Source: Acidobacteriota bacterium
GTDB taxonomy: Bacteria > Acidobacteriota > Thermoanaerobaculia > Gp7-AA8
Assembly (NCBI GenBank): GCA_019244185.1
Contig: JAFATB010000026.1
Coordinates: forward strand, 32,001-96,000
DNA length: 64,000 nucleotides
Direction of reading: 5' to 3'
In this document: positions 1-64,000 of the stretch, one piece after another
Position numbering within the stretch: the stretch's first letter is position 1
How the letters are laid out: each line of letters begins with the position of its first letter
Program-made: the position numbers and the translations under genes
Notes under the pieces: model-generated
Database searches by the model: none
What the model was told of the DNA's origin: nothing
The model's input: the letters and a program-made list of their open reading frames with translations, nothing else

Positions 1-411
1 GGCCCAGCCGTGGCCGGAGAAACGCAGTGCTTCGTCGTCGCCGACGCGCACGAGGAAGCAATCCCACGCGACGATGGTGTCGTCCGCATCGGACGCGCGC
101 AGCGCGTCGACGCCGCGTTGCATGAACGCGGGGAGGTAGTAATCGTCGTCGTCGATTTTCTGCATGAAGGCGCCGCGCGAAGTTTCCGCCGCGCGATTGA
201 GGCACGTGCCGAGGGGCGTGTCGGGATCGACGCGCAGGTAGCGAACGCCTTCGCGTCCGGCGCAGAGGTCTTCGACCGGCTCGTCGCTGCCGTCGGCGAC
301 GACGAGCTCGCGATGCGGATACGTCTGCCGCGCGAAGCAGTCGAGCGTCCGGAGAAAAAACGCGCGGCGGTTGCGCGTGGCCACGATCCAGGAGACGAGC
401 GGCGTGTCCAT
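1..411 (-). CDS. Glycosyltransferase family 2 (runs off left edge; not in ORF track)
   Basis: Manual translation from the ATG at 411 gives MDTPLVSWIVATRNRRAFFLRTLDCFARQTYPHRELVVADG...MQKIDDDDYY, a typical GT-A N-terminus plus DxD motif. It starts 5 nt after the upstream GT stop. Confidence 0.85.
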   Translation of the reverse strand, partial: MDTPLVSWIVATRNRRAFFLRTLDCFARQTYPHRELVVADGSDEPVEDLCAGREGVRYLRVDPDTPLGTCLNRAAETSRGAFMQKIDDDDYYLPAFMQRGVDALRASDADDTIVAWDCFLVRVGDDEALRFSGHGWA

Positions 412-416
412 TGACG

Positions 417-2624
417 TCAGGTGTTGGCCGCGGCGTGCATGCGCGTGGCGTTCGCGTAGGCTTCGAGCCATTCCGGGCGGAAGCCCGGCGGCGGCGCGGA
501 CTCGCTCCAGCCGCTCGGGCTGAGGAACGTCCCCGCGTCGAAGCGCCACGTGTTTTTTCCGTGGCGGACGTAGACGAAGAGATCGCCGCGATCGTCGACA
601 CGCAGCAGGCGCTGGCCGCGGCGCAGCGCCTGGCGGAGAAACGCCGCGTCCTCGCCGAGGTTGATTTCGGGGAAGCGGATGCCGTTGCTCCAGATCGAGC
701 GGCGGAAGACGACCGTGCCGCCGGTGACGTCGCCGGCGAACATCGTCCGATGCAGCGAGCCGCTCACGGTCCAGTACTTTCGCTGCGGCAGCTCGAGCAC
801 GAAACGGTTCACGAGCCCCGTGACGTCGGCGTCGCCGTTGAGAATCGGCGCGACCTGGCGCTCGAGCCGGCGGTCGCCGTACCAGTCATCGTCGTCCCAC
901 AGCGCCACGATCTCGCCGCGCGCTTCCGAGCAGCCGACGTTGCGTTTCGCGCCGATGCTCGTGCGCTTGCCGACATGGATGTAGCGGATCGCGGGTTGCT
1001 CGGCGAGCAGCTCGCCGACGTGGTCGTCGCCGTCGTCGATCACAATCAGCTCGCGCGTCGGATACGTCTGCCGCCGGAAGCACGCCAGCGCGAGCGGGAT
1101 GAACGCGCGGCGGCGGAACGTCGGCATGACGCACGAGACCAGCGGGCGGCTCGGCGGCGAGCCGGCGGCGATGAGATCGCGCACGCGCTCCACGCGCTCG
1201 GCCGACCAGAACATGCCGCGCGTTTCTTTCGGACTGACGTTGCCCGGATGTACGGCGGCGACGAAGAGCGTCGGGTCTTTGAGATCGGCGATCTTCGCGT
1301 GACGCGTGCGCCAGAGGAACTGCGTGTCTTCGCCGACCTGCACGTCGACGAAGCGATTGCGCTCCCAGAACGCGCGGCGATAGAGCATGGTCGTGCCGGC
1401 GACCCACGTCGCCGTGCCGCCGGAGTAGCGATACAGATACGCGCTCTCGTGCGCGCGGTCGTAGAAATAGAGCACGCTGCTGCCGCAGATGTCGGCGTTG
1501 CGCTCGCGCAATGCGGCGACCTGCACGCGCACGCGCGACGGCGGATACCAGTCGTCGTCGTCGAAGTGCGCGATGAGCGCGCCGCGCGCCTGTTCGCACG
1601 CGAAGTTGCGTTTCGCGCCGACGGTGAGGCGCGAGGGGAGGCGGAAGTAGCGGATGCGCGGATCGTCGGGAATCAGATCACCGACGGCGTCGGTGCCGTC
1701 GTCGATGACCAGGAGCTCGACATTCGGATAGTCCTGCGCGAGGAAGCCGCGGATCGCGTCGGGCACGAACGCGCGCCGGTCGTGCGTCGGCATGATGCAG
1801 CTGACGAGCGGCAGGTCGGCGTCGAGCTGCGTGCCCGGCGGCGGCGCGAAGTTCGGACACGCATCGCCGCGGCAGTGCGCGCGGTAGTCGCGCTTCTCGC
1901 CGCGCAGCCGCGCGCCGCAGAACTTGTCCTGATAGCGGCGCTTGTTCGCCTCGAACCGCGCGGACTCCTCCCGCGCGCGCTGCGGCGTCACCGGCGCACG
2001 CCAGACGTACGCGCCGCAAACCCACAAGCCGTCGAAGCCCGCGCGTGCGGCGCGGACGTTGAAGTCCATCTCCCAGCACGGCCCGTTGCCATACGACTCG
2101 TCCGCGCCGCCGATCGCCTCCCACGCCTCGCGTTTCACGGCGTAGCAGAAGTCGCCGAGCGAATGGAGCGGCGCGAGCGAGCGGGTAAGCGTGCCGAAGC
2201 GGGAGGCGGCGTCGCGCGCGGTTTCGTCGACGTTCTCCGAGGTCGCGTCGCCGAACAAGCCCTGCTCGTTCCAGTGCCGGTTCGTCGACGGGCCAGCGAG
2301 ACCGGCGCGCGGCGAAGATTCGAGCGCGGCGAGGAGTTGCTCGATGCAGCGCGGGCCGACGAGCGCGCCGGGCTCGAGGAAAATCACGATTGCGGCGTCG
2401 GTGCTTCGCACGAAGCGATTGAACGCAGCGGCTCTTCCGCGGCTCTCATCCGGCAGCACGCGATGTTCGAGCGCGGTCAACGTGCGGCGTGTCTCGGCAT
2501 CCGCGCCGTCGGGGATCACGATCAGCTCGTGCGGAAGCGGCGTATTTCGCGCGATGCTGGCCAGCGTCGCCAGCAAGCGGTCGGGATCGGTCTGAACATG
2601 AGCTCCGATGGCGATCTTCTGCAT
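417..2624 (-). CDS. Multi-domain glycosyltransferase family 2 (three GT-A modules)
   Basis: Two repeats of PLVSC(I/V)MPT..RRAF....QxYP..ELxVIDDG...GAKRN...(F/W)DDDDWY, plus an N-terminal GT2-like module (GGADESYG..WEMDFNVRA). Confidence 0.9.
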   Translation of the reverse strand: MQKIAIGAHVQTDPDRLLATLASIARNTPLPHELIVIPDGADAETRRTLTALEHRVLPDESRGRAAAFNRFVRSTDAAIVIFLEPGALVGPRCIEQLLAALESSPRAGLAGPSTNRHWNEQGLFGDATSENVDETARDAASRFGTLTRSLAPLHSLGDFCYAVKREAWEAIGGADESYGNGPCWEMDFNVRAARAGFDGLWVCGAYVWRAPVTPQRAREESARFEANKRRYQDKFCGARLRGEKRDYRAHCRGDACPNFAPPPGTQLDADLPLVSCIMPTHDRRAFVPDAIRGFLAQDYPNVELLVIDDGTDAVGDLIPDDPRIRYFRLPSRLTVGAKRNFACEQARGALIAHFDDDDWYPPSRVRVQVAALRERNADICGSSVLYFYDRAHESAYLYRYSGGTATWVAGTTMLYRRAFWERNRFVDVQVGEDTQFLWRTRHAKIADLKDPTLFVAAVHPGNVSPKETRGMFWSAERVERVRDLIAAGSPPSRPLVSCVMPTFRRRAFIPLALACFRRQTYPTRELIVIDDGDDHVGELLAEQPAIRYIHVGKRTSIGAKRNVGCSEARGEIVALWDDDDWYGDRRLERQVAPILNGDADVTGLVNRFVLELPQRKYWTVSGSLHRTMFAGDVTGGTVVFRRSIWSNGIRFPEINLGEDAAFLRQALRRGQRLLRVDDRGDLFVYVRHGKNTWRFDAGTFLSPSGWSESAPPPGFRPEWLEAYANATRMHAAANT

Positions 2625-2642
2625 GGCCGTTCGTTCCGTCCA

Positions 2643-3362
2643 TCAGGTGAAAAAAAGAACGTCGCACGTTGGCGAGCCCGCCGCGCCGCGGCGGAACGTG
2701 AACTCGAATAGCGCGTACAGCGACACGAGATCGGCGAGACCGCGGGAGCGTGACAGCATCACCTGTGGAACGAAGTCGACGAAGCCTCGCCAGAACAGTG
2801 CATGCGCGGTCACCGCGGGCAATCCGCGCACATCGCGCAACAGCGCGCCGAAGACGCTCGAGCTGTCGACGGGGAGGTCACCTGCGAGCGTCTCCGTGAA
2901 GGGCTCAGCGGCTTCGAACGTCGAGGTGTCGCCGGCTGCACGGCGTTCCCATTCCGGTGCGCACGACGGGTTGCCGGCGATGAGGTCGTGATGGATCTGC
3001 TGCGCGGGAGAGCCATCCACCGCCACTTCGCGGAGGAAATACTGAAAGAGAAAGCGCTCCGCCATTTCGTCGATGGGGTAGGCGATGAAGCGCCTGCATG
3101 GCGTGTCGGGTGCGAAGCAGTCGGCGCAGTCGCCGGCGGCCTGCTCGAACTCGTTCAACGTCTCGACGAGCGAGAGATACGAAACCTCGGCGTCACTCTC
3201 GCCCGGCACCTGCAGCACGAACGTTTCCCGCTGTTTTGGGTCCGGCACCATGCTTTCCGCGGCGCGGCGATAGGCCTGCAGCTTCATCACGCCGGCCCAC
3301 TCTTCCTCCGACATCTGGGCCTGCAGTCCGCAGCCGAACCAACTGATCACGTCGATTCCCAA
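2643..3362 (-). CDS. Hypothetical protein with CxxC-x6-C motif; candidate toxin-associated/immunity protein
   Basis: Open frame. The TTG start at 3362 (MGIDVISWFGCG) follows an AGAGG RBS-like sequence right after the upstream stop. Contains CADCFAPDTPC. Start uncertain. Confidence 0.6.
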   Translation of the reverse strand: MGIDVISWFGCGLQAQMSEEEWAGVMKLQAYRRAAESMVPDPKQRETFVLQVPGESDAEVSYLSLVETLNEFEQAAGDCADCFAPDTPCRRFIAYPIDEMAERFLFQYFLREVAVDGSPAQQIHHDLIAGNPSCAPEWERRAAGDTSTFEAAEPFTETLAGDLPVDSSSVFGALLRDVRGLPAVTAHALFWRGFVDFVPQVMLSRSRGLADLVSLYALFEFTFRRGAAGSPTCDVLFFT

Positions 3363-3370
3363 CGTTCCTC

Positions 3371-4381
3371 CTACTGTTCCACCGTCAGCTCGTTGCGGCA
3401 GCCGATGCCGCGGAGTTGCTGGCGCGCACAGTCCCACGCGGCGTCGACGCGCTGCCGCAGAAACTGCTCGTGCTCCTTCGCGAGTGCGATCGTGGGGGCC
3501 AGTTGCAAAACGGTCGTGCACGTGCCGCCCGCCAGTGCCTTTTTGATCGAGCTCGCGTTTTTACGGCGCGCCGGTCGCAGGAGCTCGGCGGTCAGATGTT
3601 TCGAAAGGAAGCGAGTGACCGGCGCGGCGGGATCGCACCCCGCGTCGAAGGTTCCCTCGCCGGAGATCTCCAATTGCAACGAGCACGCGGTGTCGTCGAT
3701 GCCTTCCAGTCGCGGGCCATCGCAGGTGAAACGAGGTTGGTCGCCGGCGAACAAGAGCTCGTCCGTGACCGCGAGACGATCGTGCAGTAATTCGCGAGCG
3801 GTGGTTTTGGCGCGGCGCGCGATGGTTGCGAGCGCGCAGACGAGCGGCGCGACCGTCACGGCATCGCGGCGCACGAGATTGCTCTGAACGGCGAGCGCCA
3901 CCGCATTCGCGGCCATTTCCACTTGCCCCGGCTCGGTGCGGAGAAGCGACAGCATCTCGAACAGGTACACCTGTTCGGTCTCGCGATACGGGCGCGCGAG
4001 CGCTGCCTCGATCCAGCGTTGCCGTTCGTCTTTTCCGCGCGTCATCGCGACGGCGAGACCGGCCATCGTGACGTCGATGCTCTCCGCGGCCTGATCGATG
4101 GGCGGATCGAGCTTCCGCAGTTCGTCCGACGCATCGCGCCCGGCCAGCTCGCGGAAGGCGAGCAGTTCGATGTGGTCGACCGCGGAAGCGCCTTCCTGCG
4201 CAACCGCCTCTTCTGCCGCCGCTTCGTTCCAGCCTGCCGGCAGCGGCTCCGATTGTCCGGTGAGCACGCGAAACGCGGCCATCGCGAAAAGGTTCCACGT
4301 CTGCGGCGCGGTGGCCGGCTTGACGACCTTTTCGAATCCGGTGGCCAGCTTCGCGATCAGCTCTTTTTTTCGTTTCATCAA
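3371..4381 (-). CDS. Helical hypothetical protein, candidate immunity protein
   Basis: ATGA overlap with the toxin-like gene stop. 336 aa, Ala/Leu/Glu-rich, no recognisable motif. Confidence 0.65.
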   Translation of the reverse strand: MMKRKKELIAKLATGFEKVVKPATAPQTWNLFAMAAFRVLTGQSEPLPAGWNEAAAEEAVAQEGASAVDHIELLAFRELAGRDASDELRKLDPPIDQAAESIDVTMAGLAVAMTRGKDERQRWIEAALARPYRETEQVYLFEMLSLLRTEPGQVEMAANAVALAVQSNLVRRDAVTVAPLVCALATIARRAKTTARELLHDRLAVTDELLFAGDQPRFTCDGPRLEGIDDTACSLQLEISGEGTFDAGCDPAAPVTRFLSKHLTAELLRPARRKNASSIKKALAGGTCTTVLQLAPTIALAKEHEQFLRQRVDAAWDCARQQLRGIGCRNELTVEQ

Positions 4382-7300
4382 TTTGCCTTCGTCTTGATTT
4401 CGGCATCGCGGATGTTCGCCGCGACCGCGCCGCGGGCGCTGCGGAGCCGCGCCACGAGCGCCTGCAGCAACGCGACCGCCGCCGCTTTTGCGTCATCGGA
4501 GAATTTTGCGTTCCTGCGCATCTCCACGGTGATCTGCAACGTTCCTGCTTGCCCGCTCTTCAGCTGAGCGACGATCGCGGCGATCTCCGGCGGCATGTCT
4601 TCGCCAATGATGCCGAGCATCTTCGCGAAATTCTTGTCGAAGTTCTCCGTGATTCCGGAGAGCTTGTTTTCCAGCGGCTTGCCGCGTTCGAGCGCGGCGG
4701 TGCCGGCCACGATTGCGGCGGCATTCGCTTTCAGCGCCTCGATTGGCTTGCCGTGGCCGACCGGAACGGGGATGGCCTTCTTTCCGGCGGGGATGCCGGT
4801 GTTGCCGCTGCGGCGGGCGATGATGGGCATGGTCTTGTTGAGCTTCGCGCCGCCTTTGAGCTCGAAGATTTCCAGCATGTACGTCTCGTTGCCGGCGGCG
4901 TCGCGGATGATGTGCAGAAACGCGGCGTCGATGCCTTTGCCGCTCTGTGCATCTCCGCCCTTCGTCGGCAACACGATTCCGCCGCCGGCCGCCGCGAGCA
5001 CCTGCAACTCGGCGCGCTTGACGGCTTCGATGGCATCGCCGACCGCCGTGTTCGTGCCCTTCGCTTTGATCACCGCATCGAGCTGCGCGACGGCGTCCGC
5101 CAGCTCCTTCTCGGCGACGTCTTTCGCTTTCTTCAGCTTGTCTGCCACCGACGTGAGGTTGAGCGCCTCGGTCGTCTCGGTCTTTTCCGGATTGACCTTG
5201 CCACGAACGCCCCACTTCTTTCCCTGCTCCACCAGCTCGAGCGACTGCAGCCCGTAGCGGATGCGGATGGCGGCGAGGATCGGCTTGAGGATCTTGCTGC
5301 CCACGCCTTTACCCGCGAAGCGCGCAACCGCGCCTTTCGAAGCCTGCATGGCGTCGTCGAGCTGTTTCTGTTTCGCCTCGGGCGCCGTACCCCCCTTCCC
5401 GAACAGCTTCTTTACGAACGCCACGATCTTTGCGATGGCCTTGTCGATCGCGGCGTCGACCTTCGCCTGCACTTTGGCGATGAAGTCGCGGATCTTCTGG
5501 GCGATGCCGCCGAGGCCGATCAGTCGGGCGAGGAAGCCGATGAGGATCGGGACGGCGTTGCCGAGAGCTTGTTCGACGCGCTTGATGGCGCCGCCGATGG
5601 CGCCGGTGGCGATGGCGTGGATCGAGTTGATGACGCTCTCGACGAACTCCATGATCTGCGCGGCGCGCTCGACCACGAACATGACGATGTTGTAGATCGC
5701 CATGATGGCCTGCACGATGGCGCCGGCCGGGTTGAACATCGAGAGGATCTTCGTCACGGCCTGCTTGACGATCGTGTCGATGATCCACGTCTTGATGGCC
5801 TCGATGACCATGTCCTTGAGGTTCGACAGGTCGGTCTTGACCTGTTCCCACAGCGCCGCGGGGCCGCCGCGGATGAGGATCAGGACGTACTCGATCACCT
5901 TCTCGATGATCTTCATGTTCCGCTCGCCGATGAGCTTCACGGCCTTCGCGCGCATGCTCGCCGCGCTGATGCCGAGGACGCCCATGACGAGCTTGAAGAT
6001 CGAGACGAGCGAGAGGTCCGCGGGGATCTCGACGCCCGGCGGGAGGTTGCCGAACAGCCATTTCTTGAAGCCGTTCGAAAGGTGCTGCTTGATGTTGCCG
6101 ACGAAGGCGCTGATGCCGCCCTTCACGGCGCTGATCAGATTGCCGAGGAAGCCGAGCGGGTCGGCGATGATCAGCTTGATCGTGTCCTCGCCCTTCTGGA
6201 GGATCGCCTGCAGCCGCGCCTTGAACTCGAGGATGGCCTTGAGCACTTCGCCGAGTTTTTCGGCGAACGCCTGCACGAGTCCCTTGTTCTCGTCCTGAAT
6301 CGCCTTGAGCGCTTCGTTGGCTTTGTCGAAGCCCTCCTTGTATTTCTGGGCGAGCGACTGCGCGAGGGAGTTCTTCTTCTCCTCGATCCCTTTCTCGAGC
6401 TCCTGGAAGCGGTTGTTGACGTCGGACGCGGCCTGCTGCGCGAACTGCTGCAGGTCTTTCGGCTGACTGGCGACGTACGCTTTAATGTCGGCCTGACCCT
6501 TCGCGACTTCCTGCTTCGCTTCCTTGAGCCGCTGCTCGACGAGGTTCGCCACGCGCACGATGAGCGCGTCCATCAGCCCCTGGAAGAGCGCGCGTCCCGC
6601 GTCGTAGATGACGTTCACTTCATCGGGCAGACCTTTGAACTGATCGCGGACCCACGCGGCGAGGCCGAGGAGCGGAATGGAGAGGTAGCGGCGGATCTTG
6701 AAGTCGCGGATCTTCGCGTTGACGAAGTTCGTCATCGCGGTGAGGGCCGCATCGACGCCGCGGTCGAAGATGCCGTTCACTTCGCCGTCGATGGCGGCGA
6801 GCTTCGCGTCGACGCGCGCCTTGGTGGCGTTGTAGATCGACTCGATCTTGTCGGTGACTTCCTTGCGCTTGGCCTCGTCTTTCGCTTTCTGTTGCTGCTG
6901 GCGGGTGAGGACTTTCGCGTTACCGCCGGCTTTCACGCCGACCATCGCGGCGGCGCCCGCGCGCGTGGCGCTCGTCGCGCCGGAGACGGTCGCGGTGAGC
7001 GTGGCTTTCTCGGCGGCGCGGTATTTTCCGGGACCGCTGTCGGCGTTCTGCGCGACCTGGGTCTTCGCGTCGAGCACGGCGGAGAAGCGCGGATCGTTCG
7101 CCTTCTTGAGCTGCGTCGGCGTGACTTCCGCGTCTTTCAGCTGCGCGTCGGTGTCCTGCTTCGAATCCTGGAGCGAGACGTCGGCGTCGCTCTTCGGCGC
7201 CGGCATGCCTTCGGCGGAGTTGACGTTCGGCGCGGGCGGCGCGCCTTCAGGCGGCAGCGGCTTCTCGGCCTTCGCGTCGCCGGACGGCGCGGGCGCCGCT

Positions 7301-7713
7301 TTCGACGCGCCGGAAACGTCCTGCGTCGACTTGTCTTTCTGCTGCGAGACGTTGCCTTTGAGACCGCCTTTCATCTGCTGCGCGGTCTGGTCGAAGTTCT
7401 CGGTCTCGCCGAGGTTCTTCGGCATCGCCTTCGCGATCTCGGCGCGGAGGATGGCCAGGAAGGAGCTCTGTTCGGGCTTGCCTTCCTTCGCCTCTTTGAT
7501 CTTGTCGACCTGCTTCGCCTTGCCGCCGGCGAGCTTCTCGTTCGGCGGACCTTTCGACGCGGCCGCGGCGTCGGCGGCTTTCTTCGAGGCCGGCGGATGC
7601 GTCTTCGTTTTCGCCGCGCCTTGTTTGAGCTGCTCCATGACGCGCCGGTAGCGCGGATCGGATTCCGGCGACGGCTTCGGCAGCGGCTTGCGGCGAAGAG
7701 CGGCTCCGGGCAT
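4378..7713 (-). CDS. eCIS-associated polymorphic toxin-like effector: long coiled-coil/hydrophobic carrier plus PD-(D/E)xK-like C-terminal domain
   Basis: Start MPGAALRRK at 7713, 2 nt after the ATPase stop. Core KILSMFNPAGAIVQAIMAIYNIVMF resembles eCIS cargo/phage-tail-like proteins. Linker ...GKVNP is followed by GKGIDAAF...LEIFELKGG. Confidence 0.7.
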   Translation of the reverse strand: MPGAALRRKPLPKPSPESDPRYRRVMEQLKQGAAKTKTHPPASKKAADAAAASKGPPNEKLAGGKAKQVDKIKEAKEGKPEQSSFLAILRAEIAKAMPKNLGETENFDQTAQQMKGGLKGNVSQQKDKSTQDVSGASKAAPAPSGDAKAEKPLPPEGAPPAPNVNSAEGMPAPKSDADVSLQDSKQDTDAQLKDAEVTPTQLKKANDPRFSAVLDAKTQVAQNADSGPGKYRAAEKATLTATVSGATSATRAGAAAMVGVKAGGNAKVLTRQQQQKAKDEAKRKEVTDKIESIYNATKARVDAKLAAIDGEVNGIFDRGVDAALTAMTNFVNAKIRDFKIRRYLSIPLLGLAAWVRDQFKGLPDEVNVIYDAGRALFQGLMDALIVRVANLVEQRLKEAKQEVAKGQADIKAYVASQPKDLQQFAQQAASDVNNRFQELEKGIEEKKNSLAQSLAQKYKEGFDKANEALKAIQDENKGLVQAFAEKLGEVLKAILEFKARLQAILQKGEDTIKLIIADPLGFLGNLISAVKGGISAFVGNIKQHLSNGFKKWLFGNLPPGVEIPADLSLVSIFKLVMGVLGISAASMRAKAVKLIGERNMKIIEKVIEYVLILIRGGPAALWEQVKTDLSNLKDMVIEAIKTWIIDTIVKQAVTKILSMFNPAGAIVQAIMAIYNIVMFVVERAAQIMEFVESVINSIHAIATGAIGGAIKRVEQALGNAVPILIGFLARLIGLGGIAQKIRDFIAKVQAKVDAAIDKAIAKIVAFVKKLFGKGGTAPEAKQKQLDDAMQASKGAVARFAGKGVGSKILKPILAAIRIRYGLQSLELVEQGKKWGVRGKVNPEKTETTEALNLTSVADKLKKAKDVAEKELADAVAQLDAVIKAKGTNTAVGDAIEAVKRAELQVLAAAGGGIVLPTKGGDAQSGKGIDAAFLHIIRDAAGNETYMLEIFELKGGAKLNKTMPIIARRSGNTGIPAGKKAIPVPVGHGKPIEALKANAAAIVAGTAALERGKPLENKLSGITENFDKNFAKMLGIIGEDMPPEIAAIVAQLKSGQAGTLQITVEMRRNAKFSDDAKAAAVALLQALVARLRSARGAVAANIRDAEIKTKAN

Positions 7714-7715
7714 GG

Positions 7716-9782
7716 TCAGGTTCCTGGCGGGAGCGGGCAGACCGCGCCGCTCTTGCGATACTCGCGTTGCAGGCCGCTGGCGACGTCGCGCGTGGCGACG
7801 CGGCGGCCGTCGTCGAGCGCGAGGAGCGACGCGTGCAGGACGGCGTTGCGGATCTGACCGCCGGTGAGCTCGCAGCGCACGGCTGCGTCCTGCAGCCACG
7901 CGTGCTCGACGTCGTGTTCGAGCGGCAGATGCAGTTGCCAGATCGTCCAGCGGTCGTGCGGGTCGGGCATGTGGAAGTCGACGACGACATCCATGCGGCG
8001 CTGAAATGCGGAGTCGATCCGATTCGCGGCGTTGGTCGTGACCACGAGCACGCCTTCGAACGATTCGAGGCGCTGCAGGAGGAAGTTCGTCTCGAGATTC
8101 GCGTAGCGATCGTTCGAGCTCTGCACCGCGGTGCGGCTCGTGAGCAGCGCGTCGCCTTCGTCGAGCAGCAGCACGACGTCGAGCTCCTCGGCGCGCGAGA
8201 AGAGTTGATCAAGGCTCTTCTCCGTTTCGCCGATGTACTTGTTGACGACCGACGCGAGGTCGAGACGATAGAGATCCATCTGCAGCGTCGACGCGAGGAT
8301 GCGCGCGGCCATGGTTTTGCCCGTGCCGCTCGGCCCCGCGAAAAGCGCGCGCACGCCGCAGTTGAGCTGTCGCGCGAGCGCGCGTCCGACGTGCTCGCGC
8401 AATGCCTCGCGGTTGCGGCAGCGCGTCTCGAGGTTGCGCAGCTCACCCAATGTCGATTCGGAGGCGCCGATGCTTTCCCAGCCGCCGGACGCGGGGAGCA
8501 GCGTCGCCAGCGTTTCGAGCTCGCGATGCATCGAGCGTCCGGCGACGCGCACGTCGTCCGGCGTGATGCGCGTGCGCTCGTCGAGCAATGCGTACGAGCG
8601 CGCGAGCGCTGCGGCGGAGCGGATGTTGCCGCTGGTCATGCGGAAGCGGCGCGCGAGATGCTCGACGTCCTCGGCATCGTGCGCGTCGACGGACTGCTCC
8701 CACAGCGCGCGTCGTTCGTGCGCATCGGGCATGTCGACGTTGATCGTGATCGCGCCGTCGACCGCTCGTCCGGAGACGGCGCCGTGCTTGCCGAGAACGA
8801 CGGCGATGGGGCCGTCGTAGCCGCGCAGCGGCGGGACGTCGGCGGTCTCGCCGAGCCCGAGGTCGAGGACGAGCATCGGGATTGCGTGCGCGAGCGTGGC
8901 CAGCGCGCCGGCGATGGCGACGCGCGCGTCGTCCAAACGCAACGGTCCGCGCAGCTCGAGCACGCCGCGGCCGAGCGCGGCGGCGATCGCGCGCACGAGC
9001 GTGCGGCGCCCGTTGTGGCGCGGGCCGCGCACGATGAACGCGCGCACGTCGCCGGAGGCGAGGAGCGCCGGCGCGGCGGCGGCGGCGCGGCGCGTGTTCG
9101 CGGGAAGCACGAGCGCGTCGAGACTTCCGAGCTCGTGCGGCGGAATGTAGGTGAGGCCGGGCGCGGGCGCGCGCAAGATGTCGCCGCGGATCGCGTCCCA
9201 CACCGCGGGCAGGCTTTGAAAGACCCACTGCAAGCGCGGCGCGTCGGCGTTGATGACCTGAATGAGGCCGTTGTCGAGGAGCACGCGGATGCATTCGCGC
9301 ACGGGCGCGACGTCATCGCCGCCGCGCCACCACGCGGTGAGCAGGCCGAGCGTCGGACGATGCTGCTGCGGCGTCACCGGCTGCGCGCATTCGATGACGA
9401 AGCCGAAGCGCGGGTCTTCTTCGATGAGGCCGATGGCGAAGAGCAGCGTGAGGTCGCGGTCGTCGAGGTCGAGCGCGTGCCGCAGCGCGCGGATGGGGAG
9501 ATGCGCGTCGACGCCGAGCTCCCACTGGCGGACGCGCGCGAGCCAGTCGTGCGCGGGTGTCGTTGGCGTCGCGCCGAGCGTTTCGAGCTCGTCGAGATAG
9601 GCGCGGAGAAATGGGAACTGTTCGATGACCTCGTCGAGTCCGCCGAGGTTGTGCGCGAGCTGGTCGACGACATGCAGGACCGCGCCGAGGAAGCAGAGCT
9701 TGAAGTGCGCGGCCGCGTTGCGCGGGAGCGTGGCGAAGGTGCCGGCGGACGCGTGCGCGTCAATCGAAGTGGAAGGCGACAT
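7716..9782 (-). CDS. eCIS AAA+ ATPase (Afp15/Pvc15-like)
   Basis: Walker A GPSGTGKT, DLASVVNKYIGETEK, Walker B LLLDEGD, SSNDRYANLETNFLLQR and IDSAFQRR. Start taken at ATG 9782. Confidence 0.92.
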   Translation of the reverse strand: MSPSTSIDAHASAGTFATLPRNAAAHFKLCFLGAVLHVVDQLAHNLGGLDEVIEQFPFLRAYLDELETLGATPTTPAHDWLARVRQWELGVDAHLPIRALRHALDLDDRDLTLLFAIGLIEEDPRFGFVIECAQPVTPQQHRPTLGLLTAWWRGGDDVAPVRECIRVLLDNGLIQVINADAPRLQWVFQSLPAVWDAIRGDILRAPAPGLTYIPPHELGSLDALVLPANTRRAAAAAPALLASGDVRAFIVRGPRHNGRRTLVRAIAAALGRGVLELRGPLRLDDARVAIAGALATLAHAIPMLVLDLGLGETADVPPLRGYDGPIAVVLGKHGAVSGRAVDGAITINVDMPDAHERRALWEQSVDAHDAEDVEHLARRFRMTSGNIRSAAALARSYALLDERTRITPDDVRVAGRSMHRELETLATLLPASGGWESIGASESTLGELRNLETRCRNREALREHVGRALARQLNCGVRALFAGPSGTGKTMAARILASTLQMDLYRLDLASVVNKYIGETEKSLDQLFSRAEELDVVLLLDEGDALLTSRTAVQSSNDRYANLETNFLLQRLESFEGVLVVTTNAANRIDSAFQRRMDVVVDFHMPDPHDRWTIWQLHLPLEHDVEHAWLQDAAVRCELTGGQIRNAVLHASLLALDDGRRVATRDVASGLQREYRKSGAVCPLPPGT

Positions 9783-11472
9783 GGAGTCCTGCGGCCGGAA
9801 TCCAGCCGGGGTTGCGATCGAGGCCGGCCATGCGGATCTCGATCGGATGCGCGGCGAGAGCGAAGGCGACGTCGAGGTGCGCGGGCGTGAGCGTGATGCG
9901 GCCGTAGCGGCGGATGAGAAACGCGGCGGGATCGTCGACATCGAGGAAAAGGGCGAGCGTTTCGCGAACGCGCGCGAGGAGCTCGTCGTCGAGCGGCGGG
10001 AGTTCGTCGTGCGGCTCGCGGCCGGCGAGGCGCGCGAGGAGCGGCCAGACGTCGTCGTCTTCGATCGCGGGAACGAGCGCGCGCGCGGTGCACGCGAGAA
10101 AGTCCCAGAGGTTCAGCTCGGGCGCGTCGGCCGCGTACGGATCGTAGAGCTCGAGCGCGAGGGCGATGTTGAGGAGGAAGAAGACGCCGGCGTGAGGCGA
10201 GTCGATGGCGTGCGCGAGGAGGGTCGGGAGGGCGGGCGGGGCGAGGGGCTCGTCGTCGTCGGCGGCGGTGTCGATCGTTGCTTCGACGGCGTCGTTCGCG
10301 TCGGGCGGCAGGGCGGTGGTCGATGAAAGCAACGGATGCGGCGCCGGGTCATCGAGTCGAGCGACCTCGGTGACCGAGGCGACGTCGTGCGTGTCGAGCG
10401 TGCTTGCGTGTTCGTGCTCGCGCACGCTCGTCGTGGGGGCGAGGTCTTGTGGTGTTGCGAGCTCGCGTGCGTCGATCGAGGGTTCGGATCGTGAGTCGTC
10501 GAGCGCGCGCACGGGTGGCTGCGAAGCGAGCGGCGCGTCGCGCACGTCTTCGCGGTGCGATTCCTGCGCGCGCGGTGCATCGACGCGATGCGCCGCCGGC
10601 GCGTCATCGAATGCGCGCGGCGTTGCCGCATCATGCGACCCGACCTCGGGCGACGCGGCAGCCTGCACGCGCGATTCGTGCGCGCGCGGTGGTACGGCGA
10701 TCGCGTCGAGGATCGGTTCGAGCGCGCGCGCACTCGGAAGTGCGTGCGGCGAGCGCACGCGTTCGATGACAGCGACGAAGAGCTGCTGTTCCGTCGTTAG
10801 CGCCGCGGGTGGCGGAACGTTCGGCGACGCGAGCACGCGCGCGAGCGTCGCCATCCGCGGCGGCGACGGCTGCGCATGCGCTTCCGACACGATGCGCGCG
10901 AGCGCGTCGTGTCCGTGCGCATCGAGCACGCGCGTCGCGAGCGCAATCGCATCCTCCGCCGCGAGCTGCCGCACGAACGCTAGCGCCTCGCCGCGCTCCG
11001 CGAGCAGCGCGTATGCGGCGGCGACGTAGTCGGGCGCGCGCAGCCATTCGCGGATCACCGCCTCGAACGACATCCCGCGGACGAGATGCATCCACCACCA
11101 CGCGTCGAGCGCGCCGCGGCACGCGTCACGCGCCGCGCACGCGAGCAGCTCCGCGCGATCGGCGAACAGCACCGCGTCCGCCGCCGCCGGCACGAACCCG
11201 AGCGCGGGACGCACCGCGCGGCGCAAAGCGTCGCCGATCGCGATTCGCGCGGCGCGCTCCCACGAAGTCGCGCGCGACGCGTGCGACGAGCGCACGTCGA
11301 TCGCGCCCGGCATCGGATCCGCCAGCGCGCGAATGCAGAGGATCGCCTGCGGCGGCATGCCGTGCGGCTCGAGGTCGAGCGCGCGCAGCGCCGCCTCGCC
11401 GCGCATGCGCACGGCGAGGGCGTCCTCCGCATTCGCGCGGACGCGTACGCGTCCGATGGTGGTCGCCGGCAT
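9760..11472 (-). CDS. CIS tape-measure-like protein (Afp14-like C-terminus)
   Basis: C-terminal HAGVFFLLN...FLIRRYGRI...RMAGLDRNPGWIP resembles CIS tape-measure C-termini. Low-complexity middle. Position immediately before the ATPase. Confidence 0.55.
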   Translation of the reverse strand: MPATTIGRVRVRANAEDALAVRMRGEAALRALDLEPHGMPPQAILCIRALADPMPGAIDVRSSHASRATSWERAARIAIGDALRRAVRPALGFVPAAADAVLFADRAELLACAARDACRGALDAWWWMHLVRGMSFEAVIREWLRAPDYVAAAYALLAERGEALAFVRQLAAEDAIALATRVLDAHGHDALARIVSEAHAQPSPPRMATLARVLASPNVPPPAALTTEQQLFVAVIERVRSPHALPSARALEPILDAIAVPPRAHESRVQAAASPEVGSHDAATPRAFDDAPAAHRVDAPRAQESHREDVRDAPLASQPPVRALDDSRSEPSIDARELATPQDLAPTTSVREHEHASTLDTHDVASVTEVARLDDPAPHPLLSSTTALPPDANDAVEATIDTAADDDEPLAPPALPTLLAHAIDSPHAGVFFLLNIALALELYDPYAADAPELNLWDFLACTARALVPAIEDDDVWPLLARLAGREPHDELPPLDDELLARVRETLALFLDVDDPAAFLIRRYGRITLTPAHLDVAFALAAHPIEIRMAGLDRNPGWIPAAGLHVAFHFD

Positions 11473-11484
11473 CCGAGTTCCCGT

Positions 11485-13623
11485 TCAGAACGACCAGCGC
11501 AGTCCGAGCTGCAGCGTCGACCAGTCGACCGGATCGGTCGAGTGATGGTTGTACGCCGCCTCGACGCCCCACTTCGGGTTCACGTTCCAGAGCAGACCGG
11601 CGCCGGCGTTGAAGCCGAACTCCGTGTCGTCCGGCGGATCGATGCGATACACGCCGACGCCCGCGTTGACGAACGGCTGCAGCGCCGACGTGCCGAAGAA
11701 GTACTTCGCGTTCGCGGAGAGCTGCCACGCGTTGACGTCGTCGATCACCGCGTCGAACGCGTGGTAGCCGAGGATGCCTTCGATCGACCAATTGTTCGTC
11801 AGCCGGCGTTCGAGCCCGGCGTTGATGCTGAAGCGGCCGTCGAGCGCGCCGTTGGGCGAGTTGCCGCCGGCATCGACGAAGAAGCGCCACGCGCCGGACG
11901 GCCCGGATTGGCCGTGCTCGCGCGCCTCGATCGTGGTGATGACATGCACCACGCCGTCATTCGGTACATGCGAGATCTTGTAGAAGTTCGGCGCCACCTG
12001 GGTGAGCGTCACGTCTTCGCCGACGGTCTCGTGCGCCCAGCCGAGGAGGTCGCCATTGTGGATCACGCGATAGCCGAAGCCGCCCTGCGGGATGAGGATC
12101 GGGTGGCCGTTGATCGCTTTGCCGGAGTCGTAGAAGACGTGCACGCGATACGTCGGAATGACCGAATCCATCTGCGCTTCGGTGAGACGTCCCGCGGCCG
12201 CGGCGGCCTCGTACTGCGCCGGCGTCATGTCATGGCCGTTCGGATCGTTGAGGAGTCCGGGCGGCGGAGGAGGCGGCGGCGTCTTCACGACGGCCGGCAT
12301 GTTCGCGGTCTCGACGAGCAGGTAGACGTCGCGTCCGACGGCGGCGATCGGCGTCAGTCCTTTGATGCTGATCTCCGCGCGATGCACGAACTTCGACGCG
12401 GAGACGAAGCTCATGTTGCGGCGGATGCTGTTGTTCGTGAACGTGAGTCCGGTGGTGCTGGTCAGCTCGACGAGCAGGCAGTTGTCGCGGCTGCGCGTGC
12501 CGTTCTCGAACGGCACGATGTCGGCGTTCGACAGCGTCCAGTCGAAGTGGTTGTCGTTCGACGCGTTCGCGGTCGTGGCGTTCGGGATCGCGTTGGCGTT
12601 GCCGACGTCGTCGCCGCCGGGGATGGTCGCCCACAGCGCATTCGGATCGGCGCTGCTTTCATCGCCCGGCATCGAGCCCCAGTTCGCGAGGCGGAAGCGC
12701 GCGCGCAGCGTGCCGGCGTTGATCGGCGCGCCGCTGTTGTTCGTGGCGCGCGCGAAGAAGGTGTTCACCGGCTTGGGGAGCGTGGTGCTGTAGTTGACCT
12801 GATACGACGGCGAGTTGGTCGTGCCGATCTGATAGACGTCGAGCGAGACGCCGGAGTTCGCGCAGTTCGGATCGGACGGGCCGGTGCTGAGCCGGAACGC
12901 GTCCCACGCGCCGGGTGACGTGGGGACGGGGAACGTCGCGATCTGCCCGAGCATCGACGGCGGGCCGAGGAACGAGGTGCGCGGCCAGGCGAAGGGGAAC
13001 TGCGGCGATGACGGCGTGCCGATCAGCACCTCGTACCACATGTTGAAGTTGGAGGCCGACACGTTGACGGCACTGATCGGCACGAGCATCTGCACGGCGA
13101 ACGAGTTCGCGGTGGGGTTGTTGATCCAGACGCGCGTGTTCGACAGCCACGGCAGGTTCAGCGCGGCGCCGAGCGAGCCGTCGTTGTTCAGCACGTTCGC
13201 CGTCGTCGACCCCGCCACATCCTCGGACGGCACCAGCGTCGGCAGCGACACGCTGATGACCATCGGTCCCGCGCCGCCGGCGCGCTCGAAGCCGACGTAG
13301 AGCGTGTTCTGGTTCGCGTTCATCGCCGGCGCGAGGAACACGCGCCACGACAGGAAGAGGTTCTGGTTGGCATTGTCGTGCAGCGCGCGGAAGTCGGCCT
13401 GCGTGGCCGTGCCGTCGCCGTACGTGAGCACGCCGGCGCCGACCCAGCGCGGATCGTCGAGATGATGCGCGTAGATCGCCTGCGGCGGAATCGGATCCCA
13501 CCAGTTCGGCGGCGTGGCGTTGCCGAAGACGCCGGTCGCGGGCGGAATGCAGACCGCGGCGACGAGCGCGGGCGCGACGGCCGCGGTGAGGACGAGGGCG
13601 AGTGCGAGTTGCTTGAGGCGCAT
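11485..13623 (-). CDS. Secreted Ig-like-domain protein with C-terminal small outer-membrane beta-barrel
   Basis: Signal peptide MRLKQLALALVLTAAVAPALVA. C-terminal ~140 aa has alternating aromatic beta-strands (QPFVNAGVGVY, FGFNAGAG) and ends LQLGLRWSF, a BAM-type terminal Phe. Confidence 0.8.
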   Translation of the reverse strand: MRLKQLALALVLTAAVAPALVAAVCIPPATGVFGNATPPNWWDPIPPQAIYAHHLDDPRWVGAGVLTYGDGTATQADFRALHDNANQNLFLSWRVFLAPAMNANQNTLYVGFERAGGAGPMVISVSLPTLVPSEDVAGSTTANVLNNDGSLGAALNLPWLSNTRVWINNPTANSFAVQMLVPISAVNVSASNFNMWYEVLIGTPSSPQFPFAWPRTSFLGPPSMLGQIATFPVPTSPGAWDAFRLSTGPSDPNCANSGVSLDVYQIGTTNSPSYQVNYSTTLPKPVNTFFARATNNSGAPINAGTLRARFRLANWGSMPGDESSADPNALWATIPGGDDVGNANAIPNATTANASNDNHFDWTLSNADIVPFENGTRSRDNCLLVELTSTTGLTFTNNSIRRNMSFVSASKFVHRAEISIKGLTPIAAVGRDVYLLVETANMPAVVKTPPPPPPPGLLNDPNGHDMTPAQYEAAAAAGRLTEAQMDSVIPTYRVHVFYDSGKAINGHPILIPQGGFGYRVIHNGDLLGWAHETVGEDVTLTQVAPNFYKISHVPNDGVVHVITTIEAREHGQSGPSGAWRFFVDAGGNSPNGALDGRFSINAGLERRLTNNWSIEGILGYHAFDAVIDDVNAWQLSANAKYFFGTSALQPFVNAGVGVYRIDPPDDTEFGFNAGAGLLWNVNPKWGVEAAYNHHSTDPVDWSTLQLGLRWSF

Positions 13624-13636
13624 GTGACGTTCTCCT

Positions 13637-14827
13637 TCAGCCGAGCTGCAGTTGCAGCGTGCGCGTGCGGTTCTGCGTTTGGCCCTGGCGGGTGACTTTG
13701 ACTTCGAGCGTGCCGGCAGTGGCGCCGGCGTTGCGCTGGATGGCGATGACGATGTTCTTCGACGCTTTGCCGTTGCCGGCGTTGATCTCCGTCTGCAGCA
13801 CGGGCAGCGGATTCGGCGTGTTCACCGCGACGACGAGCCCCCAGTTCGCCGCGCCGTTCTTGAGCGACGGCGCGATGTCGTAGTTGCCCTGCACGGTGAA
13901 CGTCGATGGGAACGACAGGTTGACGATCGCGCCGTTGCCCGCGGTGAGCGTGGTGGCGTTCAGCGCCGCGCTGCCGCTGACGACGTCGGCGGTCGGCGCG
14001 TTGAGCGTGATCGTCGAGTCAGGCTGCTGCACCGCGGAGCCGACGGCGAACGGCATGTTGCCCGACGACCCGGTGACGGCGCCCGAGGCGACGTTCAGCG
14101 CGACGGTGAACGCCGTGCCGTTCGGCACGTTCGGGATCGGGTTGATCACGACGAAGACGGTCTTCGACTGTCCCGGCGTCAGCGTGACCTGACCGCCCGG
14201 AATCTCGACCTGATTCGAGTCGAGCAGCCGCAGCCCGGACGTCCAGAGCGCCTGGCTGACGGATGAGATGACGCTCGGCGTGAGCGCGAACGTCGCCTCG
14301 AGGTTCGCCTGCGAGACGACCTGGAACTGGAACGACGCCTGCGCGTTGGCGGTCGGCGTCGCGGGCTGCACGTTGATGAAGTTCACGTCGGCGGCGCCGG
14401 CGAGCGTCATCGCCGAGCGCAGGATCAGCGTCCGCTGCGTGCTCGACGTGGCGTTGCTGACCGTGAGCACCGCGGGGCGGCCGTTCACCGGCGCGTCGAC
14501 GATCGTCAGCGGAACCTTGAAGCTCAGCAGCTGATCGGAGCTGCCGGCTTCGAACGCGTTCACGCGCACGTCGTCGATGTAGACGCGGTGCGAGCCGACG
14601 GAGAAGCCGAAGTTCGCGCCGTGCACGCGCACCAGCTCGCCGACCTTCACGTTGCCGGACGGCGGCTCGATGGCGCTGATCACGACGTCGCTGCCCGACT
14701 GCGCGCCGGTCTGCTCGACCGCGGCGAGGCGTTGATCGATCGAGTTGAGCAGATCGATCAGATCGTTGATCTGCCCGGCCGTGATCAGATCGCCGGGCTG
14801 TACGTGCGGAAGTCCTGTCGTCGTCAT
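13637..14827 (-). CDS. IPT/TIG and Ig-like repeat protein, candidate eCIS fibre/decoration
   Basis: N-terminal VQPGDLITAGQIN plus short coiled coil, then ISAIEP...VGELVRVHGANFG (IPT-like). Beta-rich remainder. Confidence 0.7.
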   Translation of the reverse strand: MTTTGLPHVQPGDLITAGQINDLIDLLNSIDQRLAAVEQTGAQSGSDVVISAIEPPSGNVKVGELVRVHGANFGFSVGSHRVYIDDVRVNAFEAGSSDQLLSFKVPLTIVDAPVNGRPAVLTVSNATSSTQRTLILRSAMTLAGAADVNFINVQPATPTANAQASFQFQVVSQANLEATFALTPSVISSVSQALWTSGLRLLDSNQVEIPGGQVTLTPGQSKTVFVVINPIPNVPNGTAFTVALNVASGAVTGSSGNMPFAVGSAVQQPDSTITLNAPTADVVSGSAALNATTLTAGNGAIVNLSFPSTFTVQGNYDIAPSLKNGAANWGLVVAVNTPNPLPVLQTEINAGNGKASKNIVIAIQRNAGATAGTLEVKVTRQGQTQNRTRTLQLQLG

Positions 14828-14841
14828 GCGCTCTCCTTCGT

Positions 14842-16089
14842 CTATGCGTAGCTCGCGTAGCCCCAGTGGGCGAGGTCGAAATGCGCGCCGGCGCGCGTGG
14901 GGACGTGACCGTTCGTGAACACGACCGCGGGCGCGACCGGGAAGCTGCCGTCGATGGCCTGGCGGTTCTCGCGGATGTTGTAGAGGCGGATCAGTTCCTT
15001 GTCCGCGAGGCGAATCGGCGGATACCGCACGGCCTCGGCGAACAGCTGCTCGACGCGCGCGCCTTCGGTGAAGCGCGGCCCGAGCGTCGTCAGTCCGCCG
15101 AAGAACTGCGACGGTTCAAAGCCCGCATGTCCGGTGATGTTCGCGGGGAGGATCCCGGCCGGCGGCAGGTACATGAAGATGTCCGTTGCGGTGAGGCTCG
15201 CCGGATTTCCGGAGACCGCGAGCTGCGCGGCGATGTGCTCCTGGAACTGCTGGATCATCGCTTCCGCCACCGCGACGCGAACGTCGTCGAGCACGCCGTC
15301 GAGCACGGACTGCGACGCGGCACGCATGTGCGTCACGCGGCGCCGGACCGACCAGAGATCGAGCCAGCGGATGCCGCCGGTCGCCGTCCAGTACAGCAGC
15401 GCGAGCGGCACGTCGCATTCGGTGAGCGCGGTGACGTCGTCGAGCAGCGTCCGCGGTTCCGCATCGGCGGCGAACGGATCCTTCGTGACGTCGAGCAGAT
15501 GCGCGGCGCCGAAGCATTGATATGCAACGATGTTGCGGAGATGGTTGACGTCGCCGAGCGTGGCGGCGGGCACGGGCAGCTCCAGCAGGCGGAACTCGAC
15601 GGCGTCGATGACGTCCTTCACGTTGCAGCCGCGCGGCGTGTCGCCGAGGCCGCTCACCTGCGCGAGGCCGTTGCCGGTGCGGATCGGCGAGATGGTGAGG
15701 AGGTAAACGCCGGCGTTCGCGATGTACGTGCCGCTCGAGATCGGCGTGCACGTGCGGAAGATCTTTGCGACGTCGGGCACCGGATCATCGGGACGCACGA
15801 GCTGCACGTCGACGTCGTTCGCGAGCAGCAGCAACTCTCCGCGGCGATCGATGGCGAGACCCGACTCGATCGTCACGACCGGGCGCGTGAGCGTGTTCGA
15901 CGCGGTGGCGATGGAGACTTCCAGTCCGTAGACGACGCCGTCGCCGATCGCTTGTCCGAGCAGCTCGCGCGCGGTGCGTTGCGCGCGCTGCTCGTCGGTC
16001 ATCGCCTCGCCGGTCAGCAGGCGTCCGTTGAAGAAGTTCGGCGCGCGGGTGCGCTCGTTGACGATCGGCTTGAAAAGGTCGCTGGCCAT
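14842..16089 (-). CDS. eCIS baseplate/fibre-associated hypothetical protein
   Basis: RAPNFFNGRLLT...DEQ...GDGVVYGLEV...GLAIDRRG, an N-terminal motif typical of eCIS fibre-attachment proteins. Confidence 0.7.
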   Translation of the reverse strand: MASDLFKPIVNERTRAPNFFNGRLLTGEAMTDEQRAQRTARELLGQAIGDGVVYGLEVSIATASNTLTRPVVTIESGLAIDRRGELLLLANDVDVQLVRPDDPVPDVAKIFRTCTPISSGTYIANAGVYLLTISPIRTGNGLAQVSGLGDTPRGCNVKDVIDAVEFRLLELPVPAATLGDVNHLRNIVAYQCFGAAHLLDVTKDPFAADAEPRTLLDDVTALTECDVPLALLYWTATGGIRWLDLWSVRRRVTHMRAASQSVLDGVLDDVRVAVAEAMIQQFQEHIAAQLAVSGNPASLTATDIFMYLPPAGILPANITGHAGFEPSQFFGGLTTLGPRFTEGARVEQLFAEAVRYPPIRLADKELIRLYNIRENRQAIDGSFPVAPAVVFTNGHVPTRAGAHFDLAHWGYASYA

Positions 16090-16098
16090 GACGCGCTC

Positions 16099-17472
16099 CT
16101 ATCCCAGCCGGTTGATCTCGACGTTGAACATCGTGGCGCGCAGGTTCGGCTCGGTGACGTTGGCCGCGCCGTTGGTCACGCGCAGGAGGATGCCGTCCGC
16201 GACGAAGCTGTCCAGCTGGACGGTCGGATTCGGGATCGGTCCGATTTGCGGCAACGCGCGCACGAGGTACGTGTGCGCGCCGCCCGGTTGTGCGTAGCCG
16301 TCGAACGCGAGACGGATCGTGTTCGCCGCCTGGAAGAAGACGGCCAGGCTGCCGAACACCGGCGCCTGATTCGCGTTGACGCTGACGTTGCCGGCCGCGA
16401 CGAGCGCCGCGTGCGGCGTCGTCGAGGAGGACGCGCCGCCGCCGGCGAGCAGCTCCTGCAGCATGCGCAGGTGCAGCAGGATCGGGCGCCGCGACTCGTC
16501 GATGGTGACGGTACCGAGGTCGTCGACGAGCCAGTTGCCGGCGCTCTCGATGACCGGCACTTCGAGGCGTGCGAGCAGCAGGCACTCGTCCGCTTTCGGT
16601 GCGTCGCCGTCCTTGCCGCCGCAGCATCCGCCGCCGCAGCCGCAGAGCGAGTGCACTTTCGGGCGGATGTCTTCGATCCAGACGAGGAACGCCGCGCGGT
16701 AGTAGTCGGCGCTCAAAGCCGGATCGAGCTCCATCCCGAAGAGCGCACTGAAGTCGAGATGCACCTCCGCCGAGGCGGAGAGCGGGGAAGAAATCGGGGA
16801 GGAAAGCGGCGATGACGGCGGTGAGGAAACGCTCGTCGTGACGATGTTGGCGAGCGCCTTTTGAAAATCGTCGACGGAGAGATACGGTCCGCCGCCGCCG
16901 AACGTGAGCTGCGCCAGTCCCGCGGCAAATTCGCGCAGGAGATCTTCTTCCGCCTGATTCGGCGCGGCCGTGCGCAGCTCGAGCGAGAAGTCGTCGACGA
17001 GTCTCGACGGCGCCATGAGCTCGTCCTCGGAACGGCACGGCGAGCCGGGGATCGGCACGAGGTCGACCGGACAGTCGCGATAGCAGAGCGTGAGATACAG
17101 CTCGATCGTGCCGGCGATCGGCGAGCCGACGAGCGCGGGAATCTCTTTGTCGTGCGCGGCGAGCCAGTCGTTGAGATACGCGCACTGCGCCGGCTTCACG
17201 CAAACGAGCTGGCCGCGCGGCGTGAGCGCGCTGCCGCTGGTCACGGTGAGCCGCGGACCTTTGGCGCCGCTGTCGACCGTGACTTTGAGTCCGTTCAGCG
17301 TGCCGTAGCCGATCGCGTCGCGCGCGAGCCAGCGGTCGCGCCCCGCGAGGTACGCGAACTCCTGATTGAAGTCGTCGACGCCCAGCACCATGCCGAGCGC
17401 GTAGTTGACGTGGCGCGAGGGATCGGGTGCTTTGGCCTCGGCGGCCGAGGCGGGTACAGCGAAGGTGGTCAT
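16099..17472 (-). CDS. eCIS baseplate/fibre-associated hypothetical protein (paralogous N-terminus) with SSPx tandem repeat
   Basis: HVNYALGMVLGVDDFNQE...GYGTLNGLKV...GSALTPRG. Contains SSPPSSPLSSPISSPL. ATGA-coupled to the upstream gene. Confidence 0.7.
   Translation of the reverse strand: MTTFAVPASAAEAKAPDPSRHVNYALGMVLGVDDFNQEFAYLAGRDRWLARDAIGYGTLNGLKVTVDSGAKGPRLTVTSGSALTPRGQLVCVKPAQCAYLNDWLAAHDKEIPALVGSPIAGTIELYLTLCYRDCPVDLVPIPGSPCRSEDELMAPSRLVDDFSLELRTAAPNQAEEDLLREFAAGLAQLTFGGGGPYLSVDDFQKALANIVTTSVSSPPSSPLSSPISSPLSASAEVHLDFSALFGMELDPALSADYYRAAFLVWIEDIRPKVHSLCGCGGGCCGGKDGDAPKADECLLLARLEVPVIESAGNWLVDDLGTVTIDESRRPILLHLRMLQELLAGGGASSSTTPHAALVAAGNVSVNANQAPVFGSLAVFFQAANTIRLAFDGYAQPGGAHTYLVRALPQIGPIPNPTVQLDSFVADGILLRVTNGAANVTEPNLRATMFNVEINRLG
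16780..16827 (-). repeat. 4x 12-bp coding repeat encoding SSPP-SSPL-SSPI-SSPL
   Basis: Codons TCC TCA CCG CCG / TCA TCG CCG CTT / TCC TCC CCG ATT / TCT TCC CCG CTC: synonymous variation with a conserved peptide. Confidence 0.85.
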
Positions 17473-20141
17473 CGCGATCCTCCAGAGGTCGGTGGCGGAC
17501 AGCCGCAGTCCGACGCGAGCGTGGAACGTCCGGCCAGCCAGCCGGAGCCGAGGTAGTTGCGATCGAGGACGAACGCCGAGAGCAGTTCGGGCGAGCGCGA
17601 GCCGATGTCGACGACCGTGTCTTCACCGAGACGCGCCTCGCCGACGCGGAAGAAAGCCCAGTAGAACTTCACGTCGAACGCGGTGTGCGCGGGCTTCTCC
17701 AGCGCGATGACGCGGCGCGCGAGGTCGAGCTGTTTGTCGCGATCCGCGAGTCCGAGCGTGCCTTGCGGCAGGAAGACGCTGAAGCGATGCGCGGCCACGC
17801 GCGCCGGAAGCACGAGTCCTTCGAAGAGCACCCAGTCGCGCAGCGGCGCGCTGCGCGTGGGGAGCTGCGTGAAGAGCGGAATCGCCGACCACGTCGCGTA
17901 CGCGGTCTGCCATGCGCCATTGAGCTCGGCGAGCGATTTGTAGCGGCGGAAGAGCACCTGCTGCCACAGCGCGAGATCGGCGCTGCTGGCCGACGGCACG
18001 AAGCCGAGCGTCGCGCGCGAGAACTCACGCCACCGCGCGGCGTTGGCAGGCGGTTCAGTGATGCTGTACGTCGCGGCATCGACGCCGGTGAATTCCGCCC
18101 AGCGGCGATTCAGATCGGCGGCGCCGGCAGACGGTTGCCACTTTTGTTCGACGAGGCGCAGCGGCAGGCCGGCGGTGTCGGTCTCGCTCGTGTCGCCGAA
18201 CAGCACGCCGGGCAGACTGCGCGTGCGGAACTTTTCCACGATTCGCGGACCGGCGCGCCGCGGCCGATCGACGTCGAAGATCGTGTCGTTCGGACAGTCT
18301 TCGAAGACGAGGCGCAGCGCCATCATCAGGCCCGGCACCGTGCCGCGCCATTCGAAGAACCGCGCGGCGTAGCGGAGGAAGAGCCGCCGCTTCTGCTCGT
18401 CCCACGCGGGATCGAGCGCGACGTCGAACCAGCTCGCGAGCCACTCCAGCGTCTCCGGCGGCGCGCAGCGCGTGTCGAGCAGACACTGCGCCGCGGCGAT
18501 GCGGTCTTCGATGTTCGTGAAGAAGCCTTCCGCATTGGCGAGGAAGCGGTCGAGGAACGAGGCCGACGCGTCGTTCTCGCGATAGACGCCGGGGAGGTAG
18601 TGCTCGAGGTACGAGAAGCGTGGATACCAGGCGCGCAGCGCGCGGATGCGCGGCGAACTGCGGCCATTGCCGGTGAGCGTGAGCCGCAGCTGCAGGTAGC
18701 GTCCCCGCGCGCGTTGGAAGAGAAGCTCCCACGTGTCGATGCCGGCGCCGCGCGTGTCGGTGGACCACGCGAGCTCGGAGCCGGTGAGGCGGCGCACGAG
18801 CCGCGGCTCGCGATCCCATTCCGCGACGCCGAGCAATGCGGGATCGTTCGCGGCGCGGCTTTCGAGCTCGATGTCGCACTCCGGCGGAATGCACGCGTCG
18901 AGCATCAGCCGGTGCCAGACGCAGTCGGGCTCTTTGCCGTCGAGCCGCGGGATGACGACGGTCGCGGTGTACGCGTAGCGATTGCGGCGTTGTGCGACGA
19001 GCGGCACCCAGCGGTCCTGCGCGTCGTACAGCGTCGTATCCGCGGCGATGAGCGCCTTGCCGCCGAAGAGTCGCATCGGAAAGTAGTCGGGCGCCGGCTG
19101 CAGCGCGATTCCGCCGTCGTCGACATCGAGCGTGAACGTGAACGCCTGATCGCCGTCGGTCGACGCGATGGTCAAGAGGTTGTCCATTCGCGCGAAGTCG
19201 TGGCCGAGCAGGTGAAAGCCGGCCTGCTTGCCGGCTTCGACGAGACTCTTCGCGACGTCGGTCGAGGCGCTCGCACTCGTGCCGTCGTGGTGGACGCGCA
19301 GCACGCGCGAGAAGTCGTCGCCGGCGGGGCTGTCGAGGATGAGAATCGAGTCGTCGTCGAGCACCTCGATGGCCACGGGATCGACGGCGTCGACGAGCAG
19401 CGACATGTCGAGCGCGATGGCGGTCGGCGACTTCGGATGCGTTTCGCTGCCGTCGATCGCGGCGAAGGTCTCGTCCGTTGCGCTGGTGGACGACGCGCCG
19501 AACGCGACGACGCCGAACGTGCGGTCGAGGCGCCACGCGCGTTTGTGCTCGCGATCGAGCACCCACACGCCGCCGTCCTCCGTCGCGCAGAGATCGAATG
19601 GCGCGAACGCGACGGGCCACAGCAGTTGCCGCGGCTCGCCGCCGCGATGCAGATCGAACACGAGCAAGCCCGCGGGCTCGATCGTGCCGACGACGAGGTA
19701 ATGCTGCGTCGTGACCGCGAGTCCGCGCAACGCGAGCGGCGCCGCGACGGCCTGCACTTCGACGTCGCTGAAGAGCGCCGCGTTCGGCGCCACGCATGGC
19801 GCGCACGCATCGAGCGATGCCCAAAAGTGCGACGTCGTGCGGCTGCCCGATGACTCGACGAGCAGCTCGGTGCCGTTCTCCGCGATCCAGTAGATGTTGC
19901 CGAAGGCGTCGGCCGCCGCGCCGCGGCGCGCGCTCACATCGACGGCGCGGTCGCCGCTCGACGGCGTGAACGCGAACGTCCTCGCGCCGAGCGTGAGCTC
20001 GTTGCGCCGCGCGTCCCACGAGAGCTCCGCGTCGGGCTGCGCGAACGCGCTGCCGAGCGGCGTGCCGTTCGCGTTCGTCGCGCGCTGCGCCCAGTCGTCC
20101 GCGCCGAGGAGCAGGTGGAACTTCGTCCCGTTGACGTCCAT
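17469..20141 (-). CDS. Phage tail protein I-like baseplate wedge (Afp12-like) with N-terminal beta-propeller-like region
   Basis: SYLEHYLPGVY...FLDRFLANAE...LEWLASW...RGTVPGL...EKPAHT, typical of Tail_P2_I. ATG at 20141 overlaps the upstream TGA. Confidence 0.85.
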   Translation of the reverse strand: MDVNGTKFHLLLGADDWAQRATNANGTPLGSAFAQPDAELSWDARRNELTLGARTFAFTPSSGDRAVDVSARRGAAADAFGNIYWIAENGTELLVESSGSRTTSHFWASLDACAPCVAPNAALFSDVEVQAVAAPLALRGLAVTTQHYLVVGTIEPAGLLVFDLHRGGEPRQLLWPVAFAPFDLCATEDGGVWVLDREHKRAWRLDRTFGVVAFGASSTSATDETFAAIDGSETHPKSPTAIALDMSLLVDAVDPVAIEVLDDDSILILDSPAGDDFSRVLRVHHDGTSASASTDVAKSLVEAGKQAGFHLLGHDFARMDNLLTIASTDGDQAFTFTLDVDDGGIALQPAPDYFPMRLFGGKALIAADTTLYDAQDRWVPLVAQRRNRYAYTATVVIPRLDGKEPDCVWHRLMLDACIPPECDIELESRAANDPALLGVAEWDREPRLVRRLTGSELAWSTDTRGAGIDTWELLFQRARGRYLQLRLTLTGNGRSSPRIRALRAWYPRFSYLEHYLPGVYRENDASASFLDRFLANAEGFFTNIEDRIAAAQCLLDTRCAPPETLEWLASWFDVALDPAWDEQKRRLFLRYAARFFEWRGTVPGLMMALRLVFEDCPNDTIFDVDRPRRAGPRIVEKFRTRSLPGVLFGDTSETDTAGLPLRLVEQKWQPSAGAADLNRRWAEFTGVDAATYSITEPPANAARWREFSRATLGFVPSASSADLALWQQVLFRRYKSLAELNGAWQTAYATWSAIPLFTQLPTRSAPLRDWVLFEGLVLPARVAAHRFSVFLPQGTLGLADRDKQLDLARRVIALEKPAHTAFDVKFYWAFFRVGEARLGEDTVVDIGSRSPELLSAFVLDRNYLGSGWLAGRSTLASDCGCPPPTSGGSR

Positions 20142-22408
20142 CACCCGCACTCCTCGGGGAGCTTCGGAATCTGCACGAACGACGGCGCCTGCACGCTGCT
20201 GCCGCCACCGCCGCGCAGTTCATCGAGCGATGCGGCCGGACCGTTCACGACGCGGATGCCGAGGACGCGCGGCAGTTGCAGCCCGGTCATGTCGAGACGC
20301 GCGGCGATGACGCCGTTCGCATCGGCGAGGATCACGTCTTCCTGCACGAACTCGACGCCGCGCGTGCGGTTCGAGACCGCCGCGATCTCGAGCGCGACGA
20401 CGGATTTGCCGAGCTTCCAGCCGTTGTCGTTGTCGGCGTTGGGAACGTCGTCCGCATCCGCATCGAGCGGCGCGAGAAACGCGAGCACGTCGCGCTTCAC
20501 GGCGTCGCAGACTTCGGAGTCGTTGAAGCCCGCCGCGACTTTGATCCCGATCGAGATCCAGATGCCGCGGTACTCGGGGCCGCGCAGTAGCACTTCCGTC
20601 GTGACGAGGCGTCGCGGATCGAGCCAGCGGCAGACGGCGTCGAGGAACGGGCGGCGCGGCAGCGGCGCGTCGGGCTGCGCCGGATCTTCTTTCGGGATCA
20701 GCATCAGCGTGACCGCGCCCGGCACCTCGCCGCCGCCGAAGTCGGGGTGATAGTTCGGCAGCACTTCGACGCGGCCGATCTCGACGCCGGGCGTGCGCTT
20801 GGTGATCGTCGCGAAGTCTTCGCGCGTGACGAGGCGGTCGCGATGCTGGAGATAGCGCGAGATCTGTTTCTCGCCCTGCGCGACGGTTTCCGCTTCCGCG
20901 CCGCCCCACGTCGCGATCGGATTCGCGACCTTGAATCCTTCGGGCAGCGCGGGCGAGCTGTTGATCGCGCCGACGCCGACGTTGCCTTCCGCGCCGAGGG
21001 AGTAGGCGTACGAGGCGCGCAGCGTCGCGCCGGCGGGCGGACGCGCGCCGTGCTCGCCGTCGCCGAAGCGCACGTCGCCCGATTCGGCGTCGAGCAGGAA
21101 GACGTTCGACGGTGCCTTGCCGCGCTGCCACGCACCGGGCGCGATGCGCGGATCGGGGAGCGGCACTTCCGCGCCGGCGGTGGCGAGATCGTCGGTCTCC
21201 GTCCACGGCGTGGTCGTGCCGAGGTGCGTGACCGTGAGGCTGACGCTCTCGGGGAGCACCGGCGCGAGCGCGAGACGCACGACCTGATCGGGCTCGCCGG
21301 TTCCGTCGGGGAGCAGTTCGTTGAGCACGCGCGCGCTCTGCGTGACCGGCACCGTGTTGATGCCCATCCAGAGAAAACTGGCGGTGGCTTCGGACGTGAG
21401 CGTGATCTTCAGCCACGTCACGACGCGCGCTTCGAGCGCCGGATCGTCGAGCGCGGGCGGCAGCTCGTTCACGCCGGCTTCGAGCGGATCGATGTTGTTC
21501 CAGAGGCGCATCGACGACGCGTCGGGAAGCGCGATGTCGACGACGCCCGGCACGGCGAGGATGTCGGAGTCGCTTTTCACGTCGAGCGGCCGGTACTCGG
21601 CGCGGCGCTGCGCGATGTCGTCGGGAAGGCCGCCGCTGTCGGGCACCTTCGGCGCTTCGACTTTCAGCGCGACATTCGCGCTCGTCGCGAATGCGCGTCC
21701 GCTCGGCAGCGTGGCCTGCGTCTCGGTGAGCGACGGCACCACGCCCAGCGTGAGCGTGCGATTGGCGATGCGCGTGCGCATGAGGTCCGCGGAAACGTTG
21801 GAGCGCACGTCGACGTCGCGCAGCATCAGCGCGAGCCAGAAGCCGTTGTCGATGGTGTCGCTCAGCGCGACCGGCGTGCCTTCACGCGTCGGGAACGGCG
21901 TGGCCTCGTAGAGCTGCGGCTCGATCTCCGCGGGCGTGCCGCGATACGACGCGTACAGCTGCTGGTAGTACTTTTTGACGTCGGGCGACGCGTCGGTGAT
22001 CTTCTTCTTGAAGTAGACGCGCCCTTCGACCGGCAGCACGTCGACGGCGCGCGTACTGCGGAACGGCACCTCGCCCGCGCGCACTTCGATGCCTTCGGTG
22101 AGCACGACCGGATCGGGCGTCGTCGACGCGACGGAGTTCGCGATCGTGACGAGGCCGCGCGCGGCGGTCGCGGTCTGCAGCGGGATGCGCAGGAGCTGCA
22201 GGAACTTCTTCCGGTTGCGCTCCGGGATCTGATTCGCGCGATAGAGCAGGCTCTCGGTGAGGAACGCGAAGACTTCGATGAGCGTGACGCCGGGATCGCT
22301 GCGGTTGAAGTTCGTCCATTCCGGCGTGTGCACCGGAATGCGCGCCAAGGCTTCGCCGACCAGGTCGTCGTAGCGGCGGTCGTCGATGTTCGGCAGCGTG
22401 ATCGGCAT
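20141..22408 (-). CDS. Baseplate J-like protein (Afp11-like)
   Basis: MPITLPNIDDRRYDDLV..A..RIP..TPEWTNFN.SDPGVTLIE, VRFGDGEHGARPP, GGAEAET, RDRLVT..DF. Confidence 0.92.
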   Translation of the reverse strand: MPITLPNIDDRRYDDLVGEALARIPVHTPEWTNFNRSDPGVTLIEVFAFLTESLLYRANQIPERNRKKFLQLLRIPLQTATAARGLVTIANSVASTTPDPVVLTEGIEVRAGEVPFRSTRAVDVLPVEGRVYFKKKITDASPDVKKYYQQLYASYRGTPAEIEPQLYEATPFPTREGTPVALSDTIDNGFWLALMLRDVDVRSNVSADLMRTRIANRTLTLGVVPSLTETQATLPSGRAFATSANVALKVEAPKVPDSGGLPDDIAQRRAEYRPLDVKSDSDILAVPGVVDIALPDASSMRLWNNIDPLEAGVNELPPALDDPALEARVVTWLKITLTSEATASFLWMGINTVPVTQSARVLNELLPDGTGEPDQVVRLALAPVLPESVSLTVTHLGTTTPWTETDDLATAGAEVPLPDPRIAPGAWQRGKAPSNVFLLDAESGDVRFGDGEHGARPPAGATLRASYAYSLGAEGNVGVGAINSSPALPEGFKVANPIATWGGAEAETVAQGEKQISRYLQHRDRLVTREDFATITKRTPGVEIGRVEVLPNYHPDFGGGEVPGAVTLMLIPKEDPAQPDAPLPRRPFLDAVCRWLDPRRLVTTEVLLRGPEYRGIWISIGIKVAAGFNDSEVCDAVKRDVLAFLAPLDADADDVPNADNDNGWKLGKSVVALEIAAVSNRTRGVEFVQEDVILADANGVIAARLDMTGLQLPRVLGIRVVNGPAASLDELRGGGGSSVQAPSFVQIPKLPEECG

Positions 22409-22416
22409 GACGTTCC

Positions 22417-22809
22417 TCAGCCTCCGAGTTGCACGCGCAGCGAAACCTGCGCGGCCGCGCGCGTGGCGACGAGCTGGTAGTTGACGGTGGCCACCGCGCT
22501 CCGCGGATCGCGCGGGTCCTCTTCGACGTCCACGCTGCTGATGACGATCCTCGGCTCCCACTGCTGCAGCGCGCGCGTGATGCGGTCCTGGATCTGGAAG
22601 CGCGTGGTGACGGTGTTCGGCTCGAAGAGGAACGTGCGCAGTCCGCCGCCGAACGTGGGGAGATTCAGCCGCTCGCGCTCTTCCGTGCGCAGGATGATCT
22701 CGATGTTCTCGCGGATGTTCGCCTCGCCTTCGCTCCACGCGAGACGCCCATCGGCGCCGACGCGCGGCGGGAACGCGATGCCGCGGCCGTAGAGATCGCC
22801 CGGCGTCAC
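22417..22809 (-). CDS. GPW/gp25 baseplate protein (Afp9-like)
   Basis: GRGIAFPP...ILRTEERERL..PTFGGGL...LFEP...WEPRI. GTG start at 22809 overlaps the upstream stop. Confidence 0.9.
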   Translation of the reverse strand: MTPGDLYGRGIAFPPRVGADGRLAWSEGEANIRENIEIILRTEERERLNLPTFGGGLRTFLFEPNTVTTRFQIQDRITRALQQWEPRIVISSVDVEEDPRDPRSAVATVNYQLVATRAAAQVSLRVQLGG

Positions 22810-24677
22810 GGTCCCACCTCCACGCTCACGTCGAGCTTCGCGTCGAACTTCGGCAGCGGCAGGCAGATCTGGAAGAAGGGGAGCCAGAAGAAGACGATGT
22901 CGAGCAGCTTGATGAAGATCATCAGCATGATCAGCGCGCAGATGGTGATGATCGGAATCGAGAGCGAGCAGACCATGCCCGCTTCCATCCCTCCGTCCGT
23001 GCACGGCGACGGACTGACGTCGAGGTCTTTGTGCAGCGGCCACGGAAGGACGGAACGAATGAGATCGCCGAACGAGAGGCCGCGAATGGCGCTGACCTGG
23101 CCGCAGAGGACGTCGGAGAGGACGAACGCGGTGTTCTTGTCGAACTTGCGCAGGCCCGCGGGCGTGGTGTCGGCCGGCATGGGGATGCGGATCGGCCGCG
23201 CGGGCGCGTCGGGATCGAAGAAGCCGGCCATCTGAAACGCGGCCGTTGGGTCGCTGACGACGGCGGGCTTGAAGGACGCGCAGTTCGGCCGCTCGAACAC
23301 GCAGCGCACCGCGAACCACGGCGACCGATGCGGCGTGACGTTGACCTGGGCGACGGTCCGCGGCGCCATCGTCGCGACGCCGGGCAGCGGCTGATCGAGA
23401 GCGGCCACGAGCGTGCTTTCAAATGACTCGCGCAGTGCCTTGCCGGTGAGGCCCGTCGGACCGCCGGCGCTCGCGTGGACGAAGCGGAAGCGCATCGACG
23501 GCCAGCCGGAAGGACTGCTTTCGTGAAAGACGGTCTTGACCGTTTCGAGCTGTTCGGCCGACGCGCGGATTTGTTTCAGCGCGGCGACGAGCGTCATGGT
23601 GTCGGAGAGCGAGGCGAGCTTCTGATATGCGGCGAGCTTCGTGCCGCTGAGACCCGCGGACGACTGCGCGGTGATCGCGTTCCAGACGTCGGCGAGGTTC
23701 TCTTTCAGCCACGCGTCGAGGTCGAGGAGGATGTACCAGGAGACGGTCTGCAACTGGTCGTTCGTCGTCGCGAGCGTTTTGTCGCGCTGGGCGTTTGTCG
23801 GCGGATCGTCGACGGTGGCGATCTGCTGCACGGCGAGCGAGGCCGCGTCTTCGAGGTTCGACCACGGACCGAGGACCTGGGTCTTCAGCATCATCTGCCG
23901 CGCGTCGAGCGGCTTCTGCGCGGCGCTGCTGCTCCCGGGATCGGGCATCTTCGCGGCGAGGAGCGCCTCGCGCTTCGCGACCGGAATGAGGCCGTTGAAC
24001 ATGCGGCGCCGGCGGCCGTCGATCTCCTGATACGACAACGGCGAGAGCGGGTACTGCGTCTCGCCGTCGACGAGCGAGCTTGCGTCGCCAGCCGGCTTCC
24101 ATTCGTCGCCGACGAGCGCGAGCTCGCTGCACTGGCTCGGATCGGGATTGATCGCGGCCGCGCCGGCGTGCGGCTGCAGCATGCGGATGACGAACGTCGC
24201 GCGCTCCTGCTTCGTGGTGTCGAGCGCGCGGTCCGGAAGACCCAACGTGCGGCAGACGAGACACGCGGTGACGAGGTAGTAGCGCTGGTGCGCGGGCTGG
24301 TAGAACTTCAGCGGACGCGTCGTCGCGGCGTTGTTCCAGGCATTCGTGCGTACGACGCCGCTGCGCGCTTCGACCTTGCGCACCGCGGCGATGCGCGCGC
24401 GCTCGAGCGTGCCCGCGAGTCCGGTCTTCGGACGCACGGGCGCGACGTCGGCGGCCGGCTTGCGCCACGTTTCCGGCACCGCGAGAAAGTCGCTGATGCG
24501 ATGCGCGTCGGTCTGCACGACGTTGATGAAGTCGGGCATGAACTCGTCGGTGGCGAAGCGCAGGATCGCGGGCGTGCGGAAGACGCGGCGCTGATCGGCG
24601 GTGGTCGCGCCGTTGAAGTCGTTCCAGAGCGCGGCGGGCGAGGTCCATTCGACGTGTCGTTCCATGGCCATCCTCAC
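22806..24677 (-). CDS. eCIS-associated hypothetical protein with hydrophobic Cys-flanked C-terminal segment
   Basis: 623-aa ORF coupled on both sides. LKFYQPAHQRYYLVTACLVC near the N-terminus. C-terminal MVCSLSIPIITICALIMLMIFIKLLDIVFFWLPFFQICLP. Confidence 0.75.
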   Translation of the reverse strand: MRMAMERHVEWTSPAALWNDFNGATTADQRRVFRTPAILRFATDEFMPDFINVVQTDAHRISDFLAVPETWRKPAADVAPVRPKTGLAGTLERARIAAVRKVEARSGVVRTNAWNNAATTRPLKFYQPAHQRYYLVTACLVCRTLGLPDRALDTTKQERATFVIRMLQPHAGAAAINPDPSQCSELALVGDEWKPAGDASSLVDGETQYPLSPLSYQEIDGRRRRMFNGLIPVAKREALLAAKMPDPGSSSAAQKPLDARQMMLKTQVLGPWSNLEDAASLAVQQIATVDDPPTNAQRDKTLATTNDQLQTVSWYILLDLDAWLKENLADVWNAITAQSSAGLSGTKLAAYQKLASLSDTMTLVAALKQIRASAEQLETVKTVFHESSPSGWPSMRFRFVHASAGGPTGLTGKALRESFESTLVAALDQPLPGVATMAPRTVAQVNVTPHRSPWFAVRCVFERPNCASFKPAVVSDPTAAFQMAGFFDPDAPARPIRIPMPADTTPAGLRKFDKNTAFVLSDVLCGQVSAIRGLSFGDLIRSVLPWPLHKDLDVSPSPCTDGGMEAGMVCSLSIPIITICALIMLMIFIKLLDIVFFWLPFFQICLPLPKFDAKLDVSVEVGP

Positions 24678-25387
24678 CAGATGTTTCCCGCGCCGGGCGT
24701 GTAGGACGCCGACGTGATCGACGGCGTGGTGATGCTCGCGCCGACGACGAGCGTGGCGCTGAGCGTGGTCGGTCCGGAGACGGTGACGGACGACGCGTTG
24801 ACGGTGGCGGTGCTGGCGTTGATGGTCAGCGACGCCGGCGTGGTGATGGTGATGCCGCTCGGCTCCATCTTGATGGAGTTCCCGTTGCTGTCGGTCAGCT
24901 CGATGGTTCCGGGGCCGTCCTTCAACGTCAGCTTCTGGCCGCCCGGCGTCTCCGCGACGAACTGTTCGCGGCCATCGTGATCGTCGAGCGTGAGCTTCAC
25001 GCCGTTGCGCGAGCGAAGGACTTTCTCGTAGTTCTTGCCGCCGCCGTCCATCGACGCGGGCGGTTTGTCCTGGCCGTTCCAGAGCGCGCCGACGACGTAC
25101 GGGCGGCGCGGATCACCGGCCTCGAAGGCGACGAGCACTTCGTCGCCGGTGTCGGGGATGAACCAGCTGCCGCGGTTGTCGCCGGCCATGAGCGTCGCCA
25201 GGCGCGCCCACGCGTCGTAGCGTTCGCCCGCGGTGTCGGGCGCCCACGGCAGCGTGACCTTCACGCGGCCCTGGCTTTCGGGATCGTTGATGTCGCTGAC
25301 GACGGCGGCGTAGACGCCGTACCAGCGTCCGCCGAGGCCTTTGCTTTCGCGTTCGCCGAGAAGGGATTCGAAAAGGGACATGCTCAT
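24674..25387 (-). CDS. Baseplate assembly protein V / gp5 OB-fold spike (VgrG C-part)
   Basis: YGVY.AVV.DINDPE.QGRVKV.LPW...WAR.......G..RG.WFIP..GDEVLVAFEAGD..RPYVVG.LWN. Confidence 0.92.
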   Translation of the reverse strand: MSMSLFESLLGERESKGLGGRWYGVYAAVVSDINDPESQGRVKVTLPWAPDTAGERYDAWARLATLMAGDNRGSWFIPDTGDEVLVAFEAGDPRRPYVVGALWNGQDKPPASMDGGGKNYEKVLRSRNGVKLTLDDHDGREQFVAETPGGQKLTLKDGPGTIELTDSNGNSIKMEPSGITITTPASLTINASTATVNASSVTVSGPTTLSATLVVGASITTPSITSASYTPGAGNIW

Positions 25388-25388
25388 G

Positions 25389-26462
25389 TCAGTTCCCCTT
25401 CCCGAGTCCGGGACGCTCGGCGGTGAACTCGCTGCGAAAGCCGCCGGCGCCGTCGAAGAGATGCTGCACGTCGGCGAGGTAGTACTTGCCGTTGAAGAGC
25501 GGGCCGAGTCCGTCGAGCTCGATCCACGCGCCGACGCGCAGCTTCGCGTTCGGCTGCGCGAGTCCGCGTCCGACGAGGAAACGCCGCGCGGCGGCGCGAT
25601 ACCACGCCTCCGCGTGCGACTTCGCCTCGTCCGACGTGAGCGGCACCGTGTGCGCGACCGACTCGTCGCGTTTGCCGAAGGCGTCGGAGAGCAGCTTCGC
25701 GCCGGAGAGATCCGAGCCGAGCTCGCTCTGGATCGCCGCCTCCTCGGCCTTCGACGAGATCGCGCGCTTGCCGCCGACGTCCCAGCCGGAGACGGTGACG
25801 CCCGTGCGCTGATGCGCGAGATCGGCGGTGGCGGTGAACTGGCGCAGCTCGGAGCCGTACTTCAGTTTCAGCGGCTGCGCGTTGCGCGCGCTGCGCGGCT
25901 TCGCGAAGAGCTTCTTGTCGTCGAGCCAGAGCTCCGCGCCGGCGGCGCGCGCGCGCTCGCGCACGAACGCGAGATCGCTCTGGTTCACCTGCGCGAGCAC
26001 TTTGTGCGTCGGGCCGTTGACGTCGACGGTCGGCTGCAGGCCGTGATCGCCGGCGATCTTCTTGATGACCTGCGCGTCGCTGACGTCGTTGAACGTGCGC
26101 GTGCGGCGGGTCATGCGCAGATCCTGAAAGCGGTCCTCGAGCAGCACGGCGATCTCGGGGCTCGCGCCTTCGCCGAACTCCGCCTCGATCGCGGAGACGC
26201 GTCCGTCGAAGAGCACGTCGTTGTCGAGCTGCAGCCGCAGCGCTTTGCCGAAATCGAGCTTCTTGCGGTCGAAGAAGAGGAAGCCGATCTCGTTGTTCTT
26301 GGGTCCCCAGTTGCCGAAGCGGAGCTCCGCGCGATAGAGACCCTGGATGCTTTCCTTGACCAGCATCCGCAGGAGTCCCTGCGACAGCGCGGCGTCTTCG
26401 GATCCGTCGACGTAGATCGACGGCCGCGTCGCCTTCATCTTGTCGCTGTTTCCGCTCGGCAT
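25389..26462 (-). CDS. Phage late control gpD/gp27-like hub (VgrG N-part, Afp8-like)
   Basis: RTFNDVSDAQV...Q.NQSDLAFV.ERA...V.VSGWD...GLGPLFNGKYYL..VQH. Confidence 0.9.
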   Translation of the reverse strand: MPSGNSDKMKATRPSIYVDGSEDAALSQGLLRMLVKESIQGLYRAELRFGNWGPKNNEIGFLFFDRKKLDFGKALRLQLDNDVLFDGRVSAIEAEFGEGASPEIAVLLEDRFQDLRMTRRTRTFNDVSDAQVIKKIAGDHGLQPTVDVNGPTHKVLAQVNQSDLAFVRERARAAGAELWLDDKKLFAKPRSARNAQPLKLKYGSELRQFTATADLAHQRTGVTVSGWDVGGKRAISSKAEEAAIQSELGSDLSGAKLLSDAFGKRDESVAHTVPLTSDEAKSHAEAWYRAAARRFLVGRGLAQPNAKLRVGAWIELDGLGPLFNGKYYLADVQHLFDGAGGFRSEFTAERPGLGKGN

Positions 26463-26473
26463 CGCGTTCGTCC

Positions 26474-26665
26474 TCAGTAGGCGGAGAGCCGCAGCATGCG
26501 TTCGTGCCGGCGGCGCGAGACTTTCTCGAGCTCGCGCTCGAGCTCGGGTCCGGACTTCGCCGCGCCGCCGCCGCTGCCTTTCGCATCGCCGCCGGCGCCG
26601 CTCGCGTCGGCCGCGGGCGGCACGGCTTTCGGCTCGATGGTCAAGTCGTTGATTACCGTCGTCAT
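26474..26665 (-). CDS. Small eCIS protein (DUF5908-like position and size)
   Basis: 63 aa: short beta N-terminus, flexible linker, basic helical C-terminus. Lies between the tube initiator and hub. Confidence 0.6.
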   Translation of the reverse strand: MTTVINDLTIEPKAVPPAADASGAGGDAKGSGGGAAKSGPELERELEKVSRRRHERMLRLSAY

Positions 26666-26669
26666 TCGT

Positions 26670-27434
26670 TCAACCCATCACGATCTGCGGTTTGGTGGCT
26701 TCGAAGTCGATGAACTGTCCGGGCTCGAGACGGCGCGGGTTCTCGATGCCGTTGGCCGCGGCGACGCTTTGCCAGTCGCGCCCGCCGCCGCCGCTGCTGC
26801 TGTCGCCGCCGCCCGGCTGCGCGGCGCTCATGGACTGGAGATTCGAGCCTTCCGGCGCGGGCGTCTGCGGCGACGTGCCGGCGGGACGCCGCGAGAAGCC
26901 CGGCGGCGTGGCGACGTTCTGGTCGTTGAAGGCGAAGCTGGTGATCTTCTGCTGGGTGATGGTGAGCTGCACGCTCGCGCGCAGCGGCCGGCCTTCGGCG
27001 GAGAAGAGCTCGAGCGTCTCCTCGAGTCCTTCCACGATTCCGTCGAACTGAAACGTGCCCCAGAGGAAGCGCGTCGCCGGCGGGATGAACTTCTTCGGCT
27101 TGTTCGGCGGATCGCCTTTCGGCGTGATGAAGTACGCGACGCGCTCGGTGAGCTTGCGCACGTCGATGACGTCGGGGAGATCGCCGAGCTCCTGCGTCAC
27201 GTCGAACCAGAGCTGCACGGTGAGCTTCGTCGAGCCCGCGCCGACGAACTGCTGCGCCTGCGAGCCGCCCTGATCGCCGCCGCCCTGCGGCTGCTGGATC
27301 TGGTTCGCGAACGCGACCTTCAGCGTATCGGGGTTGAACTGGACCTTGGTCGCCTTGTCCTTGTTGATCTGCGAGGCGAATTTCGAGTCGAGCTCCTGCA
27401 GCTCGGCCTTGGCGATCTTCTGCAGTTCAGGCAT
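26670..27434 (-). CDS. CIS tube initiator (Afp7-like) with C-terminal LysM-like motif
   Basis: VQFNPDTL...L.FD...PP...F.WG.F.F.G.....E...LFS.EGRPLRA; C-terminal WQSVAAANGIENPRRLEPG. Confidence 0.88.
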   Translation of the reverse strand: MPELQKIAKAELQELDSKFASQINKDKATKVQFNPDTLKVAFANQIQQPQGGGDQGGSQAQQFVGAGSTKLTVQLWFDVTQELGDLPDVIDVRKLTERVAYFITPKGDPPNKPKKFIPPATRFLWGTFQFDGIVEGLEETLELFSAEGRPLRASVQLTITQQKITSFAFNDQNVATPPGFSRRPAGTSPQTPAPEGSNLQSMSAAQPGGGDSSSGGGGRDWQSVAAANGIENPRRLEPGQFIDFEATKPQIVMG

Positions 27435-27927
27435 CGATGCCTCCGCCGCGCTCGATGGTCATCGACTGATAGGTGAGCTGCAGCTCCTCGATCGCCACGA
27501 TGCCGGCGGCCGCGTTGAGCGCGGGCGCCTTGAGCTTCGTGAGGAGGCATTTGCGCAGCACCCACTTCACGCGCTCTTTGCTGCGGTCGGGTGTTTTCAG
27601 AACGATCGTGGCTTCGCCGCGGAAGTCTTTGCGCAACTGGCTCGGCACCGCGAGCTGCTGCGCGTCGAACCAGTCCCAGAGATCGAGGCTGTTCGCGGTC
27701 ATGCCGCGCTTGAGCGTGACCGTGCCGTAGTTGACCGCGCCGAGGAGCCGGACCTGCGAGACGTTGTTGCCACCTTCGCGGATCGTCTTCACGTCCATCG
27801 TCATCTCGAGGCCGTCGCATTCGGAGAACTGGCCGTTGCAGAGCATCGTGCCGCCGAGGCCCGAGACGGCGATCTGGATCTCGAAGTTGAACGCGTTGAA
27901 GGGATAGACGCTCTTCGCTTCGGCCAT
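27427..27927 (-). CDS. Tail tube protein (T4 gp19-like), second copy
   Basis: YPFNAFNF...FSECDGLE...IREGG.N...VTLKRGM...LWDW...APALNA...VAIEELQL. ATG at 27927. Confidence 0.92.
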   Translation of the reverse strand: MAEAKSVYPFNAFNFEIQIAVSGLGGTMLCNGQFSECDGLEMTMDVKTIREGGNNVSQVRLLGAVNYGTVTLKRGMTANSLDLWDWFDAQQLAVPSQLRKDFRGEATIVLKTPDRSKERVKWVLRKCLLTKLKAPALNAAAGIVAIEELQLTYQSMTIERGGGIDA

Positions 27928-30308
27928 CACGCCACCTCCACGGCCGACGGCGTTTCGCCGCGCTGCACGAGCCGGATGGTGAGGAACGACAGCGGCCGCG
28001 ACGGCGCGATGCGCAGCTCGGCGATGAAGCGGCCGGCGTCGGTCGACTGCGGCGTGTTGATGGTGTCGTCGGTGACGACCTGGAACGCGCTCGACTCGTT
28101 GCGTCCCGCGAACGCGCCGCGCGCGTACATCGACGCGAGCAACGACTCGAAGCCGCGCTTGGCGCTGTTGCGCAGCGCGTCGCCGTGCGGCTCGAACGCA
28201 TAATCGTTGCCCGCGCGCAGCGCGGCGCGGCGCACGAGGATGAGCAGGCGGCGCACGTTGAGCGCCGAGAGATCGGGATCGGCGGAGAGCGTGTCGGCGT
28301 CGAGGCAGAGGAAGCCGGCCGGCTCGTGGCGGATGAGATTCACGGCCGCGTCCTGCAGCGCCTGGCGCGCGAAGACGGGGAGGTTCGGCGTTAGCGCGAC
28401 GACGCCACGCAGCGCCTCGTTCGCGGGCGCGATCCACGCGCCGCGCGCGATCGCCCGTGCGGCTATGACGCCGGCGGTCGCGCCGTCGGGCGTGGTCGTG
28501 CGCAGCGCGCCGTCCTCTTCACGAACGATGAGCCACGGATGCCACAGCGCGCCGTAGCTCAGCGCCTGCGGTTCGATGCTCGCCGCGAGGCTCGCCGTGT
28601 ACGCGATGGCGCGGCGGTCGTCGTAGTGGCGCGGCAGCGAGAGCAGCGCCACGAGATCGGCGCGCGCGGCGCACATGCGCAGCAGCGCGCGATGAATCGG
28701 CGCGAGCGCGGGATCGTCCGTGTCGTCGTCGTCGAGCGCGGTGAAGCCTTCGAGACCGGCGACGTGCACGGCGATGCCGTTCGACCAGCCGCTGGTTCGT
28801 CCTTCGCCGGTGCGGCGCACGCGATAGAAAAAGTCGCCGGCGGCGTGACCGTAGATCGGCAGCGCGCCGGTGGTGCTGATGAGGATCGTGGCGGCGTCGG
28901 AGAATGCGGCGTCGGTCGCCTCCTGCAGTTCGTCGACGAAGCCCGCCAGCCTGTTCCACGTCAGCGTGTAGCTGCCGTGCTCCGGGATCGATGACGTCAG
29001 AATCGGCGGCGGCAGCGGTTCGAGCAGCGCGCAGTCGACGAAGCCGCTCGGTGCCGCGTCCGCGTCGTTGCTCGCGGGCAGCGTGCGCACGGGCGCGTCG
29101 TCATCGGCGTCGCGGAGCCAGCCACGATGCACCGCGTCGGGCGCGGCGAGCATGGTTGCCTCCTCGATGCCGAGGGCGGAGTGGATGCCGCGCAGCGCGA
29201 GGTTCGCCTGATAGCGAAGCGCGTCGGCGCGGTCGAGGAGGTCGCGTGTATCGGCGTCGGCGAGATGTGGATCGAGAAAGAGCGCCGCGCCGAAGTCCGC
29301 GAGGCCGTCGCGTTCGAGCGCGGGCGCGGGGAGGAACTGCGCGGAGGCTTCGTTCGAGAAGAGGATGCTCATGCCGAGCGGCACGTAACGCGCGGCGGCG
29401 TTCTGCGCGGCGAGCGCGAAGCGCGGCGTCGCGGCGTCGCGCCAGAGGTCGGAACGCGTGGCGTCGCGTTGCGCGTACAGCGCGGCGTCGGTGGGCAGCG
29501 CGCTGAACGCGCGCGGATGTTGCGGCGTGAAGCCGAGCGCGGTCGCGCGGAGCGTGGCGTCGCCGGTGCGGACGCTGAGATCGAACGTCAGCTTCGCCGC
29601 GGACGCGCTGCCGGCCGGCGCGCTCACCGGCGCGGCGATCTGCGCGAGCGCCTTCGTCCAGAGCGCGGTGCCGCCGAGGCGCAGTCCGCGCAGCGTGGCG
29701 GAGAGCGGCGAGAGCGCGACCTCGTCGACCGATTCGACGAAGAGATACAGCGTCTCGTCCGCATCGCTCCACGCGAGGCGCACGAGATCGCCGGCTGCGA
29801 CTTCGGTCGTCGACGTCACGGCGACGATGAGCGAGGTGAGATCGGTATCGACGAAGCGCAGCGGCTGCGCGTTGAGATTCGTCTTCACGCGCAGCGCATC
29901 CGACCAGCTTCCCTCCGAGCGCGCGATTGCGATCGCCGGCGTCAGCGCGACGCCGTCGAACTGCATGAGACCGGGGACGACGAACGTGTTCGCGACCGCC
30001 TCGCCGGCGACGCGCACGACCCAGCAGCGCCGTCCGCCGTTGCGGAAGAACGCGCGGACGCACGGCGCGAGCTGCGCGTAACGCGGATCGCTCGCCTGTC
30101 CATTCGTCTGCCGGGGCCGCGGCAGTTCCACGTCGCCGCCGAAGATCATCGCGAACTGCGCGACGTCTTCCACGGCGACGGGAAGATGCAGCGGCCCCGA
30201 CGCGGCGAAGCCGGCGAAGACGGGGATGTCCATGCGAGGCAGCGCGTCACCGAGCGGACGCGCCTGCGCCTCGAACCGAATCCCCGGCAGCGGTCGCGAA
30301 CGGCTCAT
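27927..30308 (-). CDS. Second, divergent tail sheath-like protein
   Basis: Start MSRSRPLPGIRFE (ATGA overlap). FAGFAASGP...VRAFFRNGGRRCWVVRV; WIAPANE; LNVRRL; AFEP; GAFAG...AFQV. Confidence 0.85.
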   Translation of the reverse strand: MSRSRPLPGIRFEAQARPLGDALPRMDIPVFAGFAASGPLHLPVAVEDVAQFAMIFGGDVELPRPRQTNGQASDPRYAQLAPCVRAFFRNGGRRCWVVRVAGEAVANTFVVPGLMQFDGVALTPAIAIARSEGSWSDALRVKTNLNAQPLRFVDTDLTSLIVAVTSTTEVAAGDLVRLAWSDADETLYLFVESVDEVALSPLSATLRGLRLGGTALWTKALAQIAAPVSAPAGSASAAKLTFDLSVRTGDATLRATALGFTPQHPRAFSALPTDAALYAQRDATRSDLWRDAATPRFALAAQNAAARYVPLGMSILFSNEASAQFLPAPALERDGLADFGAALFLDPHLADADTRDLLDRADALRYQANLALRGIHSALGIEEATMLAAPDAVHRGWLRDADDDAPVRTLPASNDADAAPSGFVDCALLEPLPPPILTSSIPEHGSYTLTWNRLAGFVDELQEATDAAFSDAATILISTTGALPIYGHAAGDFFYRVRRTGEGRTSGWSNGIAVHVAGLEGFTALDDDDTDDPALAPIHRALLRMCAARADLVALLSLPRHYDDRRAIAYTASLAASIEPQALSYGALWHPWLIVREEDGALRTTTPDGATAGVIAARAIARGAWIAPANEALRGVVALTPNLPVFARQALQDAAVNLIRHEPAGFLCLDADTLSADPDLSALNVRRLLILVRRAALRAGNDYAFEPHGDALRNSAKRGFESLLASMYARGAFAGRNESSAFQVVTDDTINTPQSTDAGRFIAELRIAPSRPLSFLTIRLVQRGETPSAVEVA

Positions 30309-30760
30309 ACGCGCTCGACCGCCAGCCGCTCGTACGCGATCACGAGCTCTTCCATCGCCGCGTCGTTGCCCTTCGCATTGAGGCCGCCGAGGGTGTACTT
30401 GAGCGGGCGGGCCTCGTTGAGCGTCCAGCGCGCGACGGTGCGATGGTCTTCGCTCTGCAGCTCGACGGTGATCGTGCGGCGCGAGTTGGTCTCGCCTTCG
30501 CGCACCTGGTTGATCCAGTCGAAGAGCGCGGTCGGATTGATGATGCCGCGCTTGAACGTCACGTCCGCGGCCTTGTTCAGGCCCGTCAGCTTGATGACGT
30601 TGTTGTGCGGCGCGTTGCCGACGCGGTAGTCCTGCTGCGCGATCTCGGTCGAGAGACCGGTGACTTCCTGAAAGCCTCCCTGGATCGAACCGGGATCGGC
30701 GCCTCCGCCGAGGTTCACCAGGAAGTTGAACTGCATGTAAGGGCGGTCGCGGTCGGCCAT
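30305..30760 (-). CDS. Tail tube protein (T4 gp19-like)
   Basis: PYMQFNFLV...GFQEVTGL...YRVG...KLTGL.K..DVTFKRG...W...A.P.KY...LNAKGND.AMEEL. AGGAG RBS. Confidence 0.95.
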   Translation of the reverse strand: MADRDRPYMQFNFLVNLGGGADPGSIQGGFQEVTGLSTEIAQQDYRVGNAPHNNVIKLTGLNKAADVTFKRGIINPTALFDWINQVREGETNSRRTITVELQSEDHRTVARWTLNEARPLKYTLGGLNAKGNDAAMEELVIAYERLAVERV

Positions 30761-30772
30761 GGTGTCGTCTCC

Positions 30773-32659
30773 TTAGACCTTGCGATCGGCCGTCCACTGA
30801 CCGACGCGGATGATCACGTACTCGGCGGGGCGGAGCGCGGCGACGCCGACGAGACAGACGAGGCGTCCGTTGTCGAGATCGTTCTGCGTCATCGTCGAGC
30901 GGTCGCACTTGACGAAGAAGGCCTTCTCCGCGCGATCGCCGAGCAGCGCGCCGTTCTGCCACTCGTTGAAGAGGAAGTCGGTGATGGTGATGCGGACGTT
31001 CGACCAGAGCCGCTCGCCGTTCGGCTCGAAGACCGCCCACTGCGTGCCCTTGTCGATGGAGTGCTCGAGGTAGGCGAAGTAGCGGCGGAGATTCACGTAC
31101 TTCCACTCCGGATCGGAGCTCGCCGTGCGCGCGCCCCAGAGGCGGTAGCCGCGTCCCTCGAAGAAGCGGAAGCAGTTCACGCCGAGCGGATTGAGCACGT
31201 CCTGCTGGGCCTTGTTGAGCAGCGTCTCGAGGCCGATCGCGCCGTCGACGACCTCGTTCGCCGGCGCTTTGAACACGCCGCGCTCGATGTCGTTGCGCGC
31301 GTAGATGCCGGCCACCGCGCCGCTCGGCGGAAGGTTGATCTCCTTCTGCGTCACCGGATCGAAGACGGTGATCCACGGGTAGTACAGCGCGGCGTACGAG
31401 GTGTCGATCTTGCCGCGCATGTCGCGCACGTCGGCGATCGACTGCTTGTCGCCGGAGTCGAGGACCGCGATGCGGTAGCGCATGCGCTGCGCGTGCGAGA
31501 TGACCGAGTTGAGGATGGCCAGCTCCTGCGCCGCGCGCGTGGCGAAGTTGAGCGTCGAGCCGGGCGCGGCGACGATGGAGATCTCGTCGATGTCTTCGAG
31601 CGCCTTGAGGCCGCTCTTGGTCTTGTCGTCCGGCGCGCCGCCGTGGCCCTCGTAGTCGTCGACTTCGGGCAGCGAGCCGTCGTCGCCGCCTTCGAGCACG
31701 AAGTCGAAGGAGCGCTCGGCGTCGCTCGACGCCGGATTCTTGAGCTGCTGCGCCATCGACTTCGTCGGATCGGACGGCACGGGCGCGAGGCCGAGGATGT
31801 AGGCGATGAGGGCGAGGCCGTCGTCGAACGCGTCGAGGTTCATCACGATCGGGATCGAGCGCGCCCGTCCCATCGACGGCTGTTCGAGCGCGAACATTGA
31901 CGCCATCGAGTCGTCGGCGCCGTTGCGGCGATGGCGCGCGTCGAGGGCGAGCTCGGGATAGACGAACGAGGCGATGTTCGGATCGGGCGGGAGGACGGTG
32001 ACGGCGGCGCTGATGATCTGCAGCGTGTTCACGCCGGCGGAGAGGTCGTTGGTCGTTCCGCCCTGGCGGATGCGCCACTTCGGCGTGCCGCCGTCAAAGA
32101 ACGACTCGACGAACCAGAAGTCGGGCGCGCCGGCGTTCGCGGAGTTCAGCATCACGACGTCGTTTTCGACGACGCCGCGCAGCGTCTTGGTGGCGGCGTC
32201 GAAGACGTTCGGCCCGGCGTTCAGCGTGATGCGCACGCGCATGTTGCCGCCCGCGCCGGGGAAGCGCGCCGAGACGAGCAGCGCGCCGGTCTGCTGCGAG
32301 ACGCCCACGCCCGGCGGGAACGCGACCGGCGAGTCGAGCGGCGAGGCGTTCACGACTTCCGGCGAACCGCCGCGGAACGTGCGGGCGATGTACAGCCGCT
32401 TGCCGCCGTTCTCGAAAAACATCCGGACGGCGTGCCACATGTAATTGTGGATGGCGCCGCTGCCGAAATCGAGCGGCTGCCGGTCGCCGTAGATGCGCTC
32501 GTATTCGACGAGACCGGTGATCACGTCGGGGACGAGATCGATGGGGCCGAAGCGCGTCGGCCCGATGAACGCGGTCGTGGTCGTGCTCACGCCCTCGATC
32601 GATTTCGAGCGGAACGAGACCTCTTCGACGTAGACGCCTGGAGCTAGATATTCTGGCAT
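30773..32659 (-). CDS. Contractile tail sheath protein
   Basis: MPEYLAPGVYVEEV...FFENGG...ALYYPW...PPSG.VAG.YAR.D..RGVFKAPANE...WGART...WKYVNLRR...WAVFEPN...PAEY. Confidence 0.96.
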   Translation of the reverse strand: MPEYLAPGVYVEEVSFRSKSIEGVSTTTTAFIGPTRFGPIDLVPDVITGLVEYERIYGDRQPLDFGSGAIHNYMWHAVRMFFENGGKRLYIARTFRGGSPEVVNASPLDSPVAFPPGVGVSQQTGALLVSARFPGAGGNMRVRITLNAGPNVFDAATKTLRGVVENDVVMLNSANAGAPDFWFVESFFDGGTPKWRIRQGGTTNDLSAGVNTLQIISAAVTVLPPDPNIASFVYPELALDARHRRNGADDSMASMFALEQPSMGRARSIPIVMNLDAFDDGLALIAYILGLAPVPSDPTKSMAQQLKNPASSDAERSFDFVLEGGDDGSLPEVDDYEGHGGAPDDKTKSGLKALEDIDEISIVAAPGSTLNFATRAAQELAILNSVISHAQRMRYRIAVLDSGDKQSIADVRDMRGKIDTSYAALYYPWITVFDPVTQKEINLPPSGAVAGIYARNDIERGVFKAPANEVVDGAIGLETLLNKAQQDVLNPLGVNCFRFFEGRGYRLWGARTASSDPEWKYVNLRRYFAYLEHSIDKGTQWAVFEPNGERLWSNVRITITDFLFNEWQNGALLGDRAEKAFFVKCDRSTMTQNDLDNGRLVCLVGVAALRPAEYVIIRVGQWTADRKV

Positions 32660-32678
32660 TCGGTTCTCCTCGTTTCGT

Positions 32679-33554
32679 TCAGGGCGGCGACCCCGCCGGA
32701 GTGATGAGCAATGTCGGCGTCGCGCCGCCGCCGGCGTGCGTGGAGAGGCGCAGCTCGCGCCCGAACTGCAGCGTGGTCTGCGTCCACGGCGTCAGCGGCG
32801 AGGTCTCCTCCCACGCCGTCGCGGGCGGCTGCGTGAGGACGTCGACGAGATCGGGAAGCGCGGGTACCGGCGTGCGCCGGCGATAGCGAACGGTGAAGTC
32901 GACCGCCCAGGTCTGCTGCGTCAGCGGCGTGTTGACGCTGCCGGGCGAGCCGAGGGTGATCACGGGCTTCGGATAGAAGAGCGGCAGCATCACGCGGCCC
33001 TGCGCGTCGGCCATTCCGGTGACGAGGCGCTGCTCGCCGGCCTTCGCTTCCACGAGCGCCCACGCCGCGGGCTCGCCGGTCTCCGCGTCGATGAGCTCCG
33101 CGCGCAACACGCCCATGCCGTCCGGCGCGTTGCGCGTCGGGGCGGAGAAGAGCGGGACGAACGGCGCGGCGGGCGGCGAGGTCGCGTAGTCGATGCCGAA
33201 GACGCCGCGATGCGGCACCTCGACGCTGAACCAGCAGGGGAGATACAGCCCCCCGAGGTCGCGCACTTCGACGATGAACGTGCGCGTCGTCTGCGTGGCC
33301 CAGAACGCGTCGTCGCCGTCGCCGTGCTCGACGTCGCGCATCCACGGCAGATCGCGGAAGACGAAGATGCCGGACGGATTGGCGAGGCCGCTCGTGCGCA
33401 GTTCGGGAAGACCTTCGGGATACGCCTGCACGAGGAGCGACGACGACGCGTACTCGCGCGTCGCCTCGTCGCGGAAGCGCACCGCGAGCGGCGTGAGCAT
33501 CGGGACGCGCTCGAGCACGATGACTTCCATGCCCGTGCCCACGTCGACGCTCAT
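32679..33554 (-). CDS. eCIS-associated hypothetical protein (carboxypeptidase-regulatory-like beta domains)
   Basis: Start MSVDVG at 33554 (ATGA overlap). Lies between the cap and sheath genes. Four S-P motifs including C-terminal GSPP. Confidence 0.7.
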   Translation of the reverse strand: MSVDVGTGMEVIVLERVPMLTPLAVRFRDEATREYASSSLLVQAYPEGLPELRTSGLANPSGIFVFRDLPWMRDVEHGDGDDAFWATQTTRTFIVEVRDLGGLYLPCWFSVEVPHRGVFGIDYATSPPAAPFVPLFSAPTRNAPDGMGVLRAELIDAETGEPAAWALVEAKAGEQRLVTGMADAQGRVMLPLFYPKPVITLGSPGSVNTPLTQQTWAVDFTVRYRRRTPVPALPDLVDVLTQPPATAWEETSPLTPWTQTTLQFGRELRLSTHAGGGATPTLLITPAGSPP

Positions 33555-34144
33555 GCGGGCACGCTCACTTTCCCCATGTCGAAGACGCGCGTCTGCACCG
33601 GGTCGTACTCGAACATCTCCAGCTGCGACTCGAGCGAGACGTTGCGCACGATGTACGCGGCGCACGGCTGCATCTGCGGCTTGGCCGTGTCCCAGATGAC
33701 GTTCATGTCCTGGATCGAGACGTTCTCAAGAAGAACGTCGATCGCCTCGCCCTCGCCGAAGATGTCGGGTTCTGGGCCGTATTGATTGAGGAGGCTCGCG
33801 TGCAGCAGCGGCGTGTCTTCGATCGTGCGCATGGCCCAGCCGAGAAGGCGCTGCTGCTTGAACGCGTCGCGCGCCCACGCCACGAGCAGGTAGTGGAGAT
33901 CGAGCGGCATCGACGGGCGGTAGCGCCGTCCATCGAGTCCGACGCGCGGCGGCAGGTTGCGCACGACCGAGCCGGGTGTGACGCGATGGAGATAGAGCGC
34001 GATGCCTTCTTCCATCGGCGACTGCAGGTTCTTCGACTGATAGAGCTCGAACGCCGCGCCGGCGAACTCCGGCTTCGGAACGGCGGCGGCGAGCATCGAG
34101 AGGATCGCTTTCCCGATCGCGGCAATCGCGTATGGACCAGCCAT
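33551..34144 (-). CDS. Pvc16/DUF4255-like tail terminator (cap) protein
   Basis: MAGPYAIAAIG...IALYLHRVT....RN.P...LDLHYLL.AW...QRLLGWAM...W. First gene of the operon. Start taken at 34144. Confidence 0.85.
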   Translation of the reverse strand: MAGPYAIAAIGKAILSMLAAAVPKPEFAGAAFELYQSKNLQSPMEEGIALYLHRVTPGSVVRNLPPRVGLDGRRYRPSMPLDLHYLLVAWARDAFKQQRLLGWAMRTIEDTPLLHASLLNQYGPEPDIFGEGEAIDVLLENVSIQDMNVIWDTAKPQMQPCAAYIVRNVSLESQLEMFEYDPVQTRVFDMGKVSVPA

Positions 34145-34160
34145 GGACGCCGCTTCCTTT

Positions 34161-34176
34161 TTCAACGGCGCTGCCA
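34161..34176 (-). promoter_or_regulatory. Candidate sigma54 (-24/-12) promoter
   Basis: Minus strand reads TGGCAGCGCCGTTGAA vs consensus TGGCAC-N5-TTGC. Spacing is correct but -12 is GA rather than GC, and the predicted transcript leader would be very short. Confidence 0.4.
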
Positions 34177-34213
34177 TGACTGCGACACGGCAAAGTGTCT
34201 TTGGAATCTATAC

Positions 34214-34280
34214 GTTACGCTGCGAGCGCCCTTCGAGCGAAGCTGTTACACGTTACGTTTGTAACGCGGCGCGTGTTACA
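34214..34280. promoter_or_regulatory. Cluster of GTTAC/GTAAC half-sites, candidate enhancer (UAS) for the adjacent activator
   Basis: Five copies in 67 bp, including palindromes GTTACA-N9-TGTAAC (34245-34265) and TGTAAC-N9-GTTACA (34260-34280). Confidence 0.6.
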
Positions 34281-34285
34281 CGCGA

Positions 34286-35635
34286 TCAGGCGCTCGCGTT
34301 GCGGTCGTACGCGCCCGGTTCTTCCGCGTGCGGAAAGAGGTCGTACTTGACCATCTTGCGGTAGAGCGTCATGCGCGAGCAGCCGAGGATGCGCGCGGCG
34401 TCGTTGCGGTTCCAGCCGCTGGCGCGCAGCGCGCCGAGCACTTTCTCGCGCTCCGATTCGCGCTTGCGCTCCTCGCTGGCGAAGAGCGCGCGGAGATACG
34501 GCGGGAGGTCTCGCCGCGTGACGCGCGTCGAGTGGCAGAAGACGAGCGTCGACTCGACGACGTTGCGCAGCTCGCGGACGTTGCCCGGCCAATCGTATTG
34601 CAGGAGCGATTCGAAAAAGGAGGAGTCGATGTCGTCGATGCGGCGGTCCGCGGTCTCCGCGAGCTCCCGCGCGAGATGCGCGACGAGCGCCGGGATGTCC
34701 TCGGTGTGCTCGCGCAGCGGCGGGAGATGCAGGCGCGCCACGTTGAGCCGAAAGTAAAGATCTTGACGAAATTTCTGCTGCGACGTCAGCTGCTCGAGGT
34801 TCTGGTTCGTCGCCGCGATGATGCGGATGTTGACGGCGATCTCGCGGTTGCCGCCGAGGCGCTGCACTTTGCGGCTCTCGATCGCGCGCAGGATCTTGGC
34901 CTGCGCGTAGAGGCTCATGTCGCCGATCTCGTCGAGGAAGAGCGTGCCGCCCTGCGCGTACTGCAGCTTGCCTTCACGCGCCGCATGCGCACCCGTGAAC
35001 GCGCCGCGCTCGTAGCCGAATAGCTCGCTTTCCAGCAGCCCTTCCGGAATGGCCGCGCAGTTGAGCGAGACGAACGGGCGGTCGCGCCGTTTGCTGTTGC
35101 GATGAATGAGCTCCGCCGTGAGCTCCTTGCCGGTGCCGGTCTCGCCGGTGATGAGGACGTTGCTGTCCGACAGCGCCACGCGCTCGATCGCGCGCCGCAC
35201 CTGTTCGACGCACCAGCTGCCGCCGACGAGCCGCTCGCCGTTGCGCAACGTCGTCTTCGGCGCGTCCGCCACCCACCCGCCTCGCGCGCGTCCGATGGCC
35301 TCGTCGATCTCCGCCGGGGAGCTGTCGTCCGTCAGCAGATCGTTCACGCCCGCGCGCATCGCGGACAACACGAGCGAGGCTTCGCAGCGCGCCAGGACGA
35401 AGACGAGCGTGACCCGCTCGTCCGCGCGCCGCACATGCCGCGCCGCGGCGAGCATTTCGGAGGTGAGCAGGTCTCCCTGAACCACCACCCACTCCGGCAC
35501 ATCCGCCCGAATCCCGGCCAGCAGCTCGAGCTCGTCCCCCGCCTCCTGCACCACCCACCCTCGCTCGGCCAACGCCGCCGCCACCCGTCCACCCTCAACG
35601 ACAGAGTCCTCGGCCTTCCACCACAGCGCACGCAT
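34286..35635 (-). CDS. Sigma54-dependent transcriptional activator (NtrC/AtoC-like) with degenerate receiver
   Basis: GETGTGKE, NCAAIPE.LLESELFG, intact GAFTGA, LFLDEIG, WPGNVREL and a C-terminal Fis-type HTH. Confidence 0.95.
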   Translation of the reverse strand: MRALWWKAEDSVVEGGRVAAALAERGWVVQEAGDELELLAGIRADVPEWVVVQGDLLTSEMLAAARHVRRADERVTLVFVLARCEASLVLSAMRAGVNDLLTDDSSPAEIDEAIGRARGGWVADAPKTTLRNGERLVGGSWCVEQVRRAIERVALSDSNVLITGETGTGKELTAELIHRNSKRRDRPFVSLNCAAIPEGLLESELFGYERGAFTGAHAAREGKLQYAQGGTLFLDEIGDMSLYAQAKILRAIESRKVQRLGGNREIAVNIRIIAATNQNLEQLTSQQKFRQDLYFRLNVARLHLPPLREHTEDIPALVAHLARELAETADRRIDDIDSSFFESLLQYDWPGNVRELRNVVESTLVFCHSTRVTRRDLPPYLRALFASEERKRESEREKVLGALRASGWNRNDAARILGCSRMTLYRKMVKYDLFPHAEEPGAYDRNASA

Positions 35636-35789
35636 CGATACAAAATCCTTTGGAGGATAGTGAAGGATGGGCGGAAATCGTTACAGACGCCGTGAGGGAC
35701 ATCACAGGGTAGGCAATGACCGGCTCTCGCGCGCGGGAACTTCGTCCGAATCGAGCGACGCGGCATCGCTTCTGCGTTCGTCGCCGGGC

Positions 35790-36464
35790 GTGGCAGTCGC
35801 GAAGAAGCTGCGCTTCAACATCCACGTCGTGCTGCGGCGCATCCGGGCGGCGGTGGCGGAGCACGCGGACGCGGCGATGTTCGAGCTGGCGGAGCGCGGC
35901 TACCGGAGCGTGTTCCAGCAGCTCGTCGCGTGCATCATCTCCATCCGCACGCGCGACGAGGTGAGTTTGCCGACGGCGGTGAAGCTGTTCGATCGGGCGC
36001 CCACGCCGGCGGCGGTGGCAACGCTGACGGTCGCGCAGATCGATGCGCTCATTCACGCGAGCAGTTTTCACGAGGCGAAGGCGGCGCAGATCCGCGAGAT
36101 CGCGCGACGGACGGTCGACGAGTTCGGCGACGAGCTGCCGTGCGACTTCGACGTGCTGACGTCATTCCGCGGCGTCGGCCCGAAGTGCGCGAATCTGACG
36201 ATGGGCGTGGCGTGCGGAGCGAAACGGATCAGCGTCGACATCCACGTGCATCGCGTGACGAACCGCTGGGGCTACGTCGCGACGCGCGCGCCCGAGGACA
36301 CGATGCGGGCGCTGGAGGAGAAGCTGCCGCGCGAGTACTGGATCGACATCAACCGCCTGCTCGTGCCGTTCGGAAAGCACATCTGCACGGGCGTGCGGCC
36401 TCGCTGTTCGACGTGTCCTGTACTCGACTACTGCCAGCAGGCCGGCGTGACGTCGCATCGTTAG
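35790..36464 (+). CDS. nth: Endonuclease III (HhH-GPD, 4Fe-4S)
   Basis: GVGPKCAN, VDIHVHRV.NRWG, C-x6-C-x2-C-x5-C (CTGVRPRCSTCPVLDYC). Start approximate. Confidence 0.88.
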   Translation: MAVAKKLRFNIHVVLRRIRAAVAEHADAAMFELAERGYRSVFQQLVACIISIRTRDEVSLPTAVKLFDRAPTPAAVATLTVAQIDALIHASSFHEAKAAQIREIARRTVDEFGDELPCDFDVLTSFRGVGPKCANLTMGVACGAKRISVDIHVHRVTNRWGYVATRAPEDTMRALEEKLPREYWIDINRLLVPFGKHICTGVRPRCSTCPVLDYCQQAGVTSHR

Positions 36465-36513
36465 ACGCGGATGCGAGCACGCCGCGGCGCAGGGCGCCGC
36501 GGCGTTGCGGGAT

Positions 36514-37089
36514 CTAGTTCGACGGCGCGGCGCACGCCGTCGCGGATGGATTCGTCGGCTGATTGTTCTTCGTCATCCACCAGTAGTAATAGTCGTTCGC
36601 GAACTTGCTCTCTCCCGGCGTCGCGCCCGACCAGAGCTTGCCGCAGACGGAGCTCGGATTGGCGCACAGGCCGTTCGCGACCAGGACCACGGTCGGCTTG
36701 GTGCTCGTGGGGCACTTGCAGATCGCGCGCGTCGGATCGTGCGGGTCGGCCTCGCATTTGGCGCCGTAGCACCACGCCCATTGCGTCGCGGCCGGACAGC
36801 TGACCGTGCCGCTGCCGAGGTTGAAGAGGTTCGAGTAGGTGGAGGTGAGAGTCTTCTGGCGATCGCTGCACGAGTTCGGGCCGAGGTTCCAGCCGGTCTC
36901 GAGGACGCACTCGCATGGGTAGAGGTTGTTCGCGTCCGGCTTCTTTTCACAGGGCGCTTTGATGCAGAGCGCGTAGGTGCTGTTGCACATCGTCGCGGCG
37001 CCCTTGAAGTCGGCCGGCTTCTTCGGTGCGTCCGCGGCGGCGGCAGACATAGCTATGGCGAGCAGGAGTACCGTAGCTGCATTTTTCAT
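36514..37089 (-). CDS. Secreted cysteine-rich protein
   Basis: Signal peptide, 14 Cys, twofold internal repeat. Confidence 0.8.
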   Translation of the reverse strand: MKNAATVLLLAIAMSAAAADAPKKPADFKGAATMCNSTYALCIKAPCEKKPDANNLYPCECVLETGWNLGPNSCSDRQKTLTSTYSNLFNLGSGTVSCPAATQWAWCYGAKCEADPHDPTRAICKCPTSTKPTVVLVANGLCANPSSVCGKLWSGATPGESKFANDYYYWWMTKNNQPTNPSATACAAPSN

Positions 37090-37166
37090 GATGTGGAGAT
37101 CCTACGCCTGCGGAGCTCGCTTTGCACGCCAGCCTCGCCGCGAACTGCGAAAATGCGGTTCTCACG

Positions 37167-39680
37167 ATGACTCCCAACCTTCTCGAACGCGACGCCCCGC
37201 TCGCGGAGCTCGAACGCGCGAAAGACGATGCGGTCGCCGGCCGCGGCTCGGCGGTCGCCGTCATCGGCGAGGCGGGCATCGGCAAAAGCTCGCTGCTGCA
37301 GGTCTTCGCGAGCGCGGCGCGTGACGACCTTCGTCTGCTCGCGTCGGGCTGCGAGGCGCTCTTCACGCCGCGTCCGCTCGGCCCGCTCTACGATCTCGCT
37401 CCGGAGCTCGGCGTCGACATGGAGCTGCCGCGCGAGCGCCTGTTTCCCGCGGTGCTGGCGGCACTGCGACGCGAGCCGACGATCCTCATCGTCGAGGACG
37501 TGCACTGGGCCGACCGCGCCACGCTCGATCTTCTCAAGTACCTCGGCCGCCGCCTCGCGGGCGCGGGCGTGCTGCTCGTGGTCAGCTACCGCGACGACGA
37601 GATCGCGCCCGATCATCCGCTGATCACGCTCCTCGGCGATCTCGGTTCCGCGCTGCGCCGTATCCGCCTCGCGGCGCTGTCACCGGATGCGGTTCGCGAG
37701 CTCGCCGGCGATCGCGGCGAAGGGCTGCACGAGCTGACCTCCGGCAATCCGTTCTACGTGACCGAGGTGCTCGCCGCCGGCGCCGAGCGCGTGCCGCCGA
37801 CCGTGCGCGATGCGGTGCTCGCGCGAGCGGCCGGACTCGCGCCGGAAGCGCGGCGGCTCATCGAGCTCGCGTCGCTGATTCCGGGTCGCGCGGAACTGCA
37901 TCTGCTCGACGCGAGCGTCGATGATGCGGAAGCCGCGGCGCGCAGCGGCATCGTGCGCATCGAGCACGCGTCGATCGTGTTTCGTCACGAGCTGGCGCGG
38001 CGTGCGATCGAGGACTCGCTCTTCGACGCGCGGCGCATGCCGATGCATCGGCTCATCCTCGAACGCCTGCTGGGCGCACACGAGAAGTCGTTCGCGCGAC
38101 TCGCGCATCACGCCGCCGGCGCGCGCGACGCGGCGGCGATCCTTCACTACGCGCCGCTCGCCGCGGCCGAGGCGGCGAAAGCGAGCGCGCATCAGGAGGC
38201 CGCCGCGCACTATCGCACCGCGCTGCAGTACTCTGGCGCGGCGAGCGAAGCGGAGCGCGCGGCGCTGCTCGACGCGCTGTCGTACGAGTGCTATCTCACC
38301 GACCGTCTCGACGAGGCGCTCGAGCGTCGCGTCGAGGTGCTCGCGATCTGGCACGCCCTCGGCGAGACGCGCAAGGAAGGCGACAACCTGCGCTGGCAGT
38401 CGCGCCTGCACTGGTTCCTCGGCCACAACGCGGCGGCGCACGACTGCGCCACGCGCGCGATCGCGATCCTCGAGCCGCTGCTGCCGAGCCGCGAGCTGGC
38501 GATGGCGTACAGCAACAAGGCGCAGCTGCACATGCTCGCGCAGGAACGCGACGAGGCGGCGGCGTGGGGCGCGCGCGCGATCGCGCTGGCCGAGGAGTTC
38601 GACGACCAGGAGATCCTCGCGCACGCGCTGAACAACGTCGGCACCGCGGAGGATTACGACGAGCTGATCGAGCGCAGCCTGCGCATCGCGCTGCAGCACG
38701 GCTATCAGGAGCACGTCGCGCGCGCGTACACGAACCTCGCCTCGGCGAACGTGCGGCGCTGCAGCTACGACGCGGCCGCGCGGTGGCTCGAGGAGGGCAT
38801 CGCGTATTGCCGTGACCGCGATCTCGATTCGTGGGTGCTGTACATGCGCGCGTGGCGCGCGCGGCTGCACCTCGAGCGTGGCGCGTGGGATGCGGCAGCG
38901 GAGGACGCGGAGGTGGTGCTCGCGCGCGGCGCGTCGTCGGTCACGCGCGTGCCGGCGGCGGCGGTGCTGGGACGCATCCGCATCCGCCGCGGCGATCCGG
39001 GAGGGATGGCGCTCCTCGACGAGGCGCGCGAGCTGGCGTTGCGCACGGGCGAGTTTCAGCGGATCGCGCCGGTCGCGTCCGCGCGTGCCGAGGCGGCGTG
39101 GCTGCGCGGGGAGACGAGCGGGGCGGCGATGGAGGCGCGCGACGCGTTCGCGATGTCGGAAGGACTCGCGGAGCCATGGGCGCGCGGCAGCCTGGCGATG
39201 TGGCTGGAGCTCGACGCGCCGCCGGACGGGATCGCGGAGCCGTTTGCGTTGCTGCTCGCTGGACGTTGCGTCGAAGCGGCGGATGCATTCCAAGCGGTCG
39301 GGCGGCCGTACGAGGCGGCGCTCTCGCTGGCGCGGGCGGACGATGTCGACGCGCTGCGCCGCGCCGCCGCGATGCTCGAGCGCCTCGGCGACGGCTCGCT
39401 GATCGACGTCGTGCGGCGCAAGCTGCGCGCGCTCGGCGTGCGCGGTCCGCGCGAGACCACGCGTGCGAATCCCTCGGGACTCACCGAGCGCGAGATCGAG
39501 ATCCTCCGGCTGCTCGACGAGGGACTGCGCAACGCCGACATCGCCGCGCAGCTGTTCGTCTCGCCGAAGACCGTCGACCATCACGTCTCGTCGATCCTCG
39601 GCAAGCTCGGCGTGCGCAGCCGGCGCGAGGCGGCGCGCGTCTTCCGCGCCCAACTTGGGGAATCCGCCGCCGAAAAATAG
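37167..39680 (+). CDS. AAA ATPase (STAND) + TPR + LuxR HTH regulator
   Basis: GEAGIGKS, EDVHWAD, GNPFYV, C-terminal LTEREIEIL...N..IA..LFVSPKTVDHHVS.IL.KL. Confidence 0.92.
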   Translation: MTPNLLERDAPLAELERAKDDAVAGRGSAVAVIGEAGIGKSSLLQVFASAARDDLRLLASGCEALFTPRPLGPLYDLAPELGVDMELPRERLFPAVLAALRREPTILIVEDVHWADRATLDLLKYLGRRLAGAGVLLVVSYRDDEIAPDHPLITLLGDLGSALRRIRLAALSPDAVRELAGDRGEGLHELTSGNPFYVTEVLAAGAERVPPTVRDAVLARAAGLAPEARRLIELASLIPGRAELHLLDASVDDAEAAARSGIVRIEHASIVFRHELARRAIEDSLFDARRMPMHRLILERLLGAHEKSFARLAHHAAGARDAAAILHYAPLAAAEAAKASAHQEAAAHYRTALQYSGAASEAERAALLDALSYECYLTDRLDEALERRVEVLAIWHALGETRKEGDNLRWQSRLHWFLGHNAAAHDCATRAIAILEPLLPSRELAMAYSNKAQLHMLAQERDEAAAWGARAIALAEEFDDQEILAHALNNVGTAEDYDELIERSLRIALQHGYQEHVARAYTNLASANVRRCSYDAAARWLEEGIAYCRDRDLDSWVLYMRAWRARLHLERGAWDAAAEDAEVVLARGASSVTRVPAAAVLGRIRIRRGDPGGMALLDEARELALRTGEFQRIAPVASARAEAAWLRGETSGAAMEARDAFAMSEGLAEPWARGSLAMWLELDAPPDGIAEPFALLLAGRCVEAADAFQAVGRPYEAALSLARADDVDALRRAAAMLERLGDGSLIDVVRRKLRALGVRGPRETTRANPSGLTEREIEILRLLDEGLRNADIAAQLFVSPKTVDHHVSSILGKLGVRSRREAARVFRAQLGESAAEK

Positions 39681-39747
39681 GGAGTTTCTCCCGATGTGCG
39701 CGAAGCGCGGATGACCGATCTTTCGCGGCGAAGGAGAAACTCGAACA

Positions 39748-40020
39748 ATGCCTCGTTACATGATCGAACGGACGTTCCCCGACGGACTGCACATCCCCAT
39801 CAACAACGTGGGCGCCGCGACGGCCGCGCAGGTCGGCGCCGTCAACGCCGGCGAAGGCGTGCACTGGGTGCACAGCTACGTGAGCGACGACAAGAAGCGC
39901 ACGTATTGCGTCTACGACGGCCCGAACCCGGAAGCCATCCGGCGCGCCGCGTCGAAGAACGGCCTGCCCATCGACAAGATGATGGAAGTGTCGGTTCTCA
40001 CGCCGTCGTTCTACTACTGA
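39748..40020 (+). CDS. DUF4242-family small protein
   Basis: MPRYMIERTFP...V.WVHSYVS.DK..TYCVYDGP.PEAIR. AAGGAG RBS. Confidence 0.85.
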   Translation: MPRYMIERTFPDGLHIPINNVGAATAAQVGAVNAGEGVHWVHSYVSDDKKRTYCVYDGPNPEAIRRAASKNGLPIDKMMEVSVLTPSFYY

Positions 40021-40045
40021 GCGCCGCGTCCCGCGGTCAATAAGA

Positions 40046-40073
40046 GCGCCGTCCCGCGGATGCGGGGCGGCGC
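40046..40073 (+). terminator. GC-rich hairpin after DUF4242 gene
   Basis: GCGCCGTCCCGC-GGAT-GCGGGGCGGCGC, 12-bp stem with one G:U. No U-tract. Confidence 0.4.
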
Positions 40074-40249
40074 CTCGTCGTCGTGCCGCTCCGCGTCGTC
40101 GTGCCGCTCCCACGCGACGTCCAGCCACGCGCAGAGGCGCTGCAGAAGCGCGCCGCGCGGCGTCTTCGCACGCGCAAATCCGCGCCTTCCGCGGCATGTC
40201 GCTTGCGTAGGGAACCCCGCCTAGCCATTACAATTTACTTCCGGCGGTC

Positions 40250-43051
40250 ATGAATCACGCAGACGGATCGATTCTGCAGTTCGGTACCTTTCACCTCGCG
40301 CACGGTGTCGAACTGCTCTATCGCGGCGAAGAGGTCGTGCCGCTCGAGCCGCGCGCCGTGCGCGTGCTCCGCTATCTCGTCGAGCACAACGACCGCGTGC
40401 TGTCGAAGGAAGAGCTGCTCGAGGAAGTGTGGCCCGACGTCTTCACGACGGACGGCGTGCTGAAGAAAGCGGTCTCGCAGATCCGCCGCACGATCGGCGA
40501 CGACGCCGAGCAGTCGCGCTTCATCGCCACGTACCACGGCCGCGGCTATCGCTTCATCGCGCCGGTGACACGCATTGGCGCCGCGACGCCGAAAATTGTC
40601 ACTACGACGGAGTCGGAGCTCGTTCCGAACTACGACCAGCTGGCCGCGCGCGACGCCGAGCTGCTCACGCTGCGCGCCGAGTTTCGCAGCGCGCTCGAAG
40701 GCTCGCCGCGGCCGGTCGCCATCGTCGGCGAGACCGGCATCGGCAAGACGCAGCTCGTCCGCCACTTCCGCCGCTGGGCCGTCGAGCAGGGCGCGATCTC
40801 GCTCTACGGACGCTTCTTCGATTACCGCGGCGCGCGGCTCGCGCCGTACGAGCTGTTCATCGATCTGCTCCGCACTGCGGTCGTCAACGGCAAGCCGCCC
40901 GACGGCACGCCGCTGCGCGATGCGATCGAGGCGGCGTGCGGCGTGCGGCTGCCCGCGGAGCTGTTCGAAGACTCGCATCGCGTCGATGCCGCGGGCGCGA
41001 AACCGGTCGGGGGCAACGCCGGCGATCACTTCCGCATCATCGTGCCGATCTGCCGCGCGTGGCTCGCGCTGAGCCGCCGGCAGCCGCTCGTCATCGCCCT
41101 CGACGATCTGCAGTGGGCCGATCCGGCGAGCCTCGACGTGATCGGCTGTCTCATGCGGATGGTGGAGAACGAGCCGCTGATGCTCATCAACATCATCCGC
41201 AGCGGCGAGGCCGAGAGCGCGGACCAGCGCGTCGAGTCGTGGCTCGCCGAGCAGGCGGTGCGGCGCACGTACACGACGGTGCGCCTGCAGCGGCTGGGCG
41301 AGGAGCACTGCCGCGACATGATCGGCAGGATCTTCGGCATGCGGCGCGGCGGCGAAGTGCCGCGCAACGACGTCGAGACGCTGTACGGCCTCACCGGAGG
41401 CAATCCGTACTTTCTCGTCGAGACGCTGCGGCATCTCGTCGCCGTCGGCGCGATCGCGCCCGACGCCGAGTCGCACGGCTGGCAATGGAACGGCGTGCGC
41501 GATCTCTCGCTGCCGGAGACGATCGTCACCGCCGCGCGCGCGAAGATCAACCGCCTCTCCGAGCGCCTGCGCGCGCTGCTCGAGCCCGCGGCCGTCATCG
41601 GCGAGGAGTTTCACGTCGCGACGCTGTGCGGCGTCGCCGGCGCGAGCGTCGAAGAAGTGGAAGAGCTGCTGAGCGAGGGAGTGCGCCGCGGCGTGCTGTC
41701 GATTCAGGGGCTCACGCCGGGCGAGGATTGCCGCTTTCAGCATTCGCTTCTACGCCGTGTCGTGTACGACGCCATTCCGCCGCGCCGCCGCCGCGAGCTG
41801 CACGCGCGCACCGCGGCGGCGCTCGAGTCGGTGTACGGCGCGGAGAGCGAGCGCGTCGCCGAGGCGCTGGCGGCGCATCATTCGGCCGCCGGCGATCTGC
41901 GGCGCTCGTTCGAAGCGGGCATGCGCGCGTGGCGCGCGGCGAGCAGCCGCTCCGAGTGGCGCAAGGCGGTCGCGCTGATTCAGCGCGTCGATGAGCTCTC
42001 GCGACACTTGACGCTCACTCCCGCGGAGTCTCTCGACGTCCTCCTCGCCCTCGGCGAGTCGTGGCGCGCCGCGGGACGCATCCGCGAGTCGGCGAAGGCG
42101 CTCGATCGCGCCGTCGCCATCGCCGCGTCCGCCGGCGATCCGCTTCCCCTGGGACACGCGCTGCTGCGCCGCGGCCTCACGGACATCGCGCTCAGCGACT
42201 ACACTGCCGCGCGCGCGTCGCTTGCGCAGGCGCTCGATCTCTTTCTCGACCGCGACGACGGCGGCGCGATCTCGTACGCGCTCGTGCATCTCGCCGGCGT
42301 CGAGGCATCCACCGGCAACTACGAACGCGCGGCCTTGCTCGTCGAGGAACTGCGGGCCGGCGAGCCGGGCGCCGAGCTCGCGGCGCTCGCCGACGGCATC
42401 ATGGGCTGGTCGCTCGCGCTCCGCGGCGACTACGCGGAGGGCACCGCGCTCATGGCGCGCGCGCTCGACTATCACGATCGCGCCGGCGAGATCCGCGAGC
42501 GCGCGCTGCTGTTGCGCCGCCTGCATTGGGCGTATCTCTCGCGCGGCGACTACGAGCAGGCCATCGAGCTGGCCGTGCGCGCGCGCACCGATTCCGAGAC
42601 CGTCGGCGACGTGAACGGCGAGGCGAAGGCGAACATGGGCATCGGCCAGGCGCATCTCGCGCGCGGCGCGCATGCCGAGGCGATCTCGTATCTCACGCGA
42701 GCGATCGGTCAGCTGAAGTCGAGCGGCGACGCCCATTGCGAAGCCGAATGCTTCTGGCTCCTCGGCCGCGCGCGCTGTGAGATCGGCGCGCTCGACGAGT
42801 CCGCGCATCTGCTCGACCGCGCGCTGACGATGATCCGCCGCATCGGCGACCGCGACGACGAGTTCCGCATCCTCACCGACCTCGCGCGCCTCGCGATCGC
42901 GCGCGGCGACCACGACGCGGGCCGCGCCCGCGCGCTCGAAGCCCGCGATCTCGCCGCGACGCTCGGCAACCGCCAGGGCGTGGAAGAAGCCGAGGCGGAA
43001 CTCGCGCGCTGCGCCGGGAGGGCGGGCGGGGTGGCTAGGGCGGGGCGGTGA
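40250..43051 (+). CDS. Winged-helix (Trans_reg_C) + AAA ATPase + TPR regulator
   Basis: FGTF.L...LEPRAVRVL.YLV...SKEELL..VW...FIATYHGRGYRF; GETGIGKT; DDLQWAD; GGNPYFL; TPR-like C-terminus. Confidence 0.9.
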   Translation: MNHADGSILQFGTFHLAHGVELLYRGEEVVPLEPRAVRVLRYLVEHNDRVLSKEELLEEVWPDVFTTDGVLKKAVSQIRRTIGDDAEQSRFIATYHGRGYRFIAPVTRIGAATPKIVTTTESELVPNYDQLAARDAELLTLRAEFRSALEGSPRPVAIVGETGIGKTQLVRHFRRWAVEQGAISLYGRFFDYRGARLAPYELFIDLLRTAVVNGKPPDGTPLRDAIEAACGVRLPAELFEDSHRVDAAGAKPVGGNAGDHFRIIVPICRAWLALSRRQPLVIALDDLQWADPASLDVIGCLMRMVENEPLMLINIIRSGEAESADQRVESWLAEQAVRRTYTTVRLQRLGEEHCRDMIGRIFGMRRGGEVPRNDVETLYGLTGGNPYFLVETLRHLVAVGAIAPDAESHGWQWNGVRDLSLPETIVTAARAKINRLSERLRALLEPAAVIGEEFHVATLCGVAGASVEEVEELLSEGVRRGVLSIQGLTPGEDCRFQHSLLRRVVYDAIPPRRRRELHARTAAALESVYGAESERVAEALAAHHSAAGDLRRSFEAGMRAWRAASSRSEWRKAVALIQRVDELSRHLTLTPAESLDVLLALGESWRAAGRIRESAKALDRAVAIAASAGDPLPLGHALLRRGLTDIALSDYTAARASLAQALDLFLDRDDGGAISYALVHLAGVEASTGNYERAALLVEELRAGEPGAELAALADGIMGWSLALRGDYAEGTALMARALDYHDRAGEIRERALLLRRLHWAYLSRGDYEQAIELAVRARTDSETVGDVNGEAKANMGIGQAHLARGAHAEAISYLTRAIGQLKSSGDAHCEAECFWLLGRARCEIGALDESAHLLDRALTMIRRIGDRDDEFRILTDLARLAIARGDHDAGRARALEARDLAATLGNRQGVEEAEAELARCAGRAGGVARAGR

Positions 43052-43159
43052 GCGAAACCGGCCGGTAATCCCTGCCGTCACCAAACGGTCACCCAACCGT
43101 CAGGAGCTTTTGCGCGCCGCGCTCTAACTTCCTTCGCGAACAACACAAAGGAGGAAGTC

Positions 43160-46100
43160 ATGAAGGGCCGATCGGTGCGCGTGGTGTGTCTCGTCTTTTT
43201 GCTCGCGCTGTCGTGCGCGTCCCTGTTCGCGCAGGAGCGGAGAAGCGACAGCTCGGTGTACGACAAATATCCGCTGGTGGAGCCGATCGCCGGCGAGCAG
43301 AAAGAGGATTTCGAACAGAGCTTCGAGCTGTACCAGCAGCTGTTCAGCGAAGAGGGCGGCGAGGCGCGCGTGCGCGCGTACAGCGAGCTCACCGCGATGC
43401 GGCGCGCGCGGCATCCGCGCCCGCGCACGAACGGCCCGAACGAAACCGACGCGAACGGCTGCGCGTGGGTCAGCGCTGGTCCGACGAACATCAATGGGCG
43501 CGTGACGCAGATCGCCGTCGATCCGACCGATGGCAACAAGGTCTATGCGACCACCGTCGGCGGCATCTGGCGGTCGGTGGACGGCGCCCGGCGCTGGCAG
43601 CGCGTGTCGGATGATTTCCTGTCTACGGTCTTCAGTTCGATCGCGGTGAATCCGTCGACGCCGAGCGAAGTCATTGCCGGCGGCGGTGACGCCGACTACC
43701 AGAACTCGTACCGAGGCGGTATCGGCATCTGGCGCTCGACCAATTTCGGCGCGCCCGGCTCGTGGAAGAAAGTCAGCCCGCCCGATTTCGACAACAAGAT
43801 CATCTTCCGCATCCGCATCGATCCGGCCTCACCGAACGACATCTACGTCGCGACCAACCACGGCGTCTGGCTCGGCGTCCACAATGGCGGGAACATCACG
43901 TTCTCGCGCATCGGGAACTTCGACGCCGCCACGAGCGATCTCGTGGTCGATTTCGCGTCGACGCCGCACAAAGTCTTCGCCGGCGTGTACAGCCCCAGCG
44001 CATCGTTCGGCAAAGGCATCTGGAAGTGGGACGGCGCGTCGTGGGTGAAGAAAGACAACGGCATTCCCACGGACAACATTCGCCTCGTCGCGCTCGCAAT
44101 GGCGAAAACGCACCCGAACGTGCTCTATGCGCGCATGGTCGCCACCGACGGCCAGCAGCAGGGCATTTACAAGACCATTCTGTCGGGCGATTTATGGGAT
44201 GTGCTGCCGAGCGCGGTGATCGTCAATGACTCCGGCAGCGCCAACTTCTTCTGGTATTCCTGGTACAACAACGTGATCGAGGTCGATCCGACGGACGCGA
44301 ACCGCGTCTATGCGGCCGGCCTCAGTATGTACCGCAGCCTCAATGGCGGTTTCGATTGGGAAATCATCTCCGCGGGACACGATCCCGATTATCCCTACAA
44401 CACGCACGGCGACCACCACGCCCTCACCTTCGACCCGGTCAATCCGAAAATCCTCTATGCCGGCAACGACGGCGGCGTCGATAAATCGACCGACTCCGGC
44501 CAGAACGTCTGGCATTGGCACGACGCGTCCCACGGCATGATCATGACCGAGTTCTATTACATGACCTCGGAGCACGAGCATCCGTCTCTCATCGCCGGCG
44601 GCTCGCAGGACAACGGCACCGAGATCACCTTCGGCAACCGCACCTGGTACAACCCGGGCGGCTGCGACGGCTTCCAGGTCGGCGTCGACGCGAAGAATCC
44701 CGACACGCTCTATGCAAACTGCAATCACAATGAATACGAGATCGCCAATCCCGTCCCCGGGACGATCGGCGGACAGTCGCAGATCGCATGGAACACTCCC
44801 GTGCCCGTGCGCGAGCCCGCGACGACGGATCGCCTTTATGCAGGCGGCGCGCTCGCCGGAGGCGGGGATCTGTGCGACAAACAGACCGTCCTCAAGACCA
44901 CGGACGGCGTGAACTGGTTCTTTACGAACACCGCGTTTCCGGCGGGCGGAAAGGCGCGCGTGATCGCCAGCGCGTCCGCGGCGAATTTCCAGACGTACAT
45001 GGCCGCCGTCGCGTACAACCCTCCCTCGCTCAATGATTGTCCGAATTTCCAGGGCGTGTCGTTCACGCCGGTCATCTGGCGCACCGACAACGGCGGCGCG
45101 AACTGGACCGCCAATGCCACCGGCCTGCCGAAGCTGCTGCCGACGTCGATCGTGTTCGATCCGAACGATCCCTTCCGCGTCTTCATCTCGTACTCCGGCG
45201 GCAACGCGCCGCTCTACATGACGACGGACGGCACCAATTACGTGCCGGTGTCCGGCAGCGGCGCTACCGGTCTGCCGCCGTCGAGCGGCGTGATGGAAGT
45301 GGCCGTCGATCCGTTCGACGCGGACATCGTTTACGCCGCGACGACCGTCGGCGTCTTCCGCGGCGTCATTACGCCGGGCGCGCCGCCGTCGGCGGTCTGG
45401 ACGCCGTTCGACGAAGGAATGCCGGACGGCACGTTCATCAACGGCATCTGGTCCGATCCGAAGACCGGCGTCCTCTATGCCGGCACGTTCGGCCACGGCG
45501 TCTATCGCCGCGACATCCATCCCGACGCGAAGTGCCCGGCGCGCATGCTCGTCGTGCGCGACAACGTCTACGACGACGGCGTCGAGCCTTCGCCTTATGG
45601 CATTCCCGACGCCGAGCATCCGATCCCCGATCCCGCGCGCCCGCAGTTCTACAAGCCGGACGACACGTGGGGCGGCAGAACGTACTGGTGGACGTCGAGC
45701 GACATTCGCGTCTACGTCCCGTCGGAGGCGCTGCCGAAGAACACGTTCTCGCGCGTCGATCACGTGGAGTTCGAAGTCTGTCCGACGACGCTCGGCGATT
45801 GCCCGGCCGGCACGATGGTCGACGCGGCGCCGGTCTCCGGCAAGACCGCGCACGTCTACGTGCAGGTGCAGAACCGCGGCGTGCAGCCGGTGGAGAAGAC
45901 GCGCGTGATCGCGATCTGGGCGCCGCTGTCGGCCGCGTTGCCGCCGCTGCCGCCGTCGTTCTGGTCGACGACATTCCCCGCGAACGGTCCGTGCGGCGCG
46001 ATCGATCCGAGCACCGGCTGGCAGCTCATCGATCCGGTTAATCCGTGCCGGCAGATCGCGAACATCGATGCCGAGGTGCCGGAGCTGGCGCGGTTCGAAT

Positions 46101-46684
46101 GGTCGGTGCCGAAGGGAGTGGATGGACATGCATGCATCCTCACCATCGTCGAATCGCCCGACGATCCGCTCGATCCGAGCATCCGCGCGCAGAACCTCCT
46201 CAAGCCGGAAGAGTTCGTCCCGATCTCGCGCCACATCGCGCAGCGCAACGTCACGATCCAGAAGTTCAAGATGAAGATGCTCGCGCCGATCCTCTTCCCG
46301 ATCCAGCTCATCGATCCGCCGGAGGAGCGCGGCTTCGAGGTCGTGGTGTCGAAGCCCGATCTCCGCGACGCCGTGAAGCTCGCGCTGCCGCGCGGCATGG
46401 CCGCACGTCCGACGTTCGGCGAGGCGCGGCCGATCCGCATCGAAGTAACGCCGGAGCTGATGCGCCAGCTCGAGTCGATGGGTCTCGATCCTGACAACGC
46501 GTGGCAGCTCGAAGGTGACGAGGCCGGCCTCTTCCTCGACATGCGTCCCGGCGATCGCACCACGATCGGCGTCATCGGCAGCCCCGGCTCCGACACGACG
46601 TCGTCGCGCTTCTCGGTCGTGCAGCGCGTCGGAGGCAAGGCCATCGGCGGCAACGTCTATCTCTTCCGACCCGAAGCGCAATGA
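43160..46684 (+). CDS. Secreted BNR/Asp-box beta-propeller protein with C-terminal Ig-like domain
   Basis: Signal peptide; repeats RSVDGARRW, RSLNGGFDW, KSTDSGQ, RTDNGGANW; GNDGGV; GGSQDNGT; AGTFGHGVY. AAGGAGG RBS. Confidence 0.85.
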   Translation: MKGRSVRVVCLVFLLALSCASLFAQERRSDSSVYDKYPLVEPIAGEQKEDFEQSFELYQQLFSEEGGEARVRAYSELTAMRRARHPRPRTNGPNETDANGCAWVSAGPTNINGRVTQIAVDPTDGNKVYATTVGGIWRSVDGARRWQRVSDDFLSTVFSSIAVNPSTPSEVIAGGGDADYQNSYRGGIGIWRSTNFGAPGSWKKVSPPDFDNKIIFRIRIDPASPNDIYVATNHGVWLGVHNGGNITFSRIGNFDAATSDLVVDFASTPHKVFAGVYSPSASFGKGIWKWDGASWVKKDNGIPTDNIRLVALAMAKTHPNVLYARMVATDGQQQGIYKTILSGDLWDVLPSAVIVNDSGSANFFWYSWYNNVIEVDPTDANRVYAAGLSMYRSLNGGFDWEIISAGHDPDYPYNTHGDHHALTFDPVNPKILYAGNDGGVDKSTDSGQNVWHWHDASHGMIMTEFYYMTSEHEHPSLIAGGSQDNGTEITFGNRTWYNPGGCDGFQVGVDAKNPDTLYANCNHNEYEIANPVPGTIGGQSQIAWNTPVPVREPATTDRLYAGGALAGGGDLCDKQTVLKTTDGVNWFFTNTAFPAGGKARVIASASAANFQTYMAAVAYNPPSLNDCPNFQGVSFTPVIWRTDNGGANWTANATGLPKLLPTSIVFDPNDPFRVFISYSGGNAPLYMTTDGTNYVPVSGSGATGLPPSSGVMEVAVDPFDADIVYAATTVGVFRGVITPGAPPSAVWTPFDEGMPDGTFINGIWSDPKTGVLYAGTFGHGVYRRDIHPDAKCPARMLVVRDNVYDDGVEPSPYGIPDAEHPIPDPARPQFYKPDDTWGGRTYWWTSSDIRVYVPSEALPKNTFSRVDHVEFEVCPTTLGDCPAGTMVDAAPVSGKTAHVYVQVQNRGVQPVEKTRVIAIWAPLSAALPPLPPSFWSTTFPANGPCGAIDPSTGWQLIDPVNPCRQIANIDAEVPELARFEWSVPKGVDGHACILTIVESPDDPLDPSIRAQNLLKPEEFVPISRHIAQRNVTIQKFKMKMLAPILFPIQLIDPPEERGFEVVVSKPDLRDAVKLALPRGMAARPTFGEARPIRIEVTPELMRQLESMGLDPDNAWQLEGDEAGLFLDMRPGDRTTIGVIGSPGSDTTSSRFSVVQRVGGKAIGGNVYLFRPEAQ

Positions 46685-46793
46685 AGGAACCTCGTCGCCG
46701 AATGCCGCACGGCATTCGGCGACGAGGACTTCGCGGCGCCCTGCGTCGCCGTGCGTGCAAGAAACGGCGGCGCGAAGTAATCTCTCGCACCGC

Positions 46794-47978
46794 ATGGGAT
46801 CGAATCCGGCGGTTGACCTGTACGACACCGAGCTCACGTTCCGCGGTGTCCCGACCTGGAAGCTGCACCTCATCCGCCTGATGTTCCGCTCGATCCTGCC
46901 GCGCCTCGTCGCGCACGGCGAGACGCTCGGGCTCCTCACGCTGCGCATTCCGATCCTCGGCAAGCTGCTCGTGCGCTACATCGGGCCGTTTCCGTACTTT
47001 TGCGGCGGCACCAGCATCGAAGACTGCGAAGGCACGGTGAAGCGCCTGCACCAGCGCGGCATCCGCTCGATCCTCGACTACTCCGCGGAAGGATTGAAAA
47101 ACGAGGCCGGCTTCGACGTCACGCGCGACGAGGTGCTGCACGCGCTGCGTCACGCGTCGTCGTCGAGCGATGAGCCCTTCGGCGTCTTCAAGATCACCGG
47201 CGTCGGCGACAAGGATCTGCTCGAGAAAGTGTCGTCGGGTGCAGCGTTGACTGCGAACGAACGCGCGGCATTCGACCGCACCGTTGCGCGCGTGCGGCAG
47301 ATCTGCGCGACCGCCGCGGAAGATCGCCTGCGCGTGCTCATCGATGCCGAGGAGTCGTGGATTCAGAAGGCGATCGACGACATCGCCGAGGAAATGATGG
47401 CGGAGTTCAACCGCGAGCAGGCCATCATCTACACGACCGTGCAGATGTACCGCGTCGACCGGCTCGACTACCTGCAGCGCCTGTACGAGCGCGGCGTGAG
47501 CGGCGGCTTCATCCCGGGCGTGAAGCTCGTGCGCGGCGCCTACATGGAAGCCGAACGCGCGCGCGCCGCGGCGACCGGCCAGCCCGATCCGATCCACGCG
47601 ACGAAGGAAGCAACCGACGCGGCATTCGACGCCGCGGTGGCGTTCTGCATCGAGCACATCGATCGCATCGCGCTCGTCGCCGGCACGCACAACGAGGCGT
47701 CCGTCGCGAAGCTGCTCGACCAGATGTCGCGCCGCGGCCTCACGCCCGGCGATCCGCGCGTCGAATGCTCCCAGCTCCTCGGCATGAGCGACAACCTCAG
47801 TCGCGCGCTCGCCGAGCACGGCTACAACACGTCGAAGTACGTTCCCTACGGCCCGCTCGAAACCGCAATCCCGTATCTCGTCCGCCGCGCGCAGGAGAAC
47901 TCGTCCGTCGCGGGACAAACCGATCGCGAGCTACGCCTCGTGACGACGGAGCTCGCGCGCCGTCGCGGCGCGAAGTAG
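46794..47978 (+). CDS. Monofunctional proline dehydrogenase
   Basis: FCGG, ILDYS.EG, IDAEESWIQ, T.QMYR.DRL, GVKLVRGAYM, GTHNE.S, SQLLGMSD, KYVPYGP...PYLVRRAQENSSV. Confidence 0.92.
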   Translation: MGSNPAVDLYDTELTFRGVPTWKLHLIRLMFRSILPRLVAHGETLGLLTLRIPILGKLLVRYIGPFPYFCGGTSIEDCEGTVKRLHQRGIRSILDYSAEGLKNEAGFDVTRDEVLHALRHASSSSDEPFGVFKITGVGDKDLLEKVSSGAALTANERAAFDRTVARVRQICATAAEDRLRVLIDAEESWIQKAIDDIAEEMMAEFNREQAIIYTTVQMYRVDRLDYLQRLYERGVSGGFIPGVKLVRGAYMEAERARAAATGQPDPIHATKEATDAAFDAAVAFCIEHIDRIALVAGTHNEASVAKLLDQMSRRGLTPGDPRVECSQLLGMSDNLSRALAEHGYNTSKYVPYGPLETAIPYLVRRAQENSSVAGQTDRELRLVTTELARRRGAK

Positions 47979-48043
47979 GGAACGGGTTGTCGCGTTACAA
48001 TTGCGCGCGGTCCGAAATCCATTAACGATCCCCAAAGCCCTCG

Positions 48044-50293
48044 ATGCCAAAACTCTCCAGATCCACGATGCTCGCGGTCTGTCTCGCCGCGGCACTCGTG
48101 ACCGTCTCCGCGTCCGCCGCCGAGACCCTGCGCCGCGTCCCGCTCTATCGCACCGGAATCCAGTCCGATTACGTCGGGGGTGCGCACATCGTCGTGGGCA
48201 ACGTCTACGGCAGCGCCTCGAGTGCGCCGGAGATCGTCACCTGCAGCAACGGCGCGGCGTTCGCGCTCAGCGCCGTCACGTCCTCGTCCTACCGGACCGT
48301 CTGGTTCACGCAGCGCACGAACTGCGTGGCCGTTGCGGTGGGCGACGTCGACGCGGACGGCGCGAATGAAGTCCTCGTGGGCACCGACGAAGGCTCCGGA
48401 AAGCCCGGACTGATCCAGATCTACACGCCCCTCGGCTTCGGCGGTCCGCGCGCCACGATCACCCTTCCGGGCACTGAAGCCGTCCAGGATGTCGCGATCG
48501 GAAACGCGGACGCCGATCCCGGCCTGGAAATCGTCGTTGCCACGCTCAGTAACACGTACGTCTACGACGCGGCGACGCGGGCACTCGAGTGGACGGCGGC
48601 GGGCCGCGGCGGAACCTTCGTCGCCGTCGCGGACCTCGAGAATGACGGCGTTCCGGAAATCATTCTGAGCGGCGACAGCGACGGCCAGGTGCTCAACGGC
48701 GTCACGCACGCGTTCAAGTGGGGCTTTGCCGGCGGGTTCGGCGTTCACGTCGCCGTCGGCGACGTCGATGGCGATGGCAAGCCGGAGATCGTCGGCAGCG
48801 ACGCGTGGAGCGGAACCGTGCGCGTCGTGCAGGGCGACACGCACACGGTGTCGTCCTTCACCGCTGCGGAGCGAACGGTGCAGAGCCTCGGCATCGGCGA
48901 CGGGAACCACGACGGGCAGAACGAGATCCTCACCGGCGACGATCAGTGGGGATTCGTCTACGGCTTTTCATGGACCGGCACGGAACTGTGGCGCGTCTCC
49001 AATCCTGAACATGGCGTGAGCGGCATCGCCGCCGGCGACGTCGACGGCGATGGCGCGGGAGAAGTGATCTGGGGCGCGGGATTCAGCTCGTCCGGCAAAG
49101 ACGCGGCATTCATCGCCGGCACCGCCTCGAAGACCATCGAATGGTCCACGTCCGATCTGGACGGTCCGTTCCATGCGTCGATCGCCGACCTCGATGGCGA
49201 CGGCCGCAAAGAGCTCGTAGCGGTGACCGCCACGACGGACAGCGGATACAGCAGCGGTCAGGTGCAGATCCACGATCTGGGCGGCAACGTCACGGCGTGG
49301 TACAGCGGCGGAAGCTTCGAGGGGAACACCGACATCGCGACCGGTCAGGTCGACGCCGATCCGGCTCGGGAGATCGTGGTGATGGGCGGCCGCTATTCGG
49401 ATGGCCGCATTTCCGTCTATGACGGAGTCTCCCACGCGCTCGAGTGGACGAGTCCCGCGAGCAACATCACAGCCTCCAGCGGAATGATCGTGCGCAACAT
49501 CGATGCGGATCCTACCGACGAGATCGTCGTCGCGGCCACGAACAAGGTCGAGGTCCTCGATGGCGCGTCGCCGTTCGTGCAGGCCTCGACGCCTGCACTC
49601 GACGATCTCGTGCAGAACTTCGCGATCGCCGATCTCGACGGCGACAGCGTGCCCGATCTCGTCGTGGTGACGTACTCCGGTTTTTACGTCTTCCGCATGT
49701 CGGACATGTCGGAGCGCATCCACACCTCCATGACCGGCATCTCGAAGGTCGCTGCAACGGCGGGGGAGTTCGCCCTCATCGTCACGTCCGGCAGCCCGGT
49801 GATCATCAGCTATTCAGGAACCACGCTCGCCGAGCAGTGGCGCTGCAGCCCCGGCACTTACGCATTGGCGGCCGATTACGTCACGCTCGGCGGCGCAAAG
49901 TGGCTCGCCGTTGCGGACGACCAGACCCTGCGCCTCTATCCCACCGGCGGCACGTCTTGTCCAACGACGGCGGCCGCGGAATACGCCCTGCCGTACCTCG
50001 ACAACGTTCGCTTTCAGGACCTCAACGGTGACGGTGCGCCGGAGCTGATCGCCGGAACGTGGAACGGTGCATCGATCGATCTCCTCGCGCTTGGCAGCGC
50101 TCCTCGCGGCGACGCCGACAACGACGGTCTCGTGACGGATGCAGACATGGACGCCATCGCGCGCTATTACTTCGGCGACGGCGCCATCCCCGCGGCCGGC
50201 GCCGACGTCAACGGCGATTCATCGCTGCGCGTCGACGACCTGCTCTATCTCATCAACGACCGTCGCGGAACCGGAGCGGCGCCTCCGCAATAG
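48044..50293 (+). CDS. Secreted FG-GAP repeat protein with C-terminal dockerin-like domain
   Basis: Signal peptide; many (G/A)D(V/L)DGDG..E(I/L)V repeats; C-terminal RGDADNDGLVT..D...DVNGDS..RVDD..YL. Confidence 0.88.
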   Translation: MPKLSRSTMLAVCLAAALVTVSASAAETLRRVPLYRTGIQSDYVGGAHIVVGNVYGSASSAPEIVTCSNGAAFALSAVTSSSYRTVWFTQRTNCVAVAVGDVDADGANEVLVGTDEGSGKPGLIQIYTPLGFGGPRATITLPGTEAVQDVAIGNADADPGLEIVVATLSNTYVYDAATRALEWTAAGRGGTFVAVADLENDGVPEIILSGDSDGQVLNGVTHAFKWGFAGGFGVHVAVGDVDGDGKPEIVGSDAWSGTVRVVQGDTHTVSSFTAAERTVQSLGIGDGNHDGQNEILTGDDQWGFVYGFSWTGTELWRVSNPEHGVSGIAAGDVDGDGAGEVIWGAGFSSSGKDAAFIAGTASKTIEWSTSDLDGPFHASIADLDGDGRKELVAVTATTDSGYSSGQVQIHDLGGNVTAWYSGGSFEGNTDIATGQVDADPAREIVVMGGRYSDGRISVYDGVSHALEWTSPASNITASSGMIVRNIDADPTDEIVVAATNKVEVLDGASPFVQASTPALDDLVQNFAIADLDGDSVPDLVVVTYSGFYVFRMSDMSERIHTSMTGISKVAATAGEFALIVTSGSPVIISYSGTTLAEQWRCSPGTYALAADYVTLGGAKWLAVADDQTLRLYPTGGTSCPTTAAAEYALPYLDNVRFQDLNGDGAPELIAGTWNGASIDLLALGSAPRGDADNDGLVTDADMDAIARYYFGDGAIPAAGADVNGDSSLRVDDLLYLINDRRGTGAAPPQ

Positions 50294-50322
50294 AGGCACC
50301 GAGCCTTGCCCGCGGATGTCGT

Positions 50323-50718
50323 TCAGGCGCCCGGCCGCGGCAGCGCCTTGATCGCGCGGCGTTCATCCATCGCGCGATATCCCCCGGCCACCTGCGCAAG
50401 CGGCAGCGTCAGATCGAAGACTTTCCCCGGATCGATCCTGCCGTCCCACACCATTTCGATTAGTGCGGGAAGGAAGCGCCGCGCCGACGCGGGACCGCCG
50501 CGCAGATGCACGTGCGAGAAGAACAGCTCCACGCCGTCGAGCACCACGCCGTGCGGGACGCCGACGTAGCCGACGTGACCGCCGGGCCGCGTCGAGCGGA
50601 TCGCCTGCGTCTTCGCGGACAGCACGCCGAGGAGACCGACCGCGCCGTCGCCGCCGACGACGGTCGTCTTGCCCGGTTGCACGTTCGCGGCTTCCGCGGC
50701 GAACCAGCCCGTGCTCAC
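50323..50718 (-). pseudogene. Zinc-dependent alcohol dehydrogenase remnant
   Basis: Only the C-terminal part remains (TGWFAA..ANV.PG, GDGAVGLLGVLSAK, joined directly to QAIRSTRPGGHVGYVGVPHG...MDERRAIK). N-terminal catalytic half absent. Confidence 0.7.
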
Positions 50719-50788
50719 ATTGCACGACTCCTTGCCGCGGACCGAACTCGCCGCTGCAGTCTGGCGCGCCCGATCGCGCGATGCGCGC

Positions 50789-51346
50789 CTACGGCGTCAC
50801 GGTCCCGAAGACCGGCGTCGCCGCATTGCGTCGCGAGAAGCTGAACTCCATCAGCGTGTGGTCGTTCGGCATCGCCGTCGCGTGCAGCGAAAGCCACGAC
50901 GACGGCACGCTCGTGACGTTCATCGGCGATGACGGCGTGACCGTGAGCGCCGCCTGCTGCGCGCGCGCATACCACCCGCTCACGCTCATCCAGTCGACCG
51001 GCTGTGCCGTGACTCTCGTATCGACCGCGCCCGACGCGGCAGGGGAGAAGCGCATCGCTGGCAGGAGCGAGGCGGACGCGAAAAACCAGACGCGATCGTT
51101 CACCACCGCGCCACCGACGGAGCCGTCGTAACGGTTTCCGCCGAACGCACCGAAGTCCCGCGAGAGCGACAGCGTGCCCGACAACCGCTCGCGCGATTTC
51201 GTGACCATCTCCAGCGCGCCCCCGTCCGCCCGCCCGAACTCGCTCGACGACGGCGGCGCGATCGCGACCGTCGGCTGCGCGACGGCGCTGATCGCAATCA
51301 ACGCGAATGCGGCGGTGAGAGGTGCGATCTTGCGGATGAGCATCAT
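50789..51346 (-). CDS. Small secreted protein resembling fragments of an Oar/TonB-dependent receptor
   Basis: Signal peptide, then SSEFGRADGGALEMVTKS and SVGGAVVNDRVWFFAS. Confidence 0.55.
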   Translation of the reverse strand: MMLIRKIAPLTAAFALIAISAVAQPTVAIAPPSSSEFGRADGGALEMVTKSRERLSGTLSLSRDFGAFGGNRYDGSVGGAVVNDRVWFFASASLLPAMRFSPAASGAVDTRVTAQPVDWMSVSGWYARAQQAALTVTPSSPMNVTSVPSSWLSLHATAMPNDHTLMEFSFSRRNAATPVFGTVTP

Positions 51347-51874
51347 GGCGTCCAGCCAGCAATTCTACTCGCGATGTCCCTGATCCTTCGCCTCGACTCC
51401 GACTTCGTCTGACCGTTCTGTTACATCGCGGAGGGAAGCGTCGGGTCAGGCATGGGCGGGGGAAGCATCAAGAGACGATCCCAGGCCGGTTCGATCGGCG
51501 TGGCCGCGGCGAGAAGCGCGAGGCTTCGGTTCGGCCGGCACAAGAACTTGAACAAGGGCGTCAAGGTGGACGCCGCATCGCTGCCCGCTGTTCGACCTTC
51601 TGCTCTCGACCCGGCCGCGCAAGGCTGAGACCTACATCCACCCGAAGTCCGCGACCGGCTAACCGCACGTTGACATCCGCAGGCAGTGAAACGGTTAAGC
51701 GCCGTTGCAAAGGCGGAACTAGTTGATCCCGTCGCCGCCGGTTGTAACCAAAATCGCCCGAGCAGGCAGTCGCGCCGAATAACTATACCGTCGATTCCCA
51801 TTGACACCTCGCAAAATCACGCGGTCATTGAGTGTTCAAAACGAGTGCGTCACTTTGCGGCAATGTCTCGCAGC

Positions 51875-51964
51875 CAACAAAAAAGCCGCCAAGTGGCGGC
51901 TGGTGAGCATTTTAATTTGGCGGCCCGACGGGGCTCGGACCCGCGACCTCCGGCGTGACAGGCC
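51875..51964 (-). repeat. Direct repeat copy 1: degenerate 3' half of tRNA-Asp(GTC) plus terminator (att site)
   Basis: Minus strand CCGGCCTGTCACGCCGGAGGTCGCGGGTCCGAGCCCCGTCGGGCCGCCA (51966-51918). T-loop mutated. No D-arm or 5' acceptor strand. Confidence 0.85.
51879..51901 (-). terminator. Intrinsic terminator downstream of tRNA fragment 1
   Basis: AGCCGCC-ACTT-GGCGGCT followed by a T-tract on the minus strand. Confidence 0.8.
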
Positions 51965-52062
51965 GGAGGGCTAATGGGTGCTTCGATGAAGTCGGTAGCG
52001 TCTTCTTAGACCCATGAGGCGTTTGGGTCAGCGGCCGCGTCAGTATCGGACGCGAGAGATCT

Positions 52063-53706
52063 CTACGAACCAGCATCGGTGGTAGGTAGCGGGGGCAGGC
52101 CGAGCTCGTTCAAGAACCGGTTGTGCTCGCGGGTTGCCCTGCGTAACTCGTCCTCGATCGCGACGAGTTCCGCGTGAGCCGCCGCAAGGTCGATCTCCGT
52201 TTCCCGTTCGGCGGTGCTGACATAACGGGAGATGTTGAGGTTGTAGTCGTTCTCGATGATCTCTTGCATCTCGACGCGCCGCGCGTAACGCTCGACCTCC
52301 GCCGGGCGTTCCTGGTACGTCTCGATGATCGTTCGTATGTGGGCGTCGGTCAGGTAGTTCTGCCGCTTGCCCTTCTCGAAATGATCCGCCGCGTTGATGA
52401 ACAGCACGTCATCGGACTTCTTGCAGCGCTTGAGCACGAGGATGCAGACCGGGATGCCTGTCGAGTAGAACAGGTTGGCCGGCAGCCCGATGACGGTGTC
52501 GATGTGGCCATCGTCGAGAAGTTTCTTGCGAATGTCGGCTTCCTTGCCACCGCGGAACAGCACGCCGTGGGGCAGGATGATCGCCATCACACCGTCGTCC
52601 TTGAGGTAGTGAAAGCCGTGGAGGAGGAACGCGAAGTCTGCGGCGGACTTGGGCGCCAGGCCGTGATTCTTGAATCGGACGTCCTCGCCCATGGCCTCGG
52701 CCGGTTCCCACCGGTAGCTGAAAGGGGGATTCGCCACCACCGCATCGAACTTGGGCATCTTTGCGGGATTGGTCTCGCGGAGCATGTCCCAGTCGTTGAG
52801 CAGGGTGTCGCCGTGATAGATCTCGAACTCCGTGTCCTTGACCCCGTGCAGCAACATGTTCATGCGCGCGAGGTTATAGGTGGTGATGTTCTTCTCCTGG
52901 CCGTAGATCTTGCCGATCCCATGCGCCCCCATGCGCTTCCGCACGTTGAGCAGCAAGGAGCCGGATCCGCATGCGAAGTCAAAGATGCTTTCGAGCCGAG
53001 CTTTTCTGCCGGTCGCCGGCTCATGGCTGTCGAGGGTGATGATCTCCGAAAGGATGTCCGAGATCCGCTGCGGTGTGTAGAACTCGCCCGCCTTCTTCCC
53101 CGACCCGGCGGCGAACTGGCCGATGAGGTACTCGTACGCATCGCCGAGCGTATCCGAGTCGGTGGAGAACATGGCCAGCCCTCGCGCGATCTCGCTGACG
53201 ATGGCGCACAGCTTGGCGTTCCGGGCCTCGTAGTTCCGCCCCAGCTTGTCCGAGGTGAGGTTGATTTCCGAGAACAAGCCTTGGAAGTTCGTCGAGAAGG
53301 ACTCTTCTTCGATGTGCTTGAAACCCCTATGCAGCGTATCGAGCAGTTTGTCGCTCTGCCTTCGAGCCAGGTCGGTGATGTTCCCCCAGAGGTAGGGGGG
53401 CTCGATGACGTAATGCACCTTGCGGCGCATCTGCTTCTCGAAGGCGGCGACGTCCTGCTTGTTCTCCTCGTACCAGATCTGAAGCGGCGTCGTTGCCCCG
53501 GTCCGCGCCATGACGTCGAGAGGGACATCGGGGTAGTCCTTTCCGAGCTCTCGCTTCGCAGCGGCCTCGTAGTTGTCGGACAGGTACCGCAAGAACAGGA
53601 ACGACAGCATGTAGTCGCGGAAATCGTCCGCGTTCATCGCTCCGCGCAACTGGTCGGCAATGTTCCAGAGAGTCTTTCCGAGTTGTTTCTGGTTTTGTTC
53701 GGTCAT
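52063..53706 (-). CDS. hsdM: Type I restriction-modification methyltransferase
   Basis: LW.IAD.LRG, GDAYEYLIGQFA..SGKKAGEFYTP, DFACGSGSLL, NPPF (m6A motif IV), LPHGVLFRG. Confidence 0.97.
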   Translation of the reverse strand: MTEQNQKQLGKTLWNIADQLRGAMNADDFRDYMLSFLFLRYLSDNYEAAAKRELGKDYPDVPLDVMARTGATTPLQIWYEENKQDVAAFEKQMRRKVHYVIEPPYLWGNITDLARRQSDKLLDTLHRGFKHIEEESFSTNFQGLFSEINLTSDKLGRNYEARNAKLCAIVSEIARGLAMFSTDSDTLGDAYEYLIGQFAAGSGKKAGEFYTPQRISDILSEIITLDSHEPATGRKARLESIFDFACGSGSLLLNVRKRMGAHGIGKIYGQEKNITTYNLARMNMLLHGVKDTEFEIYHGDTLLNDWDMLRETNPAKMPKFDAVVANPPFSYRWEPAEAMGEDVRFKNHGLAPKSAADFAFLLHGFHYLKDDGVMAIILPHGVLFRGGKEADIRKKLLDDGHIDTVIGLPANLFYSTGIPVCILVLKRCKKSDDVLFINAADHFEKGKRQNYLTDAHIRTIIETYQERPAEVERYARRVEMQEIIENDYNLNISRYVSTAERETEIDLAAAHAELVAIEDELRRATREHNRFLNELGLPPLPTTDAGS

Positions 53707-53712
53707 CGAGTC

Positions 53713-54828
53713 CTACTTCGCGGCGGTCGCAGGCTCCGTCTTGACCTCAGCCGGGAACAATGCCTGGCTGAACGGATGGCGGCTGATGAACTGCCGCAAC
53801 ACGCGACCGAAATGCTCCTTGTTCTCCTGCATCATTTCCCGTGGCTCGTACAGGGAGTAGTCACCGTGGCTCATCAGATCGATCACCCGTTTGTAGACCG
53901 TGCCGTTCGCGTCGTCATCCTCGGGCCGGATGCACTGGTCCCATCGTTCGTACCCGAAGAAGCAGGCTGTCTGCTCCATGACGCGGCGCATCATGTTGAA
54001 GTGGTGCGTGTATAGCGCACCCGATTTCTGGGCTTCGTGCAACTCGACCAGGGAGGCCAGGTGATACAGGAACGGCGTGCTCTTCGTATCCCGCACGACG
54101 AAGGACCCTTTCGGGTCCTTCGCCAGAAAATACTTGCGCGCCTTCTTCGTCTCGTTGCACAGCACGTTGAAGAAGAGCACGTGGTGCGTTGATACGACCA
54201 TCCGCAACCGATCCGGTGATTTTTCGAGCATCTGCGCGAGATGGTGAGCGACCAGCACTGCGTTGTTGTCATCGAGCGACGAAACCGGGTCGTCAATGTA
54301 AATGTACCTGACCCACTTGTACGCCTCGGCGCCGTCCAGTACGAGCTGAACGATCGCCAGGAAGAAGCACCAGATGAAGATGTTTTCCTCGCCGCGTGAC
54401 ACTTTGATGTCGTCGATGGTGACGAGCCTTTCCCCGTTCTGGACGTTTCGGGAGAAGCTGACTTCCCACTCGTCCGTGTCGATGCGGAAGTCGAAATCGG
54501 CATACCGGTCGAGCAGGGGGCGGATCCGGTTATCCATCTCCAGTTCCCAGAGCCCGGCGAAGAAGCGTGAGTCCTTGTTGATCTTCAGCACCCGCTCCTG
54601 GTCGTTCTCCAGGTCGTTGTCCCAGGAGAACAGGTCTTCCGTGAAGGCATTGAAGTAGAGCGTGTCACCGAGGTCGCCGCTCTTGCCGAGGTTCTTGAAC
54701 TCGGTCGATAGCCGCGTCTTACCCGTGCCGTTGTAGGCATAGAGCAAGACGAATTTCTTTCCCTCGAGCTCCTCGCGCAGGTGCGTGGCCAAGGCCGCTA
54801 CATCGGCGAATGTGCCGGCCGTGCTCAT
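53713..54828 (-). CDS. prrC: PrrC-family anticodon nuclease (ABC-type NTPase + HEPN-like RNase)
   Basis: YAYNGTGKTRLS, YFNAFTEDLFSWDND, SRGEENIFIW, IDDPVSSLDDN, STHH, C-terminal RRVME...MSH. Located within a type I RM operon. Confidence 0.88.
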   Translation of the reverse strand: MSTAGTFADVAALATHLREELEGKKFVLLYAYNGTGKTRLSTEFKNLGKSGDLGDTLYFNAFTEDLFSWDNDLENDQERVLKINKDSRFFAGLWELEMDNRIRPLLDRYADFDFRIDTDEWEVSFSRNVQNGERLVTIDDIKVSRGEENIFIWCFFLAIVQLVLDGAEAYKWVRYIYIDDPVSSLDDNNAVLVAHHLAQMLEKSPDRLRMVVSTHHVLFFNVLCNETKKARKYFLAKDPKGSFVVRDTKSTPFLYHLASLVELHEAQKSGALYTHHFNMMRRVMEQTACFFGYERWDQCIRPEDDDANGTVYKRVIDLMSHGDYSLYEPREMMQENKEHFGRVLRQFISRHPFSQALFPAEVKTEPATAAK

Positions 54829-54831
54829 GCC

Positions 54832-56136
54832 TCAAGTCCTCTCCGGTGATGGGAAAAGTTGCTGCATGAGGCCTACCTTGTGGGTCTTGAGGGCGGTGAG
54901 AGCATCCACCTGCGCGGCAACAAGGTCATCGAGCGATGAGAGGCACCCGACGATTTTCTCTTGTTCGGAACGATCGTCGGGATAGCTAAACGGCAGGGCG
55001 CGGATGAGTCGCTGGCTGAGATTCTCTTGACCTCCGCTGTTGCTGAGCGCTCGAAGTTCCTCGTAGCGCGCCCCCAAGCTCAAAAACGTGAAGGTTGGGT
55101 CGATCGGTCCCAACGGCAGCACGGCGGCGCACGCTTGGTTCGTCGTTGCTTCTATCTCGAGAATTGCCACTTTACCGCGAGTCTTGCCTTGGCCGTACAG
55201 TGCGATCAGTACCGTCCCGGCAGGGAAGAGCTTCGCGGAGGAATTCTCTAGGCCCTGTTCCGTGATGAACTCCTCTGCCGTCCGGATGACGTTCCCGTCG
55301 ACAAGAGAGGTGGTAATCCACGGGATCCCGCCGCCCCAATATTCCTTGATCGCCCGGTCGGGTGTGCCTCCCGTTCCTGTCTCGAAGAGATCGCCCAACG
55401 GCTTCCTGGACCATTCCGGCTTGTCACGGAACTCGGGGAAGCGAAGGCTCGGTAGAGTTTCGCCTGCGCGGGGGAAGAGCTGTTGCATCAGCCCTTTCTT
55501 GTGAGCCTGCAAGATCTCCAGCTTTCGGCCGTGAGCGGCGATCACCTCGTCCAGCGACGTTAGGCAGTTGGCGATCTTCTGCTGCTCAGCTAAAGAGGAC
55601 TTGCCCCTGGGAAGCGGCACCGGCAAGGCGAGGAGATCGTAGTCACGAACGTTTAAAGACCCATGAGCGCGAGCGCCGACGGTGAGAAAAGTTTTGAGCC
55701 ACCTGCCGTGCAGGTTGCTAGCAAACAGGTAGTCGAGATATGTCGGGTCGACCTCCGACTCGTTCACTCGGAAGCAGGTAAAGATGCTGTTCGGAACGGC
55801 GCCCGGATCGTCGTCGTGTAGATACCGTGCAATGTAGCCTTGCGGGAACGCTTTCGTGGCGCTCTTGTTGTAGGCAAAATCGTTCTTCTTCAACCGCAGG
55901 TAGTTCTTGAACGAGTTACCCGCGATTGTGCGGCCGAACTTCTCCTGCTGACTGACCAGACCAACGCCCGAGGTAACCGTGTAAGGTGTGCATTTGGCTG
56001 CTCCGACGCGGTCCTTGACCAACATGGCGTAAGCGCGCAGTGGCGCTTTGGTCCATCCGGGCTCCTCACGAAACTCCGGAAACCGCAACTTCGGCAACAA
56101 GGTCTGTTTACTGTCGCCCTTCATCGCCTCGCTCAT
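54832..56136 (-). CDS. hsdS: Type I RM specificity subunit
   Basis: Two TRDs separated by repeated conserved regions LP.LRFPEF and EQ.KI..CL.SLD......K.GLMQQLFP. Confidence 0.95.
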   Translation of the reverse strand: MSEAMKGDSKQTLLPKLRFPEFREEPGWTKAPLRAYAMLVKDRVGAAKCTPYTVTSGVGLVSQQEKFGRTIAGNSFKNYLRLKKNDFAYNKSATKAFPQGYIARYLHDDDPGAVPNSIFTCFRVNESEVDPTYLDYLFASNLHGRWLKTFLTVGARAHGSLNVRDYDLLALPVPLPRGKSSLAEQQKIANCLTSLDEVIAAHGRKLEILQAHKKGLMQQLFPRAGETLPSLRFPEFRDKPEWSRKPLGDLFETGTGGTPDRAIKEYWGGGIPWITTSLVDGNVIRTAEEFITEQGLENSSAKLFPAGTVLIALYGQGKTRGKVAILEIEATTNQACAAVLPLGPIDPTFTFLSLGARYEELRALSNSGGQENLSQRLIRALPFSYPDDRSEQEKIVGCLSSLDDLVAAQVDALTALKTHKVGLMQQLFPSPERT

Positions 56137-59100
56137 CCTTCGTACGCGCTCAGCCCCGAGATCTCCCGTCCGCCTGCCCGTTTCTTCAGCAGAGGCACGA
56201 GATCTTCCATGAGGGCCAGTTCCTTCTCCGTGCGGGCGCGCCAGCCGAGGTCGAGAGGGGCGAGCAGGGTCGTGAGTCCTTCACCATCGAAGATCATCCG
56301 GCCGACGATGGTCTCGACGAACGACTGCAGCGACTCGGCGGTCAGCGTGTGCTTGTCGGCGATGGCGGCGATTTCCCTGGCGTCGCGCTCGGCCTTGAAC
56401 GCAGCGTAGTCGGCTCGCACGGCGCCCTCGTTCATCGGCCGCCCGGCCTCCAGCGTTCTGACGTACTGCGTGATCGCCTCCCGCTCGTCCATGAATTTCG
56501 CATCCGACTCGATCAGCCCGATGAGCGCTTCCCTGCTGATCCTGAGCTTCTGCTTCGGGTCCTGTCCGGTGAAGCGGGCGATCAGGTTCATGATGTAGTC
56601 GTAGTCGATCAGAGCGGAGGCGAAGAGGACGAACTCGAAATCGAGCTGATCGAGGTCGGGACTCGACTTCTCTCCGTCGCCGGCGCGTTTGGCCTGCTGT
56701 TCGCGCAGCCGTTGGGCGGTTTCGAGGTAGGCTCCGCGCAAGCCCCGGAGTTGCTCGCGCGGCAGGATCCGCTGGATGGTCCCCTTCTCGCTCTCGGTGA
56801 GGTCGGTGTACTGGTCGAGTTGGGTCTGGAGCTTCTGCACTTCCTTGAACTGCTTGACGAACACCATGCGGGCGTCATCGCCCCTGAGGTTCGGGACGTC
56901 TTCGGGCCTGATTTGCAGCCCTTGCGACTTCATGAAGGCGTCGAGGCGTCGGACGGCGGCCTCGAGCTTCTCAATCACCATAGGGGCCTTGTCCACGAGC
57001 CAGATTTCGCGGGCGCGGTCGGCCCTGGCGCCGGAGAAGAGGGCGATGGCTTCGTCGACCGCGGCCTGCTGGCCACGAAAGTCGAGGATGTGGCCGAACG
57101 GCTTGCTCGCGTTCAGCACGCGGTTGGTGCGGCTGAACGCTTGGACCAGGCCGTGGTGTTTAAGGTTTTTGTCGACGTAGAGCGTGTTGAGATACTTCGA
57201 GTCGAATCCCGTCAGGAGCATGTCGACGACGATCGTGAGATCGATCTTCTCGCGGCCCTTTTTGGGCAGGTCGGCGTTGGGAAACTGATGGTCCTTAATC
57301 CGCTTCTGCACGTCCTGGTAATAGAGGTCGAACTCCCCGATCGCGTGGTTGGTGCCGTACCGCGCGTTGTAGTCGGCAATGATCGCTTCCAGCGCCTCTT
57401 TCTTCTCTTCCGGATGCTGCTGGTTGTCGGCCCTCTCCTGAGGCAGATCTTCCTGGATCTGACGCACGTCAGCGCTGACGTCACCCGGTGGCGAGAAGAC
57501 CGCGGCCACCTTGAGCGGGACGAACCGGGGGTGCGCCGCCTGACGCTCCGCCTGCATCCTCTTGAACCCCTCGTAGTACTCGATCGCGTCGTCGATCGAC
57601 GCGGTGGCGAGGAGCGCGTTGAACTTCCGGTCGGCGGTCGCGGCGTCGTGCTTGTCCAAGATGGTGTCGATGACCGCCCGCATCGCGATCGTCTCGCCGG
57701 GTTTAACGGGCGTGCCATCGGGAAGCTTGTAGTACTCGACGTTGAACCGTAGGACGTTCCCGTCGTCGATAGCGTGGGTGATGGTGTACTCGTGAAGTGA
57801 GCGCTGGAAGAGATCCTCGGTGGTTCGGAGCGTTTGCTCTTCGCCGGCGACTTGGCGGACGGTGGCGTTCTCTTCGAAGATGGGCGTGCCGGTGAAGCCG
57901 AAGAGCTGGGCCTGGGGGAAGAAGGACTTGATGGCCTTGTGATTGTCGCCGAACTGCGAGCGATGGCACTCGTCGAAAATGAAGACCATCCGCTTGTCGC
58001 GCAACGGCTCGAGCATCTCGGCGTAGGTCTTTCTGCCGTCGATCTTGCGCTGGACGTTTCGGCGGCTGCCCTCATCGAGTGCCAGGCCGAGCTTCTGAAT
58101 CGTGGTGACGATGACCTTGTCGGCATAGTCGTCCGAGAGCAGCCGGCGGACCAACGCGCCAGTGTTAGTGTTCTCTTCGACGCAGCCCTCCTGAAACCGG
58201 TTGAACTCCTCACGGGTCTGGCGGTCGAGGTCCTTTCGGTCCACGACGAACAGACATTTCTCGATTCCCGGGTTGTCCTTCAGAAGCGTTGAAGCCTTGA
58301 AGCTGGTGAGGGTCTTGCCGCTGCCCGTCGTATGCCAGACATAGCCGTTGCCATCGTTCTGCTCGATACACTGGACGATGTGCTTGACTGCGTAAATCTG
58401 ATACGGGCGCATGATCAGCAGCTTCTGCTCGCTGGCGACGAGGACCATGTAACGGCTGATCATCTGGCCGAGCGTACATTTCGCCAAAAACCTCTCGGCG
58501 AAGCCGTCGAGGTGCGTGATCTTGGTGTTGTCTTCGGCCGCATGCTGGTAGACGGGGAGGAACCGCTCGTCGGCGTTGAAGCTGAAATGGCGTATGTTGT
58601 TGTTGGCGAAGTACCAGGTGCTATCGCGGTTGCTGACGACGAAGAGCTGGACGAAGCAGAGCAGCGTTCGCGTGTAGCCGCTTCCGGGGTCGTTCTTGTA
58701 GTCGACGATCTGCTCCATTGCCCGGCGGGGGTTGATGCCGAGCGTCTTAAGCTCGATCTGGACGGCGGGCACACCGTTGATGAGCAGAATCGCGTCGTAC
58801 CGGTGGTGGCTATTGTCGGTGTTGACGCGGAGTTGGTTGACGACTTCGAAGCTGTTCTTGCACCAGTCCCTGATGTTGACCAGCGTGTAGTTCAGGGGTG
58901 TACCGTCATCGCGGGTGAAGCTGTTCATCACGCGAAGCGTCTTGGCGGCGGTGAAGACGTCAGGGGTCGTGATCTCGTCGAGCAGGCGATGGAACTCGCC
59001 GTCAGTGAGCGTGACGCGGTTGAGAGCCTGAAACTTCTCGCGGAAGTTCTTCTCCAGCGCAGCACGGTCGCGGATGTCTTCGCGGTGTTCGTACTTGAGT

Positions 59101-59153
59101 TCGCGGAGCTTGTCGATCAGATGCCGTTCAAGTTCGGTTTCGGATGAAGTCAT
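56133..59153 (-). CDS. hsdR: Type I RM restriction subunit
   Basis: RYD.ILLING.P.VQIELK nuclease motif, WHTTGSGKT, DECHRSQ, FGFTGTPI, VVDMLLTGFD, QAFSRTNR. Confidence 0.97.
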   Translation of the reverse strand: MTSSETELERHLIDKLRELKYEHREDIRDRAALEKNFREKFQALNRVTLTDGEFHRLLDEITTPDVFTAAKTLRVMNSFTRDDGTPLNYTLVNIRDWCKNSFEVVNQLRVNTDNSHHRYDAILLINGVPAVQIELKTLGINPRRAMEQIVDYKNDPGSGYTRTLLCFVQLFVVSNRDSTWYFANNNIRHFSFNADERFLPVYQHAAEDNTKITHLDGFAERFLAKCTLGQMISRYMVLVASEQKLLIMRPYQIYAVKHIVQCIEQNDGNGYVWHTTGSGKTLTSFKASTLLKDNPGIEKCLFVVDRKDLDRQTREEFNRFQEGCVEENTNTGALVRRLLSDDYADKVIVTTIQKLGLALDEGSRRNVQRKIDGRKTYAEMLEPLRDKRMVFIFDECHRSQFGDNHKAIKSFFPQAQLFGFTGTPIFEENATVRQVAGEEQTLRTTEDLFQRSLHEYTITHAIDDGNVLRFNVEYYKLPDGTPVKPGETIAMRAVIDTILDKHDAATADRKFNALLATASIDDAIEYYEGFKRMQAERQAAHPRFVPLKVAAVFSPPGDVSADVRQIQEDLPQERADNQQHPEEKKEALEAIIADYNARYGTNHAIGEFDLYYQDVQKRIKDHQFPNADLPKKGREKIDLTIVVDMLLTGFDSKYLNTLYVDKNLKHHGLVQAFSRTNRVLNASKPFGHILDFRGQQAAVDEAIALFSGARADRAREIWLVDKAPMVIEKLEAAVRRLDAFMKSQGLQIRPEDVPNLRGDDARMVFVKQFKEVQKLQTQLDQYTDLTESEKGTIQRILPREQLRGLRGAYLETAQRLREQQAKRAGDGEKSSPDLDQLDFEFVLFASALIDYDYIMNLIARFTGQDPKQKLRISREALIGLIESDAKFMDEREAITQYVRTLEAGRPMNEGAVRADYAAFKAERDAREIAAIADKHTLTAESLQSFVETIVGRMIFDGEGLTTLLAPLDLGWRARTEKELALMEDLVPLLKKRAGGREISGLSAYEG

Positions 59154-59382
59154 GGAGGATCTTCCGAGCGTCTGCCTGGTTCATCCGCGCTCCGAGTTTA
59201 ACTAGGTCGCCGATGGCCGCCATAGTGTAACGAACCGCGCCTTGCGCCAGCGGTTGGTTAGGTCGACCGGTCGCGTGGAACATCCCTATTTTGCGCGTGA
59301 TGTGCCTGAGATAGAAGCCTCTGAAGACTGGCACCTTGTGCGGAATTATGTGCGGATCGATTGGACCAGATAGATTCGACGG

Positions 59383-59474
59383 CAACAAAAAAGCCGCCGA
59401 AATGGCGGCGAATGAAGCACTTAATTTGGCGGGGCCGACGGGGCTCGAACCCGCGACCTCCGGCGTGACAGGCC
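59383..59474 (-). repeat. Direct repeat copy 2: 3' half of tRNA-Asp(GTC) plus terminator (att site)
   Basis: Minus strand GGCCTGTCACGCCGGAGGTCGCGGGTTCGAGCCCCGTCGGCCCCGCCA (59474-59427), followed by GCCGCC-ATTTC-GGCGGC-TTTTTT. Confidence 0.9.
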
Positions 59475-59561
59475 CGTGGTCGCGGGTATTTAGAGAGGGA
59501 GCGTTCTACACGGGGTGGGATAACTCGCTGATTCCGAGGGGGTTAGCGATTCCAAATCCCG

Positions 59562-59603
59562 ACCTTGCGAGTCACCTTGCGAGTTTAGTGCGACTCGCAA
59601 GGT
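59562..59603. repeat. ACCTTGCGAGT direct pair plus inverted copy (arm-type site candidates)
   Basis: Direct copies at 59562-59572 and 59574-59584; inverted ACTCGCAAGGT at 59593-59603. Confidence 0.75.
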
Positions 59604-59695
59604 GCCCACGTTTTTGTGCGTGGAACACATACGTAAATCCGTGGAACATTCGGTTATTTCGCTGCGTCGCCGCGTTGCGCCGATCCTCTCTCGCG

Positions 59696-59947
59696 TCACT
59701 TTTCGAGCAGCGAGCGCAGATCGGCGTTGGTGAACGGCGAGAGCAGGTCGGTGGGTTTGCAGCCGATCGCGGCGGCCAGCTTCAGCAGCGTTACGAGGCT
59801 CGGCATTCGCTCCCCGTGCTCCAACTCGCTGATGTGATTCTGCGCCAGCCCCGAACGCTCCGACACTTGGACCTGCGTCAACTTGTGCTTGCGCCGGACT
59901 TCGCGCAGCCGCTCGCCGAACATCTCGCCGACGTTCAACCGCGGCAC
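59696..59947 (-). CDS. XRE-family HTH regulator
   Basis: FGERLREVR....LTQ..VSE.SGL..NHISELE.G.R.PSL.TL.KLA.A. Confidence 0.9.
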   Translation of the reverse strand: MPRLNVGEMFGERLREVRRKHKLTQVQVSERSGLAQNHISELEHGERMPSLVTLLKLAAAIGCKPTDLLSPFTNADLRSLLEK

Positions 59948-59965
59948 AAAACCTCGCTGTCCGAG

Positions 59966-59994
59966 TTGACTCTTAAGAGTTCCGAATATAGAAT
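59966..59994 (+). promoter_or_regulatory. Sigma70 promoter with overlapping palindromic operator
   Basis: TTGACT-N17-TAGAAT. Perfect palindrome ACTCTTAAGAGT at 59969-59980. Confidence 0.75.
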
Positions 59995-60022
59995 ATGTGG
60001 GATATTCGAGAGAGACTGAGTC

Positions 60023-60508
60023 ATGCTCGCAAGCGCCCTCGTCGAGTCCATCCGAGCCATCTTCCTACATCGGGAACCCTACGTCACGAAGAAGGAAGCG
60101 GCTGCGCTGCTCCGCTGCTCCGTCGCTCAAATCAAAGTGGCGATCGCGGCGGGCGATGTCGAGACTTACGAGACGTGCCGCGGCGAGCGCCTGCCGTTGC
60201 ATGAAGTCGCGACGCTCGCTCGCTCACGCTGGCAAATCGCCGCAATCGAAGATGCGCTAGGCGCGGATGCGTCGGCGATTCTTCCGCCGGTTCTGTGGAC
60301 GCGCCCGGTCAGCGTGCGGCTTTCGCGCTATCAGGTCCAGATGCTCGACTACTTCGCGGCGAAGGAAGGCGTGTCGGTCGACGCGATCGCCGCACGTGCG
60401 TTCGACGATTTCATCGCCTCGAACGCTGACGAACTCGCCGACGTGATCGACGACTACCGCGTCGCGATCGACTGGCCCGAAGCGCACGACGTCACGCCGA
60501 GCGCGTGA
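60023..60508 (+). CDS. Hypothetical DNA-binding protein (excisionase-like HTH N-terminus, possible RHH-like C-terminus)
   Basis: VTKKEAAALLRCS...I; VSVRLSRYQVQML...A...GVSV. Lies downstream of the promoter. Confidence 0.65.
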   Translation: MLASALVESIRAIFLHREPYVTKKEAAALLRCSVAQIKVAIAAGDVETYETCRGERLPLHEVATLARSRWQIAAIEDALGADASAILPPVLWTRPVSVRLSRYQVQMLDYFAAKEGVSVDAIAARAFDDFIASNADELADVIDDYRVAIDWPEAHDVTPSA

Positions 60509-60543
60509 ACGGATCCACGCATCCACCGCAAGGAGGGAAGACC

Positions 60544-61299
60544 ATGCTTGCTCCTGACGTAGCCGCGAACATTCGCGCAATCTTCGTGCACGACGGCACG
60601 CCCGTCACCGTTGATGACGCCGCGGTGTTGTTGGGCTGGCCGCTCAACACGATGGACGACGCAATCAAGTGGCGCGCGGTAGCGATCGACGCAGGCTCAG
60701 AACGTGAGCCGCGCATCAGCCGCCGGCAGCTTCTCGAGCATGCTTTTGATCAGTGGTCGCTCGCCGACATCAAAGCCGCGCTTTCGCCCGCGGAGTGGAA
60801 AGCATTGCGCAAGAACTGCGGAACCGGCTACGGCCGACTCGTCGTCTGCGATCGGGACACGCTGCGCGCTGCAGCGGAACGGCCCGCACACGACGCCGTG
60901 GCTTCCGCCGCGCTCCTTCGTCCCGAGGCGGCAGCCACGCTGCGCCGTCGCGCGGAACGCGAGCGCAAAGCTAAGGTCATCGTGCCGCCGCAGTTCAAGC
61001 GTCCTTGCCGTACCGATGGTGTGCGCCAGTTCACGCTGACCGCCTTTGAGCTTCGCTATCGCGATCTCGTACCCATGCTGCGCTTGCGCGGTCGCTGGCT
61101 CGCGCGGCTCGGCTTCAAGCCCGGCATGCGCGTGTACCTCGTCGCGCAACCGGGCGCGTTCCTCGTTACGACGACCGATCCAGCGAAGAGGCGCGGCGAG
61201 TCGAGCGCTTCGCCGGCAGGGGCGGTGAGCGCGGCTTCGCCGCTCGCGCTTCCCGCGCCATCGTCCGCGGTCGCACGCGTAGCCGCATCAGCCGAGTAG
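60544..61299 (+). CDS. Paralogous HTH-like domain fused to a SymE-like domain
   Basis: AGGAGG RBS. N-terminus similar to the upstream gene. C-terminal VPMLRLRGRWLARLGFKPGMRVYL resembles the SymE motif. Confidence 0.65.
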   Translation: MLAPDVAANIRAIFVHDGTPVTVDDAAVLLGWPLNTMDDAIKWRAVAIDAGSEREPRISRRQLLEHAFDQWSLADIKAALSPAEWKALRKNCGTGYGRLVVCDRDTLRAAAERPAHDAVASAALLRPEAAATLRRRAERERKAKVIVPPQFKRPCRTDGVRQFTLTAFELRYRDLVPMLRLRGRWLARLGFKPGMRVYLVAQPGAFLVTTTDPAKRRGESSASPAGAVSAASPLALPAPSSAVARVAASAE

Positions 61300-61409
61300 C
61301 CGAGGGTTACGTACATGCCGCGAACGCCCAAACCGCACGTGTCTCGCCACACCGTTATGGACAAACCGCGCGGCAGCGGGGGTGCGCCGGAAGCGGGGAG
61401 GATGGCCCG

Positions 61410-61970
61410 GTGAGATACACGCGCGTCCGTGCCACCGCAGGCTACACGGTTGACCCGCTCGTCGTCGTCAACGCCTGCGTCGCTGCGCGTGAACTCGCAC
61501 GCAACCACCCGCGCATCGGCCTTTACAACTTCATCAGCGGAATCGCCGACGCGCACCTTGGTTGGTTCGACCTCTTCCTCGACTCGGTTGTTATGCACGT
61601 CGAGCGCTCGCAACGCGTCACTAATCGCTTCCGCACCTGGCGCAACAGCAAGCGGCAGCGGCCTCGCGTTATCGGGAAGCCTGACCCTATCGGGGCACCG
61701 TCACGTCGCGTCCGTCGCTTTCGCGACCACTTCATGGACATCAACGCGCCGATCGCCACAACGCTTGCCGTTCGTGCGCTCGATCGCGAGGAGCACACCA
61801 ACACGTCCCACGATTTTGTGCAGCTACTTAGAAGGGCATACCAAGGCCAGATCTACGCGTTAATTGAGGCGTTCATCGAACTCGTGGAACGCGATCGCCG
61901 CTTCGCGCGGCGCTTCCGAAGCTGGCGCCGCGCGAAGGCGCGTCGTCAGCAACAGGGGAGGCCGCGATGA
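61410..61970 (+). CDS. Hypothetical basic protein with internal duplication
   Basis: 186-aa ORF. VER...RF..W appears twice (VERSQRVTNRFRTWR and VERDRRFARRFRSWR). Confidence 0.45.
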   Translation: MRYTRVRATAGYTVDPLVVVNACVAARELARNHPRIGLYNFISGIADAHLGWFDLFLDSVVMHVERSQRVTNRFRTWRNSKRQRPRVIGKPDPIGAPSRRVRRFRDHFMDINAPIATTLAVRALDREEHTNTSHDFVQLLRRAYQGQIYALIEAFIELVERDRRFARRFRSWRRAKARRQQQGRPR

Positions 61971-62018
61971 TCCCGGCCGAAGCTGCGCCGCCGTCGTTTT
62001 CATTTTTAAGTGCCCGCC

Positions 62019-62220
62019 GCTCGCTTTCACGTGACCGCTGCTCACTTGAAAGTGATCGCGCGTCGCTTACTTCTCGTCTGGAGGACAGTGAAAGTGGTCG
62101 CGCGTCGCTTTAATCTCAACTTGAGGACAGTTGCACGTGCCCGAGCGTCGCTTTTATATGTTCGCGCGGCACTTTCATTCGGCGGCAGCACGCGTGAAAG
62201 TGTTGGCTGGTCACTTTCGC
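62019..62220. repeat. Degenerate 21/42-bp periodic repeat
   Basis: TGAAAGTG(A/G)TCGCGCGTCGCTT...GAGGACAG at 62047 and 62089 (42-bp spacing). Further TGAAAGTG and inverted CACTTTC copies. Confidence 0.6.
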
Positions 62221-62957
62221 GAGCTCGCCGGCGTTCGCTCTACCGGCGGCCGGCCTGATCGCGCAAGTGTCCGAGGGACTCTACTCCAGGTAGAGCCGGC
62301 CGCGCGCCCCCCGCGCGTCGCGCCCGTTGCTTCGCAACGGTCACGCCGCGCTGCCCACCCCTGGTGGAACCTCCACAGGCCGTAGAATCCCCCGCGCTCC
62401 CCCCGCCCGTCACGTCCGTTGCCTCCGCAACGGCCGCGCCGGGCTTCCCTCCCCGGGGGCTTCCCGCCGCCAAAAGCCACGAGAGGCGTTACCTGCCTTT
62501 CGCATCCAGCGCGTGCACGATAGCGCATCGAGGCTTCGGGTAAGACATAAGCGCGTAAAACATCCCCTTACCCTGTAAGGGTGTCGTTCCAGCCAAAAGC
62601 CCTACCTACGACCGTCGCCCGTTTTCGTGCCACAGTTTCCTTCTTCAGCCCCAAACTTCTCAGTTTTGAGGTCTGGAAGCTTCTCAAACTTGTATGCTTA
62701 AACACCATAAAAAGACGGATAAGCGGCCTAAAATTAAGTCTTTAAGAATCAAGGCGGGGGACAAATAATTGACCCTCGTTACAATTTGGTAACGAACCAG
62801 ATTTGCGGATGTAACGTATCTTAGGCGCAGGTCCAGACCGCTACTCAGTTGCTGCAGCAACGATCGCCCGCCTCGTTTCGGCCGAAACGAGGCCGGTAAC
62901 ACGTAGTCACCGCGCCGCCCGCGCGTGGCGTGCGGCTAGGTGAGGAAGGACTGGTGT

Positions 62958-63614
62958 ATGGCCACCACAAGAGCCTCCACCGCAAACGCCGCCGTACCGG
63001 AACCCGGAGACGGCACCGCCACACCGCCGGTTACCACTCCCACACCGACGGTCACGCATTACCAGCAAGTCGCCGCAGAGTTCATGTCCGCGCTCGACGA
63101 GATCTCGCAGATCATCCCCAAGCTGGAGGCCATCCATGTCTCCACTGCGAATCTCGTTCGCTCCCGCCTCAACGTTCCGAACGAGTTCCTGGCCACCGTC
63201 ACCGCGGCCGTCGAACAGGTTCCCGAACTTCAGGCGATCCAGAAGCTCGACGTGAACGCTGCCCACGACACGCTGCAGTTCCTCGAAGCGTTCCGCCCTG
63301 TCCGTGACAAGGTCGATGCGTTCGCGAAGAACCTGAAGTACACGATGGACTCGCGCAAAGCGAAACTCGCCACCGACTCGCTGTTGACGTACGACGTGGC
63401 GAAAGGCCTTGCGCGGGATCCGAACAGCGCCACCATCGCTTCACTCGTCGCCAACATGAAACGTGATCTCGGCCGCCGCGGCCGTCCCAAGACGCCTCTA
63501 GCGTTGCGCAAGACCACCCCGGCACCTGGCATCGGCGTTCCCACGCCGCGGCTTCTCCCGCCGAACGAACCGGAAGGATGGGTGCCGCGTGACGACGCGG
63601 GGCCGCGTGGCTAG
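62958..63614 (+). CDS. Hypothetical helical protein
   Basis: AAGGA RBS, ATG at 62958. Pro/Thr-rich N-terminus, helical core, basic/Pro-rich tail. Confidence 0.7.
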   Translation: MATTRASTANAAVPEPGDGTATPPVTTPTPTVTHYQQVAAEFMSALDEISQIIPKLEAIHVSTANLVRSRLNVPNEFLATVTAAVEQVPELQAIQKLDVNAAHDTLQFLEAFRPVRDKVDAFAKNLKYTMDSRKAKLATDSLLTYDVAKGLARDPNSATIASLVANMKRDLGRRGRPKTPLALRKTTPAPGIGVPTPRLLPPNEPEGWVPRDDAGPRG

Positions 63615-63675
63615 ACGCGACCCCGCTCTGACACGAACACCCCCCGTCTGCTAGGACAAAAGGAGCACCAGTGTC

Positions 63676-64000
63676 ATGCCGAACATACCTCAGAAGTATG
63701 TCTGCGGCGCCATCCCGCCTCACATCCTGACGCGGGTTGCCGAGCACACCTCCAACGAAGCAAGCGGCACCGCCCGCGCGACGCTCGAGCACATGCGCGA
63801 GCTCGCCACGGGTCGCGCCGCATCGCTTCTCCAACGACCCACCGAAGTTGCGGCCACGGCCGTCTCCACGCGGAAACGTCGCAACGTCTACACCGCTAAC
63901 CACACTCTCCGTCTCCCCGGCAAACTCGTGCTCAGCGAGCACAAGGCCCGCGGCACGGATGTCGAAGTCAACGAGGCTTACGACGGCAGCGGTTCGACGT
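63676..64000 (+). CDS. Protealysin-like M4 metallopeptidase, N-terminal part (runs off right edge; not in ORF track)
   Basis: AAGGAG RBS. MPNIPQKYVCGAIPPHIL..VA (protealysin-type propeptide motif) ... RRNVYTAN...LPGKLV.SE.....DVEVNEAYDG.G.T. Confidence 0.8.
   Translation, partial: MPNIPQKYVCGAIPPHILTRVAEHTSNEASGTARATLEHMRELATGRAASLLQRPTEVAATAVSTRKRRNVYTANHTLRLPGKLVLSEHKARGTDVEVNEAYDGSGST

Follow-up and report, generated by a model that had tools for sequence, protein, structure and literature searches.

What tips the spike of a contractile-tail machine whose operon has no PAAR gene, and what do the membrane-linked proteins and glycosyltransferases of that operon contribute? The initial annotation of this 64-kb window (the whole stretch of DNA analysed) took the locus for an Afp/PVC-type eCIS of a distinct, possibly envelope-tethered and glycosylated subtype. 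We find that it is a chromosomal contractile-tail machine, complete at sequence level, and that its locus belongs to a subtype already catalogued, dbeCIS IIb, rather than to a new one; very probably it is a IIb eCIS with an antibacterial toxin role. How IIb systems contact their target without PAAR is left open in Chen 2019 (PMC6899500), and the last nine residues of the spike, together with the family of a neighbouring 621-aa protein, are a candidate for that contact.

Gene content and subtype assignment

Twenty-six co-oriented minus-strand genes run from position 35635 to past base 1 of the window (Table 1); the annotated co-orientation holds, the annotated count of about 24 does not. As had been described, the genes are tightly packed: after a 141 bp gap behind the activator gene, neighbours overlap or sit no more than ~20 nt apart. 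The operon is not complete in the window, as it had been called, since its last glycosyltransferase (GT2) gene extends 248 bases beyond base 1. Lipid and lanthipeptide genes lie downstream of the operon here and are absent from all other loci examined.

Pfam/NCBIfam matches comprise Pvc16, two sheaths, two tubes, CIS_tube, gp27 hub, gp5 spike, gp25, one baseplate J, Tail_P2_I, IPT/TIG, OMP beta-barrel, AAA ATPase and GT2 domains, and the operon genes without a family all occupy conserved eCIS slots. In agreement with the initial annotation, the contractile-tail parts are present and no capsid, portal, terminase, TssJLM, PAAR, DUF4157 or lysis family is matched among operon genes (Pfam/NCBIfam; PHROGs on 14 genes), absences that refer to library matches only because a number of genes match no family; the HExxH motif is absent from every operon gene. 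Elsewhere the genome holds one PAAR and 16 DUF4157 matches. No tape-measure family (afp14) is matched in Pfam, NCBIfam or PHROGs, but some operon genes are unassigned. A type VI secretion system was rejected, the sheath and tube at the locus being gp18/gp19-type with no TssJLM match; VipB, VgrG and PAAR of this genome all lie on contig C6. Prophage markers (capsid, portal, terminase, integrase) gave no match in Pfam/NCBIfam searches of all genes and PHROGs searches of 14.

Subtype IIb is defined in Chen 2019 (PMC6899500) by missing PAAR, a split spike and a single baseplate J. At this locus PAAR is absent, afp8 is split into gp27 and gp5 genes, afp11 is single (one PF04865/TIGR02243 gene), and afp12 and afp13 are divergent, with all three profile matches below cut-off (Table 1). 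A conserved 63-aa gene, with no family, profile or PDB match, is a candidate afp6; a 51-68-aa ORF is called in this slot in 46 loci, ~42 of them with the same pattern, and eCIStem loci have a 174-177-bp gene there, likewise unlabelled. Three conserved unannotated genes (291, 621 and 570 aa) are candidates for the IIb-specific afpIIb1-3; the 291-aa protein has no Pfam, PHROG or PDB match and the 570-aa protein no PDB match.

Judged by order, size and Pfam label, the locus aligns slot for slot with the IIb loci catalogued in eCIStem for Lysobacter antibioticus (operon 12015), Corallococcus coralloides DSM 2259 (COCOR_02847-02868) and Myxococcus xanthus DK1622 (MXAN_4492-4510). All three share its cap-to-ATPase gene order and sizes, lack of PAAR, split spike, one baseplate J and, between spike and gp25, a gene of 1.5-2.1 kb without annotation. 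The Lysobacter locus also shares, in the same order, the sigma-54 activator, TIG protein, DUF4157-less toxin, immunity gene and 3' glyco-enzyme, but in the slot after TIG it has a VWA protein where an outer-membrane barrel stands here. This locus differs from the catalogued ones in its Acidobacteriota host (closest named relatives Thermoanaerobaculia), a rare type of toxin tip, and a glyco module of one three-domain and one one-domain GT2. Its gene set is the content of a described subtype, and the claim to a distinct one falls. The Afp/PVC label (subtype Ia) named an eCIS correctly but is itself rejected: cap, sheaths, tubes, Afp7, gp25, baseplate, Afp15-like ATPase and 3' effector position are shared, whereas the fused Afp8, PAAR (Afp10) and tape measure (Afp14) of Ia were not found at this locus.

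Table 1. Operon features, from the activator onward, with positions in the window
Feature	Position	Strand	Evidence and remarks
Sigma-54-dependent activator, 449 aa	34286..35635	-	receiver-like, AAA+ with GAFTGA, Fis HTH; PF00158 9e-70, HTH_8
Four GTAAC(A)-like boxes, probable activator sites	34245..34279	-	kept in 5/5 aligned genomes; function putative
Sigma-54-like -24/-12 element	34162..34176	-	TGGCAG-N5-TTGA; -12 non-canonical
Pvc16/Afp16 cap (terminator), 197 aa	33551..34144	-	PF14065 7e-27
Conserved unannotated protein, 291 aa	32679..33554	-	putative cap-adaptor slot, by position; syntenic
Sheath 1, 628 aa	30773..32659	-	PF04984 1e-23, PF17482
Tube 1, 151 aa	30305..30760	-	PF06841 1e-33
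Sheath 2 (divergent), 793 aa	27927..30308	-	PF17482 1e-5, PF04984 0.002, both below cut-off; syntenic
Tube 2, 166 aa	27427..27927	-	PF06841 6e-27
Afp7-like tube initiator, 254 aa	26670..27434	-	PF19266 2e-25
63-aa protein, Afp6/plug-like	26474..26665	-	by size and pattern
gp27-like hub, 357 aa	25389..26462	-	PF05954 5e-10
gp5-like spike, 237 aa	24674..25387	-	PF04717 2e-26; C-terminus YTPGAGNIW
621-aa protein in PAAR slot	22806..24671	-	split beta-sandwich, inserted helical bundle, C-terminal hydrophobic segment 571-603
gp25 wedge, 130 aa	22417..22809	-	PF04965 1e-21
Baseplate J (single Afp11), 755 aa	20141..22408	-	TIGR02243 8e-69, above cut-off
Afp12/Cis12-like baseplate protein, 890 aa	17469..20141	-	Tail_P2_I; NF053768 8e-40, below cut-off
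Afp13/Cis13-like fibre-base protein A, 457 aa	16099..17472	-	NF053767 2e-8, below cut-off; 7b5h All3314 E 0.022
Afp13/Cis13-like fibre-base protein B, 415 aa	14842..16089	-	NF053767 1.5e-9, below cut-off
IPT/TIG protein, 396 aa, probable fibre tip or adhesin	13637..14827	-	PF01833 7e-7; variable between relatives
Outer-membrane protein, 712 aa	11485..13623	-	signal peptide, ~555-aa beta-rich passenger, small barrel ending Phe; PF13505 3e-13
Conserved unannotated protein, 570 aa	9760..11472	-	upstream of ATPase in loci examined
Afp15-like AAA+ ATPase, 688 aa	7716..9782	-	PF00004 2e-26
Polymorphic toxin, 1111 aa	4378..7713	-	helical carrier to ~850 with three hydrophobic helices; variable tip; DUF4157 absent
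335-aa protein, candidate immunity	3371..4378	-	position only; without family
239-aa protein, second candidate immunity or orphan	2643..3362	-	position only; TTG start with ribosome site; without family
Three-domain GT2 glycosyltransferase, 735 aa	417..2624	-	PF00535 9e-56, three stretches; orthologues eCIS-linked
Second GT2, 219 aa, probable last operon gene	1..411	-	PF00535 1e-12

The spike tip and the 621-aa protein

The best PDB matches of the spike are 7aef (E 3e-35) and 7b5h (E 5e-33), from AlgoCIS and the Anabaena thylakoid-anchored CIS, which also show weak Cis12/Cis13 similarity to this locus. Their spikes are fused, the profile alignment does not reach the terminal YTPGAGNIW, and no counterpart of the 621-aa protein was found in them. 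The last nine residues of the spike are 0.99 conserved (n=29 sequences), reading YTPGAGN(I/M/L)W in 48 of the 49 loci that hold both spike and 621-aa gene, and an end so invariant points to either a dedicated partner or a tip that the spike forms by itself.

Operon slots are conserved in related genomes, and the hydrophobic spike-adjacent protein of the initial annotation is borne out and recurs. It lies beside the spike in 47 of these 49 loci, with at most 190 nt between the spike stop and its first matched codon, and occupies the PAAR slot in every locus where that slot is visible. The protein has no signal peptide, no family match and no significant fold match (AF2 model, pLDDT 82); its family comprises 1648 clusters at 50% identity. 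The C-terminal end is hydrophobic in 85/85 sequences, in 74 of which a basic tail comes after it, and the hydrophobic segment is the most conserved part (0.84).

We tentatively propose that this spike would have no need of PAAR: its last nine residues would form or dock the tip, where the 621-aa protein would sit with its hydrophobic end directed to the target membrane. Anchoring in the producer's membrane is conceivable if doubtful, and a role other than target insertion or producer anchoring is doubtful to the same degree. That the spike is capped by a PAAR from the contig C6 T6SS locus, with the 621-aa protein serving as an effector unrelated to it, is highly improbable; this genome and six of ten tested relatives do carry PAAR somewhere, but here it sits inside a full T6SS cluster, none was found inside ten related loci or anywhere in four of ten genomes with the locus (G007, 98% complete; G027, 90%; G061; G062), and the invariant spike end points away from a borrowed cap. 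The gene in the 621-aa slot of M. xanthus DK1622, a genetic model, is MXAN_4502, which makes the proposed spike tip directly testable.

Toxin slot and glycosyltransferases

The toxin carrier is 70% identical to that of genome G027 over residues 4-848 and the tips are unrelated; homologous carriers in other loci bear either an Ntox15 tip, followed by a Tdi1 immunity gene, or an endonuclease tip. These alignments identify the 1111-aa protein as a polymorphic toxin whose carrier is conserved and whose tips, predicted nucleases, are exchanged. The tip here has no Pfam match and only two homologues, at 76%, and its structure model (pLDDT 41) is unusable. A PD-(D/E)xK-like motif, with E...GID...ELK retained in 3/3 sequences, suggests nuclease activity, and the Atlas lead (0.88) is to a restriction endonuclease cluster. 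The toxin-immunity module described initially stands at family level, not for the two family-less genes downstream. With the DUF4157 (eCIS_core) toxins and Ntox15/Tdi1 pairs of Geller 2021 (PMC8213781) the gene shares its slot, a homologous helical carrier and variable nuclease tips; it differs in lacking DUF4157/HExxH and in having a tip without family match.

The linked glycosyltransferases also recur: such genes come after the toxin in 30 of the 32 related loci that are informative, loci that share ancestry and are not independent, and GT2 is absent from the covered rows of the M. xanthus locus, from G010 and from L104. PHROGs gave weak glycosyltransferase matches here. Orthologues of the three-domain GT2, spanning two classes, align over their full length at 50-52% identity, whereas the best other GT2 of this genome reaches <40% over ~100 aa. 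Seven same-genus genomes hold an orthologue, which directly adjoins eCIS genes in five (two of another type), and G006 and G001 have the same GT2 pair embedded in the structural genes of a different eCIS type. Neither enzyme has a membrane segment. We put at about even the chance that these soluble GT2s glycosylate particle proteins; the annotated glycosylation has comparative support, the particle glycan itself being presumptive. Mycobacteriophage virions are glycosylated by phage-encoded glycosyltransferases (Freeman 2023, as cited in PMC12619734), and glycosyltransferase genes travel with tail structural genes in both cases, a likeness by analogy only. No statement linking eCIS loci to a multi-domain GT2 module was found in the literature searched, and a glycosylated injection particle, if true, would be new.

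Glycosyltransferases and methyltransferases might instead alter the producer's own surface glycan, so that fibres spare kin by receptor masking and the particle is untouched. This seems unlikely. Their partner domains in relatives (FkbM, CmcI and Methyltransf_24 methyltransferases; capsule-synthesis domains), their position next to immunity genes and the precedent of phage-encoded serotype conversion (PMC12619734) fit such masking, but the missing membrane segments, the lack of any flippase or polymerase gene seen adjoining the GT2 genes here and the placement of the pair in G006 and G001 do not. That the accessory genes are passengers gathered at a variable 3' end, with no functional tie to the machine, is improbable: the barrel slot is highly variable, GT2 is a very common family depleted over all eCIStem loci (odds ratio 0.28; Geller 2021, PMC8213781), and the lipid and lanthipeptide genes behind the operon are peculiar to this locus, but against this stand the full-length identity of the three-domain orthologues, unmatched by other GT2s of the genome, and their place beside eCIS genes in five of seven genomes.

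Possible membrane attachment, proposed working and regulation

The outer-membrane barrel gene is single-copy in the genome and present in 8 of 28 loci; its slot varies widely between loci and is empty in several, and in four loci the passenger occurs with a C-terminal amphipathic tail instead. The slot seems to favour membrane attachment, and the barrel protein may be an optional surface accessory. On balance we think that particles would be assembled in the cytoplasm, loaded with toxin with help from the ATPase and released by lysis, the nuclease tip entering neighbouring bacteria and the next gene conferring immunity.

A cell-bound machine, with the 621-aa protein anchoring the baseplate in the producer's inner membrane and the barrel docking at the outer membrane, would fire from the cell or serve programmed cell death. 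It would resemble thylakoid- or membrane-anchored systems (thylakoid CIS, Streptomyces CIS, T6SS-iv), the hydrophobic segment being known here from sequence. We consider it unlikely. The conserved segment, basic tail and missing signal peptide agree with it, as do the lack of a matched lysis family in the operon and the amphipathic tails; yet most loci lack the barrel, immunity genes and swapped tips suit attack on other cells better than suicide, and the PAAR slot of the 621-aa gene points to the spike tip. The envelope tethering first proposed may or may not apply: the operon can do without the barrel, and the hydrophobic protein might work on the target rather than on the producer. With low confidence, we suggest that IIb as a whole may be a structurally distinct syringe, its spike capped by an unnamed family of large, membrane-entering proteins in place of PAAR and its surface bearing glycans added by a portable GT2 module that other eCIS types also possess, held on the envelope in some Acidobacteriota by an exchangeable anchor partner (barrel or amphipathic tail).

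The activator, found in the same slot in G013, G010 and the Lysobacter locus, would probably turn on a single long transcript that begins at the Pvc16 gene and takes in everything as far as the second GT2. The pattern of GTAAC(A)-like boxes occurs once genome-wide. In the sigma-54-like element TGGCAG and TTG are invariant in 5/5 aligned genomes, and the exact motif occurs four times in the genome.

Operon content and subtype assignment

The locus comprises 26 co-oriented genes with the codon bias of real genes in a 67% GC genome. A 141-bp gap lies behind the activator, after which adjoining genes overlap or sit no more than about 20 nt apart, and the last gene, a GT2 glycosyltransferase, crosses the window edge. 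Pfam and NCBIfam matches on the operon identify a cap, two sheaths, two tubes, a tube initiator, a hub, a spike, gp25, one baseplate J protein, a Tail_P2_I/Cis12-like protein, two weak Cis13-like proteins, an IPT protein, an outer-membrane barrel, an AAA ATPase and two GT2 enzymes. No operon gene matched a capsid, portal, terminase, TssJLM, PAAR, DUF4157 or lysis family in Pfam or NCBIfam, nor did any of the 14 genes compared with PHROGs, which bears out the initial annotation of a co-oriented operon devoid of PAAR, DUF4157 and lysis families. No further sheath or tube gene copies were found elsewhere in the genome, and PDB profile searches with the 63-aa, 291-aa, 415-aa and 570-aa proteins returned no significant match. 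The nearest named relatives are labelled Thermoanaerobaculia, Acidobacteriota.

The same annotation had proposed a distinct eCIS subtype; this cannot be maintained, because the gene order recurs in catalogued loci of subtype IIb. In the portion of Chen 2019 (PMC6899500) used here, IIb is the sole eCIS subtype without afp10/PAAR and is further marked by a split afp8, one afp11, divergent afp12/13 and unannotated subtype genes; Table S3 of that paper gives one IIb locus each in Corallococcus and two Lysobacter strains, and its IIb tree figure (glyph-coded text, decoded by hand) contains M. xanthus DK 1622. Loci in identical gene order occur in Geller 2021 (PMC8213781), as judged from the rows listed of supplementary files 4, 6 and 12. 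There, Corallococcus coralloides COCOR_02847-02868 matches the locus slot for slot. Among the rows listed for Lysobacter antibioticus operon 12015 (30 of 89) are a sigma-54 activator, an unannotated gene of 2055 bp that separates spike from gp25, TIG, a VWA protein, an ATPase, an Ntox15 toxin without DUF4157, an immunity gene and a capsule-synthesis gene. M. xanthus MXAN_4492-4510 repeats the core, with no glycosylation gene among the rows listed (30 of 114). These correspondences are of order, size and Pfam labels, not of sequence. We take the locus to be a real, intact and new member of subtype IIb.

Our literature search, whose coverage excluded most subscription journals and bioRxiv supplements, found no experimental work on any IIb system, and the portions used of PMC10598620, PMC11297309, PMC13699834, PMC10313047 and PMC8651086 describe none; a IIb structure or proteome may already have been published, unnoticed, beyond that coverage. 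The architecture is already catalogued; the candidate for the tip and the link to glycosyltransferases, both described below, are concrete, testable and absent from the literature searched.

The PAAR slot

The slot between spike and gp25 is occupied by a gene encoding a 621-aa protein. Six of the 34 genomes of the genus have this gene, as do 5 of 400 genomes sampled across the phylum, and it was found in 54 loci distributed over Acidobacteriota, Burkholderiales, Desulfuromonadaceae, Anaerolineae and Gammaproteobacteria. The distance from the spike stop to the first matched codon of this gene is at most 190 nt in 47 of the 49 loci with both genes (the two exceptions being one partial match and one misparsed locus). 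On its other side, towards gp25, one locus shows a gap as long as 361 nt. All but one of the 49 spikes end C-terminally in YTPGAGN(I/M/L)W, and the last nine spike positions have a conservation of 0.99, against 0.75-0.82 elsewhere. Spikes of the P2 type carry a tip with a His-bound metal; because only 1 of 29 sequences here has a histidine within the last 30 residues, the tip is not of that kind. PAAR was not matched inside the locus in any of ten genomes tested, and was not found anywhere in the genome for four of those ten (completeness known for five); in one related genome (G066) a single PAAR match lies on the contig of the locus, about 14 kb outside the examined stretch.

The 621-aa family numbers 1648 clusters at 50% identity and has no Pfam, NCBIfam or PHROG name; its Atlas matches are unnamed clusters only, and a plasmid comparison gave no match. 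Every one of 85 sequences has a hydrophobic C-terminal segment, which is also the best-conserved region (0.84), and none of the 85 has a signal peptide. The predicted model (pLDDT 82, pTM 0.63) has a split beta-sandwich with an inserted helical bundle and, at lower confidence, a C-terminal region containing a long hydrophobic helix. Foldseek returned nothing at E<=0.001 in PDB or BFVD, and the best VIA score (Z 7.1) lies inside the stated background, as do the second row, a Bacteroides T6SS effector N-terminal domain (Z 7.0, rmsd 3.7, 127 aligned), and the third, a chain of that effector's spike cargo complex (Z 6.7, rmsd 5.4, 135 aligned), so that the apparent likeness of the model to this effector is only a lead. 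From gene position and co-conservation, which form its entire basis, our preferred reading is that the 621-aa protein would cap the spike and enter the target membrane; nearly as likely, it would serve as an anchor in the producer's own membrane.

Toxin slot and DUF4157 proteins

The 1111-aa protein, which belongs to a polymorphic toxin family, is 70% identical over residues 4-848 to a protein of the related genome G027 and unrelated to it beyond. Among 13 toxin-slot proteins scanned, 7 carry DUF4157, 2 have an Ntox15 end, with a Tdi1 immunity gene next in line, and 3 have an endonuclease-domain end. DUF4157 is absent from the 1111-aa protein, as it is from the Lysobacter and Corallococcus rows in the files of Geller 2021 (PMC8213781) used here. 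Its tip has a PD-(D/E)xK-like pattern, read by eye and conserved in its only two homologues, and an Atlas lead scoring below 0.9; structure prediction yielded no usable model, and no more homologues of the tip were found among short proteins or metagenome contigs. By position alone, the two genes after the toxin are candidate immunity genes. Several relatives (L077, L079, L086, L091-L093, L095, L096, L098) have two or three tandem toxin-slot genes, often a DUF4157-less gene followed by a DUF4157-bearing one.

Outside the window the genome has 16 DUF4157 matches and one PAAR, the latter in a T6SS cluster on contig C6 that also holds two DUF4157 genes, between ClpV and VgrG. About 15 orphan DUF4157 proteins, in this cluster and 14 other places, have a common N-terminal VIQGxFP-like motif and variable C-termini. 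In two related genomes, G006 (C26) and G011 (C102), DUF4157 genes lie on the contig of a similar VipB, with 15 and 12 DUF4157 matches in all, whereas other genomes with this eCIS locus have 0-3. Because the orphans follow the T6SS variant rather than the eCIS, we rejected them as cargo of this locus; their use by a T6SS would be notable, DUF4157 being described as an eCIS marker. The unpublished genomes G002 and G024 enter only the genus tallies (621-aa gene, DUF4157/VipB, tube genes, GT2a).

Accessory modules, regulation and borders

The outer-membrane protein begins with a signal peptide, continues in a passenger that belongs to no known family (PDB profile search without significant match) and ends in a barrel of which the genome has a single copy. 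Where the slot was in view (28 loci), the barrel was found 8 times, attached to no fewer than two kinds of passenger; six loci have the present passenger without it, three leaderless as read and four with a short amphipathic tail at the end. The module is optional and its anchor exchangeable. Being exported, the protein cannot join the particle during cytoplasmic assembly; it might tether particles after release.

All 10 distant loci have a glycosyltransferase-type gene 3' of the toxin slot, as do 17 of another 20 (one by BLAST only), the 20 remaining from 25 after removal of one duplicate and four without an ATPase match; two of the three exceptions ended within toxin arrays and one had no glycosyltransferase. 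Within the genus, G027, G007 and G022 have one, and G010 lacks both toxin and glycosyltransferase. In total, 30 of the 32 loci that are informative have the gene; these loci are related, not independent. Orthologues of GT2a, the three-domain enzyme, occur in 4 of the 6 genomes of the genus that have the locus versus 3 of the 28 without it, and in two of those three locus-less genomes the pair of GT2a and the second GT2 adjoins DUF4157 genes that belong to a different eCIS type. In G006 the pair shares a contig with sheath, tube and two baseplate genes, and in G001 sheath and tube are on a second short contig. In the third, GT2a is at a contig edge. That second type (L105-L108; G006:C84, G001:C559/C588) has one tube, a PAAR-like small gene, two baseplate genes and several DUF4157 genes; across the genus, 27 of 34 genomes contain tube genes.

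The simplest reading is that the GT2 enzymes would glycosylate the eCIS particle, mycobacteriophage virion glycosylation (PMC12619734) being the analogy. Depletion of GT2 across all eCIStem loci (odds ratio 0.28; Geller 2021, PMC8213781, in the files used) counts against generality; 7 of the 13 GT2 rows listed there are 2.2-2.3-kb genes, like GT2a. The main rival is that the enzymes would mask the producer's own surface; neither GT2a nor the second GT2 has membrane segments.

The activator retains GAFTGA. Upstream (5') of Pvc16, all 5 genomes aligned conserve four GTAAC(A) boxes and TGGCAG-N5-TTG, the latter with -24/-12 spacing and a non-canonical -12; a direct scan found no canonical sigma-54 site upstream, and this sigma-54-like element was recognised through genome alignment only. 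Beyond the second GT2, most likely the operon end, is an 89-bp gap with a sigma-70-like site (one instance against 0.7 expected by chance), followed by a DarB-like ketosynthase fusion, a desaturase, DUF6999 and a kinase-LanC cluster. These lipid and lanthipeptide genes are beside no other locus examined and, given also the gap and its sigma-70-like site, were rejected as part of the system.

Features of the window and of linked or compared stretches (window coordinates unless a locus is named)
Feature	Position	Strand	Remarks
eCIS operon	35635 to past base 1	-	
621-aa protein gene	22806-24671	-	
1111-aa toxin gene	4378-7713	-	
GT2a	417-2624	-	
STAND-type regulators	37122-43051	+	two large: AAA_16 + LuxR HTH; winged HTH + AAA_16 + TPR; flank small SCO4226-like gene; ~1.5 kb upstream of eCIS activator
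Secreted repeat proteins	43160-50293	+	sortilin-like 1174 aa, FG-GAP 749 aa; AT-skew and GC shifts
Type I restriction-modification cluster	52063-59153	-	HsdR, HsdS, AAA_13 protein, HsdM; lower GC (0.58-0.63); adjoins HTH gene
Ketosynthase cluster	L001:10128-13662 (window -3872 to -338)		DarB/StlD-like ketosynthase fused to heme-oxygenase-like domain, desaturase, DUF6999; behind sigma-70-like site
Lanthipeptide-like cluster	L001:5881-10034 (window -8119 to -3966)		775-aa kinase-LanC protein; 387-aa unassigned protein; 203-aa Cys/Thr-rich precursor-like gene, coiled coil in C-terminal part
T6SS cluster	G000:C6:124400-143500		

The ketosynthase stretch is probably a lipid or small-molecule cluster. 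The 387-aa protein of the lanthipeptide-like cluster might be HopA1-like, a label without Pfam support. The Type I restriction-modification stretch is likely an acquired island.

Follow-up and report, generated by a model that had tools for sequence, protein, structure and literature searches.

Co-varying Ser-Pro tags and glycosyltransferase genes in an acidobacterial contractile injection system, a candidate glycan-coated particle

Mycobacteriophage virions are reportedly glycosylated by phage-encoded glycosyltransferases (GTs), with capsid and tail-tube tails modified. The system described here resembles them in being a phage-type particle, with structural proteins proposed to be modified in the cytoplasm and GTs encoded beside the structural genes; in contrast, it is a predicted tail-only injection system, and the acceptor proposed for it is a defined Ser-Pro tag, 4 residues long, that lies in sheath, fibre, and decoration protein loops. 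The serine-rich-repeat adhesins of Gram-positive cocci are, as proposed here, O-glycosylated stepwise in the cytoplasm, at repeated Ser motifs and by several dedicated GTs (GtfA/B, then elongating enzymes such as GalT1), but the acceptor in such a secreted adhesin is an extended Ser-rich tract, as against the 1-5 copies of SSP(P/L) in particle-protein loops here. Flagellin glycosylation by Maf (MptE-like/DUF115) also takes place in the cytoplasm on exposed domains of a self-assembling filament protein; the MptE-like module is, however, absent from the window itself (the whole stretch of 64,000 nucleotides that was analyzed), and in six related loci the large enzyme encoded last matches it only weakly (E 0.005 and 0.055, short of the Pfam cut-off). 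Mucin-type polypeptide GalNAc-transferases and the plant extensin/arabinogalactan systems, with GT-A-fold enzymes or Pro-flanked Ser/Thr in unstructured Pro-rich repeats, offer an analogy only, from the eukaryotic secretory pathway, and comparison with solved relatives found no specific sequence similarity of the operon GT to these enzymes. [quoted passage not shown] Once injected, that toxin glycosylates RhoA of the host; here, by contrast, the GTs are of the GT2 type, with as many as four domains in tandem, their genes come after those of a distinct toxin and its immunity-like neighbours, and their presence co-varies with that of tags on proteins of the particle itself.

The operon analyzed here is assigned to the eCIS by Pfam and NCBIfam matches, with genes called using a codon-usage model. 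It begins with a Pvc16_N cap-like protein, the 291-aa protein, sheath 1, a tube protein, sheath 2, a second tube protein, and CIS_tube, and continues with GPD, spike, a 623-aa membrane protein, gp25, baseplate J, a P2-I-like protein, and the 457-aa fibre; a 415-aa Cis13-like protein, a TIG protein, an outer-membrane barrel protein, a 570-aa protein, and an AAA+ ATPase follow, and the Lys-rich effector, two small genes, and GT2x3 stand at its end. The host is a soil bacterium and the particle a phage-tail-like injection machine. The features referred to below are as follows.

34177 to 417, minus strand: predicted eCIS operon
32679..33554, minus strand: 291-aa protein with two transthyretin/CnaB-like beta sandwiches, carrying TSPP, GSPG, TSPL, and C-terminal GSPP
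30773..32659, minus strand: sheath 1, 628 aa, with ASPLDSPV at residues 105-112 (nt 32324-32347)
27927..30308, minus strand: sheath 2, 793 aa; contains LSPL, and has SPL at residue 200 (nt 29703-29711)
16099..17472, minus strand: fibre/baseplate-periphery protein, 457 aa, with an (SSPx)4 loop; contains TTSVSSPPSSPLSSPISSPLSASAE
16780..16827, minus strand: tandem tag SSPP-SSPL-SSPI-SSPL in the 457-aa fibre
4378..7713, minus strand: Lys-rich effector, 1,111 aa, in the payload slot
417..2624, minus strand: GT2x3, a 735-aa soluble protein matching PF00535 at 188.8 bits in three stretches (Pfam cut-off 23.3)
1..411 (C10:31752-32411), minus strand: start of a fourth GT2 domain in a separate 219-aa gene, leaving the window at its left edge

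Two operon proteins match the contractile sheath families Phage_sheath_1/1C in Pfam, two carry the inner-tube domain Phage_T4_gp19 (116.3 and 94.4 bits) alongside CIS_tube (89.8 bits), and all five members of the baseplate/spike set (gp25, baseplate J, P2 gpI-like, GPD hub, and gpV/VgrG spike) exceed their Pfam cut-offs. An Afp15-type AAA+ ATPase (AAA, 93.3 bits) and a Pvc16_N (DUF4255) cap-type protein (94.5 bits) are also matched in Pfam, as are CIS12_fam and TIGR02243 in NCBIfam. Orthologues of the Lys-rich effector keep the N-terminal ~800 aa and exchange the C-terminal toxin domain, which may be Tox-REase-7, Ntox15 (then followed by Tdi1-like immunity domains), or Endonuclea_NS_2.

Every Ser-Pro motif listed in the initial annotation is found in the sequence, and the most prominent is the tandem tag of the fibre, read at nucleotides 16827-16780 as TCC TCA CCG CCG / TCA TCG CCG CTT / TCC TCC CCG ATT / TCT TCC CCG CTC. 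Its repeats do differ in synonymous codons, as had been remarked, with four distinct Ser codons and Pro invariably CCG, and Tandem Repeats Finder recovers a 12-nt unit in no more than 2.4 copies, with 82% match. Fibre homologues have 1-5 SP copies in this loop in 117/120 cases (range 0-5). The expectation that tags sit in loops is favored by both predicted models, whose lowest-confidence segments hold them: in the fibre (pLDDT 73.4) the residues below 50, 215-233, are exactly the (SSPx) repeat, and in the 291-aa protein (pLDDT 87.5) the tags fall in the lowest blocks, namely 121-130, 201-210, and the C-terminus. Some conserved SP sites, such as fibre residue 117 within VGSPI (residues 115-119), are in parts of the model predicted with good confidence and may have a structural role.

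The fibre body resembles TssK or the shoulder of phage receptor-binding proteins, a weak match, and is followed by a C-terminal beta sandwich; VIA-align gives Z 8.2 to 4l92 (rmsd 5.6, 133 aligned), 7.0 to TssK 6n38, and 6.8 to 5m30, middling scores from a consistent class of matches, and the best Foldseek hit is to TssK (E 2e-3). Membership of the CIS13 family (NF053767) was rejected for the fibre and the 415-aa protein, which score 33.9 and 37.6 bits against a curated cut-off of 370 and match at the N terminus only; they are at most distant CIS13 relatives. The 291-aa protein is a candidate surface decoration protein, with all of its fold matches at Z < 8; SP is kept at its four sites in 92, 107, 44, and 74 of 120 homologues, and its orthologues bear SPLxSPL and GSPLGSPL duplications.

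The Pfam sheath domains of sheath 1 span residues 351-619 only, which places ASPLDSPV outside the conserved sheath core. The position of this tandem tag is clade dependent, most orthologues having TSPIxSPxG in another loop near residue 173-176, and a GSPE motif also pointed out in sheath 1 is present but not conserved in orthologues. In sheath 2, SP is kept at the residue-200 site in 25/38 sequences, mostly as SPP in orthologues. Extra sheath domains point away from the tube (PMC9230969), and together with the Pfam domain limits this suggests that the sheath tags may be surface exposed. The two sheaths, the 291-aa protein, and the fibre likely form the outside of the particle.

In the window alone, operon-wide enrichment of SP[PLIV] is weak, barely above chance, and accounted for by composition: the 23 operon proteins (11,087 aa) contain 15 such motifs, 4 of them in one repeat, against 6.6 expected at the genome rate (4,375-gene call; Poisson P=0.003) and about 11.1 expected from each protein's own composition. 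With the proteins grouped post hoc, the four tagged ones have 11 in 2,144 aa versus 1.29 expected, and the remaining 19 have 4 in 8,943 aa versus 5.4 expected. Among the 3,193 predicted proteins of at least 200 aa, the fibre comes 2nd in SP motif density and the 291-aa protein comes 4th. The strict tandem SP[PLIV]xSP[PLIV] is confined to 3 of all 4,375 predicted proteins, with the eCIS fibre and sheath 1 among the three.

The enrichment initially put forward, which composition suffices to explain operon-wide in the window, does hold in the four named families across ~40 orthologous operons. With expectations drawn from each protein's composition, SP[PLIVA] is observed 183 times versus 40.6 expected in the 291-aa protein, 202 versus 46.4 in the fibre, 88 versus 33.6 in sheath 1, and 172 versus 74.1 in sheath 2, or 2.3 to 4.5 times expectation. 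The 16 other families are near or below expectation, ranging from 0 (gp25, 0/6.9) to 1.9 (tube 2, 8/4.2), with the larger ones at 0.4 to 1.6. Tandem SPxxSP is found 108 times versus 7.9 expected. Control dipeptides are not enriched (observed/expected for PS 0.96, TP 1.10, and AP 0.98; in tandem, TPxxTP 9/6.5, APxxAP 20/22, and PSxxPS 13/7.9), so the motif is directional and Ser specific and not a generic Pro/Ser/Thr linker. Of the 889 SP sites that the four families contain, 39% have Pro at position +2 (5-fold over background) and 16% have Leu there; S/T/G precedes the site at -1, and the motif echoes with period 4, whereas 976 SP sites in other proteins have no +2 Pro/Leu, -1 S/T/G, or period-4 pattern. 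Within loci, the four proteins carry 3.5-13 SPx per 1000 aa versus 0.6-3.3 in the rest of the operon in 40/42 genomes, the exceptions being the GT-less G471 (1.5 versus 2.2) and G463, for which the fibre alone was counted (2.0 versus 1.7). The enrichment persists in loci of 46-70% GC; taken as a whole, SP sites are conserved to an ordinary degree (rank 175 among 268 dipeptides).

GT2 genes do close the operon, with the correction that 417-2624 is a single 735-aa gene with three GT2 domains and that the second GT2 gene is the 219-aa one, which starts at window position 411, 5 nt past the stop of the first. The GSPP reported in a GT linker is present at residues 488-491 but not conserved in orthologues. 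Domain B (residues about 268-490 of the 735-aa protein) is the part kept across loci and the only domain found in every GT2-bearing locus, and its Asp-rich metal/nucleotide-sugar motif, D94-D97 (DDDD), is invariant in 7/7 aligned domain-B orthologues. The operon GTs have no membrane-like segment (Kyte-Doolittle maximum of the 735-aa protein, 1.33), which fits action in the cytoplasm; eCIS-type particles are assembled in the cytoplasm. The nearest solved GT relatives are heparosan and chondroitin synthases, SpsA, and PglI, enzymes of polysaccharides or lipid-linked glycans; GalT1 (5hea; E 8.7e-11 among PDB matches of the GT profile) is the sole protein-glycan elongating enzyme among them, a match that reflects generic GT2 similarity, and this comparison found no sign in the GT sequence of action on protein.

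The predicted association of tags with GT genes is favored, in that a GT or GT-like gene ends 45/49 eCIS loci and the four that lack one (G471, G102, G229, and the G127 locus on C53) show no enrichment and zero SPxxSP each. At least one tandem tag is present in 39/45 loci with a GT or GT-like gene versus 0/4 without, although the Fisher P of 0.001 exaggerates the support since kin are not independent. Six GT-bearing genomes have no tandem SPxxSP in the proteins counted; three are represented by one or two of the four proteins only, and one, G438, is without the 291-aa protein. In 35/42 genomes a strong GT orthologue (E<=1e-50) shares contig and strand with the fibre gene and follows it at a distance of 7-24 kb downstream, and unlinked GT2 genes in those genomes have E>1e-17 against the window's GT. 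Among the other seven genomes, three have a GT2 + methyltransferase protein of roughly 1,100-1,600 aa, a fourth has Capsule_synth + GT1/4, another two retain just the N-terminal module of the large GT2 + methyltransferase protein, and G471 has none.

Two genomes speak to gain and loss. In a BaseJ tree rooted on G102/G229, the GT-less, tandem-less G471 falls within the ingroup of GT-bearing loci (SH-like supports 0.90 and 0.96), which suggests joint loss of GT and tags. G413 has a second eCIS architecture with a different gene order, a single sheath, Pvc16_N and TIG together in one protein, and a DUF6519/DUF4815 protein of 1,566 aa. Its GT2x3 shares 50% identity with that of the window, and similarity is far lower for the other particle proteins (sheath E 5e-64, spike 6e-09, and baseplate J 1e-09). 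Its tags are in the sheath (VSSPPSSPLSSS), the cap-like protein (LASPPASPP), and the 1,566-aa protein, with 10 SPx versus 2.9 expected and 6 tandems. Judged from these two genomes and the 49 loci, among which kin are not independent, enzyme gene and acceptor tags appear to be gained and lost together.

We lean modestly towards the interpretation that the GTs O-glycosylate the particle through its Ser-Pro tags and yield a sugar-coated particle, which comparison supports short of proof. Enrichment, co-occurrence, and loop position all favor the initial annotation's view of S-P-(P/L/I/V) as a candidate O-glycosylation sequon, with the glycan itself a proposal. The eCIS lineage would carry a dedicated cytoplasmic glycosylation module, in which soluble GT2 enzymes encoded at the operon end would O-glycosylate Ser in short (S/T/G)-S-P-(P/L) tags, often in arrays with a 4-residue period, on loops of the 291-aa protein and fibre and extra domains of the two sheaths, the putative particle exterior. 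Domain B might add the first sugar, because it is the sole domain in all GT2-bearing loci, and domains A and C with the separate 219-aa enzyme might lengthen it to a short oligosaccharide, so that a glycan-coated particle would be built in the cytoplasm; we infer Ser as acceptor, GT action on these proteins, and the domain order alike. Such a coat, if real, could serve stability, solubility, shielding, or target binding.

The six loci in which other glycosyltransferase-type genes replace the GT2 orthologue nonetheless retain their tags. A one-enzyme, one-sequon reading is thus too simple, and either several enzyme types recognize one tag or something else does. They also lend weight to a structural role for the arrays, whether as hinges of a flexible or polyproline-II-like kind or as points of contact within surface loops, with the GTs serving this eCIS lineage otherwise, for example by remodelling the producer's surface glycan against self-targeting or by making polysaccharide for release. 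The polysaccharide and lipid-linked-glycan substrates of the closest solved GT relatives agree with this, and self-protection would be a real need with an effector of antibacterial nuclease type beside immunity-like genes. Nevertheless, tags and GT are both missing in G471 and present together in G413, the GTs have no membrane-like segment, and a hinge leaves the restriction to Ser, the SP>PS asymmetry, and the shifted sheath 1 loop unexplained; we regard this explanation as improbable, if still deserving of attention.

It is unlikely that the GTs glycosylate the particle away from the tags, with the tags otherwise used and the co-occurrence due to one inherited operon. Most of the co-occurrence is within one clade and acceptor specificity is not readable from sequence, but G413 shares GT and tags while its other particle proteins are divergent and its gene order differs, and G471 has lost both. 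Still less plausible is that the tags receive a different modification, such as Ser phosphorylation or Pro hydroxylation, or that they are an artefact of composition in a high-GC genome: the window has a GC content of 67% and is Ser and Pro rich, and composition accounts for the operon-wide count, but no kinase or hydroxylase family is matched in the operon in Pfam or NCBIfam, and the four-family enrichment holds across the GC range, against each protein's own composition, and in SP and not PS, TP, or AP. Finally, that the particle delivers the multi-domain GT as a second effector, comparable to the GT domain of the Afp18-related toxin, is very improbable even with its place downstream of the ATPase, usual for eCIS payload genes, and with one eCIS-associated GT toxin on record (PMC10598620), as the payload slot is taken by the Lys-rich protein with its swappable nuclease domains and immunity-like genes, the operon GTs match GT2-type families and no toxin-type GT family in Pfam or NCBIfam, the slot elsewhere holds GT + methyltransferase or capsule-synthesis-type enzymes typical of glycan building, and the tags would be left unexplained.

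We note that two further operon products are a protein with a membrane segment and a barrel protein of the outer membrane, and because of these the eCIS might act in a cell-anchored mode instead of being released and acting from outside.

The genome is 5.3 Mb long with 67% GC, and close homologues of the window proteins are in Acidobacteriota metagenome-assembled genomes named Thermoanaerobaculia. An extracellular contractile injection system (eCIS) operon runs on the minus strand from 34177 to 417, with a sigma-54 activator gene directly upstream, and codes in order for the following.

First gene, minus: Pvc16_N cap-type protein
32679..33554, minus: unannotated 291-aa protein
30773..32659, minus: sheath 1, followed by a tube protein
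27927..30308, minus: sheath 2, followed by a tube protein, CIS_tube, the GPD hub, and the gpV/VgrG spike
22806-24677, minus: 623-aa protein with a C-terminal membrane segment, followed by gp25, baseplate J, and a P2-gpI/CIS12-like protein
16099..17472, minus: 457-aa Ser-Pro-repeat protein (the fibre), followed by a 415-aa paralogue-like protein, both weakly CIS13-like, and a TIG-domain protein
11485-13623, minus: signal-peptide protein with a terminal outer-membrane beta barrel, followed by a 570-aa protein and an AAA+ ATPase
4378-7713, minus: Lys-rich 1,111-aa protein with lower GC (0.64) and a strong AT skew (-0.24 to -0.30)
3371-4381 and 2643-3362, minus: two small genes
417..2624, minus: 735-aa protein with three GT2 domains, A to C (the GT)
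Beginning 5 nt beyond the 735-aa gene and extending past the window edge: separate 219-aa gene with a fourth GT2 domain

The initial annotation proposed that S-P-(P/L/I/V) motifs in the particle proteins may be an O-glycosylation sequon for the operon's own GT2 enzymes, and all of the motifs that it named are present where it placed them; the tandem tag at 16827-16780 uses four different Ser codons. Enrichment across the whole operon was rejected as evidence, because the 15 SP[PLIV] motifs, four of which belong to one array, exceed the 6.6 predicted from the genome-wide rate (our own gene call) but are accounted for by the composition of each protein (about 11.1). The motifs are concentrated in the 291-aa protein, the two sheaths, and the fibre, which have 11 in 2,144 aa (1.29 expected), with four in the 8,943 aa of the remaining 19 operon proteins. 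The fibre and the 291-aa protein rank second and fourth in motif density among 3,193 proteins, and the strict tandem SP[PLIV]xSP[PLIV] is present in just three of 4,375 predicted proteins, two of which are the fibre and sheath 1. We note that the third, and sole non-eCIS protein of the genome with such a tandem, is 2,029 aa long (C7:42942-49031, on another contig) and carries GILSPVGSPLVD.

Because this grouping of four proteins is post hoc within a single genome, replication was sought in relatives. Eighty loci with fibre homologues were fetched, and for the 42 on sufficiently long contigs the rest of the operon was taken and orthologue sets assembled for 20 operon proteins. SP[PLIVA] exceeds the level set by composition solely in the four families singled out by the initial annotation: 183 observed against 40.6 expected in the 291-aa family, 202 against 46.4 in the fibre, 88 against 33.6 in sheath 1, and 172 against 74.1 in sheath 2. 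Ratios in the other 16 families range from 0 (gp25, 0/6.9) to 1.9 (tube 2, 8/4.2), with the larger families at 0.4 to 1.6. For tandem SPxxSP, 108 are observed against 7.9 expected (fibre, 37; 291-aa, 32; sheath 1, 30; sheath 2, 5; 570-aa, 4). The tags are not generic Pro/Ser/Thr linkers, as control ratios are flat both for dipeptides (PS, 0.96; TP, 1.10; AP, 0.98) and for tandems (observed/expected, TPxxTP 9/6.5, APxxAP 20/22, PSxxPS 13/7.9). The enrichment holds in loci of 46 to 70% GC and in several phyla, although the orthologues are not independent and the ratios thus gauge conservation rather than 40 separate events. The 889 SP sites of the four families share the consensus (S/T/G)-S-P-(P 39%/L 16%), accompanied by a four-residue echo, and this flanking context is not seen at the 976 SP sites of other proteins. 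Conservation of the SP dipeptide in general was set aside as a measure, being unremarkable (rank 175 of 268 dipeptides by share of sites kept in at least 60% of orthologues).

Copy number varies. Among the best 120 of the more than 1,000 members of the 457-aa family in the protein database, the loop at fibre residues 206-236 contains no SP in 3, one in 38, two in 16, three in 39, four in 18, and five in 6, and a second SP lies about 10 residues past this loop in 105 of the 120. For the 291-aa protein, the four SP sites of the window copy are retained by 92, 107, 44, and 74 of 120 homologues, and SPLxSPL and GSPLGSPL duplications are within indel-prone stretches.

Both predicted models place the tags in low-confidence segments. 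In the fibre model (pLDDT 73.4), the Ser-Pro array coincides exactly with a segment of pLDDT below 50 (residues 215-233); the best structural neighbours of the surrounding body are phage receptor-binding-protein shoulders and TssK, with middling VIA-align scores (Z 8.2 to 6.8) but of consistent class, and a tailspike-like C-terminal sandwich follows. A Foldseek search with the 457-aa fold gave nothing at E<=0.001. The 291-aa model (pLDDT 87.5) has two transthyretin/CnaB-like sandwiches with the tags in its lowest-confidence blocks, and the fold search returned just common beta-sandwich matches, all below Z 8. Tags in both sheaths are outside the Pfam sheath core, and extra sheath domains are described as pointing away from the tube (PMC9230969). 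In most sheath 1 orthologues, the tag is TSPIxSPxG and sits in an inserted loop near residue 173-176. This insert is missing from the window's clade, where ASPLDSPV, QSPLPSPL, or PSPLTSPP occupies another loop (residues 105-112). A tag that is retained while its location differs fits better, on these alignments, with a portable element than with a fixed structural turn.

The fibre homologues also vary distally, some being about 340 aa without the C-terminal sandwich and others 540 to 630 aa with collagen triple-helix repeats (PF01391), and the family thus swaps its distal part. Fibre residues about 279-288 (window 16590-16650) form a Cys-rich stretch, CGCGGGCCGG, in a low-confidence segment of the model; C97, C134, and C146 are invariant in the family and C284 and C297 nearly so, and these residues could bind metal or form a disulfide.

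A strong orthologue of the window GT (E<=1e-50) is present in 35 of the 42 genomes, always on the same contig and strand, 7 to 24 kb downstream of the fibre gene, and at the operon end. The conserved part is always domain B (residues about 268-490), and other GT2 genes in these genomes match only at E>1e-17. Among the seven exceptions, three end in a protein of roughly 1,100 to 1,600 aa with a weak MptE-like module, GT2, and methyltransferase, sometimes with Caps_synth/DXD domains; two have only the N-terminal 540-aa module of the large MptE-like/GT2/methyltransferase protein (69 to 80% identical; the copy in the related genome G470 is cut by the contig end); the Solimonas soli operon ends with Capsule_synth and GT1/4; and no GT is present in the Accumulibacter locus, G471. 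No membrane-like segment is seen in the GTs. Searches of the PDB with the GT, as a single sequence and as a seven-sequence profile, gave only generic GT2 relatives, and the acceptor is therefore not readable from sequence. In an evenly sampled set of 401 genomes of the phylum, a sheath homologue is present in 46 (two of them unpublished) and a GT-B orthologue in only eight (one unpublished), and all five genomes with the fibre have the GT.

The predicted co-occurrence of tags and GT genes is borne out: of the 45 loci in which a GT or GT-like gene is present, 39 have at least one tandem tag, compared with none of the four GT-less loci (Fisher P=0.001, inflated by relatedness). Tags do persist alongside non-orthologous enzymes, which favours the main rival explanation, in which the tags are structural loops and the GTs serve another role, for instance in altering the surface glycan of the producer itself.

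Among the 42, G471 is the only complete locus without SPx enrichment; its four proteins have 1.5 SPx per 1,000 aa versus 2.2 in the rest of the operon, and none of these are in the 291-aa protein, sheath 1, or the fibre. The other genomes have 3.5 to 13 versus 0.6 to 3.3, except one (G463) counted on the fibre alone. A BaseJ tree (single-gene FastTree, rooted on a GT-less sister lineage) places G471 inside the GT-bearing ingroup with SH-like supports of 0.90 and 0.96, and the locus points to joint loss of tags and GT. Three Accumulibacter relatives considered as extra GT-less loci all proved to carry both GT and tags. We note that in G471 sheath 1, about 330 aa rich in Ala, Lys, and Asp are inserted in place of the loop that bears the tag in other genomes.

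Two complete eCIS operons of the sister lineage (G102 and G229) have a sheath 1 that matches the window's at full length, no GT domain in about 37 kb, and neither SPx enrichment nor tandems (observed/expected, sheath 1 1/0.7 and 0/0.7; sheath 2 3/1.2 and 2/1.1; fibre-like 0/0.7). In a further genome, G127, the eCIS has no linked GT and its sheath has no SPx (0.6 expected); its GT-B orthologue is on another contig, and neighbouring ORFs have a few SPP motifs and no tandems. Eight sheath-only matches (G232, G322, G125, G158, G131, G095, G391, and G397; sheath SP[PLIVA] 0 to 2 versus 0.2 to 1.5 expected) were dropped as controls, as the roughly 37 kb downstream of each held no further recognisable eCIS gene.

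Tags and GT occur jointly in eCIS lineages of different architecture. The G413 system has one sheath, a Pvc16_N+TIG protein, and a 1,566-aa DUF6519/DUF4815 protein, and its final gene is a triple-GT2 protein 50% identical to the window's GT across all three domains. The sheath carries VSSPPSSPLSSS, the cap-like protein carries LASPPASPP, and the 1,566-aa protein, which adjoins the GT, has 10 SPx versus 2.9 expected and six tandems, such as LSSPPSSPLSSPLSSPP. This association in a second architecture, the apparent joint loss in G471, and the Ser-specific and directional motif all count against the main rival explanation, which we regard as unlikely.

The GT is very unlikely to be the payload, as that slot is filled by the Lys-rich toxin-type protein and the GT comes after it. 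Roughly 800 N-terminal residues are shared across the orthologues of this Lys-rich protein, and the C-terminal part exchanges nuclease-type toxin domains (Tox-REase-7, Ntox15, and Endonuclea_NS_2), with recognised immunity domains following in at least one case; judged from these homologues, it is an eCIS effector of the polymorphic kind. Neither of the small genes beyond it (3371-4381 and 2643-3362) matches a known family, and both may encode immunity proteins.

The best explanation, and one we consider somewhat favoured, is that a dedicated cytoplasmic O-glycosylation module decorates the Ser-Pro tags of the particle's outer proteins. Soluble GT2 enzymes would modify the tags in the cytoplasm, with domain B initiating the glycan and the remaining GT2 domains extending it. 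It is plausible, if rather less assured, that this is an undescribed bacterial protein-glycosylation system for an injection particle, in which soluble GT2 enzymes read a portable four-residue tag, (S/T/G)-S-P-(P/L). In that view, the tag would have been moved to, and multiplied in, different loops on the surface of the sheath, decoration, and fibre proteins during evolution, and the particle would exit the cell coated with glycan at a density governed by tag copy number. Particle glycosylation is a comparative-genomic prediction, and it specifies particular peptides and genes and is thus directly testable.

Work on eCIS particles treats them as natural weapons and also as programmable devices for protein delivery, and to our knowledge a glycosylated eCIS particle surface has not been described. 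The main texts of the literature searched contain no report of eCIS particle glycosylation; the only eCIS-linked GT in them is an injected toxin, and the nearest precedent is mycobacteriophage virion glycosylation. If correct, the prediction would provide a second case, after those virions, of phage-type structures with their own glycosylation genes, a means by which tail-like particles could adjust how stable or sticky they are in soil or which targets they recognise there, and a short sequon that can be transplanted together with its matching soluble enzymes for glycoengineering in the cytoplasm.

Several other features of the region are worth recording. No clear -24/-12 sigma-54 promoter was recognised by eye upstream of the first eCIS gene (34178-34285), and this interval, which extends to the sigma-54 activator gene, has several GTAAC(A/G) repeats in both orientations that may be activator binding sites. 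The 623-aa protein, coded between the spike and gp25 genes, has no family match and is kept in all 42 related loci, and its C-terminal segment is strongly hydrophobic (Kyte-Doolittle 2.71 at residue 574). The beta-barrel protein (PF13505, 50.7 bits) is present in only 13 of the 42 and may help either to anchor particles at the outer membrane or to release them through it. Beyond the GT genes and on their strand, the stretch just outside the window's left edge (C10:23881-31662), read by eye, codes for a KAS-III-like 634-aa protein, a desaturase-like membrane protein, a Cys/Thr-rich 204-aa protein, and a 775-aa protein resembling a kinase and lanthionine-cyclase-like fusion, and may be a peptide natural-product cluster. 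The 52000-60000 segment, with minus-strand genes at 52063-59153, has a GC content of 0.58 to 0.60 versus 0.67 and may be an acquired island.
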